Source: Mytilus trossulus (Eukaryota). From it: 64,000 nt of DNA. The stretch lies in contig NC_086373.1 in NCBI RefSeq assembly GCF_036588685.1, positions 25,978,001-26,042,000 on the forward strand. Direction: 5' to 3'. Numbering within the stretch: position 1 is the stretch's first letter; each line of letters begins with the position of its first letter. This document shows positions 1-64,000 of the stretch, one piece after another. The notes below the pieces were generated by a model, which worked only from the letters and a program-made list of their open reading frames with translations, was not told the origin of the DNA and did no database searches. The position numbers and the translations under genes are program-made.

Positions 1-2470
1 CTAAGATGTTGCGTAGGACAAATATGTGGTCGATGCAGCCTCTACCTTTTCTGAAACCAGCTTGTTCTTGTCGTAGTTTCTTATCCACAGCCTCTGTTAT
101 TCTTGAAATTAAAATTATGCAGAAGACCTTACTTGGAATGGATAGTAAGGTGATTCCTCTCCAATTGTTGCAGTTAGTCTCCTGATTTTGGTATTGTAAT
201 GATGTTGCCTTCAGACCAATTGTTAGGGATAATAGCTTGTTCCCATATTTTCTGGAATACTGGATGTAAAGTATCCGCTGCTAGAACTGGGTCTATCTTA
301 AAAAGTTCTGCGTTCAGTTGGTCCATGCCAGGTGCCTTTTTGTTTTTCAAGCTTTTAATGGCTTTCTGTATTTCTTGTTTTGAAGGTGGATCTGTATCTA
401 TTTCAAGGTCTAAGGGTGCCTCAGGAATAATTGCTATATTATCTGGATCTTTTCGATTAAGAACCTCTTGAAAATGTTCCTTCCATCTCAGATATTGGTC
501 TCGTTCTGTTGTTATCATATTGTTGTTTTTGTCTTTAATAGGCATATTTATCTTAGCATTTTTACCACTTAGTTGTTTAGTTACTTGGTAAATCTGTCTC
601 ATTCTCTGATTTGAAGCTGCACTTTCTGCTTCTTTTGCTAGGTCTTCCATAAAATCTCTCTTGTTCTTTCTTGTTGCTGTTTTTACCTTCTTGTTGCATT
701 CTGTATACTTTGATCTTAGCTTTTCCTTAATTCTCTCAGAACGTGTTTGGCAAATTTTGTTGTTCACTTCTTTCCTTTCATCTATCAAATTCCAAGTTTC
801 AGGTGTTATCCATTCTTTGTGTACTTGTCTTTTGAATCCTAGTACCTGTTTACTGGCTTGAGTGTAGATTTCATGTATGTGCTGCCATTCATCATTGACT
901 GATATTGTGGTTGTGTTGTCAGTTGTGAGGTTGTCTAATAGCTGAAACCTGTTCTTTATTTCCAGTTTAAACTCTTGCTGGATTTTTGGATCTTGTAATT
1001 TACCAACATCAAATTTCCTTGACACGTTTACATAAGTAGACAACTTTTTAAGTTTCAGTTTGATGTTTGCAATTACTAGATGGTGGTCACTAGCAACATC
1101 TGCACCCCTCATAACGCGTACATCTTGCAGAGATCTTTTCCACTTTCCATTGATGATAATATGGTCTATTTGGTTTTTGTCTCTACCATTTGGAGAAGTC
1201 CATGTCAGCTTATGTATATCTCTATGAGGGAAGATAGTACCCCCTATTACAAAGTTATTAGCACTACATAAGTCCACTAAACGTTCTCCATTGTCGTTGA
1301 TCTTGCCACACCCATATTTTCCCATTTCTCTTTCATTCCCGGTGTTATCATTTCCTACTTTGGCGTTCAAATCACCCATCACTATTGTAACATCATGTTT
1401 TGGTACTTTTTCTATCTCAGATTGTAGAGCTAGATAGAAATCAGTTTTCACATCATCCTCTGCTTCATTTGTTGGAGCATAGCATTGAATGATGGTTAGT
1501 TTTCCCTGCCTTGCTTGGAAGCGAGCTCTGATTATTCTTTCGTTTACAGGGGCATACTCTTATCATGGCCTTTGTAACGTTTCTGCTCATTATAATTGCT
1601 ACTCCTGCTTGATGTTTTTCGTCTTTTCTACCAGAATACAAAATTGTTTTACCTGTACTTGTAGATTTTTTACCACATCCAGTCCATCGACATTCACTAA
1701 TACCTAGCAGGTGGAGTTTGTATGCTCTCATTTCTCTGATGACTTGCGCTTGTTTTCCTGTTTCATACATTGTTCTTACATTCCAACATCCAAGTTTTAG
1801 TTTTGTTCTCGTGCTCAAAATACTTTTCATGTTGTCAGCTTCCGTTAGGCTTTCACTGACATCATTCATGCTTGCAGATGTCTGCTGGTACTCTGATCTT
1901 AATACGAGATGAGTTAAATTTTTTCTTGTCCTTGTTTCCGTAACTGCATTTTTTTTATGAGACGAGATAGTTGGTCTTGTGCTCAACCCCCAACCTGGAG
2001 GGCCAGTGGATTTCGTGTTAAGGTTCCAGTCCTCTAGATCAGTTGCCAAACCAAGGCTTACGAATCATGATCTTTCCGGTTTTGTTCGAGTTGTCTCTCT
2101 TAGATAGGTTGCCTTGCTGGGCTTATGACTCCTATCTAGCCAACTATTTACCCATAGCTGGAGCAAGGTTGATGAGTGCAAGGGCATATCCACACATCGG
2201 TGGGCCTACACACTGCATCTCTAGGGCCCTTGCTGCTCCGAGATCCCCAAGCAGTTCAGCCTGACTTCGAAAGATGTCAGTTACCAGTGTTACCAACGAG
2301 GAGGATACTGCTAGAGTCTTGGTAATGTAGAGACTGTATACTGGCAGGAAAGACTTACACACTCGGCTTTCTTTTCACATAAAATATGCTAGCCAGCGGC
2401 GATAAGAACCATATGAATAGATCTACCGCACTAGACGCATAACATTACCCTGTGGAACAAACACCACTAA
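1..2470 (-). mobile_element. RTE-clade non-LTR retrotransposon (APE endonuclease and start of RT), frameshifted; continues past the window edge
   Basis: ORFs 1465-2049 and 174-1451 carry APE motifs (LGCWNVRTM, LGISECRW, MGDLNAKVG, TW.SPNG...NQIDHI, SDHHLV) and pre-RT motifs (KKAPGMD). NCNNWRGITLLS and QAGFRKGRGCID continue in a shifted frame below 174. Frameshifts near 1560 and 175. The 5' boundary is approximate. Confidence 0.9.
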
Positions 2471-3059
2471 CACCATGGGGTACTTCAAATATTTCTTGGA
2501 CATCTGATTGTGATATGAATATACTGGTACCCTAATTCAATAGACAGACAGACGTATTTTAAGGAAGTAAAACTTTTAAGGAACATGTATCAATCAGAAA
2601 AAGTTTACAATATAATATTTTTCAAATATGAACAAATTCTGAACCGAGTCTGCAGACCCTCAGAAAATGATAAATGGCATCAATCAGTAAGTTCTAATCA
2701 TAACTGCTTTGTTGATCTTTAAATATATTTCTTTATGTCTCCTAAATACTGTTGTTTGAGTAATAATTTTTCTATAGATATTAATTAACTTCTTGATTAG
2801 ATTATAATTTTGTGTTTCCCAATGGTAAATATTTTACAGAGCCAGTACTCAAGTATTGCTCTGCAAATCTAACAAGTAATCAATTAGTAAATCTTCACCG
2901 AGTTGACATCCTTAGTAAAAAGTAACATGTGAACAATTGTATAACTCCAACTATAATAAATTCTGTGGAAGTAAGTCCATAATGTATTGCTGCATAAATA
3001 ATTATTTAAGATAATAAACTTAAAGATGTAGACTTCATTTGTATTGCTTATTTTTATAG

Positions 3060-6000
3060 GTTGAGTACAGTTTAGAGAGTGGATTTGTAAAAGGAATGAA
3101 ATTAGAAGTGCCAAACAAATGTAATACAGATACATACTGGGTAGCTTCAGTACTTATGACATGTGGACCATTATTACGATTACGATTTGATGGGTATGAG
3201 GATGACAACTCGGCTGATTTTTGGTGTGACCTGATGACCTCTGAAATTCATCCTATAGGATGGTGTGCTCAGAATAACCAAATTTTACAACCACCAGAAG
3301 GTATAGTAAAAATTAAAATGTTATTATTTATTGATTCCTCTTGTAAGGAATTTGGTGCAGAAAGTTGTTCAGTTGTCACCTTTCTGTTAAATTCATTCAC
3401 AAGACTTTTGTTTATATAGATTAGACCGTTGGTTTTCCCGTTTGAATGGTTTTACACTAGTAATTTTGGGGCCCTTTATAGCTTGTTGTTCGGTGTGAGC
3501 CAAGGCTCCGTGTTGAAGGCCGTACTTTAACCTATAATGGTTTAATTTTTAAATTGTTATTTGGATGGAGAGTTGTCTCATTGGCACTCACACCACATCT
3601 TCCTATATCTAGCCAATCATTGATGAAGAGCATTGTAAAATGTCCCATTCTCCTTATTGAAGAGTCCACAGCAGTCTCCCACATTTTACATGTTTTCTAG
3701 ATCAAAAATGATCCCAAATCTCAATTATTATAAAGGGAGAAAAATTAAATACATGGTACTGATGTCAGACCACCAATTAAAAATCCCGATCTGTTCAACC
3801 AAATTTGGTAATTTTCACAGCTTTCAAAATATTTTTAAAACTTCATAAAAACCAAATCTTTCCTGAGTTGTACATGTATCAGCTTTCCACATGCCAAATT
3901 TCAACATACGTTTTAAGCCTTCTTATAAAAAACTGACCTTTGAACAGAGGTACTTCAAAAATAACCCCTGGGTTTCAAGAAATCTTAAATTATAAATTTA
4001 ACTTGCCCAGTCTAGGCCACTTATCAGTTGTTTGTGCTCAATTTGAGTGTATTTATTTAGATTATCAATCCTTCTGCTTTAAACACTTTCCAAAAATGGA
4101 AACAAATTATTTTCAGGAAAAAAATAATTTTGATTTTTATGTGGAAAATAATTTTTTGACCCGGGGGCTTATTTTTGACCCGGGTGGGGGGAGGGGAAAC
4201 ACACATATTTTTAATTTTGGCCTAACTCTAACATGTTTTTAATGTGTTTCAGCAATCAAAGACAAGTTTGATGATTGGAGAGATTTTCTTGTGCGGTCAT
4301 TAACTGGTGCCCGTACAGCCCCTTCTTATCTTTTAGATAAGGTAAGAAATAGATTATATATGGCAGTCAGACACTTCATTCATAGTAACCAATAAAAAAG
4401 TTAAACTTTCTTGAATTCAAATAATGATACACTTACAATTATCTGCCAGCTAAAGTAATGGTTTTCTTTTCAAATTGATAAAATGTTACCATTAAAAAGA
4501 TATTGACACATTAATGCAAAAAAATGCAAAACAAAAATTGGTATCCTCATTTTGGCCTTTTTGAAAAAAACATCCAGAATTCATGGCTGCAGTGTATGAA
4601 TTTACATAAATGTATATATTACAGAATACAGGAATAACTCCAATAGATCAGCTCAAACAAGGCATGAGATTAGAACTCCAGCATCCTATCAATCCATTAG
4701 AAGTTTGGGTAGTCAAGATACTGGAGAATGTTGGTGGCCGTCTGTATCTGAGGTTTGAAGGTGTAGAAACTGCAACCCACGATTTCTGGCTATTCTACTT
4801 AAACCATAGACTGCATCCCATTGGATGGGCTAAAGCTCACGGATTCAGATATCTACCACCAAAAGGTTTGTATATAGAACTAGCCGCAATACAGAGACAT
4901 TTATGTGTTGTTAGCATTGATAACAGAATGTATAATCATGTCATATACTTTTGTATGCATATTGTCTTCAGTCATAATAGTAAACAGAGTTTGAAATATA
5001 CACATGTCTTTCTTTTCTTAAGCGAAGTGCTACCCCTAAACCCAAACTATTTGAAAGTGTGAAATTACTTTTGTTTCAGGGTAACCAATTTGGTTAACTA
5101 TTCCAAATCACTGTTTACATAATCTATTATTTGCTGTAGTATATACACGTTTGGATGCATTTATAATTCTATTGTTTATTCAATTTTCATGAAAAACATT
5201 TTTTTTGGGTGAAGATTTTATGAATTTTTGTTTTTAAATTTGACCTTATAACATGAATAATGTTGCCTATGTTTTATCCTTACTTTTAGAGTTGATAAGT
5301 GAAGATAGTGAGACAGATTGGCCAGAAGTATTGAAGACAGCTTTGAAAGATGCTGAGAAATTTGTTTTACCACTTGCCATTTTTAAGGTGAATCATATTA
5401 ACTTGTTTCTTTACAAAATATAAAGTAAAATTACATCTATATGTGTGTTTAAATACCATGACTTTTGTTTAGGGTGGGAACGTGAAAGAAGTGTGTTTCC
5501 TACGATCCAGAATTTTCTAAAAAATATTGTCAAGATGTATTTTTATGCCCCATTTATGGGCATTATGTTTTCTGGTCTGTGGGTATATTTGTTTGTTCAT
5601 CCGTTCGTCCGTTAGTCCCGCTTCAGGTTAAAGTATTTGGTCGAGGTAGTTTTTGATGAAGTTGAAGTCCAATCAATTTGAAACTTAGTAGATATTTTCC
5701 TGATATGATTCTTTTTTTATTCCTATGCCAAATCAGAGATTTTTTCCCATTTTCACAGTCCATTGAACATAGAAAATGATAGTGTGGATGGGGCATCCAA
5801 TTACTATGAACACATTCTTGTTTTAATACATTGTAGTGATATAATATTGAAAATTTTTAAGCACTCAAATTTTATGTTATTTTTTTGTGAAAGAAGCATT
5901 TAATAGGCTAGACTTTATTTTATTATCTGTTCAACAGACCCAATCAACTCAAATTTTTCAGATTTCAAAATAAAAATAAAGAAGTGCTTCTTATTTCTAA

Positions 6001-9000
6001 TTTCATTTTTTTTCCCGGCGACTATTCACCAAATCCCTGGAAAGTAACATTTAGGTTTCTCTTATTATAAGAATAAGGAGATGTGGTATGATTGTCAATG
6101 AAAGCAATTATAGGCAGCTGTATGGCCTCCAACAATGAGAAAAACCCATATCATATAGTTGGCTTTAAGTGACCTCACCATGAAAAATATAAAACAATTC
6201 AATTGAGAAAAATATTCTTCTATAACAGATGAATTACTTTTAATTTATTTGAACAAATATACCAAAAAGAATTAGATATGTATACCAGAAACTGTTTAAA
6301 ATATTTATTTTAATTTCTTTGTAGGACCAAGAGGAAGTGAATGAGCATAATTTTGAGATAGGTTGGAAGCTTGAAGCTCTCAATCCTATAAATAAAACAC
6401 AGATATGTCCTGCGACTGTACTATATGTTTTAAATTCACGTTATTTTGTTGTTGAAATTGATGACTTGGCAAATACAGAAGAAATGTGTAGGATAAGATT
6501 CTCATGTTATTCTGGATCTAAGTGTATATTTCCTATGAAGTGGTGTCGGTCAAAAGGCATAAATGTTACTCCACCTAATGGTAAGGTTCATTTAGATTTA
6601 TGGCGAAATATTTGATATATTTTGAAAACTTCATTTTGTGCTACACATTATATTATACATTGTCTATTAGATGTTAAATTCATCATTATATAAATAACAC
6701 ATAGCTGAGAGGGTGATAAAGCAGATTGGTACCCTATTAAACAATGCTTTTTCAACAGAAGTGAAGTAAATAGACAATAACTGTGCATGCATTGACTTGA
6801 CATATCAACTATATAAGGATTTGGCGGGAAATGGGGGAATTATAAGCTCTGTTACCTAGAAAAAAATATTTTCAATTGTTGTTATTTTGTTATTGTTATT
6901 TATTTGATTTAAATTTTGGGGGAAATTCCCCTTTTAACATGTTTAAAAGGCCTCAAACCTGGCGGAGAAATTTACATCACAATGAAGCTAATGAAATGTA
7001 CATCACCTGTTGAAACCAATCGATGGTGATTGAATGCGTTTAAGTATGGAATAAAATATCAACAATAAGCAGAACACAGAATGACTTATAGGTTTTTAAA
7101 AAAAAATATTAACATGGGAAATATGTTTTTCCAACAATTGTAAAAGAAATAAGTTTGAGTCGTTCCATGCTTGTATAGTAAATTAGAACTTTAAGCATTG
7201 TCTTTAATAACTTGATGTAAAATTCTATTCATTTCTGTTTAAATTACCTATTTTTGATTGGTCTAGCAGAGAGGGTGGCTTTCAAAAAAATTGTCAACCG
7301 CTCAACCATGTGATAGAGTAAATTAACACCCTTGTATTAGCCAATCAAAATATGGCATTTTAACATGAAGAATAATTATAGATTATGACTTTAATAGGCT
7401 GGTGAATACAAAACTAAAACTATCGGGTTAAATATATTTGAGACAGTATTCTTTTTAATAAAAGTACAGATAAATACCAACAAAAAACCAAAAGTAAAAA
7501 AATCTGAAATATATTTCTGCATGGTGTGCAAAATCATGAAAGCCTATCATTTTAGTACAAGAATGCCTCTAAAATTCGTCAAATTAAAAGAGGAAAGAAA
7601 AGATCAAAATCTTGACTCTTTAGATTTTGTCTAAACAGAGACACTGGAAACTTCTTCCTGCAGTATTACTATTTATGATTACTGTTAAAGTAGAAAAACG
7701 TGATCCTAGTTCCATTTAACAGTATAATTGACCTGTTTGTAGGTTGGCCAAAGTCAACTCTTTCATGGGAGGACTATTTGGATTATTGTAAAGCAGAGGC
7801 AGCACCTAATTCATGTTTCCCTGAGGTATAGTATAATCTATTCAAGGCATTGTTGGATTAAGAAAGAGAATCAGAAGCATTCAGAATAACATCTACTGTT
7901 GTTTTTTTCTTGCAGATTGATACATTTATAACTTTGTTAAAGCAGTGATTTCAAAAGAAAATGGGACATAATCATGCTTTTTTGCTTAAAATTAATAGAG
8001 CAATAACGCGCCATATTTCATAAAACATTCATAATTGGGTATTTTAAAGTTTAAGATACCATTACATCAGATGTTGACCAAAATTAATCTTGTCTAGTGA
8101 AAGAAGAAAACATTTTATTTTCTGAATTATTTTTTCAGAGAAAATTTGACAAAGACATTGAACCTGGAATGAAATTTGAAGCAGTTAATCCAGAAAATCC
8201 TAATCAAATATGTGTAGCTACCATATCAAGAGTGTTTGAACCATTACTGTGGATTCACCTAGACAACATCCCATTGTATGGTAGCAGCCATATTGAACAT
8301 TTTGAATCACACAACTTGTTTCCAGTTGGTTGGTGTGAAAGTAATGGGTACCAGTTGAAAACTCCAGTAAAGGTTAAGAAATCTGCTGTTTTATCAGAGT
8401 GAGTACAATTAATTCTGCAGTATGTGATTGTTTATAATGCAGTAACTTATGTTATTTTATATGGATACTGTCAACTGATATAAAATTAAGTAGATTTTTT
8501 TTAGCTGGAATAGTTTCATTGTTTATCCTGTTAAATTTCGAAATAATAAAAACATTGCAATAATGTTTGAAATTATATTAATATGTTTTTCTATTTAACA
8601 GGGTTACTGATTCAACAAATGAGGTCTTACATTCAAAACAAGGTACGAATTTTAACATGCTCTCTCTGTTTCACATCTGTAAAAAATATTTAGTAATATT
8701 GTTATAACTAAGCTATTTAAAAGGTTTTTTTTACAATTGTTACTGTTTATATGTAAGACATATTATTAAAAACTTGTGTATCAATTTTTCAAAGTAGTCT
8801 AATGTCAGAGTTAAAATGACAGATCTTTTGACAGTTTTAAACCAAACATTTAACTTCAAATGTTGAAGTTGACATTAAAGATGAACATCTTATTATATTG
8901 TTATGTTCGTAACCTCAACTAAACATAAAGCATTTATCAATATAATACAAAACTCTCAATTGGGAGTAGCCACTTGCAAAAGTCAAGTGCATTTTATTCA

Positions 9001-12000
9001 GATAATAAATACACGTAATTCATTTCATATCAATGAGTATTGTGATAAATTAATTGTCTGTCTCTGACTAGCACAGAAATATTTCGACCCATCCTGGACT
9101 ATCAACCTGTAAATAAATTTTTTCTAATTATTTATTTAGAAAAAAGCCTCTAGAACACTTGACTGCAATGACTCGAATGACTCGAACTACTTTAAAACCA
9201 CCCGTGCATGACATTCTACTGGCATTCCTTATATATCCAATCAAACTGACCTATCTTTAAATAGCATAAACATGTGTACCTCACCAAACAAAACAAACTT
9301 GCATAGATATATGTACAACTTTGATAAATATAATTCTATATATGCTATTTATTTCACACTAAACAATTGCAAAAAATACAGTTTTAAAATATCTATGAAC
9401 TAATAAAAAATTTCCTCATTCCACTGAAATTGATACCCACAAAAAGAAACGATTAAACAGTAGTTTAAATCTGTCTTATAGATGATTATTTTGCATATTT
9501 AAGAAATTTTTTGTGCAATCATACCATCTGCATCATTGGATCTATTTTCTTAACACTTGTAACTTGCTATTTTAGGTGGAGAATGGGTCAATAAAGTATA
9601 TTACAACCATCATTGTTTCTCTGGTCCCCATCTGAGTAAGAGTAGAATAGCATCTTTACCAAAATGTGTTGGTCCTGGACCAATATTTCTTGTGATGAAA
9701 GAGGTGTTATCCATGCTGATAAATGTGGCTTACAAACCCTGCAGGGTGCTTAAAGAACTTCAGCTGGAGGGCAGACCTAATTCTGATATGTACCAACAAA
9801 TATTAAAAGCCAAGTAAGTCTTAATCTTATATGTATCTAGTTATAAATGCTTTTCACAGTATTAAGTACTTTAAATTCAAAAATGTGTGTGTGCATTTTT
9901 ATGCCCCACCTACAATAGTAGAGGGGCATTATGTTTTCTGGTCTGTTCGTCTGTTCATCTGTTGGTCTGTCCTTCTGTTTGTTCATTAGTCTGTCCTGCT
10001 TCAGGTTAAAGTTTTTGGTCGAAGTAGTTTTTGATGAAGTTGAAGTCCAATCAACCTGAAACTTAGTATACATGTTCCTTATGATATGATCTTTCTAATT
10101 TTAATGCCAAATAAGAGTTCTGACCAGGGCTTCCAAAACATTCATATATTCCGGTCATTTATATAATGTCCGGTAAAAGACCGGCTGGGTAAAGCATGAA
10201 TCGGTCATATACTTTTTAGTTTTCAAGGCTTTTTCGGTCATAATTTAAGATCTTTTTGACCGTCACCTTTTGCCTTTAACATCCAACACATTTCCAGTCA
10301 TAAATGTGACATGATGATTAATTACTATCAAAACAACACCTACTTCAATACTTTCTAATTTTAATCCAGGCTAATTAGTAGTTGGACAGCTGAAATCTAC
10401 CTGTTCAGGTGACAGGTAAACTATGTTCAGTACCGGACATCGTATAAATTGATCGGTATTATTTTCTTACATTTCAGCGGTTTGTATCTAATTGATTTAG
10501 TCCAAAAGATTAAAATTATTAGAAATTAGTTTATTAACATGATTTGATGAAAAATTAAAAAAGGTTTTAAATAAAAAATCGTCAGAACTACGTCATATGA
10601 ACTAGAACACGTGTGCGCATGTGCACAGGTGGAAAATTTAATAATGCATCCTACATTTCTTTAAAAATGCTAAAATTATCATTGATACCTGTATCTAACG
10701 TTCAATTCAAGTATTTTGTCGAGGAAATAACCTGGAAAGGGCTTCTTTTCTCAGTCGTGCTTTGAAACGTACACGAATTTCACGTATCTGTTTATGCTCC
10801 AAGTTTTACCATTAACAAGTCAACATCCGGTTGAAAATGAAAGTAAAGTTTTTGACAATGTCATTTTGCACAAATAAAAAGTCTAAGGCAGATAGGAGCA
10901 CGCTGATGTGCACACTTTGAATGATGCACTGCCAATTTAACAGTAACATCCGAACATCAAATTCACATCATATCAAAGATAAGTTTAAAATCGTATTTTT
11001 TTTTATGTAATGTCAATCATTGGAATGGCCATCTGATTACCATAATTGCCTTTTGTGACTAAGTCTTAAGGGATTAAAATCGGATCAAATATGAAATGTC
11101 TGGCTGGCTCAAATATTTTTTGGAAGCCCTGGTTCTGACCCCAATTTCACTGTCCACTAAACATAGAAAATGATAGTGCGAGTGGGGCATCCGTGTACTG
11201 GGGACACATTCTTGTTTTTATTGTATTCCTTTAAGAATGGACAAAAATGATAGATTGTGATTTAGGGTTGTAGACCTAGGTTAAGGGAAATAACTCTTAA
11301 AATCATCAGTACGTTTGTCTCAGCCATTTTCATAAATACGTTCTAAGCTTCTAGGATACATAGATTATTTTCAATCTCTTTCAGGTAAATGCTTAAAATA
11401 CGTTTATAAAACTTGACTATTACAAACGCTTCACTGAAATAAAGAGTTATCTCCCTGGACCAAGGTCTACCCTCTTAAGTGAAATCTGCATACAGATATC
11501 AGAATGAGGGTTCTTATAATTGCTCACGTAGTCAAATTATTTTGATTAATAAAAACCTTGAAATAATTTCTGAATTTACCGTAGTTAGGAAGAGTAATGA
11601 TAAATAAAATCTAAGTCAAAATTGTAATGGTAAACAGCTGATTCCGATTCAAGAACAATAAATACAAAAAACATGTTTTGTCTTGGAAATAAGATAATGT
11701 GGTATGAGTGGCAATGAGACAACTCTCCACCCAAGTCACAATATGTAGAAAGTAGACAATTATGTGTCAAAGTAGGGTCTTCAACACTTGTGTAAACCAA
11801 ATCAATCAAATCAGATCAAAAGATCAATCAACACAATTTTTGTTGAAGAAACCTTCAGATTTTATCAATATGAATATGAGACATTGGCCAGATAAGTTAT
11901 TGTGTATGTGATTTTATAAGAAGTTGTTGTTTCAAGTAAAATCCAAGTTGAACAATTTTTTATGAAGTTGATAACGTTCAATGTTTATTTTGGTATACAT

Positions 12001-15000
12001 GAATAAATTTTATTGCTAAAATCAAAGGACAACAGGATATAATCCCCTCAATGTTGAAAATATTAGGCTTTCATTAACATTTGCTAAAAGTTGGGAAGAA
12101 GTCAACAGCAATTGCTTAAAGTTAAAAATGCCCAAAGTAAAGCCAGGAACTGAATTTGTGACAATGTATGTAAGACATTTAAAATTTCACTAACTTCATT
12201 TGATGATTGACTTTAGGTACAAAGGAAAGAGTTACAGAGCAGTTGTAGAAATAATTCAGCATGCAGACAAATTACCAGAGTTCTGTAGGAAAATATGTAC
12301 AAAGTTAGAGTGCTGTCCAAATCTTATCAGTCAAACCTTTATAAATGGAGAATGTCCTGAAAAATGCTCACAACTTACAAAAACTCAGTACAGTAAGTGT
12401 GGCAAATAAATGATTAATATGTTTATAGTATAACAAATACTCAAACTGAAAAGTAACTAACAGAACTGTAGCTCAATCAGGGGTACAAAAACCTGAAAGT
12501 AGAAAACAAATGTCCCGTAAAGTGAATGTGTAACACAAACTAGTAAAACATGTTTCATCAATTTGATTGAATTGTCAATTCTGCTTCCATTCAATACTAA
12601 CAAGGATTTGACAATGCTACATTCTACTTTTTGTTCTGAAAATAATAAGATAAACCAATGAATTTTTTGTGTCGAAATTTTGGAAAATGTATATTGTTAC
12701 GACTAAATCAAATGATTCTGAAAAGTACATTCAAACAGAATATTGTTAATTCCTAATGTCAACAAAGCATTGACACTTGATCTATATTTTGATCAAGTTG
12801 AGTTGTCATTTAACAAAGTTCTGAAGTAATAAGAACAAAAAAGTTTAGTTAGAACTTTGCATGAATGTTTTCTCAAGGAGATAATGAATATGTGTGTTTT
12901 CTAGCAATAACTGAATGAAAGTGTTTATATATAAAAAAGAAAATCTAAAGATTTTTAACAAATTGTGCTTCATATATATATAGAAAATACTTTAAATAGG
13001 GTTGACCAATTAGGTTAAATGATAATAATAAATTTAGTGGTGGCCACTTTTTCAGATAAGAGAGTGAAATGGTTTGAAAATTGTTAGCTTTAAATGAATT
13101 TTAATTTATTTACTACAGCATATTATAATCCAAAAAAGAAAGTGGGTCGACCACCTGGCGGTCACACTAACTTAGAAAATGGTCCCAAAAAGCCAGGAAA
13201 GAAGAAAAAGAAGAAACGAATGAAAATTCTTACCCAAGAAGGGGAGACAAATGCAGAAGAAAATGGCAGCATTGCTGATGGGGATGGGGACGAGGACAAA
13301 GAAAGCGTATCTAGTGAAACTAAAACAATAGAAAGTGGAGAAAATCAATATAATGGTGATCCAACATTAAAAAGGAAATATGTTCACCATATTCCATTGC
13401 CTTCAGAAATCAAAACAAGAGGAGCTAAATTACCTAAATATAGTTTTGAGAGAAAAACACATAAGAAGATTCCAGTACAAGACAAACATCATATTCATAA
13501 CAAACCTGTAAGTAGAGGGTCTTTCTGCATGACTCATTTGTATGTTACTGTGGATTCATTATTATTCATTGGATACCAATTTTCGTGGATTTCGTGGGAA
13601 CAGTTGAACCACGAAATTAAATGTTCAACGAATGACAAATTTTCAATAGGCTTGTATTCAGACTTCGGCAAAACCACGAAATCAAATATCCACGAACATG
13701 TAAGTTTTCCTCAATCCACGAAAATTGGTACCCACGAAAATAAATGAATCCACAGTACTATTTGTCTGATCAATTATAAGTTTGGCGTAAGCTATTTTAA
13801 AATAACTAGATAGGTCAGAACGATTCAAACAGCACTGTGCATTTGGATAGATGGGAAGACTCATAGTAGGTTATCCTGAACTAAAGAAGATCTGTGATAT
13901 GTTACTCGCCATTCAACATTTATGATACAACATTCAGTTCAATATTTACAAACATTACACTAAAAGTCCGGAAAAGTAAAACTTGCAAGTAAAATGGTCA
14001 TACCCCTTTGAAAGGTCATTAGAAACAAATAATCCGCTCATATGAATTTCCAGTTTTATTTTGTTTTGTAAAAGTGTAAGGAGATTTTCAGTTACTAAGC
14101 GAAGTACATTTATGTCTGACTTTTTAGAAGAAAAAAATAATTTATAGACAAAACAGCATTCAAATTGTACTGTTATGTATATACTGGCCTACACTTTAAT
14201 AAGGTTAGAAAACCGTTATGTATATCAAAGTCGCCATTTTTTTCTTATTTTTTAAATTGTATATATATGTAAAACAATTTGATTTTAGCATAAAAAGCAT
14301 CATGTACATGTAAAAGAAGAAAAACAGACATCTCCCCATACCTCACCTGTAAAGAATGCTATGAAACTGAGCAGTAATCCATTGCATTGGTCAGTTCAGG
14401 AAGTTGTTGGCTTTATAAAGGGAACAGAATGTGCTCCAGTAGCAAGGTTATTCAGAGAACAGGTACTTATCCTTAGTTTATCAACCAAGCTTCAAAGGTG
14501 TAAATTCATCAGATAAAGTGGTATCTGTGGTCACTGATGATTGGTTAATACCCACTCACCAATAGTTTAATACTTTGTCAATATTCCTGTCTTAATTTTT
14601 TATAACGATGATGTTTTGTCTTTGTTGAAAAGCTCTTGATATACATTACGACCAAAAAGGTATTTTTGTGCTTTAGATTTATATAATATGATATTTTTAC
14701 AAAAATGAATTTGAAGGCAATTTAGATAGAATTATATGGTTTATGATAACATTTTTATAGTCATGACAAAGAAAATCTGGATTTTGACAGTTATAATACT
14801 TTACTTTAATTGTTTTTAAAAACTACTCATTGAATTAAAACACTTGTCATGTAACATAGACAAAAGCGCTGTGTCTCAAATGAAAGCAGAAGTAGTATTT
14901 TGCCTATTAGATTTAATAATTGCTTGTTAAAAAGTTGAAAAGTTAGCTTGTTACTTCAAAAACTGCTTCCATTTGCGATACAGTGGTTTCATCTAGATAA

Positions 15001-15650
15001 AAAGTTTCTTGGGATATGAGACATTGAGTAGCGGCATAATAAGTTAAATTCAGATTTTGAGTTTATTTTTTTAGTTCTTAGTTTACACAACTTGGCTCCT
15101 TGTAGGAAAAGATGGTTTCTCTCCTGATATGGAGACTTTATAACTGAAGGTGTAAAGTCAGCTAAGCGTTTTAATTACGTTTTTTTGTAAAAGGAATTTT
15201 AAGCTTCTCAATGATCAAAATTTGTGTTTGTCAAACTGCTATATAACTAGTGTAATTTTTCTGACAAAACAGTTGGTTCAAAATATTTGAAATTTTTATA
15301 TTTTTGTTAAAGGGTCAAAGAAAGTACTTTGACAAAATTTTATGAAAATTAAACAAGCCAAATTAGTTTCAGTGCAAGTGTTGGGTACCACTTTAATTCC
15401 ATTTTAAAAATGCATTTGACTATTTTCACCAAATACTTGATCAAACTTTGTGGTGATCGAAACATATTGTATAGAAATCTTGTATATATTTTGTTATTCT
15501 ATTTTACAGGAAATTGATGGCCAAGCTTTACTTTTGTTGACTCTGCCTACAGTACAAGAATACTTAGAACTCAAATTAGGTCCTGCCATTAAACTTTGCC
15601 ATCATATAGAACAGATTAAACTAGCATTCTTTCAGCAATATGCTAAATGA
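3060..15650 (+). CDS. SFMBT1: Scm-like with four MBT domains protein (SFMBT family), multi-exon, 5' part outside the window
   Basis: Phase-consistent AG/GT exons: 3060-3300, 4253-4341, 4625-4865, 5290-5387, 6325-6580, 7743-7825, 8139-8398, 8602-8642, 9576-9813, 12217-12392, 13119-13507, 14289-14462, 15510-15650 (TGA). Four MBT cores (GMKLEV..IHPIGWC, GMRLEL..LHPIGWA, GWKLEA..IFPMKWC, GMKFEA..LFPVGWC), SLED ([37 protein letters not shown]) and SAM ([26 protein letters not shown]). SFMBT1 versus SFMBT2 cannot be resolved. Confidence 0.93.
3416..3610 (-). repeat. Short interspersed repeat, AGATGTGGT(A/G)TGA..GCCAATGAGACAA family
   Basis: Related sequence recurs at ~6075-6210 (+), ~11692-11790 (+), ~20021-20220 (+) and ~52256-52810 (-). 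Confidence 0.7.
5540..5824 (+). mobile_element. Non-autonomous Helentron-associated/pearl-like element, family A
   Basis: Starts TTTTATGCCCC with a hairpin, then a degenerate GTYY microsatellite and a core repeat; ends GGGGCATCC...CACATTCTTGTTTT. Homologous to 9896-11219, 19600-19886, 61157-62045 and 63813-64000. Confidence 0.75.
9896..11219 (+). mobile_element. Family A Helentron-associated-like element interrupted by a hAT MITE
   Basis: Same termini as 5540-5824; the two halves rejoin across the duplicated GTTCTGAC. Confidence 0.75.
10125..11131. mobile_element. hAT-type MITE (~1 kb)
   Basis: TIRs CAGGGCTTCCAAAA / TTTTGGAAGCCCTG with a perfect 8-bp TSD GTTCTGAC (10117-10124, 11132-11139). 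Second copy at 59511-60488. Confidence 0.9.
11264..11474. mobile_element. Small MITE-like element with imperfect ~30-bp inverted ends
   Basis: GTAGACCTAGGTTAAGGGAAATAACTCT versus AGAGTTATCTCCCTGGACCAAGGTCTAC. Confidence 0.55.
13548..13755. mobile_element. TA-flanked MITE (~210 bp)
   Basis: TA|CTGTGGATTCATT ... AATGAATCCACAG|TA. A degenerate relative lies at ~63090-63300. Confidence 0.8.
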
Positions 15651-16277
15651 TTGTTGGAATGAGATTTTGATTTTTGATTTTTTGTATACTAACATATGAT
15701 GGTTTTGATATTATTGAAGCTATTGGGAATTTTGTGGGTCTTTATATTGTTAAATGAGTTATTAAACTAAGGCAGAAATCTAAAGTTTGCATGATGAAAT
15801 GATGTCATTTTAGAGGGAAGCCACACTCTGAAACAGTGCAATTTCAACAGTTATAAATGCACAAAAAGTTTCTGTAATTAATCTACATTTTCTTTTAATT
15901 ACTCATCATAACTCAATCTGTCAAAGAATTTAACTTTGTATTTTTTCTCAAATACAGGATAAATATTTTGTCTGTCATTTCTGTTAACCAAGTCATATCT
16001 TCAACATTTGTGATACCTTTTTGACTAATGACACAGGCCTTATATAATTGCATTTGCTATTTTCTAAAATTTTTGTTCTGGTCTTCCTAAATGATAATTT
16101 TTCATCTAGCTCTTGCTACTGAAGAGTGATGAGATTTTCTCAGTTGTGTATAGAGAAAAAAAACAAGAAAATAAATAACCCTTAATCAAATATGAAATGT
16201 TTACTGACAGTAGTACAATATTGTTTTTAGAACTCTGTGATAAATTTCTATTGCTATTTTGCATAGACTGCATGTTG

Positions 16278-17680
16278 TTAGCTCACCTGGCCCAAAGGGC
16301 CAAGTGAGCTTATGCCATCACTTGGCGTCCGTCGTCGTCTGTCGTCGTCTGTCGTCGTCCGTCGTCGTCTGTCGTCGTAAACTATTTCAAGAATCTTCTC
16401 CTCTGAAACTACTGGGCCAAATACTTCCAAACTTTAAATAAATGTTCCTTAGGGTATCAAGTTTATAAATTGTATCCGAAGTTTTGATCTATCAACAAAC
16501 ATGGTCGCCATTGCTAAAAATAGAACATAGGGGTCAAATGCAGTTTTTGGCTTATAACTCAAAAACCAAAGCATTTAGAGTAAAACTGACATGGGGTAAT
16601 ATTGTTTATCAGGTCAAGATCTATCTGCCCTGAAATTTTCAGATGAATCAGACAACCCATTGTTGGGTTGCTGCCCCTGAATTGGTAATTTTAAGGAAAT
16701 TTTGCTGTTTTTGGTTATTATCTTGAATATTATTATAGATAGAGATAAACTGTAAACAGCAATAATGTTCAGCAAAGTAAGATCTACAAATAAGTCAACA
16801 TGACCGAAATAGTCAGTTGACCCCTTTAGGAGTTATTGCCCATTATAGTCAATGTTTAACCATTTTTTCGTAAATCTTGGTAATCTTTTACAAAAATCTT
16901 CTCCTCTAAAACTACTGGGCCAAATACTTCCAAACTTTAACTGAATGTTCCTTAGGGTATCTAGTTTGTTAATTGTATCCGAAGTTTTGATCTATCAACA
17001 AACACAGTCTCCATTGCTAAAAATAGAACATAGGGGTCAAATGCAGTTTTTGGCTTATAACTCAAAAACCAAAGCATTTAGAGCAAATCGGACATGGGGT
17101 AATATTGTTTATCAGGTCAAGATCTATCTGCCCTGAAAGTTTTAGATGAATCAGACAACCTGTTGTTGGGTTGCTGCCCCTGAATTGATAATTTTAAGAA
17201 AATTTTGCTGTTTTTGTTTATTATCTTGAATATTATTATAGATAGAGATAAACTGTAAACAGCAATAATGTTCAGCAAAGTAAGATCTACAAATAAGTCA
17301 ATTTGACCAAAATTGTCAATTGACCCCTTAAGGAGTTATTGCCCTTTAAAGACTTTTTTCACAATTTGCTCATCATGTTGACTTACTTTAAAAAATCTTC
17401 TCCTTTGAAACTGCTGTATCAATTTCAGCCAAACTTAGGCTAAATGAGTTTCAGAGTATCTAGTATAAATTTTATATTTTATTTCCTTGTATGTCAAGAA
17501 ACATAGCTCCTATGGCTAAAATAGAACATAGGAGAAAATGATTTTTTTTTTTTGGCTTTTGAAGAAAATAGGACGATCCAAAGAACATTTAAATAAATTG
17601 AAAAGCCAAAATAATCATTGATGAGAGATTTAACCAAAAGAATTAAGGTGAGCGATTCAGGCTCTTGAGAGCCTCTTGTT
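16278..17680 (+). mobile_element. Helentron-associated interspersed element (HINE/pearl-like) with an internal ~500-bp tandem duplication
   Basis: 5' TTAGCTCACCT plus hairpin TGGCCCAAAGGGCCA, (GTC)n microsatellite, repeated blocks starting ~16392 and ~16896, 3' AGGTGAGC inverted repeat and terminal palindrome AGGCTCTTGAGAGCCT, T-rich flank. Confidence 0.82.
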
Positions 17681-19599
17681 TTATAAAGTTATTGTTTGAG
17701 CATTGTTTATTTTTGTTTAAGATAATCTACTATGTAAAAATTGAGATTTTATTTTAAATAAACAACTTGAATCTTTAATTAAATGGTTGTTGCTAAAATG
17801 TTGATACCTGTTGTACATATACTAGAATTGTATTGATTTTCTGTAGGTGTTAAAATATTGAATGCATTTACATAAAAAACCTTGTATAAATTATATTTAC
17901 ACATGCCTTTGAATGAAGTTTTGATAAGTTAATAGACAAATTATCTACATAACATTTTGAAATGAAATAAAATTAGCAACAATCAGAAATATCACCAACT
18001 GCACAGCAATACTATTATCTTTAGATGTTATTTTCTTGACTTATGCTCCAAATATTTATATACTCATTATACAGTTTAGTCAATTACCAGTATCTTTAAT
18101 CAATTTTGACTTTGCACCTTAGTTATTATAAAAACAATCTTAATCAATGAATTTGCCAAATTAAGGTTTTTAGAAGATTTTTTTAGCTTCATATACATGG
18201 AATGTTTAGGTGATAAACAATATGTAAAAATTGCTCAGTTAATATTGTGTTTGAAGATTCCTGCTGTTTTGTTTATTCAGCCAAATTCTGCTGGTGGTAT
18301 GTTGGGTACAAAATGATTGTCACATTCACAATTTCTAATTTCCTATTTAAGTTTATTTAAATCTGTAATGTGAATAATTTTCTATTTGATCAAGATTTCC
18401 ATGCAGTCATGTAATTTGAGTTGAGACTATTTTGTGTGTAAGTGCATGCATGAATGTGGGTATTTTTTTTTTTTATATTGAATGCATTTAAAACATGTTT
18501 TATTAGAATGTGATATATTTGTATATTACCTTGTGTATATGTATATTTTAAGAACATGAAATAATGTGTTCAAAAGTGCTAGGAATTATGTATGCAATAG
18601 TACTAGGCAGCAGCCAGTGAGAATTCCCTTCAGAAGTATTTACTGAAATACATATGTGTTAAAATGAGATTCGAGTAGGTTAATAATTAGATGAATTTAG
18701 TTATTAAGATGTAATATCTTAACAGTAAAAATTTCACATGATTGTGCCCCCTGACTTTGAATCTCAATGCTATAATGTAATATCTGTAATTTATCCACAT
18801 TTACATACAAATGTCTTTCAAATGGTCACAATAAGATCAAATAATGAATAAATCAATGAAATAACAATTTCCTATATTTTTTTCTTTCGTGTTACCCCAG
18901 CTTAATGTAATTTGTGTATTAGAAAGCCTTAATAGTGATATGCTAAACAGTGATATGCTCACTCCAAAATTATTTCATCACCTTGTCAGTCTGTCCATCT
19001 GTAGCTTCCAAACATGCTTTCTGAATTAGATCTTGCTGATGCTTCATACACATAAAACTTACATTAAAGGAAGATATAGGAAAGGAGAAGAACCTCATCT
19101 TTTTGGAGTTTAAAGTTCAAGGTCACTGTTACATTAAAATTCATTAAGTTATATTCTTGTTGAAGATGTCTGCATCCAATTATATAATATGGAATTTCAT
19201 CCTAGTGCATACCATTTAATATAACTTGAAAGCAGATATCCTTCTTGAACATGAAGATGGTGGTTACCCTTTGTTTGTTACTTATACCTTGCATACTAGG
19301 AAACAGTAGACTACACTGAACAGTTTGTTCATTTGACCTTTACCTCATTTTTCATGGATTATTGGTAAGGCCAAGTATGCCTGATGCCTGATTGTAGTAA
19401 AACTGTCATATAACAGAGAATGATGATAAAATATGATTGAGTAAAGAAGGAGACTCATGACAGTGTGTGCACTCCTGTTAATAAATATTTTTGGCTTTTC
19501 CAGGAACATGGTTTTCATCCTCTGGCTTCTGTTTTTTCTTTGTCTACAAAATGTGGTTGGTGTATTTTAAGAAAATAGTTTTCAGTTGCATTTCCACTG

Positions 19600-19886
19600 T
19601 TTTATGTCCAATTTATGGGCATTATGTTTTCAGTCTGTGCCTTCTTTAATTCATTCGTTCGTCCGCCCTTCTGTCTGTGCCGATCCGGGTTACAGTATTT
19701 GGTCAAGGTAGTTTTTGATGAAGTTGAAGTCCAAGCGATTTGAAACTTAGTATACATGTTGCTTGTGATATAATCTTTCTAGCTTTAATGCTAAATTGTT
19801 TTGACCCTGATTTCACCGTCCACTGAACATAGAAAAAATAATAGTGTGAGTGGGCATCCATACACTATGGACACATTCTTGTTTTT
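19600..19886 (+). mobile_element. Family A Helentron-associated-like element
   Basis: Homologous to 5540-5824 (GGTAGTTTTTGATGAAGTTGAAGTCCAA core, GACACATTCTTGTTTT end). Confidence 0.72.
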
Positions 19887-20355
19887 TAAGTTTTATGTCT
19901 CAAATATGAAGAATGGGAAAACGTTACACTGTTATCAAATTTGGGTTATAAATATAAAGACAATTCAGTAATTTGATCCAGCTTAAAAAGTTTAAAAAAA
20001 ATAAATATGTCTGAATCTATAAAAAATAAGATGTGGTATGATTGCTAATGAGAAATCACCCCAATAGAAACCAAATGACATATAATTATACAGCTATATT
20101 TCAATTAAAGATTTCAGCCATGTGCAAAAAAAAACCAAACACACTACATAGTCAGCTGTAAAAGGCCCCAAAATGATAAATGTAAAACAATTCAAACGAG
20201 AAAAACTAACGGCCTAATTTAGGGTAAGAACAATGACTGGAAAACGTTTATGATATACAGTTAAAGCAACAGGAGCATATACAATCATTGGTGAAACTAG
20301 TTTGTGGGCACTCAACCCTTCCCGTGTTGTTACAGCCCAATATAAGAAAAAGCTA

Positions 20356-22308
20356 TAACCAGATGCTCCGCAGGGCGTAGCTTTATACGACCGCAGAGGT
20401 TGAACCCTGAACGGTTGGGGCAAGTATGGACACAACATTCAAGCTGGATTCAGCTCTAAATTTGGATTGTGATTAAATAGTTGACACAGCATAGGTTTCT
20501 GACACAGAATGAATGTGTTCTAATGAAATTAAAATTTTTGTTTTCTCTTAGAGCAATTCACTATGCTGTTGAATATTATTCCTCTCAAAAAAATGTTTGA
20601 AGAAATTTTCTTTTTATTTATGAAATTTCAAATGAGAAAATTGAACCCAATTTTTTAATCACATCCCCCTTTCCCTTATTTCAAAACTTATCTCAATTAA
20701 AATTTCTAATGGAGTTTGCAACAGTTACTACTCATTTAAATACATCATAAAATGTTAAGATGTAAAAAAAAACTGCTTGTTATCACTGAATGGTAAAGAT
20801 TATTTTAATTTATCAGTTGGTAGTAAAAAGTGAATGTATATATAACAAAGATTTAAGTTGATTCTGGACAAAGAAAGATAACTCCAAATAAAAAAATTAT
20901 TACAATTAGATATTTCTTGCTTACTTTTCTGGACAAAGAAAGATAACTCTAATTAAAAACAAAATTGCTATTTCACAATATTTTGCAATAAGATATTTCT
21001 TGCCATTGTGCAATACTGTGCAATTGAAAAGAAAAAGACTTGCTATTGCACAAAACTTAATATAATTTTAGATCCTGATTTGGACCAACTTGAAAACTGG
21101 GCCCATAATCAAAAATCTAAGTACATGTTTGGATTCAGCATATCAAAGAACCCCAAGATTTCAATTTTTGTTAAAATCAAACTAAGTTTAATTTTGGACC
21201 CTTTGGACTTTAATGTAGACCAATTTGAAAATAAGACCAAAAATGAGGAATCTACATACACAGTTAGATTTGGCATATCAAAGAACCCCATTTATTCAAT
21301 TTTTGATGAAATCAAACAAAGTTTAATTTTGGACCCCGATTTGGACCAACTTGAAAACTGGGCCGATAATCAAGAATCTAAGTACATTTTTAGATTCAGC
21401 ATATCAAAGAACCCAACCGATTAATTTTTTGTCAAAATCAAACGAAGTTTAATTTTGGACCCTTTGGACCTTAATGTAGACCAATTTGAAAACGGGACCA
21501 AAAGTTAAAAATCTACATACACAGTTAGATTCGGCATATCAAAGAACCCCAATTATTCAATTTTGATGAAATCAAACAAAGTTTAATTTTGGACCCTTTG
21601 GGCCCCTTATTCCTAAACTGTTGGGACCAAAACTCCCAAAATCATTACCAACCTTCCTTTTATGGTCATAAACCTTGTGTTCAAATTTCATATATTTCTA
21701 TTTACTTATACTAAAGTTATGGTGCGAAAACCAAGAAAAATGCTTATTTGGGTCCCTTTTTGGCCCCTAATTCCTAAACTGTTGGGACCTCAACTCCCAA
21801 AATCAATACCAACCTTCCTTTTGTGGTCATAAACATTGTGTTTAAATTTCATTATTTTCTATTTACTTAAACTAAAGTTATTGTGCGAAAACCAAGAATA
21901 ATGCTTATTTGGGCCCTTTTTTGGCCCCTAATTCCTACACTGTTGAAACCAAAACTCCCAAAATCAATCCCAACCTTTCTTTTGTGGTCATAAACCTTGT
22001 GTCAAAATTTCATAGATTTCTATTAACTTAAACTAAAGTTATAGTGCGAAAACCAAGAAAATGCTTATTTGGGCCCTTTTTGGCCCCTAATTCCTAAAAT
22101 GTTGGGACCAAAACTCCCAAAATTCATACCAACCTTCCTTTTGTGGTCATAAACCTTGTGATAAAATTTTATAGATTTATATTCACTTTTACTAAAGTTA
22201 GAGTGCGAAAACTAATAGTATTCGGACGACGACGACGACGACGACGACGCCAACGTGATAGCAATATACGACGAAATTTTTTTCAAAATTTGCGGTCGTA
22301 TAAAAAAA
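20356..22308 (-). mobile_element. HINE/pearl-like element (family B) with internal tandem repeats
   Basis: Inverted repeat TATACGACCGCA (20384-20395) / TGCGGTCGTATA (22291-22302), (GAC)n at ~22225-22249, internal ~270-bp repeats (21065-21600) and ~165-170-bp repeats (21600-22210). Confidence 0.8.
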
Positions 22309-22379
22309 TCAATTGAAAAGGGAAGATCGATACAAAGCAGAAAAACATCCAATAAAAAAACCCAGATCGGTTGTGGCAT

Positions 22380-22910
22380 GGTATTTATATACACACCTAC
22401 AACAAAATAAGTTACTGCCCGGCACCGGGTGACACAAACATTCAAATATATGGAACTTAACAACTGGAACTTTAAAAACCCAAACTTCTGTTGGAGCAGT
22501 GTCAGAGATCATAAAAGATATGATAGCAAAGGGATAATAAAATCCTGGATACTTACAGGAAGTTTTACCAACCGATTTGACGAAACAAAATCTGCAAATG
22601 CAGATTGTGCATGGTAGGACCTGAGGATTATAAACACTTCCTAGTCAAGTGTGAAAGTCTTAATTGTGTGAGAAAAATTCATCACAATAGACTAAAATCC
22701 CTACTAGAGGATAATCATATCCCTTATTGCAGTATAATTAATTCTGATGAGGATCTTTTCGAATTCTTGGTTGACTGTTCTAGGAACAACCTTATAACTG
22801 TGTCTCAGCAGAGAGACTTAGAACGAATCTGGACTGGATCTATGCATTGCATGTTAAAAGAGCCCAACTTTTGGAAACAAACTGAACAATCAGTTAAGTT
22901 CTGTGCTTAA
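22380..22910 (+). mobile_element. Degenerate 3' fragment of a non-LTR retrotransposon ORF (C-terminal CCHC knuckle)
   Basis: C..CMVGPEDYKHFLVKC resembles the C-terminal zinc knuckle of LINE ORF2; broken frames. Confidence 0.5.
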
Positions 22911-23456
22911 CTTGCAAGTGGCTGTCAATCGTGGGAATGTAACATAAGTTATTACAAGTATCATACTACCGGAGCGGGGATCGATCAAGGAACCTTAATA
23001 TTAGTAGTCCGATTCAAAAACCATGCACTACACCACGGCTCTGAAACACGAATAATCTTAAAATGATCTTAGTTTAAAGGTGACTACCCTTGCAGATATC
23101 ACGCCATCAAATTAATTTTGAAACAATTGAAATGGGGAAAGTAACATTTCTGTCCTTTTTTACACGAGAAAGGATTAATGGAGACCACTCACCCCATTCA
23201 AACAAGACTTGGGTAAGGCTTGAATTTTAATATTTTTTTAATTTCAATTTTTAATCTAAAACCTTTTTTACATTATAACACTGAGGAGGTATAACTAACA
23301 TAATATACGTCCTCGATTACAACCCAGCCTCGGAAATTTAAGTAAATAGTTGACTTTCAAACAGTTAATATCCCTAATGCGCCTCAAATACTATTTATAA
23401 ACAATACGTCATCCATTTTCCAATCTTCTTTGTTTCAACAAGGATTTGTATAGTTG

Positions 23457-24128
23457 TCTAGCAAAGTATTCGGTAAAGTTGCAATTAAAAAAGTCCTCAA
23501 AACCTCTACTGAGTTTGAAGCTTTCCTCAGCCTCAAACACGAAAACATTGTCGAAGCCATTGAAATCATCGAAGCCGAAGAATTTGCCTTCGTTTTGATG
23601 GAATTCGCTGAATTCGGAGATGTTTTTGAATACATAATGAAAAACGGCCTCATGTCCGTTGAAGCCACCCTCTCTGTCTTCTCTCAAGTTGTCAAAGCAG
23701 TCGAATACTGCCACTCAAATGGAATCGCCCACAATGACATTAAATTAGAAAACGTCTTGTTATCTAATGGATGTGTCAAACTGGCTGATTTTGGATTTGC
23801 CAAATCAACCGTTATTGTTGCCGAATCTGAAGAATTTTGTGGAACCCTCCCATACGCTGCCCCCGAAGTCATTATGGGAATGGAACACAATACCATGAAA
23901 GCCGACATGTGGAGTATGGGAGTTATGCTTTACGTCATGCTCTTCGGAGCTTTCCCATTCTCCGATAGTGACGCAACCTCTATGGTCAAAGCTCAAATCT
24001 CAAACACCCTCTCTTTCCCCGAAAACACTAGCGACATCGTAAAATCCCTCGTCTCCTCCATGCTTGAACCCTCTGTTGAAAAACGTGCTGATGCCATCTC
24101 AGTCCGTCTTGCCTTGGGTCAGTTTTAA
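23457..24128 (+). pseudogene. TSSK-like kinase unit 1, 5'-truncated (no promoter, no ATG, first 22 codons missing)
   Basis: Homology starts at TCTAGC (codon 23); the ORF track start at 23454 is a TTG; carries E25K. Confidence 0.85.
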
Positions 24129-24355
24129 ATACCCAAGCATCCTTGAAATCGCAACAGGCTCCGTTATAGGATCTTGTTGTGATTTCAAGGATGTTTTTTT
24201 TTTGTCCATTCGATTGTTACGGTAAACCATGTATATATAACACTTGGGCATACCTTTATCCGATACAATATACGGTTACGGTAAACCTACGTGTTATCAA
24301 TCAATTTTACATTCTCATCTTCTTTGTTTCAACAAACTCATTCTATTTTCATTTT

Positions 24356-24361
24356 AATAAA
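24356..24361 (+). terminator. Polyadenylation signal AATAAA of the kinase unit (repeated in all 16 units)
   Basis: AATAAA ~228 nt after the stop codon, followed ~25 nt later by GT-rich TTGTTTGTTTTC. Confidence 0.7.
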
Positions 24362-24589
24362 CTTACTGTGACGTGAGTTAAGCATTGTTTGTTTTCTGAA
24401 AAACCTTGAATGGCTGCAGAGAAACAGAAAATTAGAACGCTCAAGTTACGACATAGTCTATTTATTAATTGTTATTCAAGTTTACCACTTGACCGCACAA
24501 TCCCGTAGCAAAGCAAGCTGTTTTCATAGGTTTGGGAAGAAAACAAGTTGACTCTAACAATCCTCTTACTTTCTTTGTATTGAGATTCG

Positions 24590-25110
24590 GGTTTGTAACC
24601 GATTCCATGTGGTTACGGTAAACAAGAATTTATGGTCAGTCCATAGTTATATATTTTGTTGAATCATGTTCTAATCCCAATAACTTAAATATATTAAAAG
24701 CACATAGAAAATGATTTCATCGGTTTACACTTAGCTTGCTGTGGTAAACATTGCATACGAGGATACGGTAAACTGAACTGTATAATAACTTGTTCGGTTA
24801 CGGTAAACCTTTATCGTATAAGTTTATGGTTACGGTAAACATGACAGTTAAAGGCAACACGGTAAACTTATAAGATAAATGCCCTTGTACAACCAATTAC
24901 TTTGTTTACCGTTTGCAAGAGTAGTTACCATTAATGAAAAGGGGAGATTGTTCAATAATGTACTGTTTCATTGTGTAAGAAAGCATTTATTTGAACTTTC
25001 CACCCTTCAGCATCAATCATTGGAACAGTCCGTAGCAGCCATATCTCTATATAAGGCGTGAATTTCAGTATTTTGATACCTTTATTACACTAAATCCACG
25101 CCAATTTAAA
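24590..25110 (+). promoter_or_regulatory. Kinase unit promoter: clustered (GGTT)ACGGTAAAC motifs and a TATA box (repeated before units 2-16)
   Basis: TATATAA at 25048-25054, 63 nt before the ATG; reverse CCAAT (ATTGG) ~25018; AAAATGG start context; multiple GTAAAC-core motifs at 24611-24912. Confidence 0.7.
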
Positions 25111-25848
25111 ATGGAACTTTTATTGAACAGTGGACTTTCAAACGTTGTAGCCCTAACTGAAGAAGTTTTCTCCGCCTCTAGCGAAGTATTCGGTAAAGTT
25201 GCAATTAAAAAAGTCCTCAAAACCTCTACTGAGTTTGAAGCTTTCCTCAGCCTCAAACACGAAAACATTGTCGAAGCCATTGAAATCATCGAAGCCGAAG
25301 AATTTGCCTTCGTTTTGATGGAATTCGCTGAATTCGGAGATGTTTTTGAATACATAATGAAAAACGGCCTCATGTCCGTTGAAGCCACCCTCTCTGTCTT
25401 CTCTCAAGTTGTCAAAGCAGTCGAATACTGCCACTCAAATGGAATCGCCCACAATGACATTAAATTAGAAAACGTCTTGTTATCTAATGGATGTGTCAAA
25501 CTGGCTGATTTTGGATTTGCCAAATCAACCGTTATTGTTGCCGAATCTGAAGAATTTTGTGGAACCCTCCCATACGCTGCCCCCGAAGTCATTATGGGAA
25601 TGGAACACAATACCATGAAAGCCGACATGTGGAGTATGGGAGTTATGCTTTACGTCATGCTCTTCGGAGCTTTCCCATTCTCCGATAGTGACGCAACCTC
25701 TATGGTCAAAGCTCAAATCTCAAACACCCTCTCTTTCCCCGAAAACACTAGCGACATCGTAAAATCCCTCGTCTCCTCCATGCTTGAACCCTCTGTTGAA
25801 AAACGTGCTGATGCCATCTCAGTCCGTCTTGCCTTGGGTCAGTTTTAA
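25111..25848 (+). CDS. Intronless TSSK-like (CAMK group) Ser/Thr kinase, 245 aa, unit 2
   Basis: VAIK, H.NIV, HNDIKLEN, DFG, FCGTLPYAAPE, DMWSMGVMLY and the subdomain XI Arg. The TSSK assignment is by eye (V.SA.SE, GD..EYI..NG, PF.DS...M...Q....FP). Confidence 0.9.
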   Translation: MELLLNSGLSNVVALTEEVFSASSEVFGKVAIKKVLKTSTEFEAFLSLKHENIVEAIEIIEAEEFAFVLMEFAEFGDVFEYIMKNGLMSVEATLSVFSQVVKAVEYCHSNGIAHNDIKLENVLLSNGCVKLADFGFAKSTVIVAESEEFCGTLPYAAPEVIMGMEHNTMKADMWSMGVMLYVMLFGAFPFSDSDATSMVKAQISNTLSFPENTSDIVKSLVSSMLEPSVEKRADAISVRLALGQF

Positions 25849-26821
25849 ATACCCAAGCATCCTTGAAATCGCAACAGGCTCCGTTATAGGATCTTGTTGT
25901 GATTTCAAGGATGTTTTTTTTTTGTCCATTCGATTGTTACGGTAAACCATGTATATAAAACACTTGGGCATACCTTTATCCGATACAATATACGGTTACG
26001 GTAAACCTAAGTGTTATCAATCAATTTTACATTCTCATCTTCTTTGTTTCAACAAACTCATTCTATTTTCATTTTAATAAACTTACTGTGACGTGAGTTA
26101 AGCATTGTTTGTTTTCTGAAAAACCTTGAATGGCTGCAGAGAAACAGAAAATTAGAACGCTCAAGTTACGACATAGTCTATTTATTAATTGTTATTCAAG
26201 TTTACCACTTGACCGCACAATCCCGTAGCAAAGCAAGCTGTTTTCATAGGTTTGGGAAGAAATGGAAAACAAGTTGACTCTAACAATCCTCTTACTTTCT
26301 TTGTATTGAGATTCGGGTTTGTAACCGATTCCATGTGGTTACGGTAAACAAGAATGTATGGTCAGTCCATAGTTATATATTTTGTTGAATCATGTTTAAA
26401 TATATTAAAAGCACATAGAAAATGATTTCATCGGTTTACACTTAGCTTGCTGTGGTAAACATTGCATACGAGGATACGGTAAACTGAACTGTATAATAAC
26501 TTGTTCGGTTACGGTAAACCTTTATCGTATAAGTTTATGGTTACGGTAAACATGACAGTTAAAGGCAACACGGTAAACTTATAAGATAAATGCCCTTGTA
26601 CAACCAATTACTTTGTTTACCGTTTGCAAGAGTAGTTACCATTAATGAAAAGGGGAGATTGTTCAATAATGTACTGTTTCATTGTGTAAGAAAGCATTTA
26701 TTTGAACTTTCCACCCTTCAGCATCAATCATTGGAACAGTCCGTAGCAGCCATATCTCTATATAAGGCGTGAATTTCAGTATTTTGATACCTTTATTACA
26801 CTAAATCCACGCCAATTTAAA

Positions 26822-27559
26822 ATGGAACTTTTATTGAACAGTGGACTTTCAAACGTTGTAGCCCTAACTGAAGAAGTTTTCTCCGCCTCTAGCGAAGTAT
26901 TCGGTAAAGTTGCAATTAAAAAAGTCCTCAAAACCTCTACTGAGTTTGAAGCTTTCCTCAGCCTCAAACACGAAAACATTGTCGAAGCCATTGAAATCAT
27001 CGAAGCCGAAGAATTTGCCTTCGTTTTGATGGAATTCGCTGAATTCGGAGATGTTTTTGAATACATAATGAAAAACGGCCTCATGTCCGTTGAAGCCACC
27101 CTCTCTGTCTTCTCTCAAGTTGTCAAAGCAGTCGAATACTGCCACTCAAATGGAATCGCCCACAATGACATTAAATTAGAAAACGTCTTGTTATCTAATG
27201 GATGTGTCAAACTGGCTGATTTTGGATTTGCCAAATCAACCGTTATTGTTGCCGAATCTGAAGAATTTTGTGGAACCCTCCCATACGCTGCCCCCGAAGT
27301 CATTATGGGAATGGAACACAATACCATGAAAGCCGACATGTGGAGTATGGGAGTTATGCTTTACGTCATGCTCTTCGGAGCTTTCCCATTCTCCGATAGT
27401 GACGCAACCTCTATGGTCAAAGCTCAAATCTCAAACACCCTCTCTTTCCCCGAAAACACTAGCGACATCGTAAAATCCCTCGTCTCCTCCATGCTTGAAC
27501 CCTCTGTTGAAAAACGTGCTGATGCCATCTCAGTCCGTCTTGCCTTGGGTCAGTTTTAA
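26822..27559 (+). CDS. TSSK-like kinase, unit 3
   Basis: Protein identical to unit 2. Confidence 0.9.
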   Translation: MELLLNSGLSNVVALTEEVFSASSEVFGKVAIKKVLKTSTEFEAFLSLKHENIVEAIEIIEAEEFAFVLMEFAEFGDVFEYIMKNGLMSVEATLSVFSQVVKAVEYCHSNGIAHNDIKLENVLLSNGCVKLADFGFAKSTVIVAESEEFCGTLPYAAPEVIMGMEHNTMKADMWSMGVMLYVMLFGAFPFSDSDATSMVKAQISNTLSFPENTSDIVKSLVSSMLEPSVEKRADAISVRLALGQF

Positions 27560-28532
27560 ATACCCAAGCATCCTTGAAATCGCAACAGGCTCCGTTATAG
27601 GATCTTGTTGTGATTTCAAGGATGGTTTTTTTTTGTCCATTCGATTGTTACGGTAAACCATGTATATAAAACACTTGGGCATACCTTTATCCGATACAAT
27701 ATACGGTTACGGTAAACCTAAGTGTTATCAATCAATTTTACATTCTCATCTTCTTTGTTTCAACAAACTCATTCTATTTTCATTTTAATAAACTTACTGT
27801 GACGTGAGTTAAGCATTGTTTGTTTTCTGAAAAACCTTGAATGGCTGCAGAGAAACAGAAAATTAGAACGCTCAAGTTACGACATAGTCTATTTATTAAT
27901 TGTTATTCAAGTTTACCACTTGACCGCACAATCCCGTAGCAAAGCAAGCTGTTTTCATAGGTTTGGGAAGAAATGGAAAACAAGTTGACTCTAACAATCC
28001 TCTTACTTTCTTTGTATTGAGATTCGGGTTTGTAACCGATTCCATGTGGTTACGGTAAACAAGAATGTATGGTCAGTCCATAGTTATATATTTTGTTGAA
28101 TCATGTTTAAATATATTAAAAGCACATAGAAAATGATTTCATCGGTTTACACTTAGCTTGCTGTGGTAAACATTGCATACGAGGATACGGTAAACTGAAC
28201 TGTATAATAACTTGTTCGGTTACGGTAAACCTTTATCGTATAAGTTTATGGTTACGGTAAACATGACAGTTAAAGGCAACACGGTAAACTTATAAGATAA
28301 ATGCCCTTGTACAACCAATTACTTTGTTTACCGTTTGCAAGAGTAGTTACCATTAATGAAAAGGGGAGATTGTTCAATAATGTACTGTTTCATTGTGTAA
28401 GAAAGCATTTATTTGAACTTTCCACCCTTCAGCATCAATCATTGGAACAGTCCGTAGCAGCCATATCTCTATATAAGGCGTGAATTTCAGTATTTTGATA
28501 CCTTTATTACACTAAATCCACGCCAATTTAAA

Positions 28533-29270
28533 ATGGAACTTTTATTGAACAGTGGACTTTCAAACGTTGTAGCCCTAACTGAAGAAGTTTTCTCCGCCTC
28601 TAGCGAAGTATTCGGTAAAGTTGCAATTAAAAAAGTCCTCAAAACCTCTACTGAGTTTGAAGCTTTCCTCAGCCTCAAACACGAAAACATTGTCGAAGCC
28701 ATTGAAATCATCGAAGCCGAAGAATTTGCCTTCGTTTTGATGGAATTCGCTGAATTCGGAGATGTTTTTGAATACATAATGAAAAACGGCCTCATGTCCG
28801 TTGAAGCCACCCTCTCTGTCTTCTCTCAAGTTGTCAAAGCAGTCGAATACTGCCACTCAAATGGAATCGCCCACAATGACATTAAATTAGAAAACGTCTT
28901 GTTATCTAATGGATGTGTCAAACTGGCTGATTTTGGATTTGCCAAATCAACCGTTATTGTTGCCGAATCTGAAGAATTTTGTGGAACCCTCCCATACGCT
29001 GCCCCCGAAGTCATTATGGGAATGGAACACAATACCATGAAAGCCGACATGTGGAGTATGGGAGTTATGCTTTACGTCATGCTCTTCGGAGCTTTCCCAT
29101 TCTCCGATAGTGACGCAACCTCTATGGTCAAAGCTCAAATCTCAAACACCCTCTCTTTCCCCGAAAACACTAGCGACATCGTAAAATCCCTCGTCTCCTC
29201 CATGCTTGAACCCTCTGTTGAAAAACGTGCTGATGCCATCTCAGTCCGTCTTGCCTTGGGTCAGTTTTAA
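28533..29270 (+). CDS. TSSK-like kinase, unit 4
   Basis: Protein identical to unit 2. Confidence 0.9.
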   Translation: MELLLNSGLSNVVALTEEVFSASSEVFGKVAIKKVLKTSTEFEAFLSLKHENIVEAIEIIEAEEFAFVLMEFAEFGDVFEYIMKNGLMSVEATLSVFSQVVKAVEYCHSNGIAHNDIKLENVLLSNGCVKLADFGFAKSTVIVAESEEFCGTLPYAAPEVIMGMEHNTMKADMWSMGVMLYVMLFGAFPFSDSDATSMVKAQISNTLSFPENTSDIVKSLVSSMLEPSVEKRADAISVRLALGQF

Positions 29271-30258
29271 ATACCCAAGCATCCTTGAAATCGCAACAGG
29301 CTCCGTTTTAGGATCTTGTTGTGATTTCAAGGATGTTTTTTTTTTGTCCATTCGATTGTTACGGTAAACCATGTATATATAACACTTGGGCATACCTTTA
29401 TCCGATACAATATACGGTTACGGTAAACCTAAGTGTTATCAATCAATTTTACATTCTCATCTTCTTTGTTTCAACAAACTCATTCTATTTTCATTTTAAT
29501 AAACTTACTGTGACGTGAGTTAAGCATTGTTTGTTTTCTGAAAAACCTTGAATGGCTGCAGAGAAACAGAAAATTAGAACGCTAAAGTTACGACATAGTC
29601 TATTTATTAATTGTTATTCAAGTTTACCACTTGACCGCACAATCCCGTAGCAAAGCAAGCTGTTTTCATAGGTTTGGGAAGAAATGGAAAACAAGTTGAC
29701 TCTAACAATCCTCTTACTTTCTTTGTATTGAGATTCGGGTTTGTAACCGATTCCATGTGGTTACGGTAAACAAGAATTTATGGTCAGTCCATAGTTATAT
29801 ATTTTGTTGAATCATGTTCTAATCCCAATAACTTAAATATATTAAAAGCACATAGAAAATGATTTCATCGGTTTACACTTAGCTTGCTGTGGTAAACATT
29901 GCATACGAGGATACGGTAAACTGAACTGTATAATAACTTGTTCGGTTACGGTAAACCTTTATCGTATAAGTTTATGGTTACGGTAAACATGACAGTTAAA
30001 GGCAACACGGTAAACTTATAAGATAAATGCCCTTGTACAACCAATTACTTTGTTTACCGTTTGCAAGAGTAGTTACCATTAATGAAAAGGGGAGATTGTT
30101 CAATAATGTACTGTTTCATTGTGTAAGAAAGCATTTATTTGAACTTTCCACCCTTCAGCATCAATCATTGGAACAGTCCGTAGCAGCCATATCTCTATAT
30201 AAGGCGTGAATTTCAGTATTTTGATACCTTTATTACACTAAATCCACGCCAATTTAAA

Positions 30259-30996
30259 ATGGAACTTTTAATGAACAGTGGACTTTCAAACGTTGTAGCC
30301 CTAACTGAAGAAGTTTTCTCCGCCTCTAGCGAAGTATTCGGTAAAGTTGCAATTAAAAAAGTCCTCAAAACCTCTACTGAGTTTGAAGCTTTCCTCAGCC
30401 TCAAACACGAAAACATTGTCGAAGCCATTGAAATCATCGAAGCCGAAGAATTTGCCTTCGTTTTGATGGAATTCGCTGAATTCGGAGATGTTTTTGAATA
30501 CATAATGAAAAACGGCCTCATGTCCGTTGAAGCCACCCTCTTTGTCTTCTCTCAAGTTGTCAAAGCAGTCGAATACTGCCACTCAAATGGAATCGCCCAC
30601 AATGACATTAAATTAGAAAACGTCTTGTTATCTAATGGATGTGTCAAACTGGCTGATTTTGGATTTGCCAAATCAACCGTTATTGTTGCCGAATCTGAAG
30701 AATTTTGTGGAACCCTCCCATACGCTGCCCCCGAAGTCATTATGGGAATGGAACACAATACCATGAAAGCCGACATGTGGAGTATGGGAGTTATGCTTTA
30801 CGTCATGCTCTTCGGAGCTTTCCCATTCTCCGATAGTGACGCAACCTCTATGGTCAAAGCTCAAATCTCAAACACCCTCTCTTTCCCCGAAAACACTAGC
30901 GACATCGTAAAATCCCTCGTCTCCTCCATGCTTGAACCCTCTGTTGAAAAACGTGCTGATGCCATCTCAGTCCGTCTTGCCTTGGGTCAGTTTTAA
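30259..30996 (+). CDS. TSSK-like kinase, unit 5 (L5M, S95F)
   Basis: Intact ORF with two missense changes. Confidence 0.9.
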   Translation: MELLMNSGLSNVVALTEEVFSASSEVFGKVAIKKVLKTSTEFEAFLSLKHENIVEAIEIIEAEEFAFVLMEFAEFGDVFEYIMKNGLMSVEATLFVFSQVVKAVEYCHSNGIAHNDIKLENVLLSNGCVKLADFGFAKSTVIVAESEEFCGTLPYAAPEVIMGMEHNTMKADMWSMGVMLYVMLFGAFPFSDSDATSMVKAQISNTLSFPENTSDIVKSLVSSMLEPSVEKRADAISVRLALGQF

Positions 30997-31984
30997 ATAC
31001 CCAAGCATCCTTGAAATCGCAACAGGCTCCGTTATAGGATCTTGTTGTGATTTCAAGGATGTTTTTTTTTTGTCCATTCGATTGTTACGGTAAACCATGT
31101 ATATATAACACTTGGGCATACCTTTATCCGATACAATATACGGTTACGGTAAACCTACGTGTTATCAATCAATTTTACATTCTCATCTTCTTTGTTTCAA
31201 CAAACTCATTCTATTTTCATTTTAATAAACTTACTGTGACGTGAGTTAAGCATTGTTTGTTTTCTGAAAAACCTTGAATGGCTGCAGAGAAACAGAAAAT
31301 TAGAACGCTCAAGTTACGACATAGTCTATTTATTAATTGTTATTCAAGTTTACCACTTGACCGCACAATCCCGTAGCAAAGCAAGCTGTTTTCATAGGTT
31401 TGGGAAGAAATGGAAAACAAGTTGACTCTAACAATCCTCTTACTTTCTTTGTATTGAGATTCGGGTTTGTAACCGATTCCATGTGGTTACGGTAAACAAG
31501 AATTTATGGTCAGTCCATAGTTATATATTTTGTTGAATCATGTTCTAATCCCAATAACTTAAATATATTAAAAGCACATAGAAAATGATTTCATCGGTTT
31601 ACACTTAGCTTGCTGTGGTAAACATTGCATACGAGGATACGGTAAACTGAACTGTATAATAACTTGTTCGGTTACGGTAAACCTTTATCGTATAAGTTTA
31701 TGGTTACGGTAAACATGACAGTTAAAGGCAACACGGTAAACTTATAAGATAAATGCCCTTGTACAACCAATTACTTTGTTTACCGTTTGCAAGAGTAGTT
31801 ACCATTAATGAAAAGGGGAGATTGTTCAATAATGTACTGTTTCATTGTGTAAGAAAGCATTTATTTGAACTTTCCACCCTTCAGCATCAATCATTGGAAC
31901 AGTCCGTAGCAGCCATATCTCTATATAAGGCGTGAATTTCAGTATTTTGATACCTTTATTACACTAAATCCACGCCAATTTAAA

Positions 31985-32722
31985 ATGGAACTTTTATTGA
32001 ACAGTGGACTTTCAAACGTTGTAGCCCTAACTGAAGAAGTTTTCTCCGCCTCTAGCGAAGTATTCGGTAAAGTTGCAATTAAAAAAGTCCTCAAAACCTC
32101 TACTGAGTTTGAAGCTTTCCTCAGCCTCAAACACGAAAACATTGTCGAAGCCATTGAAATCATCGAAGCCGAAGAATTTGCCTTCGTTTTGATGGAATTC
32201 GCTGAATTCGGAGATGTTTTTGAATACATAATGAAAAACGGCCTCATGTCCGTTGAAGCCACCCTCTCTGTCTTCTCTCAAGTTGTCAAAGCAGTCGAAT
32301 ACCGCCACTCAAATGGAATCGCCCACAATGACATTAAATTAGAAAACGTCTTGTTATCTAATGGATGTGTCAAACTGGCTGATTTTGGATTTGCCAAATC
32401 AACCGTTATTGTTGCCGAATCTGAAGAATTTTGTGGAACCCTCCCATACGCTGCCCCCGAAGTCATTATGGGAATGGAACACAATACCATGAAAGCCGAC
32501 ATGTGGAGTATGGGAGTTATGCTTTACGTCATGCTCTTCGGAGCTTTCCCATTCTCCGATAGTGACGCAACCTCTATGGTCAAAGCTCAAATCTCAAACA
32601 CCCTCTCTTTCCCCGAAAACACTAGCGACATCGTAAAATCCCTCGTCTCCTCCATGCTTGAACCCTCTGTTGAAAAACGTGCTGATGCCATCTCAGTCCG
32701 TCTTGCCTTGGGTCAGTTTTAA
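31985..32722 (+). CDS. TSSK-like kinase, unit 6 (C107R)
   Basis: Intact ORF; YCH becomes YRH. Confidence 0.88.
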   Translation: MELLLNSGLSNVVALTEEVFSASSEVFGKVAIKKVLKTSTEFEAFLSLKHENIVEAIEIIEAEEFAFVLMEFAEFGDVFEYIMKNGLMSVEATLSVFSQVVKAVEYRHSNGIAHNDIKLENVLLSNGCVKLADFGFAKSTVIVAESEEFCGTLPYAAPEVIMGMEHNTMKADMWSMGVMLYVMLFGAFPFSDSDATSMVKAQISNTLSFPENTSDIVKSLVSSMLEPSVEKRADAISVRLALGQF

Positions 32723-33711
32723 ATACCCAAGCATCCTTGAAATCGCAACAGGCTCCGTTATAGGATCTTGTTGTGATTTCAAGGATGTTTTTTTTTTTGT
32801 CCATTCGATTGTTACGGTAAACCATGTATATATAACACTTGGGCATACCTTTATCCGATACAATATACGGTTACGGTAAACCTACGTGTTATCAATCAAT
32901 TTTACATTCTCATCTTCTTTGTTTCAACAAACTCATTCTATTTTCATTTTAATAAACTTACTGTGACGTGAGTTAAGCATTGTTTGTTTTCTGAAAAACC
33001 TTGAATGGCTGCAGAGAAACAGAAAATTAGAACGCTCAAGTTACGACATAGTCTATTTATTAATTGTTATTCAAGTTTACCACTTGACCGCACAATCCCG
33101 TAGCAAAGCAAGCTGTTTTCATAGGTTTGGGAAGAAATGGAAAACAAGTTGACTCTAACAATCCTCTTACTTTCTTTGTATTGAGATTCGGGTTTGTAAC
33201 CGATTCCATGTGGTTACGGTAAACAAGAATTTATGGTCAGTCCATAGTTATATATTTTGTTGAATCATGTTCTAATCCCAATAACTTAAATATATTAAAA
33301 GCACATAGAAAATGATTTCATCGGTTTACACTTAGCTTGCTGTGGTAAACATTGCATACGAGGATACGGTAAACTGAACTGTATAATAACTTGTTCGGTT
33401 ACGGTAAACCTTTATCGTATAAGTTTATGGTTACGGTAAACATGACAGTTAAAGGCAACACGGTAAACTTATAAGATAAATGCCCTTGTACAACCAATTA
33501 CTTTGTTTACCGTTTGCAAGAGTAGTTACCATTAATGAAAAGGGGAGATTGTTCAATAATGTACTGTTTCATTGTGTAAGAAAGCATTTATTTGAACTTT
33601 CCACCCTTCAGCATCAATCATTGGAACAGTCCGTAGCAGCCATATCTCTATATAAGGCGTGAATTTCAGTATTTTGATACCTTTATTACACTAAATCCAC
33701 GCCAATTTAAA

Positions 33712-34449
33712 ATGGAACTTTTATTGAACAGTGGACTTTCAAACGTTGTAGCCCTAACTGAAGAAGTTTTCTCCGCCTCTAGCGAAGTATTCGGTAAAGT
33801 TGCAATTAAAAAAGTCCTCAAAACCTCTACTGAGTTTGAAGCTTTCCTCAGCCTCAAACACGAAAACATTGTCGAAGCCATTGAAATCATCGAAGCCGAA
33901 GAATTTGCCTTCGTTTTGATGGAATTCGCTGAATTCGGAGATGTTTTTGAATACATAATGAAAAACGGCCTCATGTCCGTTGAAGCCACCCTCTCTGTCT
34001 TCTCTCAAGTTGTCAAAGCAGTCGAATACTGCCACTCAAATGGAATCGCCCACAATGACATTAAATTAGAAAACGTCTTGTTATCTAATGGATGTGTCAA
34101 ACTGGCTGATTTTGGATTTGCCAAATCAACCGTTATTGTTGCCGAATCTGAAGAATTTTGTGGAACCCTCCCATACGCTGCCCCCGAAGTCATTATGGGA
34201 ATGGAACACAATACCATGAAAGCCGACATGTGGAGTATGGGAGTTATGCTTTACGTCATGCTCTTCGGAGCTTTCCCATTCTCCGATAGTGACGCAACCT
34301 CTATGGTCAAAGCTCAAATCTCAAACACCCTCTCTTTCCCCGAAAACACTAGCGACATCGTAAAATCCCTCGTCTCCTCCATGCTTGAACCCTCTGTTGA
34401 AAAACGTGCTGATGCCATCTCAGTCCGTCTTGCCTTGGGTCAGTTTTAA
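33712..34449 (+). CDS. TSSK-like kinase, unit 7
   Basis: Protein identical to unit 2. Confidence 0.9.
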   Translation: MELLLNSGLSNVVALTEEVFSASSEVFGKVAIKKVLKTSTEFEAFLSLKHENIVEAIEIIEAEEFAFVLMEFAEFGDVFEYIMKNGLMSVEATLSVFSQVVKAVEYCHSNGIAHNDIKLENVLLSNGCVKLADFGFAKSTVIVAESEEFCGTLPYAAPEVIMGMEHNTMKADMWSMGVMLYVMLFGAFPFSDSDATSMVKAQISNTLSFPENTSDIVKSLVSSMLEPSVEKRADAISVRLALGQF

Positions 34450-35424
34450 ATACCCAAGCATCCTTGAAATCGCAACAGGCTCCGTTATAGGATCTTGTTG
34501 TGATTTCAAGGATGTTTTTTTTTTGTCCATTCGATTGTTACGGTAAACCATGTATATATAACACTTGGGCATACCTTTATCCGATACAATATACGGTTAC
34601 GGTAAACCTAAGTGTTATCAATCAATTTTACATTCTCATCTTCTTTGTTTCAACAAACTCATTCTATTTTCATTTTAATAAACTTACTGTGACGTGAGTT
34701 AAGCATTGTTTGTTTTCTGAAAAACCTTGAATGGCTGCAGAGAAACAGAAAATTAGAACGCTCAAGTTACGACATAGTCTATTTATTAATTGTTATTCAA
34801 GTTTACCACTTGACCGCGCAATCCCGTAGCAAAGCAAGCTGTTTTCATAGGTTTGGGAAGAAATGGAAAACAAGTTGACTCTAACAATCCTCTTACTTTC
34901 TTTGTATTGAGATTCGGGTTTGTAACCGATTCCATGTGGTTACGGTAAACAAGAATTTATGGTCAGTCCATAGTTATATATTTTGTTGAATCATGTTCTA
35001 ATCCCAATAACTTAAATATATTAAAAGCACATAGAAAATGATTTCATCGGTTTACACTTAGCTTGCTGTGGTAAACATTGCATACGAGGATACGGTAAAC
35101 TGAACTGTATAATAACTTGTTCGGTTACGGTAAACCTTTATCGTATAAGTTTATGGTTACGGTAAACATGACACGGTAAACTTATAAGATAAATGCCCTT
35201 GTACAACCAATTACTTTGTTTACCGTTTGCAAGAGTAGTTACCATTAATGAAAAGGGGAGATTGTTCAATAATGTACTGTTTCATTGTGTAAGAAAGCAT
35301 TTATTTGAACTTTCCACCCTTCAGCATCAATCATTGGAACAGTCCGTAGCAGCCATATCTCTATATAAGGCGTGAATTTCAGTATTTTGATACCTTTATT
35401 ACACTAAATCCACGCCAATTTAAA

Positions 35425-36162
35425 ATGGAACTTTTATTGAACAGTGGACTTTCAAACGTTGTAGCCCTAACTGAAGAAGTTTTCTCCGCCTCTAGCGAAG
35501 TATTCGGTAAAGTTGCAATTAAAAAAGTCCTCAAAACCTCTACTGAGTTTGAAGCTTTCCTCAGCCTCAAACACGAAAACATTGTCGAAGCCATTGAAAT
35601 CATCGAAGCCGAAGAATTTGCCTTCGTTTTGATGGAATTCGCTGAATTCGGAGATGTTTTTGAATACATAATGAAAAACGGCCTCATGTCCGTTGAAGCC
35701 ACCCTCTCTGTCTTCTCTCAAGTTGTCAAAGCAGTCGAATACTGCCACTCAAATGGAATCGCCCACAATGACATTAAATTAGAAAACGTCTTGTTATCTA
35801 ATGGATGTGTCAAACTGGCTGATTTTGGATTTGCCAAATCAACCGTTATTGTTGCCGAATCTGAAGAATTTTGTGGAACCCTCCCATACGCTGCCCCCGA
35901 AGTCATTATGGGAATGGAACACAATACCATGAAAGCCGACATGTGGAGTATGGGAGTTATGCTTTACGTCATGCTCTTCGGAGCTTTCCCATTCTCCGAT
36001 AGTGACGCAACCTCTATGGTCAAAGCTCAAATCTCAAACACCCTCTCTTTCCCCGAAAACACTAGCGACATCGTAAAATCCCTCGTCTCCTCCATGCTTG
36101 AACCCTCTGTTGAAAAACGTGCTGATGCCATCTCAGTCCGTCTTGCATTGGGTCAGTTTTAA
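35425..36162 (+). CDS. TSSK-like kinase, unit 8
   Basis: Protein identical; synonymous GCC>GCA at Ala241. Confidence 0.9.
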   Translation: MELLLNSGLSNVVALTEEVFSASSEVFGKVAIKKVLKTSTEFEAFLSLKHENIVEAIEIIEAEEFAFVLMEFAEFGDVFEYIMKNGLMSVEATLSVFSQVVKAVEYCHSNGIAHNDIKLENVLLSNGCVKLADFGFAKSTVIVAESEEFCGTLPYAAPEVIMGMEHNTMKADMWSMGVMLYVMLFGAFPFSDSDATSMVKAQISNTLSFPENTSDIVKSLVSSMLEPSVEKRADAISVRLALGQF

Positions 36163-37149
36163 ATACCCAAGCATCCTTGAAATCGCAACAGGCTCCGTTA
36201 TAGGATCTTGTTGTGATTTCAAGGATGTTTTTTTTTGTCCATTCGATTGTTACGGTAAACCATGTATATATAACACTTGGGCATACCTTTATCCGATACA
36301 ATATACGGTTACGGTAAACCTAAGTGTTATCAATCAATTTTACATTCTCATCTTCTTTGTTTCAACAAACTCATTCTATTTTCATTTTAATAAACTTACT
36401 GTGACGTGAGTTAAGCATTGTTTGTTTTCTGAAAAACCTTGAATGGCTGCAGAGAAACAGAAAATTAGAACGCTCAAGTTACGACATAGTCTATTTATTA
36501 ATTGTTATTCAAGTTTACCACTTGACCGCACAATCCCGTAGCAAAGCAAGCTGTTTTCATAGGTTTGGGAAGAAATGGAAAACAAGTTGACTCTAACAAT
36601 CCTCTTACTTTCTTTGTATTGAGATTCGGGTTTGTAACCGATTCCATGTGGTTACGGTAAACAAGAATTTATGGTCAGTCCATAGTTATATATTTTGTTG
36701 AATCATGTTCTAATCCCAATAACTTAAATATATTAAAAGCACATAGAAAATGATTTCATCGGTTTACACTTAGCTTGCTGTGGTAAACATTGCATACGAG
36801 GATACGGTAAACTGAACTGTATAATAACTTGTTCGGTTACGGTAAACCTTTATCGTATAAGTTTATGGTTACGGTAAACATGACAGTTAAAGGCAACACG
36901 GTAAACTTATAAGATAAATGCCCTTGTACAACCAATTACTTTGTTTACCGTTTGCAAGAGTAGTTACCATTAATGAAAAGGGGAGATTGTTCAATAATGT
37001 ACTGTTTCATTGTGTAAGAAAGCATTTATTTGAACTTTCCACCCTTCAGCATCAATCATTGGAACAGTCCGTAGCAGCCATATCTCTATATAAGGCGTGA
37101 ATTTCAGTATTTTGATACCTTTATTACACTAAATCCACGCCAATTTAAA

Positions 37150-37887
37150 ATGGAACTTTTATTGAACAGTGGACTTTCAAACGTTGTAGCCCTAACTGAA
37201 GAAGTTTTCTCCGCCTCTAGCGAAGTATTCGGTAAAGTTGCAATTAAAAAAGTCCTCAAAACCTCTACTGAGTTTGAAGCTTTCCTCAGCCTCAAACACG
37301 AAAACATTGTCGAAGCCATTGAAATCATCGAAGCCGAAGAATTTGCCTTCGTTTTGATGGAATTCGCTGAATTCGGAGATGTTTTTGAATACATAATGAA
37401 AAACGGCCTCATGTCCGTTGAAGCCACCCTCTCTGTCTTCTCTCAAGTTGTCAAAGCAGTCGAATACTGCCACTCAAATGGAATCGCCCACAATGACATT
37501 AAATTAGAAAACGTCTTGTTATCTAATGGATGTGTCAAACTGGCTGATTTTGGATTTGCCAAATCAACCGTTATTGTTGCCGAATCTGAAGAATTTTGTG
37601 GAACCCTCCCATACGCTGCCCCCGAAGTCATTATGGGAATGGAACACAATACCATGAAAGCCGACATGTGGAGTATGGGAGTTATGCTTTACGTCATGCT
37701 CTTCGGAGCTTTCCCATTCTCCGATAGTGACGCAACCTCTATGGTCAAAGCTCAAATCTCAAACACCCTCTCTTTCCCCGAAAACACTAGCGACATCGTA
37801 AAATCCCTCGTCTCCTCCATGCTTGAACCCTCTGTTGAAAAACGTGCTGATGCCATCTCAGTCCGTCTTGCCTTGGGTCAGTTTTAA
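37150..37887 (+). CDS. TSSK-like kinase, unit 9
   Basis: Protein identical to unit 2. Confidence 0.9.
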   Translation: MELLLNSGLSNVVALTEEVFSASSEVFGKVAIKKVLKTSTEFEAFLSLKHENIVEAIEIIEAEEFAFVLMEFAEFGDVFEYIMKNGLMSVEATLSVFSQVVKAVEYCHSNGIAHNDIKLENVLLSNGCVKLADFGFAKSTVIVAESEEFCGTLPYAAPEVIMGMEHNTMKADMWSMGVMLYVMLFGAFPFSDSDATSMVKAQISNTLSFPENTSDIVKSLVSSMLEPSVEKRADAISVRLALGQF

Positions 37888-38875
37888 ATACCCAAGCATC
37901 CTTGAAATCGCAACAGGCTCCGTTATAGGATCTTGTTGTGATTTCAAGGATGTTTTTTTTTTGTCCATTCGATTGTTACGGTAAACCATGTATATATAAC
38001 ACTTGGGCATACCTTTATCCGATACAATATACGGTTACGGTAAACCTACGTGTTATCAATCAATTTTACATTCTCATCTTCTTTGTTTCAACAAACTCAT
38101 TCTATTTTCATTTTAATAAACTTACTGTGACGTGAGTTAAGCATTGTTTGTTTTCTGAAAAACCTTGAATGGCTGCAGAGAAACAGAAAATTAGAACGCT
38201 CAAGTTACGACATAGTCTATTTATTAATTGTTATTCAAGTTTACCACTTGACCGCACAATCCCGTAGCAAAGCAAGCTGTTTTCATAGGTTTGGGAAGAA
38301 ATGGAAAACAAGTTGACTCTAACAATCCACTTACTTTCTTTGTATTGAGATTCGGGTTTGTAACCGATTCCATGTGGTTACGGTAAACAAGAATTTATGG
38401 TCAGTCCATAGTTATATATTTTGTTGAATCATGTTCTAATCCCAATAACTTAAATATATTAAAAGCACATAGAAAATGATTTCATCGGTTTACACTTAGC
38501 TTGCTGTGGTAAACATTGCATACGAGGATACGGTAAACTGAACTGTATAATAACTTGTTCGGTTACGGTAAACCTTTATCGTATAAGTTTATGGTTACGG
38601 TAAACATGACAGTTAAAGGCAACACGGTAAACTTATAAGATAAATGCCCTTGTACAACCAATTACTTTGTTTACCGTTTGCAAGAGTAGTTACCAATAAT
38701 GAAAAGGGGAGATTGTTCAATAATGTACTGTTTCATTGTGTAAGAAAGCATTTATTTGAACTTTCCACCCTTCAGCATCAATCATTGGAACAGTCCGTAG
38801 CAGCCATATCTCTATATAAGGCGTGAATTTCAGTATTTTGATACCTTTATTACACTAAATCCACGCCAATTTAAA

Positions 38876-39600
38876 ATGGAACTTTTATTGAACAGTGGAC
38901 TTTCAAACGTTGTAGCCCTAACTGAAGAAGTTTTCTCCGCCTCTAGCGAAGTATTCGGTAAAGTTGCAATTAAAAAAGTCCTCAAAACCTCTACTGAGTT
39001 TGAAGCTTTCCTCAGCCTCAAACACGAAAACATTGTCGAAGCCATTGAAATCATCGAAGCCGAAGAATTTGCCTTCGTTTTGATGGAATTCGCTGAATTC
39101 GGAGATGTTTTTGAATACATAATGAAAAACGGCCTCATGTCCGTTGAAGCCACCCTCTCTGTGTCAAAGCAGTCGAATACTGCCACTCAAATGGAATCGC
39201 CCACAATGACATTAAATTAGAAAACGTCTTGTTATCTAATGGATGTGTCAAACTGGCTGATTTTGGATTTGCCAAATCAACCGTTATTGTTGCCGAATCT
39301 GAAGAATTTTGTGGAACCCTCCCATACGCTGCCCCCGAAGTCATTATGGGAATGGAACACAATACCATGAAAGCCGACATGTGGAGTATGGGAGTTATGC
39401 TTTACGTCATGCTCTTCGGAGCTTTCCCATTCTCCGATAGTGACGCAACCTCTATGGTCAAAGCTCAAATCTCAAACACCCTCTCTTTCCCCGAAAACAC
39501 TAGCGACATCGTAAAATCCCTCGTCTCCTCCATGCTTGAACCCTCTGTTGAAAAACGTGCTGATGCCATCTCAGTCCGTCTTGCCTTGGGTCAGTTTTAA
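38876..39600 (+). pseudogene. TSSK-like kinase unit 10, frameshifted
   Basis: 13-bp deletion (CTTCTCTCAAGTT) at ~39162; span is 725 bp versus 738 bp. Confidence 0.9.
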
Positions 39601-40576
39601 ATACCCAAGCATCCTTGAAATCGCAACAGGCTCCGTTATAGGATCTTGTTGTGATTTCAAGGATGTTTTTTTTTTTGTCCATTCGATTGTTACGGTAAAC
39701 CATGTATATATAACACTTGGGCATACCTTTATCCGATACAATATACGGTTACGGTAAACCTACGTGTTATCAATCAATTTTACATTCTCATCTTCTTTGT
39801 TTCAACAAACTCATTCTATTTTCATTTTAATAAACTTACTGTGACGTGAGTTAAGCATTGTTTGTTTTCTGAAAAACCTTGAATGGCTGCAGAGAAACAG
39901 AAAATTAGAACGCTCAAGTATTTATTAATTGTTATTCAAGTTTACCACTTGACCGCACAATCCCGTAGCAAAGCAAGCTGTTTTCATAGGTTTGGGAAGA
40001 AATGGAAAACAAGTTGACTCTAACAATCCTCTTACTTTCTTTGTATTGAGATTCGGGTTTGTAACCGATTCCATGTGGTTACGGTAAACAAGAATTTATG
40101 GTCAGTCCATAGTTATATATTTTGTTGAATCATGTTCTAATCCCAATAACTTAAATATATTAAAAGCACATAGAAAATGATTTCATCGGTTTACACTTAG
40201 CTTGCTGTGGTAAACATTGCATACTAGGATACGGTAAACTGAACTGTATAATAACTTGTTCGGTTACGGTAAACCTTTATCGTATAAGTTTATGGTTACG
40301 GTAAACATGACAGTTAAAGGCAACACGGTAAACTTATAAGATAAATGCCCTTGTACAACCAATTACTTTGTTTACCGTTTGCAAGAGTAGTTACCATTAA
40401 TGAAAAGGGGAGATTGTTCAATAATGTACTGTTTCATTGTGTAAGAAAGCATTTATTTGAACTTTCCACCCTTCAGCATCAATCATTGGAACAGTCCGTA
40501 GCAGCCATATCTCTATATAAGGCGTGAATTTCAGTATTTTGATACCTTTATTACACTAAATCCACGCCAATTTAAA

Positions 40577-41314
40577 ATGGAACTTTTATTGAACAGTGGA
40601 CTTTCAAACGTTGTAGCCCTAACTGAAGAAGTTTTCTCCGCCTCTAGCGAAGTATTCGGTAAAGTTGCAATTAAAAAAGTCCTCAAAACCTCTACTGAGT
40701 TTGAAGCTTTCCTCAGCCTCAAACACGAAAACATTGTCGAAGCCATTGAAATCATCGAAGCCGAAGAATTTGCCTTCGTTTTGATGGAATTCGCTGAATT
40801 CGGAGATGTTTTTGAATACATAATGAAAAACGGCCTCATGTCCGTTGAAGCCACCCTCTCTGTCTTCTCTCAAGTTGTCAAAGCAGTCGAATACTGCCAC
40901 TCAAATGGAATCGCCCACAATGACATTAAATTAGAAAACGTCTTGTTATCTAATGGATGTGTCAAACTGGCTGATTTTGGATTTGCCAAATCAACCGTTA
41001 TTGTTGCCGAATCTGAAGAATTTTGTGGAACCCTCCCATACGCTGCCCCCGAAGTCATTATGGGAATGGAACACAATACCATGAAAGCCGACATGTGGAG
41101 TATGGGAGTTATGCTTTACGTCATGCTCTTCGGAGCTTTCCCATTCTCCGATAGTGACGCAACCTCTATGGTCAAAGCTCAAATCTCAAACACCCTCTCT
41201 TTCCCCGAAAACACTAGCGACATCGTAAAATCCCTCGTCTCCTCCATGCTTGAACCCTCTGTTGAAAAACGTGCTGATGCCATCTCAGTCCGTCTTGCCT
41301 TGGGTCAGTTTTAA
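40577..41314 (+). CDS. TSSK-like kinase, unit 11
   Basis: Protein identical to unit 2. Confidence 0.9.
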   Translation: MELLLNSGLSNVVALTEEVFSASSEVFGKVAIKKVLKTSTEFEAFLSLKHENIVEAIEIIEAEEFAFVLMEFAEFGDVFEYIMKNGLMSVEATLSVFSQVVKAVEYCHSNGIAHNDIKLENVLLSNGCVKLADFGFAKSTVIVAESEEFCGTLPYAAPEVIMGMEHNTMKADMWSMGVMLYVMLFGAFPFSDSDATSMVKAQISNTLSFPENTSDIVKSLVSSMLEPSVEKRADAISVRLALGQF

Positions 41315-42302
41315 ATACCCAAGCATCCTTGAAATCGCAACAGGCTCCGTTATAGGATCTTGTTGTGATTTCAAGGATGTTTTTTTTTTGTCCATTCGAT
41401 TGTTACGGTAAACCATGTATATATAACACTTGGGCATACCTTTATCCGATACAATATACGGTTACGGTAAACCTACGTGTTATCAATCAATTTTACATTC
41501 TCATCTTCTTTGTTTCAACAAACTCATTCTATTTTCATTTTAATAAACTTACTGTGACGTGAGTTAAGCATTGTTTGTTTTCTGAAAAACCTTGAATGGC
41601 TGCAGAGAAACAGAAAATTAGAACGCTCAAGTTACGACATAGTCTATTTATTAATTGTTATTCAAGTTTACCACTTGACCGCACAATCCCGTAGCAAAGC
41701 AAGCTGTTTTCATAGGTTTGGGAAGAAATGGAAAACAAGTTGACTCTAACAATCCTCTTACTTTCTTTGTATTGAGATTCGGGTTTGTAACCGATTCCAT
41801 GTGGTTACGGTAAACAAGAATTTATGGTCAGTCCATAGTTATATATTTTGTTGAATCATGTTCTAATCCCAATAACTTAAATATATTAAAAGCACATAGA
41901 AAATGATTTCATCGGTTTACACTTAGCTTGCTGTGGTAAACATTGCATACTAGGATACGGTAAACTGAACTGTATAATAACTTGTTCGGTTACGGTAAAC
42001 CTTTATCGTATAAGTTTATGGTTACGGTAAACATGACAGTTAAAGGCAACACGGTAAACTTATAAGATAAATGCCCTTGTACAACCAATTACTTTGTTTA
42101 CCGTTTGCAAGAGTAGTTACCATTAATGAAAAGGGGAGATTGTTCAATAATGTACTGTTTCATTGTGTAAGAAAGCATTTATTTGAACTTTCCACCCTTC
42201 AGCATCAATCATTGGAACAGTCCGTAGCAGCCATATCTCTATATAAGGCGTGAATTTCAGTATTTTGATACCTTTATTACACTAAATCCACGCCAATTTA
42301 AA

Positions 42303-43040
42303 ATGGAACTTTTATTGAACAGTGGACTTTCAAACGTTGTAGCCCTAACTGAAGAAGTTTTCTCCGCCTCTAGCGAAGTATTCGGTAAAGTTGCAATTAA
42401 AAAAGTCCTCAAAACCTCTACTGAGTTTGAAGCTTTCCTCAGCCTCAAACACGAAAACATTGTCGAAGCCATTGAAATCATCGAAGCCGAAGAATTTGCC
42501 TTCGTTTTGATGGAATTCGCTGAATTCGGAGATGTTTTTGAATACATAATGAAAAACGGCCTCATGTCCGTTGAAGCCACCCTCTCTGTCTTCTCTCAAG
42601 TTGTCAAAGCAGTCGAATACTGCCACTCAAATGGAATCGCCCACAATGACATTAAATTAGAAAACGTCTTGTTATCTAATGGATGTGTCAAACTGGCTGA
42701 TTTTGGATTTGCCAAATCAACCGTTATTGTTGCCGAATCTGAAGAATTTTGTGGAACCCTCCCATACGCTGCCCCCGAAGTCATTATGGGAATGGAACAC
42801 AATACCATGAAAGCCGACATGTGGAGTATGGGAGTTATGCTTTACGTCATGCTCTTCGGAGCTTTCCCATTCTCCGATAGTGACGCAACCTCTATGGTCA
42901 AAGCTCAAATCTCAAACACCCTCTCTTTCCCCGAAAACACTAGCGACATCGTAAAATCCCTCGTCTCCTCCATGCTTGAACCCTCTGTTGAAAAACGTGC
43001 TGATGCCATCTCAGTCCGTCTTGCCTTGGGTCAGTTTTAA
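42303..43040 (+). CDS. TSSK-like kinase, unit 12
   Basis: Protein identical to unit 2. Confidence 0.9.
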   Translation: MELLLNSGLSNVVALTEEVFSASSEVFGKVAIKKVLKTSTEFEAFLSLKHENIVEAIEIIEAEEFAFVLMEFAEFGDVFEYIMKNGLMSVEATLSVFSQVVKAVEYCHSNGIAHNDIKLENVLLSNGCVKLADFGFAKSTVIVAESEEFCGTLPYAAPEVIMGMEHNTMKADMWSMGVMLYVMLFGAFPFSDSDATSMVKAQISNTLSFPENTSDIVKSLVSSMLEPSVEKRADAISVRLALGQF

Positions 43041-44015
43041 ATACCCAAGCATCCTTGAAATCGCAACAGGCTCCGTTATAGGATCTTGTTGTGATTTCAA
43101 GGATGTTTTTTTTTTGTCCATTCGATTGTTACGGTAAACCATGTATATATAACACTTGGGCATACCTTTATCCGATACAATATACGGTTACGGTAAACCT
43201 ACGTGTTATCAATCAATTTTACATTCTCATCTTCTTTGTTTCAACAAACTCATTCTATTTTCATTTTAATAAACTTACTGTGACGTGAGTTAAGCATTGT
43301 TTGTTTTCTGAAAAACCTTGAATGGCTGCAGAGAAACAGAAAATTAGAACGCTCAAGTATTTATTAATTGTTATTCAAGTTTACCACTTGACCGCACAAT
43401 CCCGTAGCAAAGCAAGCTGTTTTCATAGGTTTGGGAAGAAATGGAAAACAAGTTGACTCTAACAATCCTCTTACTTTCTTTGTATTGAGATTCGGGTTTG
43501 TAACCGATTCCATGTGGTTACGGTAAACAAGAATTTATGGTCAGTCCATAGTTATATATTTTGTTGAATCATGTTCTAATCCCAATAACTTAAATATATT
43601 AAAAGCACATAGAAAATGATTTCATCGGTTTACACTTAGCTTGCTGTGGTAAACATTGCATACGAGGATACGGTAAACTGAACTGTATAATAACTTGTTC
43701 GGTTACGGTAAACCTTTATCGTATAAGTTTATGGTTACGGTAAACATGACAGTTAAAGGCAACACGGTAAACTTATAAGATAAATGCCCTTGTACAACCA
43801 ATTACTTTGTTTACCGTTTGCAAGAGTAGTTACCATTAATGAAAAGGGGAGATTGTTCAATAATGTACTGTTTCATTGTGTAAGAAAGCATTTATTTGAA
43901 CTTTCCACCCTTCAGCATCAATCATTGGAACAGTCCGTAGCAGCCATATCTCTATATAAGGCGTGAATTTCAGTATTTTGATACCTTTATTACACTAAAT
44001 CCACGCCAATTTAAA

Positions 44016-44753
44016 ATGGAACTTTTATTGAACAGTGGACTTTCAAACGTTGTAGCCCTAACTGAAGAAGTTTTCTCCGCCTCTAGCGAAGTATTCGGTA
44101 AAGTTGCAATTAAAAAAGTCCTCAAAACCTCTACTGAGTTTGAAGCTTTCCTCAGCCTCAAACACGAAAACATTGTCGAAGCCATTGAAATCATCGAAGC
44201 CGAAGAATTTGCCTTCGTTTTGATGGAATTCGCTGAATTCGGAGATGTTTTTGAATACATAATGAAAAACGGCCTCATGTCCGTTGAAGCCACCCTCTCT
44301 GTCTTCTCTCAAGTTGTCAAAGCAGTCGAATACTGCCACTCAAATGGAATCGCCCACAATGACATTAAATTAGAAAACGTCTTGTTATCTAATGGATGTG
44401 TCAAACTGGCTGATTTTGGATTTGCCAAATCAACCGTTATTGTTGCCGAATCTGAAGAATTTTGTGGAACCCTCCCATACGCTGCCCCCGAAGTCATTAT
44501 GGGAATGGAACACAATACCATGAAAGCCGACATGTGGAGTATGGGAGTTATGCTTTACGTCATGCTCTTCGGAGCTTTCCCATTCTCCGATAGTGACGCA
44601 ACCTCTATGGTCAAAGCTCAAATCTCAAACACCCTCTCTTTCCCCGAAAACACTAGCGACATCGTAAAATCCCTCGTCTCCTCCATGCTTGAACCCTCTG
44701 TTGAAAAACGTGCTGATGCCATCTCAGTCCGTCTTGCCTTGGGTCAGTTTTAA
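44016..44753 (+). CDS. TSSK-like kinase, unit 13
   Basis: Protein identical to unit 2. Confidence 0.9.
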   Translation: MELLLNSGLSNVVALTEEVFSASSEVFGKVAIKKVLKTSTEFEAFLSLKHENIVEAIEIIEAEEFAFVLMEFAEFGDVFEYIMKNGLMSVEATLSVFSQVVKAVEYCHSNGIAHNDIKLENVLLSNGCVKLADFGFAKSTVIVAESEEFCGTLPYAAPEVIMGMEHNTMKADMWSMGVMLYVMLFGAFPFSDSDATSMVKAQISNTLSFPENTSDIVKSLVSSMLEPSVEKRADAISVRLALGQF

Positions 44754-45728
44754 ATACCCAAGCATCCTTGAAATCGCAACAGGCTCCGTTATAGGATCTT
44801 GTTGTGATTTCAAGGATGTTTTTTTTTTGTCCATTCGATTGTTACGGTAAACCATGTATATATAACACTTGGGCATACCTTTATCCGATACAATATACGG
44901 TTACGGTAAACCTACGTGTTATCAATCAATTTTACATTCTCATCTTCTTTGTTTCAACAAACTCATTCTATTTTCATTTTAATAAACTTACTGTGACGTG
45001 AGTTAAGCATTGTTTGTTTTCTGAAAAACCTTGAATGGCTGCAGAGAAACAGAAAATTAGAACGCTCAAGTATTTATTAATTGTTATTCAAGTTTACCAC
45101 TTGACCGCACAATCCCGTAGCAAAGCAAGCTGTTTTCATAGGTTTGGGAAGAAATGGAAAACAAGTTGACTCTAACAATCCTCTTACTTTCTTTGTATTG
45201 AGATTCGGGTTTGTAACCGATTCCATGTGGTTACGGTAAACAAGAATTTATGGTCAGTCCATAGTTATATATTTTGTTGAATCATGTTCTAATCCCAATA
45301 ACTTAAATATATTAAAAGCACATAGAAAATGATTTCATCGGTTTACACTTAGCTTGCTGTGGTAAACATTGCATACTAGGATACGGTAAACTGAACTGTA
45401 TAATAACTTGTTCGGTTACGGTAAACCTTTATCGTATAAGTTTATGGTTACGGTAAACATGACAGTTAAAGGCAACACGGTAAACTTATAAGATAAATGC
45501 CCTTGTACAACCAATTACTTTGTTTACCGTTTGCAAGAGTAGTTACCATTAATGAAAAGGGGAGATTGTTCAATAATGTACTGTTTCATTGTGTAAGAAA
45601 GCATTTATTTGAACTTTCCACCCTTCAGCATCAATCATTGGAACAGTCCGTAGCAGCCATATCTCTATATAAGGCGTGAATTTCAGTATTTTGATACCTT
45701 TATTACACTAAATCCACGCCAATTTAAA

Positions 45729-46466
45729 ATGGAACTTTTATTGAACAGTGGACTTTCAAACGTTGTAGCCCTAACTGAAGAAGTTTTCTCCGCCTCTAGC
45801 GAAGTATTCGGTAAAGTTGCAATTAAAAAAGTCCTCAAAACCTCTACTGAGTTTGAAGCTTTCCTCAGCCTCAAACACGAAAACATTGTCGAAGCCATTG
45901 AAATCATCGAAGCCGAAGAATTTGCCTTCGTTTTGATGGAATTCGCTGAATTCGGAGATGTTTTTGAATACATAATGAAAAACGGCCTCATGTCCGTTGA
46001 AGCCACCCTCTCTGTCTTCTCTCAAGTTGTCAAAGCAGTCGAATACTGCCACTCAAATGGAATCGCCCACAATGACATTAAATTAGAAAACGTCTTGTTA
46101 TCTAATGGATGTGTCAAACTGGCTGATTTTGGATTTGCCAAATCAACCGTTATTGTTGCCTAATCTGAAGAATTTTGTGGAACCCTCCCATACGCTGCCC
46201 CCGAAGTCATTATGGGAATGGAACACAATACCATGAAAGCCGACATGTGGAGTATGGGAGTTATGCTTTACGTCATGCTCTTCGGAGCTTTCCCATTCTC
46301 CGATAGTGACGCAACCTCTATGGTCAAAGCTCAAATCTCAAACACCCTCTCTTTCCCCGAAAACACTAGCGACATCGTAAAATCCCTCGTCTCCTCCATG
46401 CTTGAACCCTCTGTTGAAAAACGTGCTGATGCCATCTCAGTCCGTCTTGCCTTGGGTCAGTTTTAA
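45729..46466 (+). pseudogene. TSSK-like kinase unit 14, nonsense E145*
   Basis: GAA>TAA at 46161-46163. Confidence 0.88.
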
Positions 46467-47455
46467 ATACCCAAGCATCCTTGAAATCGCAACAGGCTCC
46501 GTTATAGGATCTTGTTGTGATTTCAAGGATGTTTTTTTTTTTGTCCATTCGATTGTTACGGTAAACCATGTATATATAACACTTGGGCATACCTTTATCC
46601 GATACAATATACGGTTACGGTAAATCTACGTGTTATCAATCAATTTTACATTCTCATCTTCTTTGTTTCAACAAACTCATTCTATTTTCATTTTAATAAA
46701 CTTACTGTGACGTGAGTTAAGCATTGTTTGTTTTCTGAAAAACCTTGAATGGCTGCAGAGAAACAGAAAATTAGAACGCTCAAGTTACGACATAGTCTAT
46801 TTATTAATTGTTATTCAAGTTTACCACTTGACCGCACAATCCCGTAGCAAAGCAAGCTGTTTTCATAGGTTTGGGAAGAAATGGAAAACAAGTTGACTCT
46901 AACAATCCTCTTACTTTCTTTGTATTGAGATTCGGGTTTGTAACCGATTCCATGTGGTTACGGTAAACAAGAATTTATGGTCAGTCCATAGTTATATATT
47001 TTGTTGAATCATGTTCTAATCCCAATAACTTAAATATATTAAAAGCACATAGAAAATGATTTCATCGGTTTACACTTAGCTTGCTGTGGTAAACATTGCA
47101 TACTAGGATACGGTAAACTGAACTGTATAATAACTTGTTCGGTTACGGTAAACCTTTATCGTATAAGTTTATGGTTACGGTAAACATGACAGTTAAAGGC
47201 AACACGGTAAACTTATAAGATAAATGCCCTTGTACAACCAATTACTTTGTTTACCGTTTGCAAGAGTAGTTACCATTAATGAAAAGGGGAGATTGTTCAA
47301 TAATGTACTGTTTCATTGTGTAAGAAAGCATTTATTTGAACTTTCCACCCTTCAGCATCAATCATTGGAACAGTCCGTAGCAGCCATATCTCTATATAAG
47401 GCGTGAATTTCAGTATTTTGATACCTTTATTACACTAAATCCACGCCAATTTAAA

Positions 47456-48193
47456 ATGGAACTTTTATTGAACAGTGGACTTTCAAACGTTGTAGCCCTA
47501 ACTGAAGAAGTTTTCTCCGCCTCTAGCGAAGTATTCGGTAAAGTTGCAATTAAAAAAGTCCTCAAAACCTCTACTGAGTTTGAAGCTTTCCTCAGCCTCA
47601 AACACGAAAACATTGTCGAAGCCATTGAAATCATCGAAGCCGAAGAATTTGCCTTCGTTTTGATGGAATTCGCTGAATTCGGAGATGTTTTTGAATACAT
47701 AATGAAAAACGGCCTCATGTCCGTTGAAGCCACCCTCTCTGTCTTCTCTCAAGTTGTCAAAGCAGTCGAATACTGCCACTCAAATGGAATCGCCCACAAT
47801 GACATTAAATTAGAAAACGTCTTGTTATCTAATGGATGTGTCAAACTGGCTGATTTTGGATTTGCCAAATCAACCGTTATTGTTGCCGAATCTGAAGAAT
47901 TTTGTGGAACCCTCCCATACGCTGCCCCCGAAGTCATTATGGGAATGGAACACAATACCATGAAAGCCGACATGTGGAGTATGGGAGTTATGCTTTACGT
48001 CATGCTCTTCGGAGCTTTCCCATTCTCCGATAGTGACGCAACCTCTATGGTCAAAGCTCAAATCTCAAACACCCTCTCTTTCCCCGAAAACACTAGCGAC
48101 ATCGTAAAATCCCTCGTCTCCTCCATGCTTGAACCCTCTGTTGAAAAACGTGCTGATGCCATCTCAGTCCGTCTTGCCTTGGGTCAGTTTTAA
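47456..48193 (+). CDS. TSSK-like kinase, unit 15
   Basis: Protein identical to unit 2. Confidence 0.9.
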   Translation: MELLLNSGLSNVVALTEEVFSASSEVFGKVAIKKVLKTSTEFEAFLSLKHENIVEAIEIIEAEEFAFVLMEFAEFGDVFEYIMKNGLMSVEATLSVFSQVVKAVEYCHSNGIAHNDIKLENVLLSNGCVKLADFGFAKSTVIVAESEEFCGTLPYAAPEVIMGMEHNTMKADMWSMGVMLYVMLFGAFPFSDSDATSMVKAQISNTLSFPENTSDIVKSLVSSMLEPSVEKRADAISVRLALGQF

Positions 48194-49181
48194 ATACCCA
48201 AGCATCCTTGAAATCGCAACAGGCTCCGTTATAGGATCTTGTTGTGATTTCAAGGATGTTTTTTTTTTGTCCATTCGATTGTTACGGTAAACCATGTATA
48301 TATAACACTTGGGCATACCTTTATCCGATACAATATACGGTTACGGTAAACCTACGTGTTATCAATCAATTTTACATTCTCATCTTCTTTGTTTCAACAA
48401 ACTCATTCTATTTTCATTTTAATAAACTTACTGTGACGTGAGTTAAGCATTGTTTGTTTTCTGAAAAACCTTGAATGGCTGCAGAGAAACAGAAAATTAG
48501 AACGCTCAAGTTACGACATAGTCTATTTATTAATTGTTATTCAAGTTTACCACTTGACCGCACAATCCCGTAGCAAAGCAAGCTGTTTTCATAGGTTTGG
48601 GAAGAAATGGAAAACAAGTTGACTCTAACAATCCTCTTACTTTCTTTGTATTGAGATTCGGGTTTGTAACCGATTCCATGTGGTTACGGTAAACAAGAAT
48701 TTATGGTCAGTCCATAGTTATATATTTTGTTGAATCATGTTCTAATCCCAATAACTTAAATATATTAAAAGCACATAGAAAATGATTTCATCGGTTTACA
48801 CTTAGCTTGCTGTGGTAAACATTGCATACTAGGATACGGTAAACTGAACTGTATAATAACTTGTTCGGTTACGGTAAACCTTTATCGTATAAGTTTATGG
48901 TTACGGTAAACATGACAGTTAAAGGCAACACGGTAAACTTATAAGATAAATGCCCTTGTACAACCAATTACTTTGTTTACCGTTTGCAAGAGTAGTTACC
49001 ATTAATGAAAAGGGGAGATTGTTCAATAATGTACTGTTTCATTGTGTAAGAAAGCATTTATTTGAACTTTCCACCCTTCAGCATCAATCATTGGAACAGT
49101 CCGTAGCAGCCATATCTCTATATAAGGCGTGAATTTCAGTATTTTGATACCTTTATTACACTAAATCCACGCCAATTTAAA

Positions 49182-49919
49182 ATGGAACTTTTATTGAACA
49201 GTGGACTTTCAAACGTTGTAGCCCTAACTGAAGAAGTTTTCTCCGCCTCTAGCGAAGTATTCGGTAAAGTTGCAATTAAAAAAGTCCTCAAAACCTCTAC
49301 TGAGTTTGAAGCTTTCCTCAGCCTCAAACACGAAAACATTGTCGAAGCCATTGAAATCATCGAAGCCGAAGAATTTGCCTTCGTTTTGATGGAATTCGCT
49401 GAATTCGGAGATGTTTTTGAATACATAATGAAAAACGGCCTCATGTCCGTTGAAGCCACCCTCTCTGTCTTCTCTCAAGTTGTCAAAGCAGTCGAATACT
49501 GCCACTCAAATGGAATCGCCCACAATGACATTAAATTAGAAAACGTCTTGTTATCTAATGGATGTGTCAAACTGGCTGATTTTGGATTTGCCAAATCAAC
49601 CGTTATTGTTGCCGAATCTGAAGAATTTTGTGGAACCCTCCCATACGCTGCCCCCGAAGTCATTATGGGAATGGAACACAATACCATGAAAGCCGACATG
49701 TGGAGTATGGGAGTTATGCTTTACGTCATGCTCTTCGGAGCTTTCCCATTCTCCGATAGTGACGCAACCTCTATGGTCAAAGCTCAAATCTCAAACACCC
49801 TCTCTTTCCCCGAAAACACTAGCGACATCGTAAAATCCCTCGTCTCCTCCATGCTTGAACCCTCTGTTGAAAAACGTGCTGATGCCATCTCAGTCCGTCT
49901 TGCCTTGGGTCAGTTTTAA
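49182..49919 (+). CDS. TSSK-like kinase, unit 16
   Basis: Protein identical to unit 2. Confidence 0.9.
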   Translation: MELLLNSGLSNVVALTEEVFSASSEVFGKVAIKKVLKTSTEFEAFLSLKHENIVEAIEIIEAEEFAFVLMEFAEFGDVFEYIMKNGLMSVEATLSVFSQVVKAVEYCHSNGIAHNDIKLENVLLSNGCVKLADFGFAKSTVIVAESEEFCGTLPYAAPEVIMGMEHNTMKADMWSMGVMLYVMLFGAFPFSDSDATSMVKAQISNTLSFPENTSDIVKSLVSSMLEPSVEKRADAISVRLALGQF

Positions 49920-51793
49920 ATACCCAAGCATCCTTGAAATCGCAACAGGCTCCGTTATAGGATCTTGTTGTGATTTCAAGGATGTTTTTTTTTTGTCCAT
50001 TCGATTGTTACGGTAAACCATGTATATATAACACTTGGGCATACCTTTATCCGATACAATATACGGTTACGGTAAACCTACGTGTTATCAATCAATTTTA
50101 CATTCTCATCTTCTTTGTTTCAACAAACTCATTCTATTTTCATTTTAATAAACTTACTGTGACGTGAGTTAAGCATTGTTTGTTTTCTGAAAAACCTTGA
50201 ATGGCTGCAGAGAAACAGAAAATTAGAACGCTTAAGTTACGACATAGTCTATTTATTAATTGTTATTCAAGTTTACCACTTGACCGCACAATCCCGTAGC
50301 AAAGCAAGCTGTTTTCATAGGTTTGGGAAGAAATGGAAAACAAGTTGACTCTAACAATCCTCTTACTTTCTTTGTATTGAGATTCGGGTTTGTAACCGAT
50401 TCCATGTGGTTACGGTAAACAAGAATTTATGGTCAGTCCATAGTTATATATTTTGTTGAATCATGTTCTAATCCCAATAACTTAAATATGGGTGCAATCA
50501 ACAGTTTTTTTCTATGACGTCATGTTTTGAGGGACCATGCATATGTGACCCTTACTGGTGGACTGATTAATAAAGATACTTGTATAAAACTAGATATCAC
50601 TGGAATCAGAATGTTCTCTAGTTTATAATGAAATAAAAATAATGTGTACTTTTAATATATTATAAAAATTTCATCCAAGGAACATGGGGGAAAATAAGTA
50701 TAATTTTAACATAAAAAACTTGAAATCAGGTCCAATCTCCCATACAGACAGAGTTATCGTCCTTTCCTCCTCAATCTATGGGAGATTGAATCAGGTCAAG
50801 TGCACACCCATGAAGACATGATCCATGCACATTTTTCATAATCAAAACTGTATGAATTTTGTAGGTTTTTACCTGGCCTTTCAAAAAAATCTTGTTTCAG
50901 GGTACGGTTTCCTGCTCCGAAAAGAGCTACAGTGGCTGCAAATAAGTTTTCAATTTTCACTGCTAAAAAAACAGACTGTTTACAGTGTTGTCTCCCCTCG
51001 AAACATGTTTATTTAATATAATTTTTAAAATTATTTCAATCATTCAACCTGTTTTAATTGAAAGCTATTTAACTAATTTTTACAATCAAATACAAAAAAC
51101 ATGATACTTTTTCACCAAGTCAGTAAATAAACAGGGGTTTTCCTCCATGGTTATTTTTAGACGGGGAATAACCCCTAGTTTTTAGTACGAAACTGTTTAT
51201 GGCTTAACTTGAATACATTTTATATATTCATATTTATATTTCATTTTTTTTTTAAAGATGTGTTAATCCTTTTAAATGTAATGTAGATCAAAAGTAATTG
51301 TCAATAAATAAATCGATCATCCTTATATATCAAACATGTAAAATATACATTTGTGTATTCAATTATGAGGTCAAATAGTTGTGTATTGAGATTTTTATTT
51401 GGTCTGTACAATTATGTAACACTGATGTTGATAAGTAATGTGGTCAATTTAATTAACAGTTCAGGAGTTGGGGCATTGTAATTTAAAGTCAACCTTGTCC
51501 CTTGTTTGGTGATAATGACAGTTGTCAACAATCATACTAGTTTTGTATCAATACTCATTTACCTAATCAAAATGCTTAAAAAAAGCCAACACATCAACAC
51601 ACCTTAATAACATACATTCTTAAAAAAACTGCTCCAAAAATATACCCATTTTTCACAGTTTATATGTGTATTATGTGCACATACATGAGAACTATATTTC
51701 AGTGTGAATACATGCAGTTATAGTAGCTAACCTGTCGTGTTGTTAGGGAGGCCAGTGCCTATGCAAAGATTAAGATCAAGTTCCAACCTTTCC

Positions 51794-52231
51794 AAAAACG
51801 GCCTCATGTCTGTTGAAGCCACCCTCTCTGTCTTCTCTCAAGTTGTCAAAGCAGTCGAATACTGCCACTCAAATGGAATCGCCCACAATGACATTAAATT
51901 AGAAAACGTCTTGTTATCTAATGGATGTGTCAAACTGGCTGATTTTGGATTTGCCAAATCAACCCTTGTTGTTGCCGAATCTGAAGAATTTTGTGGAACA
52001 CAATACCACGAAAGCCGACATGTGGAGTATGGGAGTTATGCTCTACTTGATGCTCTTATAGTGACGCAACCTCTAGACTCAAATCTCAAACACCCTCTCT
52101 TTCCCTGAAGTTTTCCATCTCTAACGAAGTATTCCGTAAAGTTGCAATTAAAAAAGTTTAAAGCTTTCCTCCTCTTCAAACACGAAAACATTGTCAAAGC
52201 CATTGAAATCATCGAAGCCGAAGAATTTGCC
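51794..52231 (+). pseudogene. Decayed, rearranged kinase remnant (C-terminal part followed by N-terminal part)
   Basis: 51794-52107 covers KNGLM..LSFP with several deletions; 52105-52231 covers EVF..EEFA with substitutions and a deletion. Confidence 0.9.
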
Positions 52232-52255
52232 ATTGGATGTTGGATGTGTACGGAT

Positions 52256-52810
52256 TAATAATTTAGTCTTAGATGCATTATTTTTTATTAGTTGTTAGTG
52301 GCTTTGAACTAGCGGTCAGTTAACTGCCAGTACTCTCAGATCTGTTCCTAGTGTCTATTTGTTGTTTGGATGTACAAGTATCTGGCCTCGTTCACTTGTA
52401 TTTTGGTCCTCTGATGAGTTAAGCCTTTTTCAACTGATTTTTATAGTTTGTTCTTATGTTGTACTGATATGGTTAGGGGGAATGTTGAGATTCCCCTAAC
52501 ATGTTTAACCCTGCCACATTATGTATGTATGTGCCTGTCCCAAGTCAGGAGCCTATAATTTAGTGGTTGTAGTTTGTTTATGTGTTACAGTTTTTTTTAG
52601 TTCATTTTTTTGTATCAATAAGGCCATTAGTTTTCTCGTTTGAATTGTTTTACATTGTCATTTCAGGGCCTTTTATAGCTGACTATGCGGTATGGGCTTT
52701 GTTCATTGTTGAAGGCTGTACAGTGACCTACAGTTGTTAATTTCTGTTTCATTTTGGTCTCTTGTGGAGATTTGTCTCATTGGCAATTATACCACATCTT
52801 CTTTTTTATA
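52256..52810 (-). repeat. Longer copy of the AGAAGATGTGGTAT..GCCAATGAGACA interspersed family
   Basis: The reverse complement of 52620-52810 aligns with 20021-20220 and 6075-6210. Confidence 0.7.
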
Positions 52811-53164
52811 TCAGGTGATACTTCTTCATTGTGAAATTTAAAGTAAGGGAAATACAGAAGGATAAATAAAGAGACTGACATGTGAACTACTACATACCCC
52901 TAACTGAGATTAGTAGGGGCATCAAACAAACACAGTAACAAGTAAATAACAGTTTAATCTGTTAAGTATCTCTTGAAAACATACACGAATATGACACAAA
53001 CTATTTGACATGACATACATATTCTTGATCATCATGTAACTTTTTGTAATAAATATTCAACTGAATGGTCATTAACTATTGTACTGAAGTAATTTCAGAT
53101 TTGTCAGTGGTCTATATATAAATCATGTCCTTCTACAAGTTTTTTATCACATTGTTTATTCTTC

Positions 53165-56100
53165 TCACTTCTTCTTGGCAGCTGCATCTTTTGCAGCTTT
53201 CTTGGCTCGTATAATTTCAACCAATTCCTGTAAAATATAGGCAAATTTTAATACTGTTCAATTCTTTATTTTTGAGAAGTATAAATTAAATATCTTTGGC
53301 AAAATTTTCTAATTGACATAACTAGAGGCTCTCAAGAGGCTGGGTCTCTCACCTGTATTTACCAATGCTTTAAAAATCATGCAAAATAAGGTTAAAATTA
53401 AAATTAATAGTATTAGATAAATCTATAATGGTATGTAAGATAATAGCAAAAAAAAAGCTTCGCTGAGCCCAGGCTGATACAACCACAGAAGTCGAACCCT
53501 ATACAGTTGGGGCAAATTTTGACACAATATTCAAGCTTGATACTGTCTGAATTTGAATTGTGATCAATTTTTTTTTTTTACATAAAACAGAAAATAAATG
53601 GTCAAAGAGTATACAAATGTAATGTCCAGTACTTTGCAATTGGAGATATCTTCTTATAACTTTAAAAAAAATAATTAACAAGAGGCTGTCACAACGACAG
53701 CAAACTGGATTTATTAACATTTATTTGTGTCCTGGCAATATCACAAGAACCATTACGTACTGATGAATGGTGAAAGTGAAAATCGTCAATATCAAATTTG
53801 ACCTCCATTTTGTCATCAGTATCAAACATATTAAAATTTGAAAAGATTAGATTGAATGGTTCATGAGTAAATGCAACAACATGAATGGAAACGCCATTTT
53901 ACGATCTTTCAAGAACCATACCTCCTGAACGGTAAAAGTCAAAATCTTCATTATTGAACTTGACCTCTACTTCGTCATCAGTAACAAAATAATATAAAAT
54001 TTTCAAAAGCTTTGGTTGAATGGTTCATGAGAAAATGCACAGACACGACTGGAAACACCTTTGTTCAATCTTTCACGAACCATAACTCCTGAACGGTAAA
54101 AGTCAAAATCGTCATTATTGAACTTGACCTCCATTTTGTCATCAGTAACAACATGTTAAAATTCGGGAAGCTTTGGTAGAACAGTTCATGCGTAAATGCA
54201 CGGACACGACTGGAAACTCCATTTTTCAATCTTTCAAAAACCATAACTCCTGAACGGTAAAAGTCAATATCGCCATTATTGAACTTGACCTTCATTTAGT
54301 TGTCAGTAACAACATATGAAAATCTTAAAAGCTTTGGTTGAACAGTTCATGAGTTAATGCACGGACAACATTTGATTGCCGCCCGCCCGCCCAACCGGCT
54401 GCCCGCCGTACATCCCCAAATCAATAACTGACATTTTTGTCACAAAAATCCGGTTATAAATTAAAAAAAAATATTTGAATCCATTTATAAAATCCCCCTG
54501 CCCCCAAACATTTAGAATCCCACCCATGAAGCAATTACCCCCAAACTCAATTCCAGCCTCTCCTTTGTAATGTGGACCATTGTACATGTAGTACAATTTC
54601 AGAAAGATCCATACACTTAAACACAAGTTATTGTCTGGAGCCTAGATAAATGCTTGTTTTTGGCCCCTAATTCCTGCATGTTTGGGGCAATAGACAACTT
54701 TTGAGTCCCATGCATTTCAGTCAAAGACTTTGGTTTTAGTAAACATCATTCATGCGTTTAGGGGCGTTGTCATTTCCGTTCCAATGTTGAGCAAGTAGTT
54801 GGAAAACAATTAAGTTATATTGCACAAATTAATCAGCAAATTGAATTTTCATAATTGTCTTTCAGCACTGTTGTCATTAGGGAATTATGATTAAGTACAT
54901 AGAGAACAAATATTATTTTTATTTTATTCTGCACAATGATGATCACTGAGACGCTTGATGAACATTTATAGAGCAGGGATACAGGCAAACCTCTCTATCT
55001 GGTAAGTGACGTCATAAAGGCGAGAATAATTGACGATTTTTTTCCGTGACAGACAAACTCAAAAGTGGTCTATTATCCCTCAACTCAATCCCAGCCTCTA
55101 TGTATGGGATCTTGTAGTACAATTTCAGAGAGATTCATATACTTTAACACAAGTTATAGTCTGGAAACTAGATAAATCCTTGTTGGACCTTTTTTGGCCC
55201 CTAATACCTACATGGTTGGGGCAATTACCCCCAAACTCAATCCCAGACTTCCCTTTGTGATATGGAACCTTGTGGTACAATGTCAGAGAAATCCATACCT
55301 TACACACAAGTAATTGTCTGGAAACTACAAAAATGCTTATTTTCTAAATTCTCTTCGTTCAAACGAACATAAATTATTTGTAATCTAGACTATATAATTT
55401 CTATATACTGTCAGCACAATCTGTTTCTTATCATTCATAATAGAAATAACTAAAACACTAGTTGTAGAACTTGTCAGGCACGATGACCATTCTTTATAAT
55501 GGTCAACGCCCTTATCTATAATTTCAAATCCAGTACACCGTATTTAAATACATTTTTGTACACTCAGGTTCCTTAAACCAGTTACAATTCTATTACTAGA
55601 ATTTTATTATATTAATAGAATTATCATACGATAAAATTTCTCTGCCACGTTCATAAATATATATTTATTTTTGGCCCTTTAATTCCTTAACTGTTGGCAC
55701 CATAATCCACTAAAATGAAACCCAACCTTCTAATTGTGGTACAGTAGACTCCACCTAATCGGATATCGGCTAAACGAATATATCGGCTATTGTAATATTA
55801 TTTCAAAACACCGAACCATTCCCTATACATTTCAGTCAAAATATATCGGATAATCGAAAATCGGTTATTAGAATATATCGGCTAATTGGATAGGAATATT
55901 CATGAAAAATGTGTGAAACCATGTACAATCGAATATTTTGAAATAATTTCATATTTTTCTTGACAGGAAATGAAGCCGGAAGTTGCGCCATTACGAAGTT
56001 TAAGAAAATTTCAGTACAGAAATGTTTCATTTTATTAATAAAACGATCTTTTATAGTCAAATAAAACATGTTTCTTCTTGTTGTCTTGTTTATTTTATGA

Positions 56101-59100
56101 ATCTGATATTATATTTTGCCTAAGATGTGTTTGTTATGTGTTTATCAAAATGTGATCGTTATCATTAAATTTACTCACAAACAAGGACACGACAGAAATA
56201 ATAAACTGTGCGTGATGTTCATCAATAATTATTAAATATGAATGAAAAGTACCTCTTTCTCAACAATTTATTAAAATATATATAAAAGTCCCGTGTAAAA
56301 ATAAGGAATCGTGTGTCAATAGTATATCCCAGGTGAAATAGAATTATGTAACTTGTACACATGTACGCCATTTTCCTAATTGACATAATATTCAGCCTTT
56401 TATTTTGAACCACGGCAGAAATGATAGAAAAGTAAATTAATTTTCCTCATCTTGATGTCCAATTTTATAATCATAAAAGTAGTTGTATTACTTGAAATGG
56501 AAATGTGTTTCATAAATAAAAAACTGTAGAAAATTAGATCAGAGTTCGATCACCTTCTTAAGCTATTAATAGATTTACCTGTGGCCTACTTCCGAGAATT
56601 CATAGTTATTTTTAGCTTTTACCTGTTTTAACACACAAATGAAACAAATCACGCAAAAACAACAAGTCTCATTATTTAAGAGGTACATATTATATTCAGA
56701 TAATCAACACATAATTAAAAAATCAACAGACTGACAGTTAAACAAAATACATTGTAATCAACTGATCGATCTATTACTCAATCAACCGATTTATCCGAAC
56801 TTGTACCTGAAAAAAACATTGAGATTAGTTACATATTTCCATTAATAATGCAGCTATAATAGCTATGGGTATCTTAGGGTTGTGTCTGTCAATTTAAAAA
56901 AACAAACTTGGAGGAATATACGTTCATCGGCTAATTGAATATATCGGACAATCGGATATTTTTAGCTGACATTTTGGGTATCCGATTGGCCGGAGTCTAC
57001 TGTATAAAACATTGTGGTACAATTTCAGAGCAATCGAAATACTTATACACAAGCTATTACCCAGAAATTAAAAATGCTTGTTTTGGGCTCCTTATTCGTT
57101 TGAAACCATCATCCCCAAAATCGATCCCAACCTTCCTTTTGTGGTATTAAACCTTCTTACAAAATTTCATAGAGATCCATTCACTTAAACTAAAGTTAAC
57201 GTCCCGAAACCAATGTGTCTTTGGACGACAACGCAACCATACCATTATACAATCCCAAAAATATTTTTTGCAGGCATATAAAAACATTCAAAGCTTATTA
57301 CATTTTGATGTGACAACCATGAAATTAAGCTTTTTGTTTTCAGGTTCTTCAGACCATAGGAGCTATAATTTATAAAGTAAGATCTTCCCAAAAACAAAAC
57401 ATGAAATAATAGAAAAACTACTTCAATTTAACATGTTTAAGAGTCCTCAAAATATATTCAAATTGACAGCCTTTATACACAAAAATATGGAATATGGTTA
57501 TTTTTACAAAAACAATAACTGTACAGAGGGCTAAATGATGTTCAACAAATTGCAAAAGAAAGAAAACAATACAAAAGTGTAAATGTCCATTATCTATGCA
57601 TAACAATATAAGTTATTTATTGAAGGGCATTTTCAAATTTTAATGCATGGGGAGCACTCAAATTAACAAATTGTGGGTGGTTACATTTTCTGAAGAATTT
57701 TGTGAGAAACAAAAGAAATATGAAAATTTAATATCAGAAATAGTTTGGGACTAAAATAGTGCCTCCCCATGTAGTAAATCTTGAACTGTTCAGTCCTTAC
57801 ATAATCATAACAATGTATCCTTCCTAGTCATACCTTATATCTTTTCATACAATCTTTCTTACTCCTGGTGGGTAAAGTCTCAGATATCTTTTCCCATCTA
57901 TCACCTACACTGGCAGGAAACGTTTTTAAAGCTTGTTCTAAAATTTTCTGCTCATCTGCTGTCCAAGGTGCTGGGTTTGTCCCAGTTTCCCTAATTTGCT
58001 GCTCGTAAACCTCTACAAACAAAATACCATAAATATGATGACAATGTATTGGCTCAAGCGAAAAATTCAATCTCATTGAGCTGACCATATCTATAAATAT
58101 CGTTTCCAAAAATTTTGATATACCTCAAAATTATTAATGCTACCACAAAAAGCCAGATGATATCATGTGAAATTGGATTTTTCAACAAAACTGACTTCCT
58201 AGATCTGTCCTGGAAAGACACAACTATCATGTCTATAATGAGAAATGTGTTTTGTTATAAAATTCATTCACTATCTTTAGTGACATAATACAAATAACCT
58301 GCAAAATAGACCTCAAGCACAGAAGTAGCAAAGAGAAATTGGGAAGAAGATGAAAAGGCAATAAGTGGAAATAATGAAGAGAACAGTATATCCTTAGAAA
58401 TTCTTAATTTATCCAGGATATGAAGAAAACTATCTTGTTTATAGCATATGTGAATTTTTGTAGATTCCCTGAATGCTTTAGATTCAATAAGCACTTACTT
58501 TCAAACATTTCACTCATAACTTTTTTCATTTGATTGAGCTTCTTTGGTATTTTGAATTTGAGCTTTTTATTTTAGATTCAATAGACACTTACTTTCAAAC
58601 CTTTCACTGGTAACTCCTTCCTTTGGTTGAGCTTCACAAGTTACTTTGGATTTCTGCTGAGTCTCAAATTTTTCAAATGCTTTCTTGTCTGCCTCCATTT
58701 TCAGAACAAAATCTGGAAATTCATAAGAAATTGAAAGTATTAAGTAAGTATACAAACAAAGATTTTCTGTCACATGCAAAAATTGTAAAATCGTAAATCT
58801 ACAAAACTAAACATGGATTTCTGCAAAAACTATATTTGAGATCTTTTGTTTGTTTGTTAGTGTCTTGAAGATAAAATTAAGTTGCATAGTTCTGTAGTTT
58901 TTAACATCATTCTAGCTTTATTCTTGATATTGATGATCAAGTCTGTTTCTCTTCATCCTCAATAAACATGCATGACATATTTGCCACTGGACATTAAGCA
59001 ACCAACAATCAATCAATCAATGTTTTTTCTACAAATATTGAACAGTATAAACTTAAGACATCCCTATCATTGCAAGGCCAATCATATCAAAATATCTGTT

Positions 59101-62100
59101 GTTTAGTTCTGTCATTCTTCTGTTGTCAACATATACCATACAAACTAACTGCCTCGCTACTATTGTTAGTAAATAGTCAACATATACCATACAAACTAAC
59201 TCCCTCGCTACTATTGTTAGTAAATAGTCAACAAATTACTCTTTTTATATCTTTAACAATGTTTATCAGAACATACCATTTTTCTGTAAATCTTTAGCCT
59301 TGGCTAACACATCCTTAGCACCTTTATTGCTATCTGTTATGTGTTGTTTGATGAATTTAGAGATTACTTCCCATCTAAAAAACATGAATAGAAATAATAT
59401 CTAAATATCATTGGAGAAACAGATTTCCCTGTCCATCTCAAGCTTAATGACATTTCTAGACTTAACAAGCCTCTTAGAATAAAATAGGAAATTTAAATGT
59501 GTATATGAGTCAGGGCTTCCAAAATGGTCATATATTCCGGTCATTTGTATAATGTCCGGTAAAGGTCAGGCTGGGCAAAGCATGAAACGGTCATCTACTT
59601 TTTAGTTTTCAAGGCTTTTTCGTTCATTTTAACATAATTCATGATCTTTTTGACCCAACCTTTTGCTTTTAACATCCACACATTTCCAGTCATATAAGTG
59701 ACCTGATGATTAATTACTATCAAAACAACCCCTTCTTCAATAATTTATAATTTTAATCAAGGCTTATTAGTTGTTGGACAGCTGAAATCTACCTGTTCAG
59801 GTGACTGGTAAACTATTTTCAATACCAGACATCATAAAAATTATCAGTCTATTTACAATTATTTTCTTACATTTCAGCGGTTTGTATCTAATTGATCTAG
59901 TAAAAAAGATTAAAATTATAAGAAATTAGTTATCAACATGATTTGATGAAAAAATTAAAAAGGTTTTAAATGAAAACTCGTCAGAACTACGTTGTATGAA
60001 CTAGAACATGTGTGCTCAGGTGGGAAATTTAATTATGCAACCTACATTTCTTTAAAAATGCAAAAATTATCATTGATACCTGTATCTAACGTTCATTTCA
60101 AGTATTTTGTTGAAGAAATAACGTGGAAAGAGCTTCTTCACTCAGTCGTGGGTTGAAACGTACACAAATTTTACATATACATTTATGGTCCATATTTTAA
60201 CGTTGACTTGTCAAGTCAACATCCAGTTTAGGAAAATGTAATTTTAAAAACTAAAGTAAAGTTTTTGACAATGTCATTTTGCACAAATAAAGAGTCTGAG
60301 GCAGATATGAGCATGCTGATGTGCACACTATGAATGATGCACTGCCAATCTTTTTTTTTAATCTAATGTCAACCATTGGAATGGCCAACTGATTACCATA
60401 ATTGCCTTTTGTGACTAAGTTTTAAGGGATTAAAATCGGGATCAGATAAAAAATGTTCGGCTGGCTCAAATATTTTTTGGAAGCCCTGATATGAATGAAG
60501 AAATAGTGCATCACATTTGACGCCATGGTAAAATCTATACATACACAAATCTCCTTGGCCTATAAACAGCTCGACAGAGAATCATGTATTTTATTAATAT
60601 TAGTTGACTAATAAACTATCTTTCATAGATATTTCCAAATATTCCAAAAGTAAAAGGTGGTTACCATTCTCATTTTACTTATGAGGAACTTGACTGGAAG
60701 TTTTTTAATCCAACAATTTATCAAGAAATACAAAGATAAATCTGATTTTCTTACAAACTCTTTATACAGATCTCACAGAGGTAAGCTGTTCTTTGCTTAA
60801 GTCACTGATACTCTATATTACTGTTCATGACATGCCATGAACATCCATAACCCCTCCCCCCAAAAAACTTCTATAAACTAACCTATCTTTTGTTCCTGCA
60901 GGAAACAAATTAACTCCCTTGATAAGTGCCTGTATTTCTGATTCACTCCAAAGTTTTCCTTTTGCCTGTGATCCCTCTCCTGATGATTGTTTATGAATAA
61001 CTTCCATTTGTTTCTTTTTCTCTTCCTCTGTCAGTCTATTTAGTTCTTCAACCTGTTTGCAAATAAATTTCATTTACCTTCTACTTGTGTCTTTTAAAAA
61101 AGGAACTTACTGCCAAATATTTTCTCAATTATTTTTTGTAAAATAAAACAAATTTAAACAAGAATGTGTCCATAGTACACGGATGCCCCACTCACACTAT
61201 CATTTTCTATGTTCAGTGGACCGTGAAATTGGGGTCAAAACTTTAATTTGGAATTAAAATTAGAAATATCATATCATGGGGAACATGTGTACTAAGTTTC
61301 AAGTTGATTGGACTTCAACTTCATCAAAAACTACCTTGACCAAAAACTTTAACCTGAAATTCACACTATCATTTTCTATGTTCAGTGAACCATGCAATTG
61401 GGGTCAAAACTATAATTTGGCATTAAAATTAGAAAGATCATATCATGGGGAACATGTGTACTAAGTTTCAAGTTGATTGGACTTCAACTTCATCAAAAAC
61501 TACCTTGACCAAAAACTTTAACCTGAATTTCACACTATCATTTTCTATGTTCAGTGAACCATGAAATTGGGGTCAAAACTGTAATTTGGCATTAAAATTA
61601 GAAAGATCATATAATGGGGAACATGTGTACTACGTTTCAAGTTGATTGGACTTCAACTTCATCAAAAACTACCTTGACCAAAAACTTTAACCTGAACGCA
61701 CAGACGAACGAACAAACGAACGGAGGCACAGACCAGAAAACATAACGCCCCTCTACTATCGTAGGTGGGGCATAAAAAGAATATGTCCCTAGTACACAGA
61801 TGCCCCATCCACACTATCATTTTCTATGTTCAGTGGACCATGAAAATGGGTTGATAACTCTAATTTGCATCAAAATTAGAAAGATCATATCATAGGGAAC
61901 ATGTGTACTAAATTTTAAGTTGATTGGACTTCAACTTCATCAAAAACTACCTTGACCAAAAACTTTAACCTGAAGTGGGACAGACAGACAAACAGACGGA
62001 CCAACGCACAGACCAGAAAACATAATGCCCATAAATGGGGCATAATTTCAAAAATGAGACAACAGTACTTACAACTTATTTAATTAGCATCAATTATTCA

Positions 62101-62521
62101 CAAATCCTAAAACAATCTTAAAACAATGTATTTCAAAACCTTCATGTTAGCTAGCACAGCAGAATCTGCTAATTGTATCAGAGCACCTGAGGAAACCCAA
62201 GTTTTTGTTGGCTCAGTCCTTAATTTTCTATGTAATGATCTTAGTCTTTTTTTCCTCTTTCATTTTTTTGCCATGGGATTGTCAGTTTGTCTTCAATATA
62301 TGAGTATTGAATGCTGCCTTTCTTTTCCATTATCATCCAATGATTTATCAGCAAACAAAGACTGTGAATGTTTAAATACCTTGTAGCAAAGATTGACTTC
62401 ACATGTTAATATCAATTAAGGAAATCAAAGAGATCTTAAACACTTCCATACCTCTCTTAAAAATGCTGCTTTTGCTTTAGATTCATCCCCTGATGTTAGC
62501 TCTTGATTCAGGGACTGCAAT
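53165..62521 (-). CDS. DNAJC2: DnaJ homolog subfamily C member 2 (ZRF1/MPP11), last six coding exons with two SANT/Myb domains
   Basis: Phase-consistent exons 62521-62452, 61052-60883, 59374-59277, 58712-58593, 58012-57834 and 53227-53165 (TGA). Peptides: [23 protein letters not shown]|[49 protein letters not shown]|[12 protein letters not shown]. Confidence 0.95.
53677..54459 (-). mobile_element. Nested HINE/pearl-like element with ~180-bp internal repeats
   Basis: AACAAGAGGCTGTCACAACGACAGC hairpin end, repeated CTCCTGAACGGTAAAAGTCAA blocks, (CCGC)n microsatellite, CCGGTTATAAA end. Confidence 0.7.
55742..57002. mobile_element. Tc1/mariner-pogo-type MITE (~1.26 kb)
   Basis: TA|CAGTAGACTCC ... 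GGAGTCTACTG|TA with repeated subterminal ATATCGG motifs. Confidence 0.85.
59125..59233. repeat. 51-bp tandem duplication in a DNAJC2 intron
   Basis: GTCAACATATACCATACAAACTAACT(G/C)CCTCGCTACTATTGTTAGTAAATA twice, plus GTCAACA. Confidence 0.9.
59511..60488. mobile_element. hAT-type MITE, second copy
   Basis: Same TIRs as 10125-11131; 8-bp TSD ATATGAGT/ATATGAAT with one mismatch. Confidence 0.88.
61157..62045 (-). mobile_element. Two adjacent family A elements, the first with three ~170-bp core repeats
   Basis: AACAAGAATGTGTCC start, three CACACTATCATTTTCTATG..AACTTTAACCTGAA cores, GGGGCATAA ends at ~61775 and ~62045. Confidence 0.8.
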
Positions 62522-63812
62522 CTGAAACCAAGTAGTATCTACAGGTTACATTCTGAAAATGATCTTTTATAAAATTGTATTACAACAAAGAAATACACCA
62601 AAAGGAATACACATTAAATATGTTTAGTCTAAAATTTTTGCAAAAAACTATTTCAAATTAAAAACATATGTACCGGTATACTGTAGCAAAACAGTAGCAA
62701 TGAAAACCTTTGAAGAAGGCATGATACTCAATAAAGTCAATGACAAGCACCTATGCATATCATCACCAATGCTTTGTTATCTCTAAAAGTAATTTCCAGA
62801 ACTTAAATTATGTTATTGTTCATAAAATAATAAGTTGACCTTAGAAAACTTTGTATGTTCTATTTATCCCTATTTGGGATTTATATTCTCAATCATTTCA
62901 TATATTGCACTTTCCAAACTTTTTGCCTCAAGTGTACCAAAATGAAGGCAAGAAACATAAAATTTCGCATTATACACTATTAAAAGTATCCAGAATTTAA
63001 TTCACTGGGTGATCAAATAAAAAGATTATGTTTTATACAAAACAAACTTTAAAGGACTTTAAAAACTACAACACACTATACACCCAGTATATGTGGATAC
63101 ATGATTTTAATGTGTACCAATTTGCTTGAATTAAGGAAACCTTGCATTTTCATGGATATTTAATTTGATGGTTGTGCTGAGGTCTGCATACAAACCTATA
63201 GAAAATTTGCTTAACTTTGGACATTCAATGTTGTGCTCCACCTGTACCCAAGAAAACCATAAAAGTTGGTATCCAGGCGAAAAATAATGAATCCACAATA
63301 ATCGCTACTTAAGGATGATTTAAACTGAATTTTCTTTATACTTTAGATTACTGAAAAACATAACATGTGCCCTTATAGAGAAAACTATTTGTGGCAAGAA
63401 TACAACTAACAATTATATTATAATGATAATAGGGATGGTATACTTTATTATAGACAACTGATCAGCAAGTCTATCTACATCAGTCATGTTTGTAACTCTT
63501 TGATCATCTACGTCAGTGAAGTAACTGTAATCCTGAAATACAGAAAGGAAATACTATACATACCACCCTATTGATATTATCACTAAATCTTGTAAAAAAA
63601 CAAAAATACAATGTCAGAAATTCAAAGGTGGAGGACTTCTTCTTTTGTAAGGATCCCTGCAACACTTTTCTAAACCTTTTTGTTACTTTGTATTTTTCAA
63701 AAACTCTCTTGAATAGTTCCATATTTTCTACTTATTAAATCTGGCTTTATTTGTCAGACTGGTTGTTGTCTCTTTGCAACATTCCCCCTTTTCATTCTCA
63801 ATTTAATAATAT

Positions 63813-64000
63813 AACAAGAATGTGTTCCCAGTACACAGATGCCCCACTCCCACTATCATTTTCTATGTTCAGTGGACCTTGAAATTGGGGTCAGAACTCT
63901 AATGTGGCATTAAAATTAGAAAGATCATATCATAAGGAACATGCATACTAAGTTTCAGGATGATTGGACCTCAACTTCATCAAAAACTACCTCAACCAAA
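63813..64000 (-). mobile_element. Family A element, cut by the window edge
   Basis: AACAAGAATGTGTTCCCAGTACACAGATGCCCC, homologous to 61157 onward. Confidence 0.75.

Follow-up and report, generated by a model that had tools for sequence, protein, structure and literature searches.

Why a signalling-type kinase should be carried as a long run of tandem gene copies is the question raised by one stretch of the Mytilus trossulus genome (GCF_036588685.1 NC_086373.1:25978001-26042000; 64,000 nucleotides), the whole of which is referred to below as the window. To our knowledge, signalling kinases are almost never maintained as dozens of near-identical tandem copies, and the view of the first-pass annotation that the arrangement is unusual for such a gene is supported. 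The genes are already known as RefSeq gene models (named TSSK3-like), and a literature search returned no paper describing the arrays, their homogenisation, the unusual protein or the expression of the array genes.

Organization of the tandem arrays

A blastn search of the window with a single unit delimited the array, in which a small, self-contained kinase gene was repeated head to tail on the plus strand (Table 1). Its 15 full units, which were 98.6-100% alike and 1711-1727 nt (1.71-1.73 kb) long, were preceded by a 3' partial unit of 672 nt and followed by a 5' partial one of 570 nt. Sixteen units had been reported by the first-pass annotation; a stop-proximal anchor does occur 16 times, with a spacing of 1711-1727 nt, and the array holds 15 full units plus the two partial ones. 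The remainder of that description, namely that complete kinase mini-genes without introns lie in tandem and are near-identical within the array, was confirmed by blastn together with the alignment of ORFs and units, and its counts of 13 intact ORFs and 11 copies of the same protein were reproduced by ORF translation. Each intact ORF (13 of the 15 full-length ones; the other two are broken) is intronless and has 738 nt coding for 245 aa.

In the unit alignment, 77 columns were variable, chiefly through five indels of 6-15 nt; the combinations of SNPs and indels were distinct from unit to unit, and variants were common to adjacent units. The coding changes inside the array comprised three missense, one nonsense, one frameshift and one synonymous change, and judging from these the single copies look individually dispensable.

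Table 1. Positions of the array and its features in the window (counted from its first nucleotide)
Feature	Position	Strand	Basis
Whole tandem array	23457-50489	+	blastn of one unit, anchor spacing, unit alignment
Leftmost copy, truncated at its 5' end, with the ORF beginning at codon 23 (first 22 codons missing), 99.85% identical to other units	23457-24128	+	
Representative unit (spacer 24129-25110, ORF 25111-25848)	24129-25848	+	
Hairpin, stem about 24 bp, beginning 7 nt past the preceding stop codon and running into a T10 tract (24194-24203)	24135-24196	+	
Exact ACGGTAAAC motifs, eight in each unit (ten counting GGTAAAC)	24219-24912	+	
Promoter-proximal ACGGTAAAC group: -345, -310, -278 and -251 on plus; -207 on minus	24765-24912		
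TATA box TATATAAG, 63 nt 5' of the ATG	25048-25055	+	
Intact 245-aa kinase ORF, reduced N-lobe	25111-25848	+	Pfam Pkinase, AF2
Candidate poly(A) signal AATAAA, 228 nt past the stop of ORF 25111-25848	26076-26081	+	
ORFs with protein identical to the 25111 copy	starts 26822, 28533, 33712, 35425, 37150, 40577, 42303, 44016, 47456, 49182	+	
Variant ORF, L5M and S95F	start 30259	+	
Variant ORF, C107R	start 31985	+	
Broken ORF, frame shifted by a 13-nt deletion near 39162	38876-39600	+	
Broken ORF, codon 145 GAA to TAA (G>T near 46161)	45729-46466	+	
Decayed, scrambled kinase-ORF pieces, 1.3 kb past the right array end	51794-52231	+	blastn

Four public sequencing runs were compared. Three independent runs (X1, X2 and X15) were DNA-like, with contigs covering the spacer and crossing the unit-to-unit junction, and a metagenome DNA contig (L017) contained two units; the tandem layout is therefore not peculiar to the present assembly. 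The RNA metatranscriptome (X6) covered positions 24719-25874 only, at 95-97% identity. This segment is the block common to both types of array described below, promoter included, so its coverage is no proof of transcription.

Two sister arrays were found on other chromosomes of the Mytilus trossulus genome, giving three large chromosomes in all (C1 with the present array, C3 and C4). The C3 array had about 29 full units with a period of 1891 nt and the C4 array about 8-10 units with a period of 1881 nt, and the three arrays together held at least 49 intact ORFs (about 50) per haploid genome. The present array and L017 were taken as type A, and the C3 and C4 arrays as type B. Comparison of the flanks of the three arrays gave no shared unique sequence of the kind expected after a segmental duplication; only a common TE-satellite (window 20357-22255) also adjoins the C4 array. 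In the 275-aa gene models of type B the start codon is an ATG lying 5' of the TATA box, and in type A this frame is interrupted by a stop; the 245-aa ORF was taken as the product.

The motif cluster, TATA box and poly(A) signal that had been claimed for the unit were all found. All four unit types compared had the TATA word TATATAAG at -62/-63 and an AATAAA or ATTAAA 228-300 nt past the stop. The motif ACGGTAAAC occurred 122 times in the window against an expectation of 0.32, every time inside the array, and its positions near -350, -313, -282 and -239/-251 were kept in both array types and L017. The conserved non-coding block extended from -380 to about +100 past the stop. The hairpin was present in each unit (e.g. 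25855-25916) with an RNA fold of -41.1 kcal/mol (z -9.6), and none of 200 shuffles was equally stable; its arms were conserved in the C3 and C4 arrays and L017 despite an 18-nt loop difference, and the arms of the hairpin with its T-tract were better conserved than synonymous sites. No known RNA family (Rfam) or tRNA gene was found in the unit, and the histone stem-loop model did not match the hairpin. Two candidate origins were rejected: a dispersed MITE or Helitron end for the hairpin (the 79-nt stretch was confined to the present array) and a fragment of a mobile element sharing ACGGTAAAC for the spacer (the homology was limited to the motif).

Age and homogenisation of the arrays

For the comparison between species, the proteins of M. 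trossulus, M. edulis, M. galloprovincialis and M. coruscus were used, and they clustered by array type and not by species; the array type therefore predates the split of the M. edulis complex. Type-A proteins of M. edulis and M. galloprovincialis differed from the present array by 4-5 aa, and relatives of 245 aa with 67-82% identity were found in other samples, three of them on contigs of identical length (17,111 nt). By this comparison the arrays are shown to antedate the M. edulis species complex.

SNP divergence within the array was 0.18%. Between the present array and L017 (another sample, with the species inferred), the ORF difference was 1.9%, dS 0.052 and dN/dS 0.17; for C1 versus C3 and C1 versus C4, dN/dS was 0.14 and 0.175, respectively, with a dS of 0.26 to type B. 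Paralogs inside the array thus resembled one another more closely than orthologous units did across species, the latter being represented by L017 with its inferred species; this is the pattern of concerted evolution. On the divergence values, recombination, in the form of either unequal crossing-over or gene conversion, is shown to keep the units within the array near-identical, and purifying selection is shown to act on the protein, with an estimated dN/dS of 0.14-0.18. The array had at first been regarded as recently amplified. Recent homogenisation was upheld by the low divergence within the array, but a new birth was not, since both M. edulis and M. galloprovincialis possess type A, and type B lies on two other chromosomes. 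As estimated from these rates, the long-term purifying selection speaks for a host gene selected for dosage rather than for a selfish amplicon of recent origin.

The encoded kinase and its relatives

The array protein matched the Pfam Pkinase profile (PF00069) with an E value of 1.5e-51 and 175.8 bits, and its AF2 model (pLDDT 92.4) had a five-stranded N-lobe, with SIK3, AMPK and MARK as the best Foldseek matches (TM 0.82, E about 1e-21). The modelled structure places the protein in the eukaryotic protein kinase superfamily and shows a predicted complete kinase fold keeping the catalytic Lys, Glu, Asp and Asn, DFG and APE. Among 28 aligned sequences, K33, D116, N121, D133-F-G and A157-P-E were invariant, and E41 and K118 were at least 90% conserved.

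The ATP-binding and regulatory elements were altered. All three Gly of the GxGxxG loop were replaced, with T-E-E-V-F-S (T-x-E-x-x-S) found throughout the array family, whereas the 43%-identical relatives (group P0024) retained G-E-G-S-F-G; the HRD Arg was lost (H-N-D in the array protein, H-S/C/G-D in relatives); and the phospho-site of the activation loop was Glu or Asp in the array family, versus Thr in TSSK, MARK and the P0024 group. Neither the HRD Arg nor a phosphorylatable T-loop Thr/Ser, the two features of an RD kinase, was thus present. A Glu at the second loop Gly could block ATP binding and make the protein a pseudokinase. It is rather unlikely that the product is a catalytically dead protein, with the copies serving the bulk supply of an abundant scaffold or structural (e.g. 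sperm) protein and not signalling. The replaced glycines, the shortened beta2-beta3 hairpin and alphaC start, the variable residue (N, S, C or G) in place of the HRD Arg and a Pfam match confined to profile positions 44-254 are consistent with such a protein. However, catalytic residues usually decay in pseudokinases, and here Lys33, Glu41, Asp116, Lys118, Asn121, DFG and APE are (nearly) invariant down to 67% identity and beyond, with the five-stranded N-lobe modelled at high confidence.

The TSSK-like label given to the gene was retained in part. The nearest paralogs within the M. trossulus genome were true TSSKs and the nearest Atlas clusters were TSSK3 and TSSK6, but the label is an annotation-level one, and the family belongs to a CAMK clade confined to molluscs, with members automatically named TSSK3-like, STK22, MARK or NUAK2. 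Identity to named TSSKs was only 33-41%, and MARK3/4 (137 bits) scored above TSSK6 (116 bits) in the PDB search. In the phylogeny the array family (99/99) was sister to a mollusc-only clade (95/91), which is auto-named NUAK2, and a joint clade of the array family with TSSK was not rejected by the AU test (p 0.42). This tree does not firmly place the array family within the TSSK clade. TSTK1 of M. edulis, the best match of which is a sea-urchin TSSK (4e-70; PMC3144882), was rejected as an array gene, and its primers were absent from the window.

Bivalves normally have about 4-5 TSSK genes (PMC4883820, PMC8042308), and scallop Tssk3/7 are intronless (PMC8042308). The array genes resemble the canonical TSSKs in their short protein, with little beyond a CAMK-group kinase domain, and in an intronless ORF like that of scallop Tssk3/7; they differ in the lost Gly-rich loop, HRD Arg and T-loop Thr, in the low identity given above, and in being present as about 50 tandem copies, whereas canonical TSSKs are single genes.

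Possible roles of the arrays

The reading that we consider probable is a conserved three-array system of autonomous genes for a divergent CAMK-group mini-kinase, with copy number giving dose. Each 1.7-kb unit would act autonomously with its own promoter (ACGGTAAAC cluster and TATA box), ORF, hairpin/T-tract and poly(A) hexamer. Its product may be a constitutively active 'non-RD' mini-kinase, as suggested by the residues retained and lost, and would be required in large amounts at a particular stage or in a particular tissue, the dose being supplied by copy number. The analogy with the TSSK relatives, to which the homology is distant, would make late male germ cells the most likely site.

CpG content was also taken into account. 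Observed/expected CpG was 0.88-0.98 in all unit types versus 0.40-0.55 in most flanks, and was 0.83-0.93 at the canonical TSSK loci, which resemble the array units. CpG in bivalves is bimodal, and this is the basis for reading a high ratio as germline-unmethylated; the level fits a putative germline-unmethylated, stage-restricted gene.

The units share with histone/rDNA-type arrays a self-contained intronless layout, an own promoter, a stem-loop just past the ORF and a homogenisation within the array far younger than the arrays themselves. That the arrays serve burst expression, in early embryos or during some other window of rapid transcription, like the early histone arrays, DUX4/D4Z4 and miR-430, was judged unlikely. 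Short intronless TATA-driven multicopy units would then allow a large output of transcript within a short time, with the hairpin serving 3' end formation or mRNA storage. The 738-nt ORF, TATA box, clustered sites, hairpin with T-tract and CpG ratio near 1 agree with it. On the other side, a poly(A) hexamer follows the stop in every unit type, the hairpin of about 24 bp fits neither the histone stem-loop nor any Rfam family, and testis kinases are the closest relatives that bear a name. The product, a signalling-type kinase, also differs from that of histone arrays.

A more elaborate proposal seems quite improbable. In it, the copies would be mytilid-specific cassettes (about 50), in which a site-specific DNA-binding factor acts at the ACGGTAAAC sites, which a young mobile element also carries, and brings about a burst of expression of a mini-kinase that is phosphorylation-independent and lacks the Gly-rich loop; the conserved palindrome after the ORF would have a part either in forming the mRNA 3' end or small RNAs or in the homogenising recombination, and conflict between sperm and egg or between nucleus and mitochondria (DUI) could be the setting of the system.

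Very doubtful is a selfish or conflict-driven ampliconic germline system, in which meiotic drive, sperm competition or a link to the doubly uniparental inheritance of mitochondria would go along with an arms race raising copy number, as in Stellate/Su(Ste), Slx/Sly and Smok/Tcr. The many copies on three chromosomes, their near-identity inside arrays and a long conserved hairpin in each unit, which could give small RNAs, are in line with it. Mouse Smok/Tcr (t-haplotype) are multicopy sperm motility kinases of the CAMK group and MARK-related, and the best solved relatives of the array protein, likewise a multicopy CAMK-group kinase, are also MARKs. However, both array types are conserved in at least four Mytilus species under purifying selection, the family extends to 67%-identity relatives, and no antisense/suppressor array or partner gene was seen in the window or the array flanks. 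Unlike in Smok/Tcr, no sign of drive, a distorter/responder pair or haplotype restriction was seen. Drosophila Stellate/Su(Ste) and mammalian ampliconic testis genes such as TSPY and Slx/Sly are sex-linked, conflict-driven and of fast turnover; the mussel arrays share with them tandem near-identical coding units homogenised within arrays, but lie on three large chromosomes, have no suppressor repeats found and encode a slowly evolving protein (dN/dS 0.14-0.18), with neither rapid protein evolution nor fast turnover seen.

An assembly artefact, or a dead satellite merely containing an ORF, is hardly credible: long near-identical repeats are difficult to assemble and two of 15 full-length copies are broken, but the variant combinations are unit-specific, the junction recurs in independent runs and the metagenome contig, 13 of the 15 ORFs are intact and purifying selection acts between arrays and between species.

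The arrays matter in several respects. They are a clean, sequence-resolved case of concerted evolution in a protein-coding array, with two types, three loci, several species and clear purifying selection. If germline-expressed, they would be an accessible model of dosage- or conflict-driven amplification in a broadcast spawner with doubly uniparental mitochondrial inheritance. The protein is a natural experiment in kinase design, with the Gly-rich loop, RD Arg and T-loop phospho-site gone and each catalytic residue retained, and if the kinase is active, it would broaden the range of what a minimal ATP-binding lobe can be.

Structure of the C1 array and its sister arrays

The first-pass annotation had described a 16-unit tandem array of a TSSK-like kinase gene, and the array was recovered at that position with 16 stop-proximal anchors spaced by 1711-1727 nt. 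A blastn search of the window with one unit resolved the array into 15 full units, 98.6-100% alike, and two partial ones. Thirteen intact ORFs of 738 nt were present as claimed. Of these, 11 share a single 245-aa product, and the remaining two encode variants with two changes and one change from it. Of the broken copies, one carries a 13-nt deletion and another GAA>TAA at codon 145. SNP divergence averaged 0.18% over pairs of the 15 full units (ORF, 0.09%; spacer, 0.24%), and the unit length classes were accounted for by five indels of 6-15 nt each. Variants tend to be common to adjacent units, as expected from unequal crossing-over. The changes inside the array comprise three missense, one nonsense, one frameshift and one synonymous, and thus single copies evolve close to neutrality up to the point of homogenisation or loss. 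Immediately outside the left edge of the array (23400-23460), 19 nt match a portion of the unit 3' region, because of which the leftmost unit seems to have lost ~830 nt (the promoter and first 22 codons) by internal deletion and not by an insertion cut.

Searching the entire genome in six frames revealed three arrays, on C1 (the window; type A), C3 and C4 (both type B), with at least 49 intact ORFs in all. The best protein matches of the array product were Mytilus proteins. Type A and type B proteins differ at 20-26 residues; only 4-5 residues separate type A from 245-aa proteins in M. edulis and M. galloprovincialis, and 2-3 separate type B from the models of these species. Both types are therefore older than the M. 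edulis species complex. Between types A and B, dS was 0.26 and dN/dS was 0.14-0.18; between the window ORF and a type-A unit of the metagenome contig L017 (another sample, period 1870 nt), dS was 0.052 and dN/dS 0.17. Divergence inside the array is tens of times below both dS figures. The proposed recent amplification thus holds for the near-identity of the copies (0.18%), but what it describes is old arrays in concerted evolution and not a newborn amplification. Farther 245-aa relatives (67-82% identity) were present in Logan/ENA samples, and three of them, on 17,111-nt contigs, hint at arrays in other mytilids.

Features of the window, the repeat unit and related loci (unprefixed positions refer to the window; signed positions are relative to the ORF)
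Feature	Position	Description
LINE-like ORF	174-1451 (-)	decayed; weak endonuclease/RT matches
Exon of neighbouring gene	4610-5062 (+)	encodes MBT repeat, E 5.8e-19
Left repeat block	20357-22255	
Short tandem repeats in array flanks	21063-22212, 53764-54367, 61192-61696	periods 135/261, 161, 161, 169 nt
C1 array	23457-50489	type A
3' partial unit	23457-24128	672 nt; blastn
5' partial unit	right end at 50489	570 nt; blastn
Scrambled ORF pieces	51794-52231	blastn
C3 array	C3:16.307-16.365 Mb	~29 full-length units, period 1891 nt
C4 array	C4:20.12-20.15 Mb	~8-10 units, period 1881 nt
Motif cluster	in each unit	8 exact ACGGTAAAC sites, ten with GGTAAAC, mostly (G)GTTACGGTAAAC
TATA box	-62/-63	TATATAAG; all four unit types
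Hairpin	24135-24203, T-tract included; same place in every unit	starts 7 nt past stop; ~24 bp stem, then T9-10
Poly(A) hexamer	228-300 nt past stop	AATAAA or ATTAAA; every unit type
Closest non-array relatives (L020, L021)	C7:55259881-55260405, C7:55287690-55288223	intronless, 268-286 aa, 28 kb apart
GTTACGGTAAAC repeat example (L030)	C4:20784300-20786700	two inverted motif blocks ~900 nt apart, adjoining 16-nt tandem repeat
GTTACGGTAAAC repeat example (L031)	C8:12009000-12013000	
GTTACGGTAAAC repeat example (L032)	C3:45343300-45346300	
GTTACGGTAAAC repeat example (L033)	C6:20243500-20244900	

Promoter, hairpin and CpG content of the units

Homology between the array types extends from about -380 through the ORF to ~100 nt past the stop, and the remaining spacer could not be aligned. 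Across type-A samples, this homologous block was 93-98% identical and the mid-spacer 51-81%. Motif sites near -350, -313, -282 and -239/-251 are common to all unit types, and all of the 122 motif matches in the window fell inside the array (0.32 expected). The type B units on C3 and C4 have an in-frame ATG 90 nt before the ATG, from which the 275-aa RefSeq models start. This ATG precedes the TATA box and the equivalent type A frame contains a stop, which makes the 275-aa form a probable annotation artefact.

The hairpin past the stop was predicted to fold at -41 kcal/mol (z -9.6). Its arms are ~96% conserved between the array types despite the dS of 0.26, that is, more than synonymous sites, and its loop differs by 18 nt. 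No Rfam family was matched by the hairpin, and genome-wide it was not found outside the array. It may serve as the mRNA 3' end, in storage, as a small-RNA source or as a recombination-favouring DNA palindrome.

The motif GTTACGGTAAAC was also located at ~30 other genome sites, as 2-5 tandem 22-nt repeats within a young dispersed repeat family whose copies are 95-98% alike; the repeated-motif pattern gave 80 matches versus 4 with the reversed control. No homology other than the motif was detected between these repeats and the kinase unit, and the motif suggests that a single DNA-binding protein recognises the kinase promoter as well as a mobile element.

Whatever the unit type, CpG observed/expected lay at 0.88-0.98 over ORF and spacer; most flanks had 0.40-0.55. 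The window array (0.91-0.98) is a CpG-undepleted island amid CpG-depleted DNA (0.40-0.43 at 1-23000 and 52500-64000), as are the C3 and C4 arrays. Canonical TSSK loci of the M. trossulus genome were like the arrays in this respect (0.83-0.93). In bivalve genomes, undepleted CpG marks DNA that is unmethylated in the germ line and is typical of stage- or tissue-restricted genes. The left repeat block is 92% identical, in inverted orientation, to sequence adjoining the C4 array, and therefore probably represents a common satellite borne by a TE.

The kinase and its placement

The Pfam Pkinase profile was matched with an E value of 1.5e-51, only from position 44. In an alignment of 17 members of the family with more remote relatives, Lys33, Asp116, Asn121, DFG, APE and Arg232 were invariant, and Glu41 and Lys118 nearly so. 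All three glycines of the Gly-rich loop are substituted (T-E-E-V-F-S), the beta2-beta3 hairpin is ~9 residues shorter and the start of alphaC ~11 residues shorter, HRD has become H-N/S/C/G-D, and the activation loop has Glu or Asp where TSSK, MARK and the nearest outgroup have Thr. AlphaFold2 modelled a complete kinase (pLDDT 92.4) whose N-lobe has five strands and whose alphaC is short, and Foldseek matched it to SIK3, AMPK and MARK (TM 0.82). Loss of the RD Arg together with the acidic T-loop residue is the pattern that would be expected where activating phosphorylation is not needed. A pseudokinase, to which the Glu replacing the second glycine of the loop would point, has a low but appreciable probability; the retention of every catalytic residue under purifying selection speaks against it and argues for a catalytically active protein.

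The best named matches within the searched length range were arthropod TSSK1/3/6-like proteins (33-41% identity), the nearest Atlas clusters were TSSK3 and TSSK6, and the top two own-genome paralogs (L018 and L019) are true TSSKs, TSSK6 being the best solved relative of these two paralogs by more than 30 bits. For the array protein itself, MARK3/4 (137 bits) outscored TSSK6 (116 bits). A maximum-likelihood tree built from 38 kinases recovered the array family as a clade (99/99), sister (95/91) to a mollusc-only clade of a Patella protein and two chromosome-7 genes, and the P0024 group, 43%-identical relatives with an ordinary Gly-rich loop, came next. The tree gave the array family and these relatives no supported link to the TSSK clade, and joining the two was not rejected (AU test, p 0.42). 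"TSSK-like" thus describes the similarity fairly, with TSSK membership no more than putative. Names within the family vary among TSSK, STK22 and MARK. The chromosome-7 genes, L020 and L021, retain the ordinary Gly-rich loop and are automatically named NUAK2 ("NUAK family SNF1-like kinase 2") in several Mytilus species, so that automatic names are unstable in this clade.

Function of the arrays

We favour, with reasonable though far from full confidence, a dosage-selected array of an autonomously transcribed mini-kinase, which is probably constitutively active and whose expression would be confined to a limited window, most likely late male germ cells. What this reading says of structure and evolution is near certain, and what it says of expression and activity we infer. 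An array serving a burst of expression in the early embryo matches the architecture equally well and is judged unlikely. The selfish or drive system raised in the first-pass annotation is quite improbable, as the arrays are conserved across species, the protein evolves slowly, and partner or suppressor repeats were not found in the window and array flanks. An assembly artefact or a dead satellite is very unlikely.

The unit junction was crossed by contigs from three independent DNA-like public runs, and the metagenome contig L017 holds two units; the four public runs matched to the array were DNA-like or ambiguous, and the metagenome scan yielded DNA only. In one of the DNA-like runs (X2), the contig depth of the spacer piece 24494-24742 was five times that of the ORF (43 versus 8.6), and the piece runs on into unrelated sequence; it may belong to another repeat in the organism of that run.

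About four or five TSSK genes per bivalve have been reported (PMC4883820, PMC8042308). No description of mussel kinase arrays was found in the literature searched, and gene models for the array proteins are already in RefSeq and UniProt. The locus is a tandem array of genes evolving in concert, and it encodes an unusual kinase subfamily. Under the dosage-selected reading, each unit would be transcribed autonomously, and the mini-kinase would be made in a restricted window, most likely in late male germ cells.

Follow-up and report, generated by a model that had tools for sequence, protein, structure and literature searches.

Homotypic clusters of transcription-factor sites at promoters are a general concept in gene regulation, and they are one of the described systems against which the locus reported here can be set. 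A second is termination against a bound protein. Passages of PMC12366685 describe RNA polymerase I pausing 15 bp ahead of a roadblock site, within a T-rich tract, and being released by a hairpin, most rapidly when it has stopped 8 bp past that hairpin. For RNA polymerase II, roadblocking by Reb1 5-25 bp upstream is described in a section of PMC5052057 and termination at T-tracts in short units in a section of PMC11610936. As to the sequence word itself, an excerpt of PMC6198943 gives GGTTAA as the GT1 box and GGTAAA as the GT3 box of plant trihelix factors, and the hammerhead repeats of metazoans are assigned to retrozymes and Penelope-like elements in part of PMC7229834.

Here we compare with these systems a spacer in a tandem kinase array of the mussel Mytilus trossulus. 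The window that we analysed is a stretch of 64,000 nucleotides (GCF_036588685.1, contig NC_086373.1, positions 25,978,001 to 26,042,000, forward strand), and all positions below are counted within it. The array occupies 23457..50467 on the plus strand and consists of 16 tandem units of 1.70-1.73 kb, of which every full one holds a single intronless 245-codon kinase ORF as its sole gene. Unit 1 is truncated at its 5′ end and the last spacer is truncated as well, both ends being cut mid-unit. In runs X15 and X17, DNA-type contigs loop back on themselves by 1720 bases, which indicates that the tandem form exists outside this assembly and is not an artefact. Together with two paralogous arrays elsewhere in the genome (C3 with 29 hairpin-bearing units and C4 with 11; protein identity 89-92%), the array in the window (C1) makes up a family of three homogenised arrays on three chromosomes, to which three copies on one other 17-kb contig are added. 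In the literature listings that were searched, we found no description of the array or of the motif. The features of unit 1, and of the gene that follows it, are listed below.

23457..24128, plus strand: 5′-truncated kinase ORF of unit 1 (codons 20-245)
24129-25110: spacer of unit 1, the spacer under study
24135..24196, plus strand: long hairpin immediately behind the stop codon (-41.1 kcal/mol, z -9.6); C3 and C4 keep the stem, with a shorter loop
24194..24203, plus strand: T10 run (8-11 T across 56 units)
24216..24227, plus strand: motif copy 1, GTTACGGTAAAC; core 15 bp past the T-run; orthologous in C3 and C4
24275..24286, plus strand: motif copy 2, GTTACGGTAAAC; orthologous in C3 and C4; 59, 33 and 63 bp from copy 1 in C1, C3 and C4
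24480..24488, minus strand: variant GTGGTAAAC, without counterpart in C3 or C4
24612..24623, plus strand: motif copy, GTTACGGTAAAC; aligned counterpart intact in C4, with one change in C3
24722..24730, minus strand: weak GTGTAAAC without the GG core, a doubtful member; not conserved
24741..24749, plus strand: variant GTGGTAAAC; C4 has GTGGTTAAC
24765..24773, plus strand: proximal copy, ACGGTAAAC
24797..24808, plus strand: proximal copy, GTTACGGTAAAC; C3 and C4 keep the core, with the GGTT prefix changed
24829..24840, plus strand: proximal copy, GTTACGGTAAAC; full 13-mer kept in C3 and C4
24859..24867, plus strand: proximal copy, ACGGTAAAC; kept across a 16-bp indel
24904..24912, minus strand: reverse copy, end of the cluster; C3 and C4 have ACGGTTAAC
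25048..25054, plus strand: TATA box (TATATAA), identical in C1, C3 and C4, 63 bp before the ATG
25111..25848, plus strand: Ser/Thr kinase of unit 2 (245 aa, intronless), related to TSSK; RNA-labelled contigs span its ORF

Several observations belong to the setting of the array. Degenerate, scrambled pieces of the kinase unit flank it at 23270-23456 and 51790-52230, and one frameshifted and one premature-stop copy (38876-39600 and 45729-46466) lie within an array that is otherwise homogenised. At 174-2064 (minus strand) and 3060-5062 (plus strand), LINE-like endonuclease ORFs, together with exons of an MBT-repeat-like gene, were judged by eye from translations. Within one spacer of the C4 array (L035:3944-10000 and L036:1-856, G000:C4), several kb of other sequence are inserted.

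An initial annotation of this DNA had pointed to about a dozen dispersed copies of one motif in the unit-1 spacer. Its positions for GTTACGGTAAAC (five copies), ACGGTAAAC (24765 and, noted as about 24858, 24859) and GTGGTAAAC (24741) are confirmed, and so are the minus-strand copies at 24480 and 24904; the third minus-strand copy, at 24722, is doubtful, being the weak GTGTAAAC that lacks the GG core. The spacer holds eight exact ACGGTAAAC and ten GGTAAAC cores. In 500 dinucleotide shuffles the commonest 9-mer of any kind occurred at most four times, and none of the 500 reached eight. Allowing one mismatch, the window contains 131 matches to ACGGTAAAC against 11.3 expected, which fall into 122 exact and one one-mismatch match inside the array and eight one-mismatch matches, none exact, outside it; in 247,853 bases of non-array DNA, we counted one ACGGTAAAC and eight RYGGTWAAC. 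The density, which the initial annotation had not seen elsewhere in the window, recurs in each of the array's 15 full spacers. RYGGTWAAC is the consensus, the next base being free (C, T and A about equally), and GGTTAAC takes the place of GGTAAAC at -208 in C3 and C4, at -376 in C4 and in one loose end of run X5. Six copies form a proximal group 370-200 bp before the ATG, in both orientations and at irregular spacing.

Comparison between arrays shows that the copies are kept while the DNA between them changes. In a three-way alignment of C1 against C3 and C4, 85 of 90 motif columns are identical, as against 520/771 and 515/783 of the aligned non-motif columns (about 67%). Where the spacers can be aligned continuously (-400 to -200), the counts are 51/52 motif versus 86/128 other columns (p = 1.5e-6) and 50/52 versus 89/130 (p = 2.9e-5), all of this coming from two independent spacer lineages (C1 versus C3/C4) and an alignment partly anchored on the motif. 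At nine orthologous sites 79 of 81 bases are unchanged, versus 81 of 101 fourfold codon sites (about 80%; p = 3.6e-4), sites that are not neutral in this codon-biased gene. Turnover is seen as well, with copies at -931, -591 and -510 in C3/C4 that have no counterpart in C1 and a C1-specific copy at -631. Variation within the C1 array is uninformative (one of 11 variable columns falls inside the motif, which makes up 9% of bases). The core CpG is kept although the genome is CpG-poor, and CpG o/e is 0.98 in the spacer versus 0.41-0.43 in the flanks. Judged on this footprint, the motif cluster is real and maintained by selection.

How the cluster arose can be read in part from its flanks. Around different copies the bases come close to random (0.28-0.33 vs 0.27-0.28), so that the cluster is not a fresh minisatellite, except that some neighbouring copies share a few more bases on the 5′ side (mean identity 0.44-0.52 at -5 to -1). 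Since the flanks are near random save for these five bases, the cluster was probably grown by local duplication, its cores then being held by selection. The same shared bases could be taken to mean that the copies are neutral remnants left by old slippage duplications or by a TE fragment, which homogenisation spread through the array. We consider this very improbable, as the cores are kept between near-random flanks in paralogous spacers that have diverged by about a third, the core CpG is retained, and the spacer, used as a DNA query (40 of 58 candidates scored), retrieved kinase arrays only, C3 and C4 aligning in the proximal 200 bp alone at about 70%; the footprint itself already largely refutes such a relic.

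An origin from a common TE or satellite fragment, which by the initial annotation would have refuted its reading, was also rejected. The spacer aligns to kinase arrays only, it aligns to no dispersed repeat beyond the motif, and against 53 motif-bearing or control loci it gave nothing longer than motif-length matches. Of the 166 genomic occurrences of the 13-mer GGTTACGGTAAAC, 145 lie in the three arrays, and the 21 outside compare with 26 for the reversed control; reversed controls lack the CpG and overstate chance. Six of seven single 13-mer matches checked outside the arrays sit in the integrase-region ORF of one retrotransposon, a coding coincidence.

Genome pattern searches gave no second protein-coding gene with such a cluster among the matches listed. 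Pairs 10-40 bp apart returned minisatellites and repeats among the 100 matches listed of 255, and triple GGTAAAC returned minisatellites among 100 of 487; for the T-run plus motif there were 246 matches versus 336 for the control, with no second gene among the 100 listed. Pairs 35-49 bp apart gave 16 matches and no second gene, and the convergent pair gave none versus 16 for its control. Histone repeats lacked the motif in six loci and in two stretches of 10 kb. Runs X19-X24 hold none of the words, which is uninformative either way. One match on C23 (L296-L298, G000:C23:500001-522000) is a 60-bp satellite of more than 20 kb with ACGGTAAAC in many units. The 25 triple-motif matches in viral contigs are coding, tandem repeats or palindromic phage sites and unrelated; five of these contigs (L236, L237, L244, L249 and L258, from the viral collection) carry three or four spaced palindromic GTTTACACGGTAAAC, iteron- or operator-like and unrelated to the mussel array.

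Two mobile sequences carry the core or related words. The first is a dispersed tandem repeat of 0.8-1.2 kb that carries clusters of the same core and is unrelated to the kinase unit (40 of 136 candidates scored), the longest stretch in common being an exact 14-bp word. It was reached by searching for the motif itself, which calls for caution in reading the presence of cores. In 25 of 26 TATA matches (20 distinct upstream stretches), 3-16 GGTWAAC cores lie no more than 340 bp ahead of the TATA box, carried by 22-bp and 16-bp subrepeats directly before it, and in 23 of 26 a minimal type I hammerhead core follows 40 bp past the TATA box, as found by descriptor search (the MFE fold did not give a hammerhead). 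The same descriptor found no hammerhead in the kinase units, and Rfam gave no match at gathering score in the window and six element loci; four weak matches are chance. Among 138 units from 19 stretches, whose variants are inherited and not independent, the W and the base following the core are the most variable positions of the 16-bp subrepeat, the same two that vary in the kinase sites; the element's 16-mer also holds MYB-type words. The repeat loci (L313:600-3100, L182-L186, L303-L314) have direct and inverted copies and no long ORF, and the repeat is likely a non-autonomous Penelope-like or retrozyme family. The second sequence is a hAT-like MITE (L288:1490-2552, L282, L284, L289) with short terminal inverted repeats, TAGTGTTG termini, an apparent 8-bp duplication and subterminal AACCGGTT arrays. 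Its ends are filled with CGGTTAAC words, which weakens the coincidence with the hammerhead element.

Which factor could read the word was approached through site types. The consensus strings used were RYAAAYA for Forkhead, GTNRCC-N0-3-RGYAAC for the RFX X-box and YAACNG for MYB. Against these strings the three factor types suggested in the initial annotation fit poorly and were rejected. The full Forkhead consensus occurs in 4/10, 3/11 and 4/13 sites (C1, C3, C4) and GGTTAAC is tolerated; the RFX X-box has no full match in the C1, C3 and C4 spacers; and YAACNG lies outside the core, with six, four and five scattered matches, the CGGTTA extension at -311 being GAGCTA in C3 and C4. The iteron-like site offered there as an alternative is unlikely, because spacing is irregular and differs between the paralogues (24, 35, 32 and 27 in C1 versus 26, 37, 31 and 43 in C3/C4); strands are mixed as well, and the unit encodes a kinase only. 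All counted cores hold GGTAAA or GGTTAA, interchanging at the same position. Plant trihelix sites are alike in that the cores contain the GT1 and GT3 boxes and that PF13837 (Myb/SANT-like) domains are many in the genome, with 89 matches, three of 20 such loci having one RYGGTWAAC. They differ in that this is an animal genome, that 6-mers are weak evidence and that the conserved mussel ACG prefix and final C exceed the GT box. A trihelix-type factor is, on this resemblance, a lead and not an identification.

The abundance of PF13837 matches, the related words in the hammerhead repeat and the subterminal ends of the MITE, and the spread of the family over three homogenised arrays and the 17-kb contig would also suit sites that bind a transposon-derived or chromatin protein, serving upkeep of the array (pairing, replication block, amplification or relocation) and not transcription. 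We regard this as quite improbable, given that the kinase unit shows no terminal inverted repeats or element boundaries and the array ends mid-unit, that spacing is irregular and not kept, that copies are concentrated upstream of the TATA box, and that histone and rDNA arrays lack the motif.

The gene downstream belongs to a peculiar kinase family. Homologues carry the names TSSK or TSSK3-like in four Mytilus species, and further unnamed relatives are 67-82% identical. The family is sister to TSSK rows (97/99) against SIK, AMPK and SAD, on a long branch (1.22), in a tree that did not include MARK or NIM1 rows; the best PDB matches are MARKs, and the AlphaFold model has a mean pLDDT of 58.8. 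Eighteen aligned family sequences lack GxGxxG and the HRD arginine, with HND, HCD, HSD or HGD in place of HRD and an acidic residue ahead of the activation-loop FCG, and most keep the lysine, aspartate, DFG and APE motifs. For the kinase at 25111-25848, the loss of the glycine-rich loop and HRD arginine and the acidic activation loop are conserved in relatives at 67-92% identity. Two canonical TSSK-like loci of the same genome have no RYGGTWAAC within 9-10 kb. A metagenome scan with the kinase alignment kept 80 loci, all generic kinases 29-39% identical without an orthologous spacer, and viral contigs yielded no relative of the kinase. The kinase gene is not mentioned in the main-text passages searched of PMC12750733, 10.64898/2026.04.16.718233 and PMC12550047; expression tables in their supplements may bear on tissue.

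Eight sequencing runs were compared for transcript cover. Runs X7, X10 and X13, whose RNA label is a guess, cover 25105-25881 only and nothing in the spacer, X7 at a depth of about 750-1600; low-depth cover in X1, X2 and X5 extends over spacer as well as ORF, and X15 and X17 behave like DNA. With the footprint against paralogous arrays, the non-orthologous extra copies and the lack of a TE or satellite origin, the homotypic enhancer of the initial annotation is supported as a homotypic cis-regulatory cluster, without the factors proposed for it. We consider it reasonably likely, from sequence, that the roughly ten RYGGTWAAC copies are a homotypic binding-site cluster for one activator that drives the TATA promoter of the downstream kinase copy. 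A sequence-specific protein, perhaps a Myb/SANT (trihelix-like) protein, would bind the copies and activate, giving a narrow and strong burst of expression, probably in the germ line or early embryo. As the repeats lie head to tail, the downstream copies of one unit would serve the next unit as distal sites. Separately, and with less confidence, copy 1 may stall polymerase over the hairpin and T-run.

This last step has a geometry of its own. A hairpin, a run of 8-11 T, exactly 15 bp and then copy 1 follow one another in 16/16, 29/29 and 11/11 units of C1, C3 and C4 (56/56), even though the 15-mer itself differs between C1 and C3/C4; the kept gap is weak evidence with two lineages, and the alignment often shows short stretches free of indels. 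Near the stop the arrays share no AATAAA, the nearest lying at +228 in C1 and at +609/+611 in C3/C4, and therefore the claim that the 3′ UTR holds two copies is unsupported. In unit 2 the RNA-labelled contigs (the label again a guess) stop by 25881, short of the hairpin, the T-run being at 25914 and the first copy at 25939, a weak hint given that contigs cannot show RNA ends. From these observations it could be argued that the main job of the sites is termination or insulation, a reading compatible with the activator one. A protein at copy 1 (and 2) would stall polymerase over the T-run and the hairpin would free the RNA, as with Reb1, Nsi1 and TTF1 for RNA polymerase I, and the upstream copies would be promoter-proximal terminator-like sites that keep read-through out of the next gene. 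Most copies being oriented as the gene is consistent with it, as are the precedents for Pol I, Reb1 and short-unit Pol II as far as described in PMC12366685, PMC5052057 and PMC11610936. We nevertheless hold it to be unlikely as the main function. Six of the ten copies are gathered near the promoter, in the hammerhead element the cores stand before a TATA box, a coding RNA without polyadenylation needs other means of stability, and the mussel rDNA spacer speaks against a shared terminator word.

That 8.7-kb spacer has no CGGTWAAC and 23 Sal-box-like words, indicating that the kinase motif is not the mussel TTF1 site; RYGGTWAAC is absent from the spacers of all four rDNA stretches. The 23 words, [AG]GGTCGACCA, lie on one strand (L225:5235-10000 and L226:1-3967, G000:C13) and match 10 of 11 bases of the mouse/human Sal box as given in a passage of PMC11358750. 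The same spacer has many TTACCCG/CGGGTAA (the yeast Reb1 word), and Sal-box-like and Reb1 words both stand upstream of 18S and not after 28S. It also contains a telomere-like (CCCTAA)n tract (L226:235-585) and 107-bp subrepeats (L225:5799-10000), each with CCTCGGTAAA and then an A/T run, which have CGGTAAA in common with the kinase motif (39 copies).

Returning to the activator reading, a wider version may be tentatively put forward, which we think rather unlikely as a whole. One mussel Myb/trihelix-type protein would open the TATA promoter and also act as a Pol II roadblock, the mRNA would end in rDNA style without a poly(A) signal, and the hammerhead retroelement would have borrowed the same factor. 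The cluster offers a compact cis-element with a strong footprint in a mollusc, a group with few defined elements of this kind, and it points to a possible single factor common to a mobile element and an amplified family of kinases. Should copy 1 be a roadblock, rDNA-style termination would occur naturally at a protein-coding gene of an animal; if it is not, this is an ordinary enhancer cluster with an unfamiliar word.

Set against known systems, the array kinase appears to group with TSSKs in a tree with SIK, AMPK and SAD rows and is, like them, intronless and made of a kinase domain only, but it sits on a long separate branch at 34-41% identity, is tandemly amplified and lacks the GxGxxG loop. 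The likeness to retrozymes and Penelope-like elements concerns the motif-bearing dispersed element, a tandem repeat with a minimal type I hammerhead, and not the kinase units. The Pol I terminators, as described in parts of PMC12366685, PMC11358750 and PMC5052057, place hairpin, T-run and first site in the same order and at the same distance, and in the tandem array of the mussel, too, repeated sites lie both past the gene and ahead of the promoter that follows. However, the mussel unit is a protein-coding gene with a TATA box, its word differs from both the Sal box and TTACCCG and is absent from the rDNA spacer of the same genome, and the hairpin abuts the T-run instead of lying 20 nt before the end. 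From homotypic clusters of transcription-factor sites the locus differs in a word that fits no animal factor tested and seems almost confined to one tandem gene family plus a mobile repeat, and in having copies just beyond the end of the gene; it resembles them in its many copies of one word, present in both orientations at flexible spacing, conserved with turnover and placed near a TATA box.

What the first reader, a model, noticed from the sequence alone, without database searches (positions are those of the whole stretch)
25111..25848. Paired HRD-to-HND and activation-loop Thr-to-Glu changes suggest a phosphorylation-independent kinase
Seen: the catalytic loop is H114-N115-D116-IKLEN and the activation segment reads AESEEFCGTLPYAAPE. 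Knowledge: TSSK/AMPK/MARK kinases have a phospho-acceptor Thr in the S.TFCGS-type motif, which is bound by the HRD Arg. Here E148 (25552-25554) occupies that position and the Arg is gone, while K33, D116, K118, N121, DFG, APE and R232 are retained. Inference: the on/off switch has been removed, so output would scale with protein amount, which would make copy number the control variable.
Basis: partly seen in the sequence, partly recalled or inferred. Interest (0 to 1): 0.8.

Follow-up and report, generated by a model that had tools for sequence, protein, structure and literature searches.

The report
Mussel kinase with hard-wired activation loop
A mussel (Mytilus) gene present in about 58 tandem copies encodes a very small, very acidic sperm-kinase-like enzyme whose usual phosphorylation on/off site is permanently replaced by glutamate; this is a known kind of rewiring in an undescribed family, and neither activity nor expression has been shown.

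Summary
ORF 25111-25848 (+) encodes a 245-aa protein kinase domain with H114-N115-D116-IKLEN and DFG...AESEEFCGTLPYAAPE. Three independent alignments put E148 (25552-25554) on the T-loop Thr of MARK/TSSK kinases.

The changes are a family trait. All 18 diverged relatives (58-98% identical) have Glu at 148 and no Arg at 115. Position 115 drifts (N/S/C/G), so "HRD-to-HND" is only the local state. Among 62 other CAMK/TSSK-like relatives, 55 keep HRD and 48 keep Thr/Ser.

The gene is functional. dN/dS is 0.14-0.18 between the three arrays in this genome (about 58 units), and all catalytic residues are invariant.

Best reading: a non-RD, pre-activated minimal kinase that cannot use the canonical T-loop switch. 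The design is known from PhK-gamma (Glu182) and NIK.

Four caveats:
- The Gly-rich loop is replaced by a conserved TEEVFS, so it could be a pseudokinase.
- S146 and T152 are invariant possible phospho-sites.
- The whole protein has become acidic (pI 4.5, against about 8.8 in relatives).
- Expression was not shown.

"Copy number as the control variable" is untested. The scan had already noted the arrays on other DNA of this genome.

The parts
25111..25848 (+). Intronless 245-aa kinase ORF (unit 2 of the array). It is the kinase domain only.
   Evidence: ORF. Pfam Pkinase 1.5e-51. AlphaFold2 model pLDDT 94.5, pTM 0.91. The conserved start MEF/LL is shared by all 245-aa relatives.
25450..25473 (+). 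Catalytic loop H114-N115-D116-I-K118-L-E-N121. It is non-RD: the Arg is replaced by Asn (codon AAT).
   Evidence: In the family, position 115 is N/S/C/G and never R. It is R in 55 of 62 other relatives.
25552..25554 (+). E148 (GAA) at the canonical T-loop phospho-Thr position.
   Evidence: Aligned to the Thr of LDTFCGS in MARK3/4. The column is E in 18 of 18 family members and T/S in 48 of 62 others.
25507..25587 (+). Activation segment from DFG to APE: DFGFAKSTVIVAESEEFCGTLPYAAPE. It includes K138 (25522-25524), S146 (25546-25548) and T152 (25564-25566).
   Evidence: S146 and T152 are invariant and K138 is kept in 17 of 18 family members. Model pLDDT is about 81 for residues 141-150.
25153..25176 (+). 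Remnant of the Gly-rich loop, L15-T-E-E-V-F-S-A22, aligned to IGEGSYAT of TSSKs. The glycines are lost, but the sequence is conserved within the family.
   Evidence: T16, E17 and E18 are each kept in 17 of 18 members. The model keeps a beta1-turn-beta2 hairpin (strands 9-14 and 19-24).
25207..25233 (+). VAIK Lys K33 to alphaC Glu E41. The beta3-alphaC linker is shortened: 7 residues lie between K33 and E41.
   Evidence: K33 and E41 are invariant in the family. The alphaC helix is modelled at 40-47.
25048..25056 (+). TATATAAGG, the putative TATA box, 62 nt upstream of the ATG.
   Evidence: It is kept at -61 in the C3 and C4 arrays, although their spacers have diverged. The function is inferred.
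26076..26081 (+). AATAAA, the putative poly(A) signal, 228 nt after the stop codon.
   Evidence: This is inferred. It is not conserved at the same place in C3/C4.
24615..24912 (.). Upstream cluster of the 9-mer ACGGTAAAC (6 of the 8 copies per unit), a candidate cis-regulatory motif.
   Evidence: 122 matches in the window against 0.3 expected, all inside the array. The C3/C4 spacers keep 7-9 copies despite spacer divergence.
23457..50471 (+). Tandem array of 16 units (1701-1727 bp). Thirteen full 245-aa ORFs are intact and 10 of these are identical in DNA. Two are broken: a 13-bp deletion at 38876-39600 and E145* at 45729-46466. The first unit is cut at its 5' end.

Best explanation
The ORF encodes a member of a mussel-specific clade of minimal (245 aa), strongly acidic, non-RD protein kinases of the CAMK group (TSSK-like).

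The canonical activation-loop switch is hard-wired. The phospho-acceptor Thr is a fixed Glu (E148). The RD arginine that would need neutralising is gone. The rest of the catalytic machinery (K33, E41, D116, K118, N121, DFG, T152, APE, R232) is kept by selection.

The enzyme therefore most likely folds directly into an active-like state without phosphorylation at the canonical T-loop site, in the manner of PhK-gamma (Glu182) and non-RD kinases such as NIK. Its output would then be set by other means: transcription from the promoter carried in each unit, protein amount, partners, or phosphorylation at S146 or T152.

Shown: the sequence anatomy, family-wide conservation, purifying selection, the three homogenised arrays, and a confident kinase fold.

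Inferred: catalytic activity, constitutive activity, a salt bridge of E148 to K138 or K37, germline expression, and any role of copy number.
For: - E148 aligns to the T-loop Thr in three alignments.
- In the family, 18 of 18 members have E148 and 18 of 18 are non-R. In the 62 others, R occurs in 55 and T/S in 48.
- Among the non-family relatives, non-R goes with absence of T/S (Fisher p = 0.0003, not corrected for relatedness). P0043 and P0049 carry an apparently separate case of HND with an acidic loop.
- The sister clade (P0024, 43% identity) still has GEGSFG, HRD and the T-loop Thr.
- Canonical TSSKs in the same genome keep GxGxY[AS], HRD and [RK]T[YF]CGS.
- All 16 key residues are invariant, although only 32% of family columns are invariant.
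- dN/dS is 0.14 (C1 against C3) and 0.175 (C1 against C4), at dS 0.26.
- The AlphaFold2 model has pLDDT 94.5 and pTM 0.91, with a complete five-strand N-lobe. Its best structural matches are SIK3, AMPK and MARK, with TM 0.82-0.85.
- Literature: TSSKs require T-loop Thr phosphorylation (PMC7401350). Non-RD kinases are commonly regulated by other means and NIK is constitutively active (PMC3431628). PhK-gamma Glu182 replaces the phospho-Thr and gives a constitutively active conformation (PMC10978961).
Against: - No activity data exist.
- The Gly-rich loop has lost G1, G2 and G3 (T16, E18, S21), with two acidic residues at its tip. That is common in pseudokinases and could weaken ATP binding.
- In PhK-gamma the Glu pairs with the RD Arg. 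Here that Arg is absent, so what holds E148 invariant is unknown.
- S146 and T152 are invariant and could be regulatory phospho-sites.
- The T-to-E and R-to-N changes may be by-products of a protein-wide shift to negative charge: net -13 to -22, pI 4.4-5.0, against a median of 8.8 in relatives.
- Transcription was not demonstrated. Only contigs could be laid, and some of them span unit junctions as DNA would.
- AlphaFold2 tends to give active-like kinase models whatever the regulation.
Confidence: 0.55

Rival explanations
1. It is a pseudokinase or scaffold. The fold and the catalytic-looking residues are kept, but the degenerate acidic Gly-rich loop (TEEVFS), the shortened beta2-beta3 hairpin and the short alphaC prevent productive ATP binding. 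The protein would act by binding, for example to very basic partners, and the fixed acidic activation loop would be a binding surface rather than a switch replacement.
For: - All three glycines of GxGxxG are lost, and the TEE tip is conserved in 17 of 18 members.
- The Pfam match covers only profile positions 44-254 of 263.
- The protein is strongly acidic.
Against: - K33, E41, D116, K118, N121, D133-F-G, T152, APE and R232 are all invariant across a family in which 68% of columns vary.
- None of the three residues used to predict pseudokinases (VAIK Lys, HxD Asp, DFG Asp) is missing.
- The adenine-pocket residues L15, A31, M70 and L123 are present in the sequence.
Confidence: 0.22
2. It is an active kinase that is still phospho-regulated. 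The canonical Thr is gone, but the invariant S146 (two residues before E148) or T152 takes over as the regulatory site, by autophosphorylation or an upstream kinase. The on/off switch would then have been moved, not removed.
For: - S146 and T152 are invariant in 18 of 18 members.
- Ser at the -2 position is also common in TSSK relatives (26 of 62).
Against: - Without the RD Arg there is little basic pocket left for a phosphate to neutralise.
- T152 is the general GT/GS residue of the P+1 loop, conserved in nearly all kinases for structural reasons (S in 42 and T in 19 of the 62 others). Its invariance therefore says little.
- The loop already carries three fixed acidic residues.
Confidence: 0.15
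3. The substitutions have no regulatory meaning. The array is a decaying or selfish amplified retrocopy, and the changes are drift in a gene that is not under selection for kinase function.
For: - Two of the 15 full units are broken, one by a 13-bp deletion and one by E145*. Three of the four other point changes within the array are non-synonymous.
- Expression was not shown.
Against: - dN/dS is 0.14-0.18 between arrays at dS 0.26.
- The 245-aa ORF length and all catalytic residues are kept in relatives down to 58% pairwise identity.
- The window copy groups with an M. edulis protein (98% identity) rather than with the other arrays of its own genome. The lineage therefore predates the species split.
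- The TATA box and the motif cluster are retained across diverged spacers.
Confidence: 0.05

Closest known systems
Phosphorylase kinase gamma subunit (PhK-gamma, CAMK group)
   Same: A Glu (Glu182) sits at the activation-loop position of the phospho-Thr and gives an active conformation without phosphorylation (PMC10978961). E148 occupies the same column here.
   Different: In PhK-gamma the Glu ion-pairs with the RD Arg148. Here the Arg is lost (N/S/C/G), so the partner of E148 is unknown. PhK-gamma has an intact Gly-rich loop, a regulatory C-terminal domain and regulatory subunits. This protein is a bare 245-aa domain.
Non-RD kinases, e.g. NIK (HGD)
   Same: The catalytic Asp is not preceded by Arg. 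NIK's kinase domain is active without activation-loop phosphorylation (PMC3431628).
   Different: NIK belongs to a different group (MAP3K). Its active state is held by an N-terminal extension that this protein lacks, and NIK keeps a normal Gly-rich loop.
Canonical TSSK kinases (TSSK1/2/3/4/6), including the mussel's own at G000 C3:38.696 Mb and C7:52.837 Mb
   Same: These are the best named sequence relatives, at 33-41% identity. The genes are small and intronless. The DFGFA[KR] and CG[ST]xxYAAPE motifs are shared, as is an A/S in place of the third glycine.
   Different: TSSKs need T-loop Thr phosphorylation (PMC7401350). They have GxGxY[AS]KV and HRD, are basic (pI 8.5-9.2 in this genome) and are 270-370 aa long. 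The tree does not place the mussel family inside the arthropod TSSK clade; the base is unresolved. The published M. edulis testis kinase TSTK1 is the canonical gene, not this family.
MARK/AMPK/SIK (CAMKL) kinase domains
   Same: These are the best solved-structure matches by sequence (MARK3/4, E 6.6e-39) and by fold (SIK3, AMPK, MARK, TM 0.82-0.85).
   Different: They are RD kinases switched on by LKB1 at the T-loop Thr. They carry UBA or regulatory domains and have an intact Gly-rich loop.

Membership tests
Eukaryotic protein kinase domain (Pfam PF00069) | Profile match above the gathering score | tested here: met
   175.8 bits against a cut-off of 31.7, E 1.5e-51. Only profile positions 44-254 are matched.
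Eukaryotic protein kinase domain (Pfam PF00069) | Catalytic residues: VAIK Lys, alphaC Glu, HxD Asp, catalytic-loop Asn, DFG Asp, APE Glu, subdomain XI Arg | tested here: met
   K33, E41, D116, N121, D133, E159 and R232 are invariant in the family.
Eukaryotic protein kinase domain (Pfam PF00069) | Gly-rich loop GxGxxG | tested here: not met
   The aligned segment is T16-E-E18-V-F-S21, with no glycine. The hairpin is still modelled.
TSSK family (CAMK group) | Falls inside the TSSK clade in a tree | tested here: inconclusive
   The family is one clade (SH-aLRT 100) on a long stem (0.99), next to the P0024 clade (89, with a long-branch warning). Its relation to the arthropod TSSK clade is unresolved. 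No vertebrate TSSK sequences were in the tree.
TSSK family (CAMK group) | T-loop Thr whose phosphorylation is required for activity | tested here: not met
   Glu at that column in 18 of 18 members. The requirement is stated in PMC7401350.
TSSK family (CAMK group) | Expression specific to the testis or post-meiotic germ cells | not testable with these tools
No paper was found on this family.
Non-RD kinases | Catalytic Asp not preceded by Arg | tested here: met
   H-N-D here, and N/S/C/G across the family.
PhK-gamma-type pre-activated kinases | Acidic residue at the activation-loop phospho-site | tested here: met
   E148 is invariant.
PhK-gamma-type pre-activated kinases | That acidic residue ion-pairs with the RD Arg | tested here: not met
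   There is no Arg at 115. The possible partners K138 and K37 are inferred only, because model coordinates are not readable with these tools.
Pseudokinases (sequence criterion: loss of the VAIK Lys, HxD Asp or DFG Asp) | At least one of the three residues missing | tested here: not met
   All three are invariant. The degenerate Gly-rich loop keeps the question open. It can be settled only by an ATP-binding or activity assay.

The most novel reading that the evidence does not exclude
The family is a dosage-driven germline enzyme: a constitutively active, switchless minimal kinase whose cellular output is set by how many array units are transcribed. About 58 self-contained cassettes on three chromosomes are kept alike by concerted evolution. 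On this reading it would be an ampliconic male-germline gene family, as seen in other animals under sexual or intragenomic conflict, and its strong negative charge would be tuned to very basic sperm chromatin proteins.
Probability: 0.12. Interest if true: 0.75.

Novelty: new variant of a known kind. Interest (0 to 1): 0.45.

Why it matters
If the protein is active, it would be one of the smallest complete eukaryotic-type protein kinases. It would also be a natural case in which the activation-loop switch was removed on both sides (acceptor and RD Arg) while the Glu stayed fixed. That asks what the Glu does when its classical partner is gone.

It would also show that a kinase can work with an acidic, glycine-free nucleotide loop.

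The three homogenised arrays make the family a convenient system for testing whether gene dosage replaces post-translational control. If it is a pseudokinase instead, the interest shifts to why about 58 copies are kept under purifying selection.

Either way, the RefSeq name 'TSSK3-like' hides these features. The 275-aa and 360-aa gene models are annotation artefacts.

Tried and rejected
- **Spliced gene with a missing N-terminal exon: rejected.** All relatives start at the same MEF/LL. The in-frame upstream stretch contains the TATA box and a stop codon in the window copy (25059-25061). The 275-aa RefSeq models start at an ATG upstream of the TATA box. The AlphaFold2 model has a complete N-lobe.
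- **Identity with the published M. edulis testis kinase TSTK1 (PMC3144882): rejected.** Its qPCR primer is absent from the window. It matches the canonical TSSK at C3:38.696 Mb with one mismatch.
- **Pseudogene array: rejected** on dN/dS of 0.14-0.18.
- **dN/dS within the array: not informative.** Ten of 15 full ORFs are identical, and pi is 0.09% in the ORF against 0.24% in the spacer.
- **Test of R-loss against T/S-loss on phylogenetically independent pairs: no power.** There are only 2 pairs on supported branches.
- **Expression: unresolved.** The look-up of sequencing runs and read laying returned only Logan contigs. Contigs of X2 and X5 begin at 25089 and 25080, about 30-40 nt after the TATA box, but contigs cannot show transcript starts. 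The X1 and X15 contigs cross the unit junction as DNA would.
The source organisms and the DNA of the 67-82% relatives and of the sister clade P0024 therefore could not be obtained.
- **Literature: nothing on this family.** Six library searches found no paper on this family or on the arrays.
- **Not used:** the large representative-protein search, because no claim here rests on absence of relatives.

Full report
**1. What is at the coordinates**

The window contains no N. Positions 25111-25848 (+) are an uninterrupted ORF of 245 codons. The protein matches Pfam Pkinase at E 1.5e-51, but only over profile positions 44-254 of 263.

- HNDIKLEN at 25450-25473.
- DFGFAKSTVIVAESEEFCGTLPYAAPE at 25507-25587.
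- E148 = GAA at 25552-25554 and N115 = AAT.

**2. Register**

phmmer against solved structures gives MARK3/MARK4 as best hits (E 6.6e-39). It aligns the query's SEEFCGT with LDTFCGS, so E148 falls on the T-loop Thr. Two MAFFT alignments, of 24 and 80 sequences, give the same column. The refutation 'alignment places E148 elsewhere' therefore does not apply.

**3. The changes are a family trait**

The word-index protein search found a tight family of proteins, nearly all 242-246 aa. The named members are Mytilus trossulus, M. edulis, M. galloprovincialis and M. coruscus ('TSSK', 'TSSK3-like'). There are also unnamed ENA and Logan sequences down to 67% identity to the query. After these there is a gap to 43% (the P0024 cluster) and 33-41% (arthropod TSSKs).

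In 18 family members (pairwise identity down to 58%, 32% of columns invariant):
- Position 148 is always E.
- Position 147 is E, D or Q.
- S146 and T152 are always kept.
- Position 115 is N (4), S (4), C (9) or G (1), and never R.

N, C and G are each one base change from a Ser AGY codon, and the window codon is AAT. This is consistent with an early Arg-to-Ser loss followed by drift. That order of events is inference.

In the other 62 relatives, R occurs in 55 and T/S in 48. Six of the seven non-R relatives lack T/S (Fisher p = 0.0003, not corrected for relatedness). The test on phylogenetically independent pairs has no power. P0043 and P0049 show an apparently separate case of HND with an acidic loop.

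The sister cluster P0024 keeps GEGSFG, HRD and the Thr. The mussel's own canonical TSSKs also keep the classical motifs:
- C3:38.696 Mb has GSGSYS, HRD and LSRTYCGS.
- C7:52.837 Mb has GEGTYA, HRD and LSKTFCGS.

**4. The gene is functional**

The unit repeats 16 times in the window (23457-50471, period 1701-1727 bp, 97-100% identity). Of the 15 full-length ORFs, 10 are identical, 1 carries a synonymous change and 2 carry missense changes. The remaining 2 are broken, one by a 13-bp deletion in the 38876 unit and one by E145* in the 45729 unit.

The genome's contig lengths equal those of the M. trossulus records. It has two more arrays: about 30 units on C3 and about 12 on C4. Nothing else is closer than 37% identity.

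Between arrays, dN/dS is 0.14 (C1 against C3) and 0.175 (C1 against C4), at dS 0.26.

The window copy groups with an M. edulis protein (98% identity) rather than with its own genome's C3/C4 copies. The lineages therefore predate the species split and are homogenised within arrays.

Each unit has the following features:
- A TATATAAGG at -62, kept at -61 in C3/C4.
- Eight copies of ACGGTAAAC (122 in the window against 0.3 expected), with 7-9 kept in the diverged C3/C4 spacers.
- An AATAAA 228 nt after the stop codon.

**5. Structure**

AlphaFold2 on the 80-sequence alignment gives pLDDT 94.5 and pTM 0.91. The N-lobe is complete with five strands (9-14, 19-24, 28-36, 56-62, 65-71) and a short alphaC (40-47). 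The activation loop is ordered, at about pLDDT 81. Foldseek's best matches are SIK3, AMPK and MARK, with TM 0.82-0.85. Model coordinates cannot be read with these tools, so the contacts of E148 are not known.

**6.

(a) The segment aligned to the Gly-rich loop, IGEGSYAT in TSSKs, is LTEEVFSA. All three glycines are gone, and T16, E17 and E18 are each conserved in 17 of 18 members. The beta2-beta3 hairpin and the beta3-alphaC linker are also shortened.

(b) The whole family is strongly acidic: pI 4.4-5.0 and net charge -13 to -22. The median pI of the 62 relatives is 8.8, and this genome's canonical TSSKs are at 8.5-9.2. R115 loss and T148E both go in that direction.

(c) In PhK-gamma the Glu works by pairing with the RD Arg (PMC10978961). 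Here the Arg is gone, yet the Glu is invariant while position 115 drifts. E148 is therefore held by some other constraint. K138 (the DFGFAK lysine, kept in 17 of 18) and K37 (17 of 18) are candidate partners by analogy with PKA K189 and H87. That is my inference from general knowledge.

**7. Mechanism**

I commit to a catalytically competent, non-RD kinase that does not use, and cannot use, the canonical T-loop phospho-switch. Its loop is held by fixed acidic residues (confidence 0.55). The supporting principles come from the literature:
- TSSKs need T-loop Thr phosphorylation (PMC7401350).
- Non-RD kinases are usually regulated otherwise, and NIK is constitutively active (PMC3431628).

Rivals:
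- Pseudokinase or binding protein (0.22), because of the glycine-free acidic loop.
- Switch moved to S146 or T152 (0.15).
- Drift in a non-functional amplified copy (0.05), contradicted by the selection data.

'Copy number as the control variable' is a further inference with no data. Each unit does carry its own promoter-like elements. However, transcription, translation, stability and partners are equally open as controls.

**8. Expression**

Expression could not be shown. The runs found are Logan contigs only. In X1 and X15, contigs cross the unit junction, as DNA would. X5 is a true RNA library and covers 24719-25867. X2 and X5 have contigs beginning at 25089 and 25080, but contigs cannot define transcript ends.

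No paper on this family was found. The M. edulis 'TSTK1' of PMC3144882 is the canonical TSSK on C3, not this gene.

**9. Comparison and novelty**

The design (non-RD, with an acidic residue at the phospho-site) is textbook, so the principle is not new. This family combines it with five further features, and the held library has no description of the combination:
- Loss of the Arg partner.
- A conserved glycine-free acidic nucleotide loop.
- A 245-aa minimal domain.
- Global acidification.
- About 58 tandem copies.

I rate it a new variant of a known kind, with interest 0.45. Earlier notes of this scan on other DNA of the same genome had already described the three arrays, the selection on them and the minimised N-lobe. 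I re-derived those points independently here.

Noticed in passing
window 24215-24912, and every spacer from 23457 to 50471: The 9-mer ACGGTAAAC, which contains a forkhead-like GTAAAC core, occurs 8 times per unit. There are 122 copies in the window against 0.3 expected, all inside the array. The copy number (7-9) is kept in the C3 and C4 array spacers, which are otherwise only 23-70% alignable.
   Followed up: partly
whole ORF 25111-25848 and all family members: The family is strongly acidic (pI 4.4-5.0, net charge -13 to -22). The 62 TSSK/CAMK relatives have a median pI of 8.8. This suggests adaptation to very basic partners or substrates.
   Followed up: partly
window 38876-39600 and 45729-46466: Two array units are broken. 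One has a 13-bp deletion after ORF nucleotide 286. The other has a G-to-T change that makes E145 a stop. Units at 30259 (L5M, S95F) and 31985 (C107R) carry missense changes.
   Followed up: yes
window 51794-52231: Three short, rearranged fragments of the kinase ORF (nt 250-455, 491-554 and 122-198) lie about 1.3 kb beyond the 3' end of the array.
   Followed up: no
window 21063-22212; 53764-54367; 61192-61696: Satellite-like tandem repeats with periods of 135/261 and 161 bp lie directly 5' of the array. Others with periods of 161 and 169 bp lie 3' of it.
   Followed up: no
window 4610-5062 (+); 174-1451 (-): One ORF has an MBT repeat (Pfam E 5.8e-19), probably an exon of an L3MBTL-like gene. 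Another ORF has weak, below-threshold endonuclease/reverse-transcriptase similarity and is probably a retroelement remnant.
   Followed up: partly
P0123/P0124 (275 aa) and P0001 (360 aa); window 25021-25110: The 275-aa RefSeq models of the C3/C4-type genes start at an ATG upstream of the TATA box, and that frame has a stop in the window copy. The M. coruscus 360-aa model fuses parts of two units. Both look like annotation artefacts.
   Followed up: yes
L035 (G000 C3:38695800-38697400), L036 (C7:52836400-52838000): Canonical intronless TSSK genes are present in the same genome. L035 matches the published M. edulis TSTK1 qPCR primer with one mismatch, so it is the testis kinase described in the literature.
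   Followed up: yes
L037/L038 (G000 C7:55.26 and 55.29 Mb): A pair of short kinase paralogues carries HRDITPSN in place of HRDxKxxN and has no Thr/Ser at the T-loop position (LLCDDFLGN). This is another divergent small kinase lineage, related to the Patella protein P0044.
   Followed up: no
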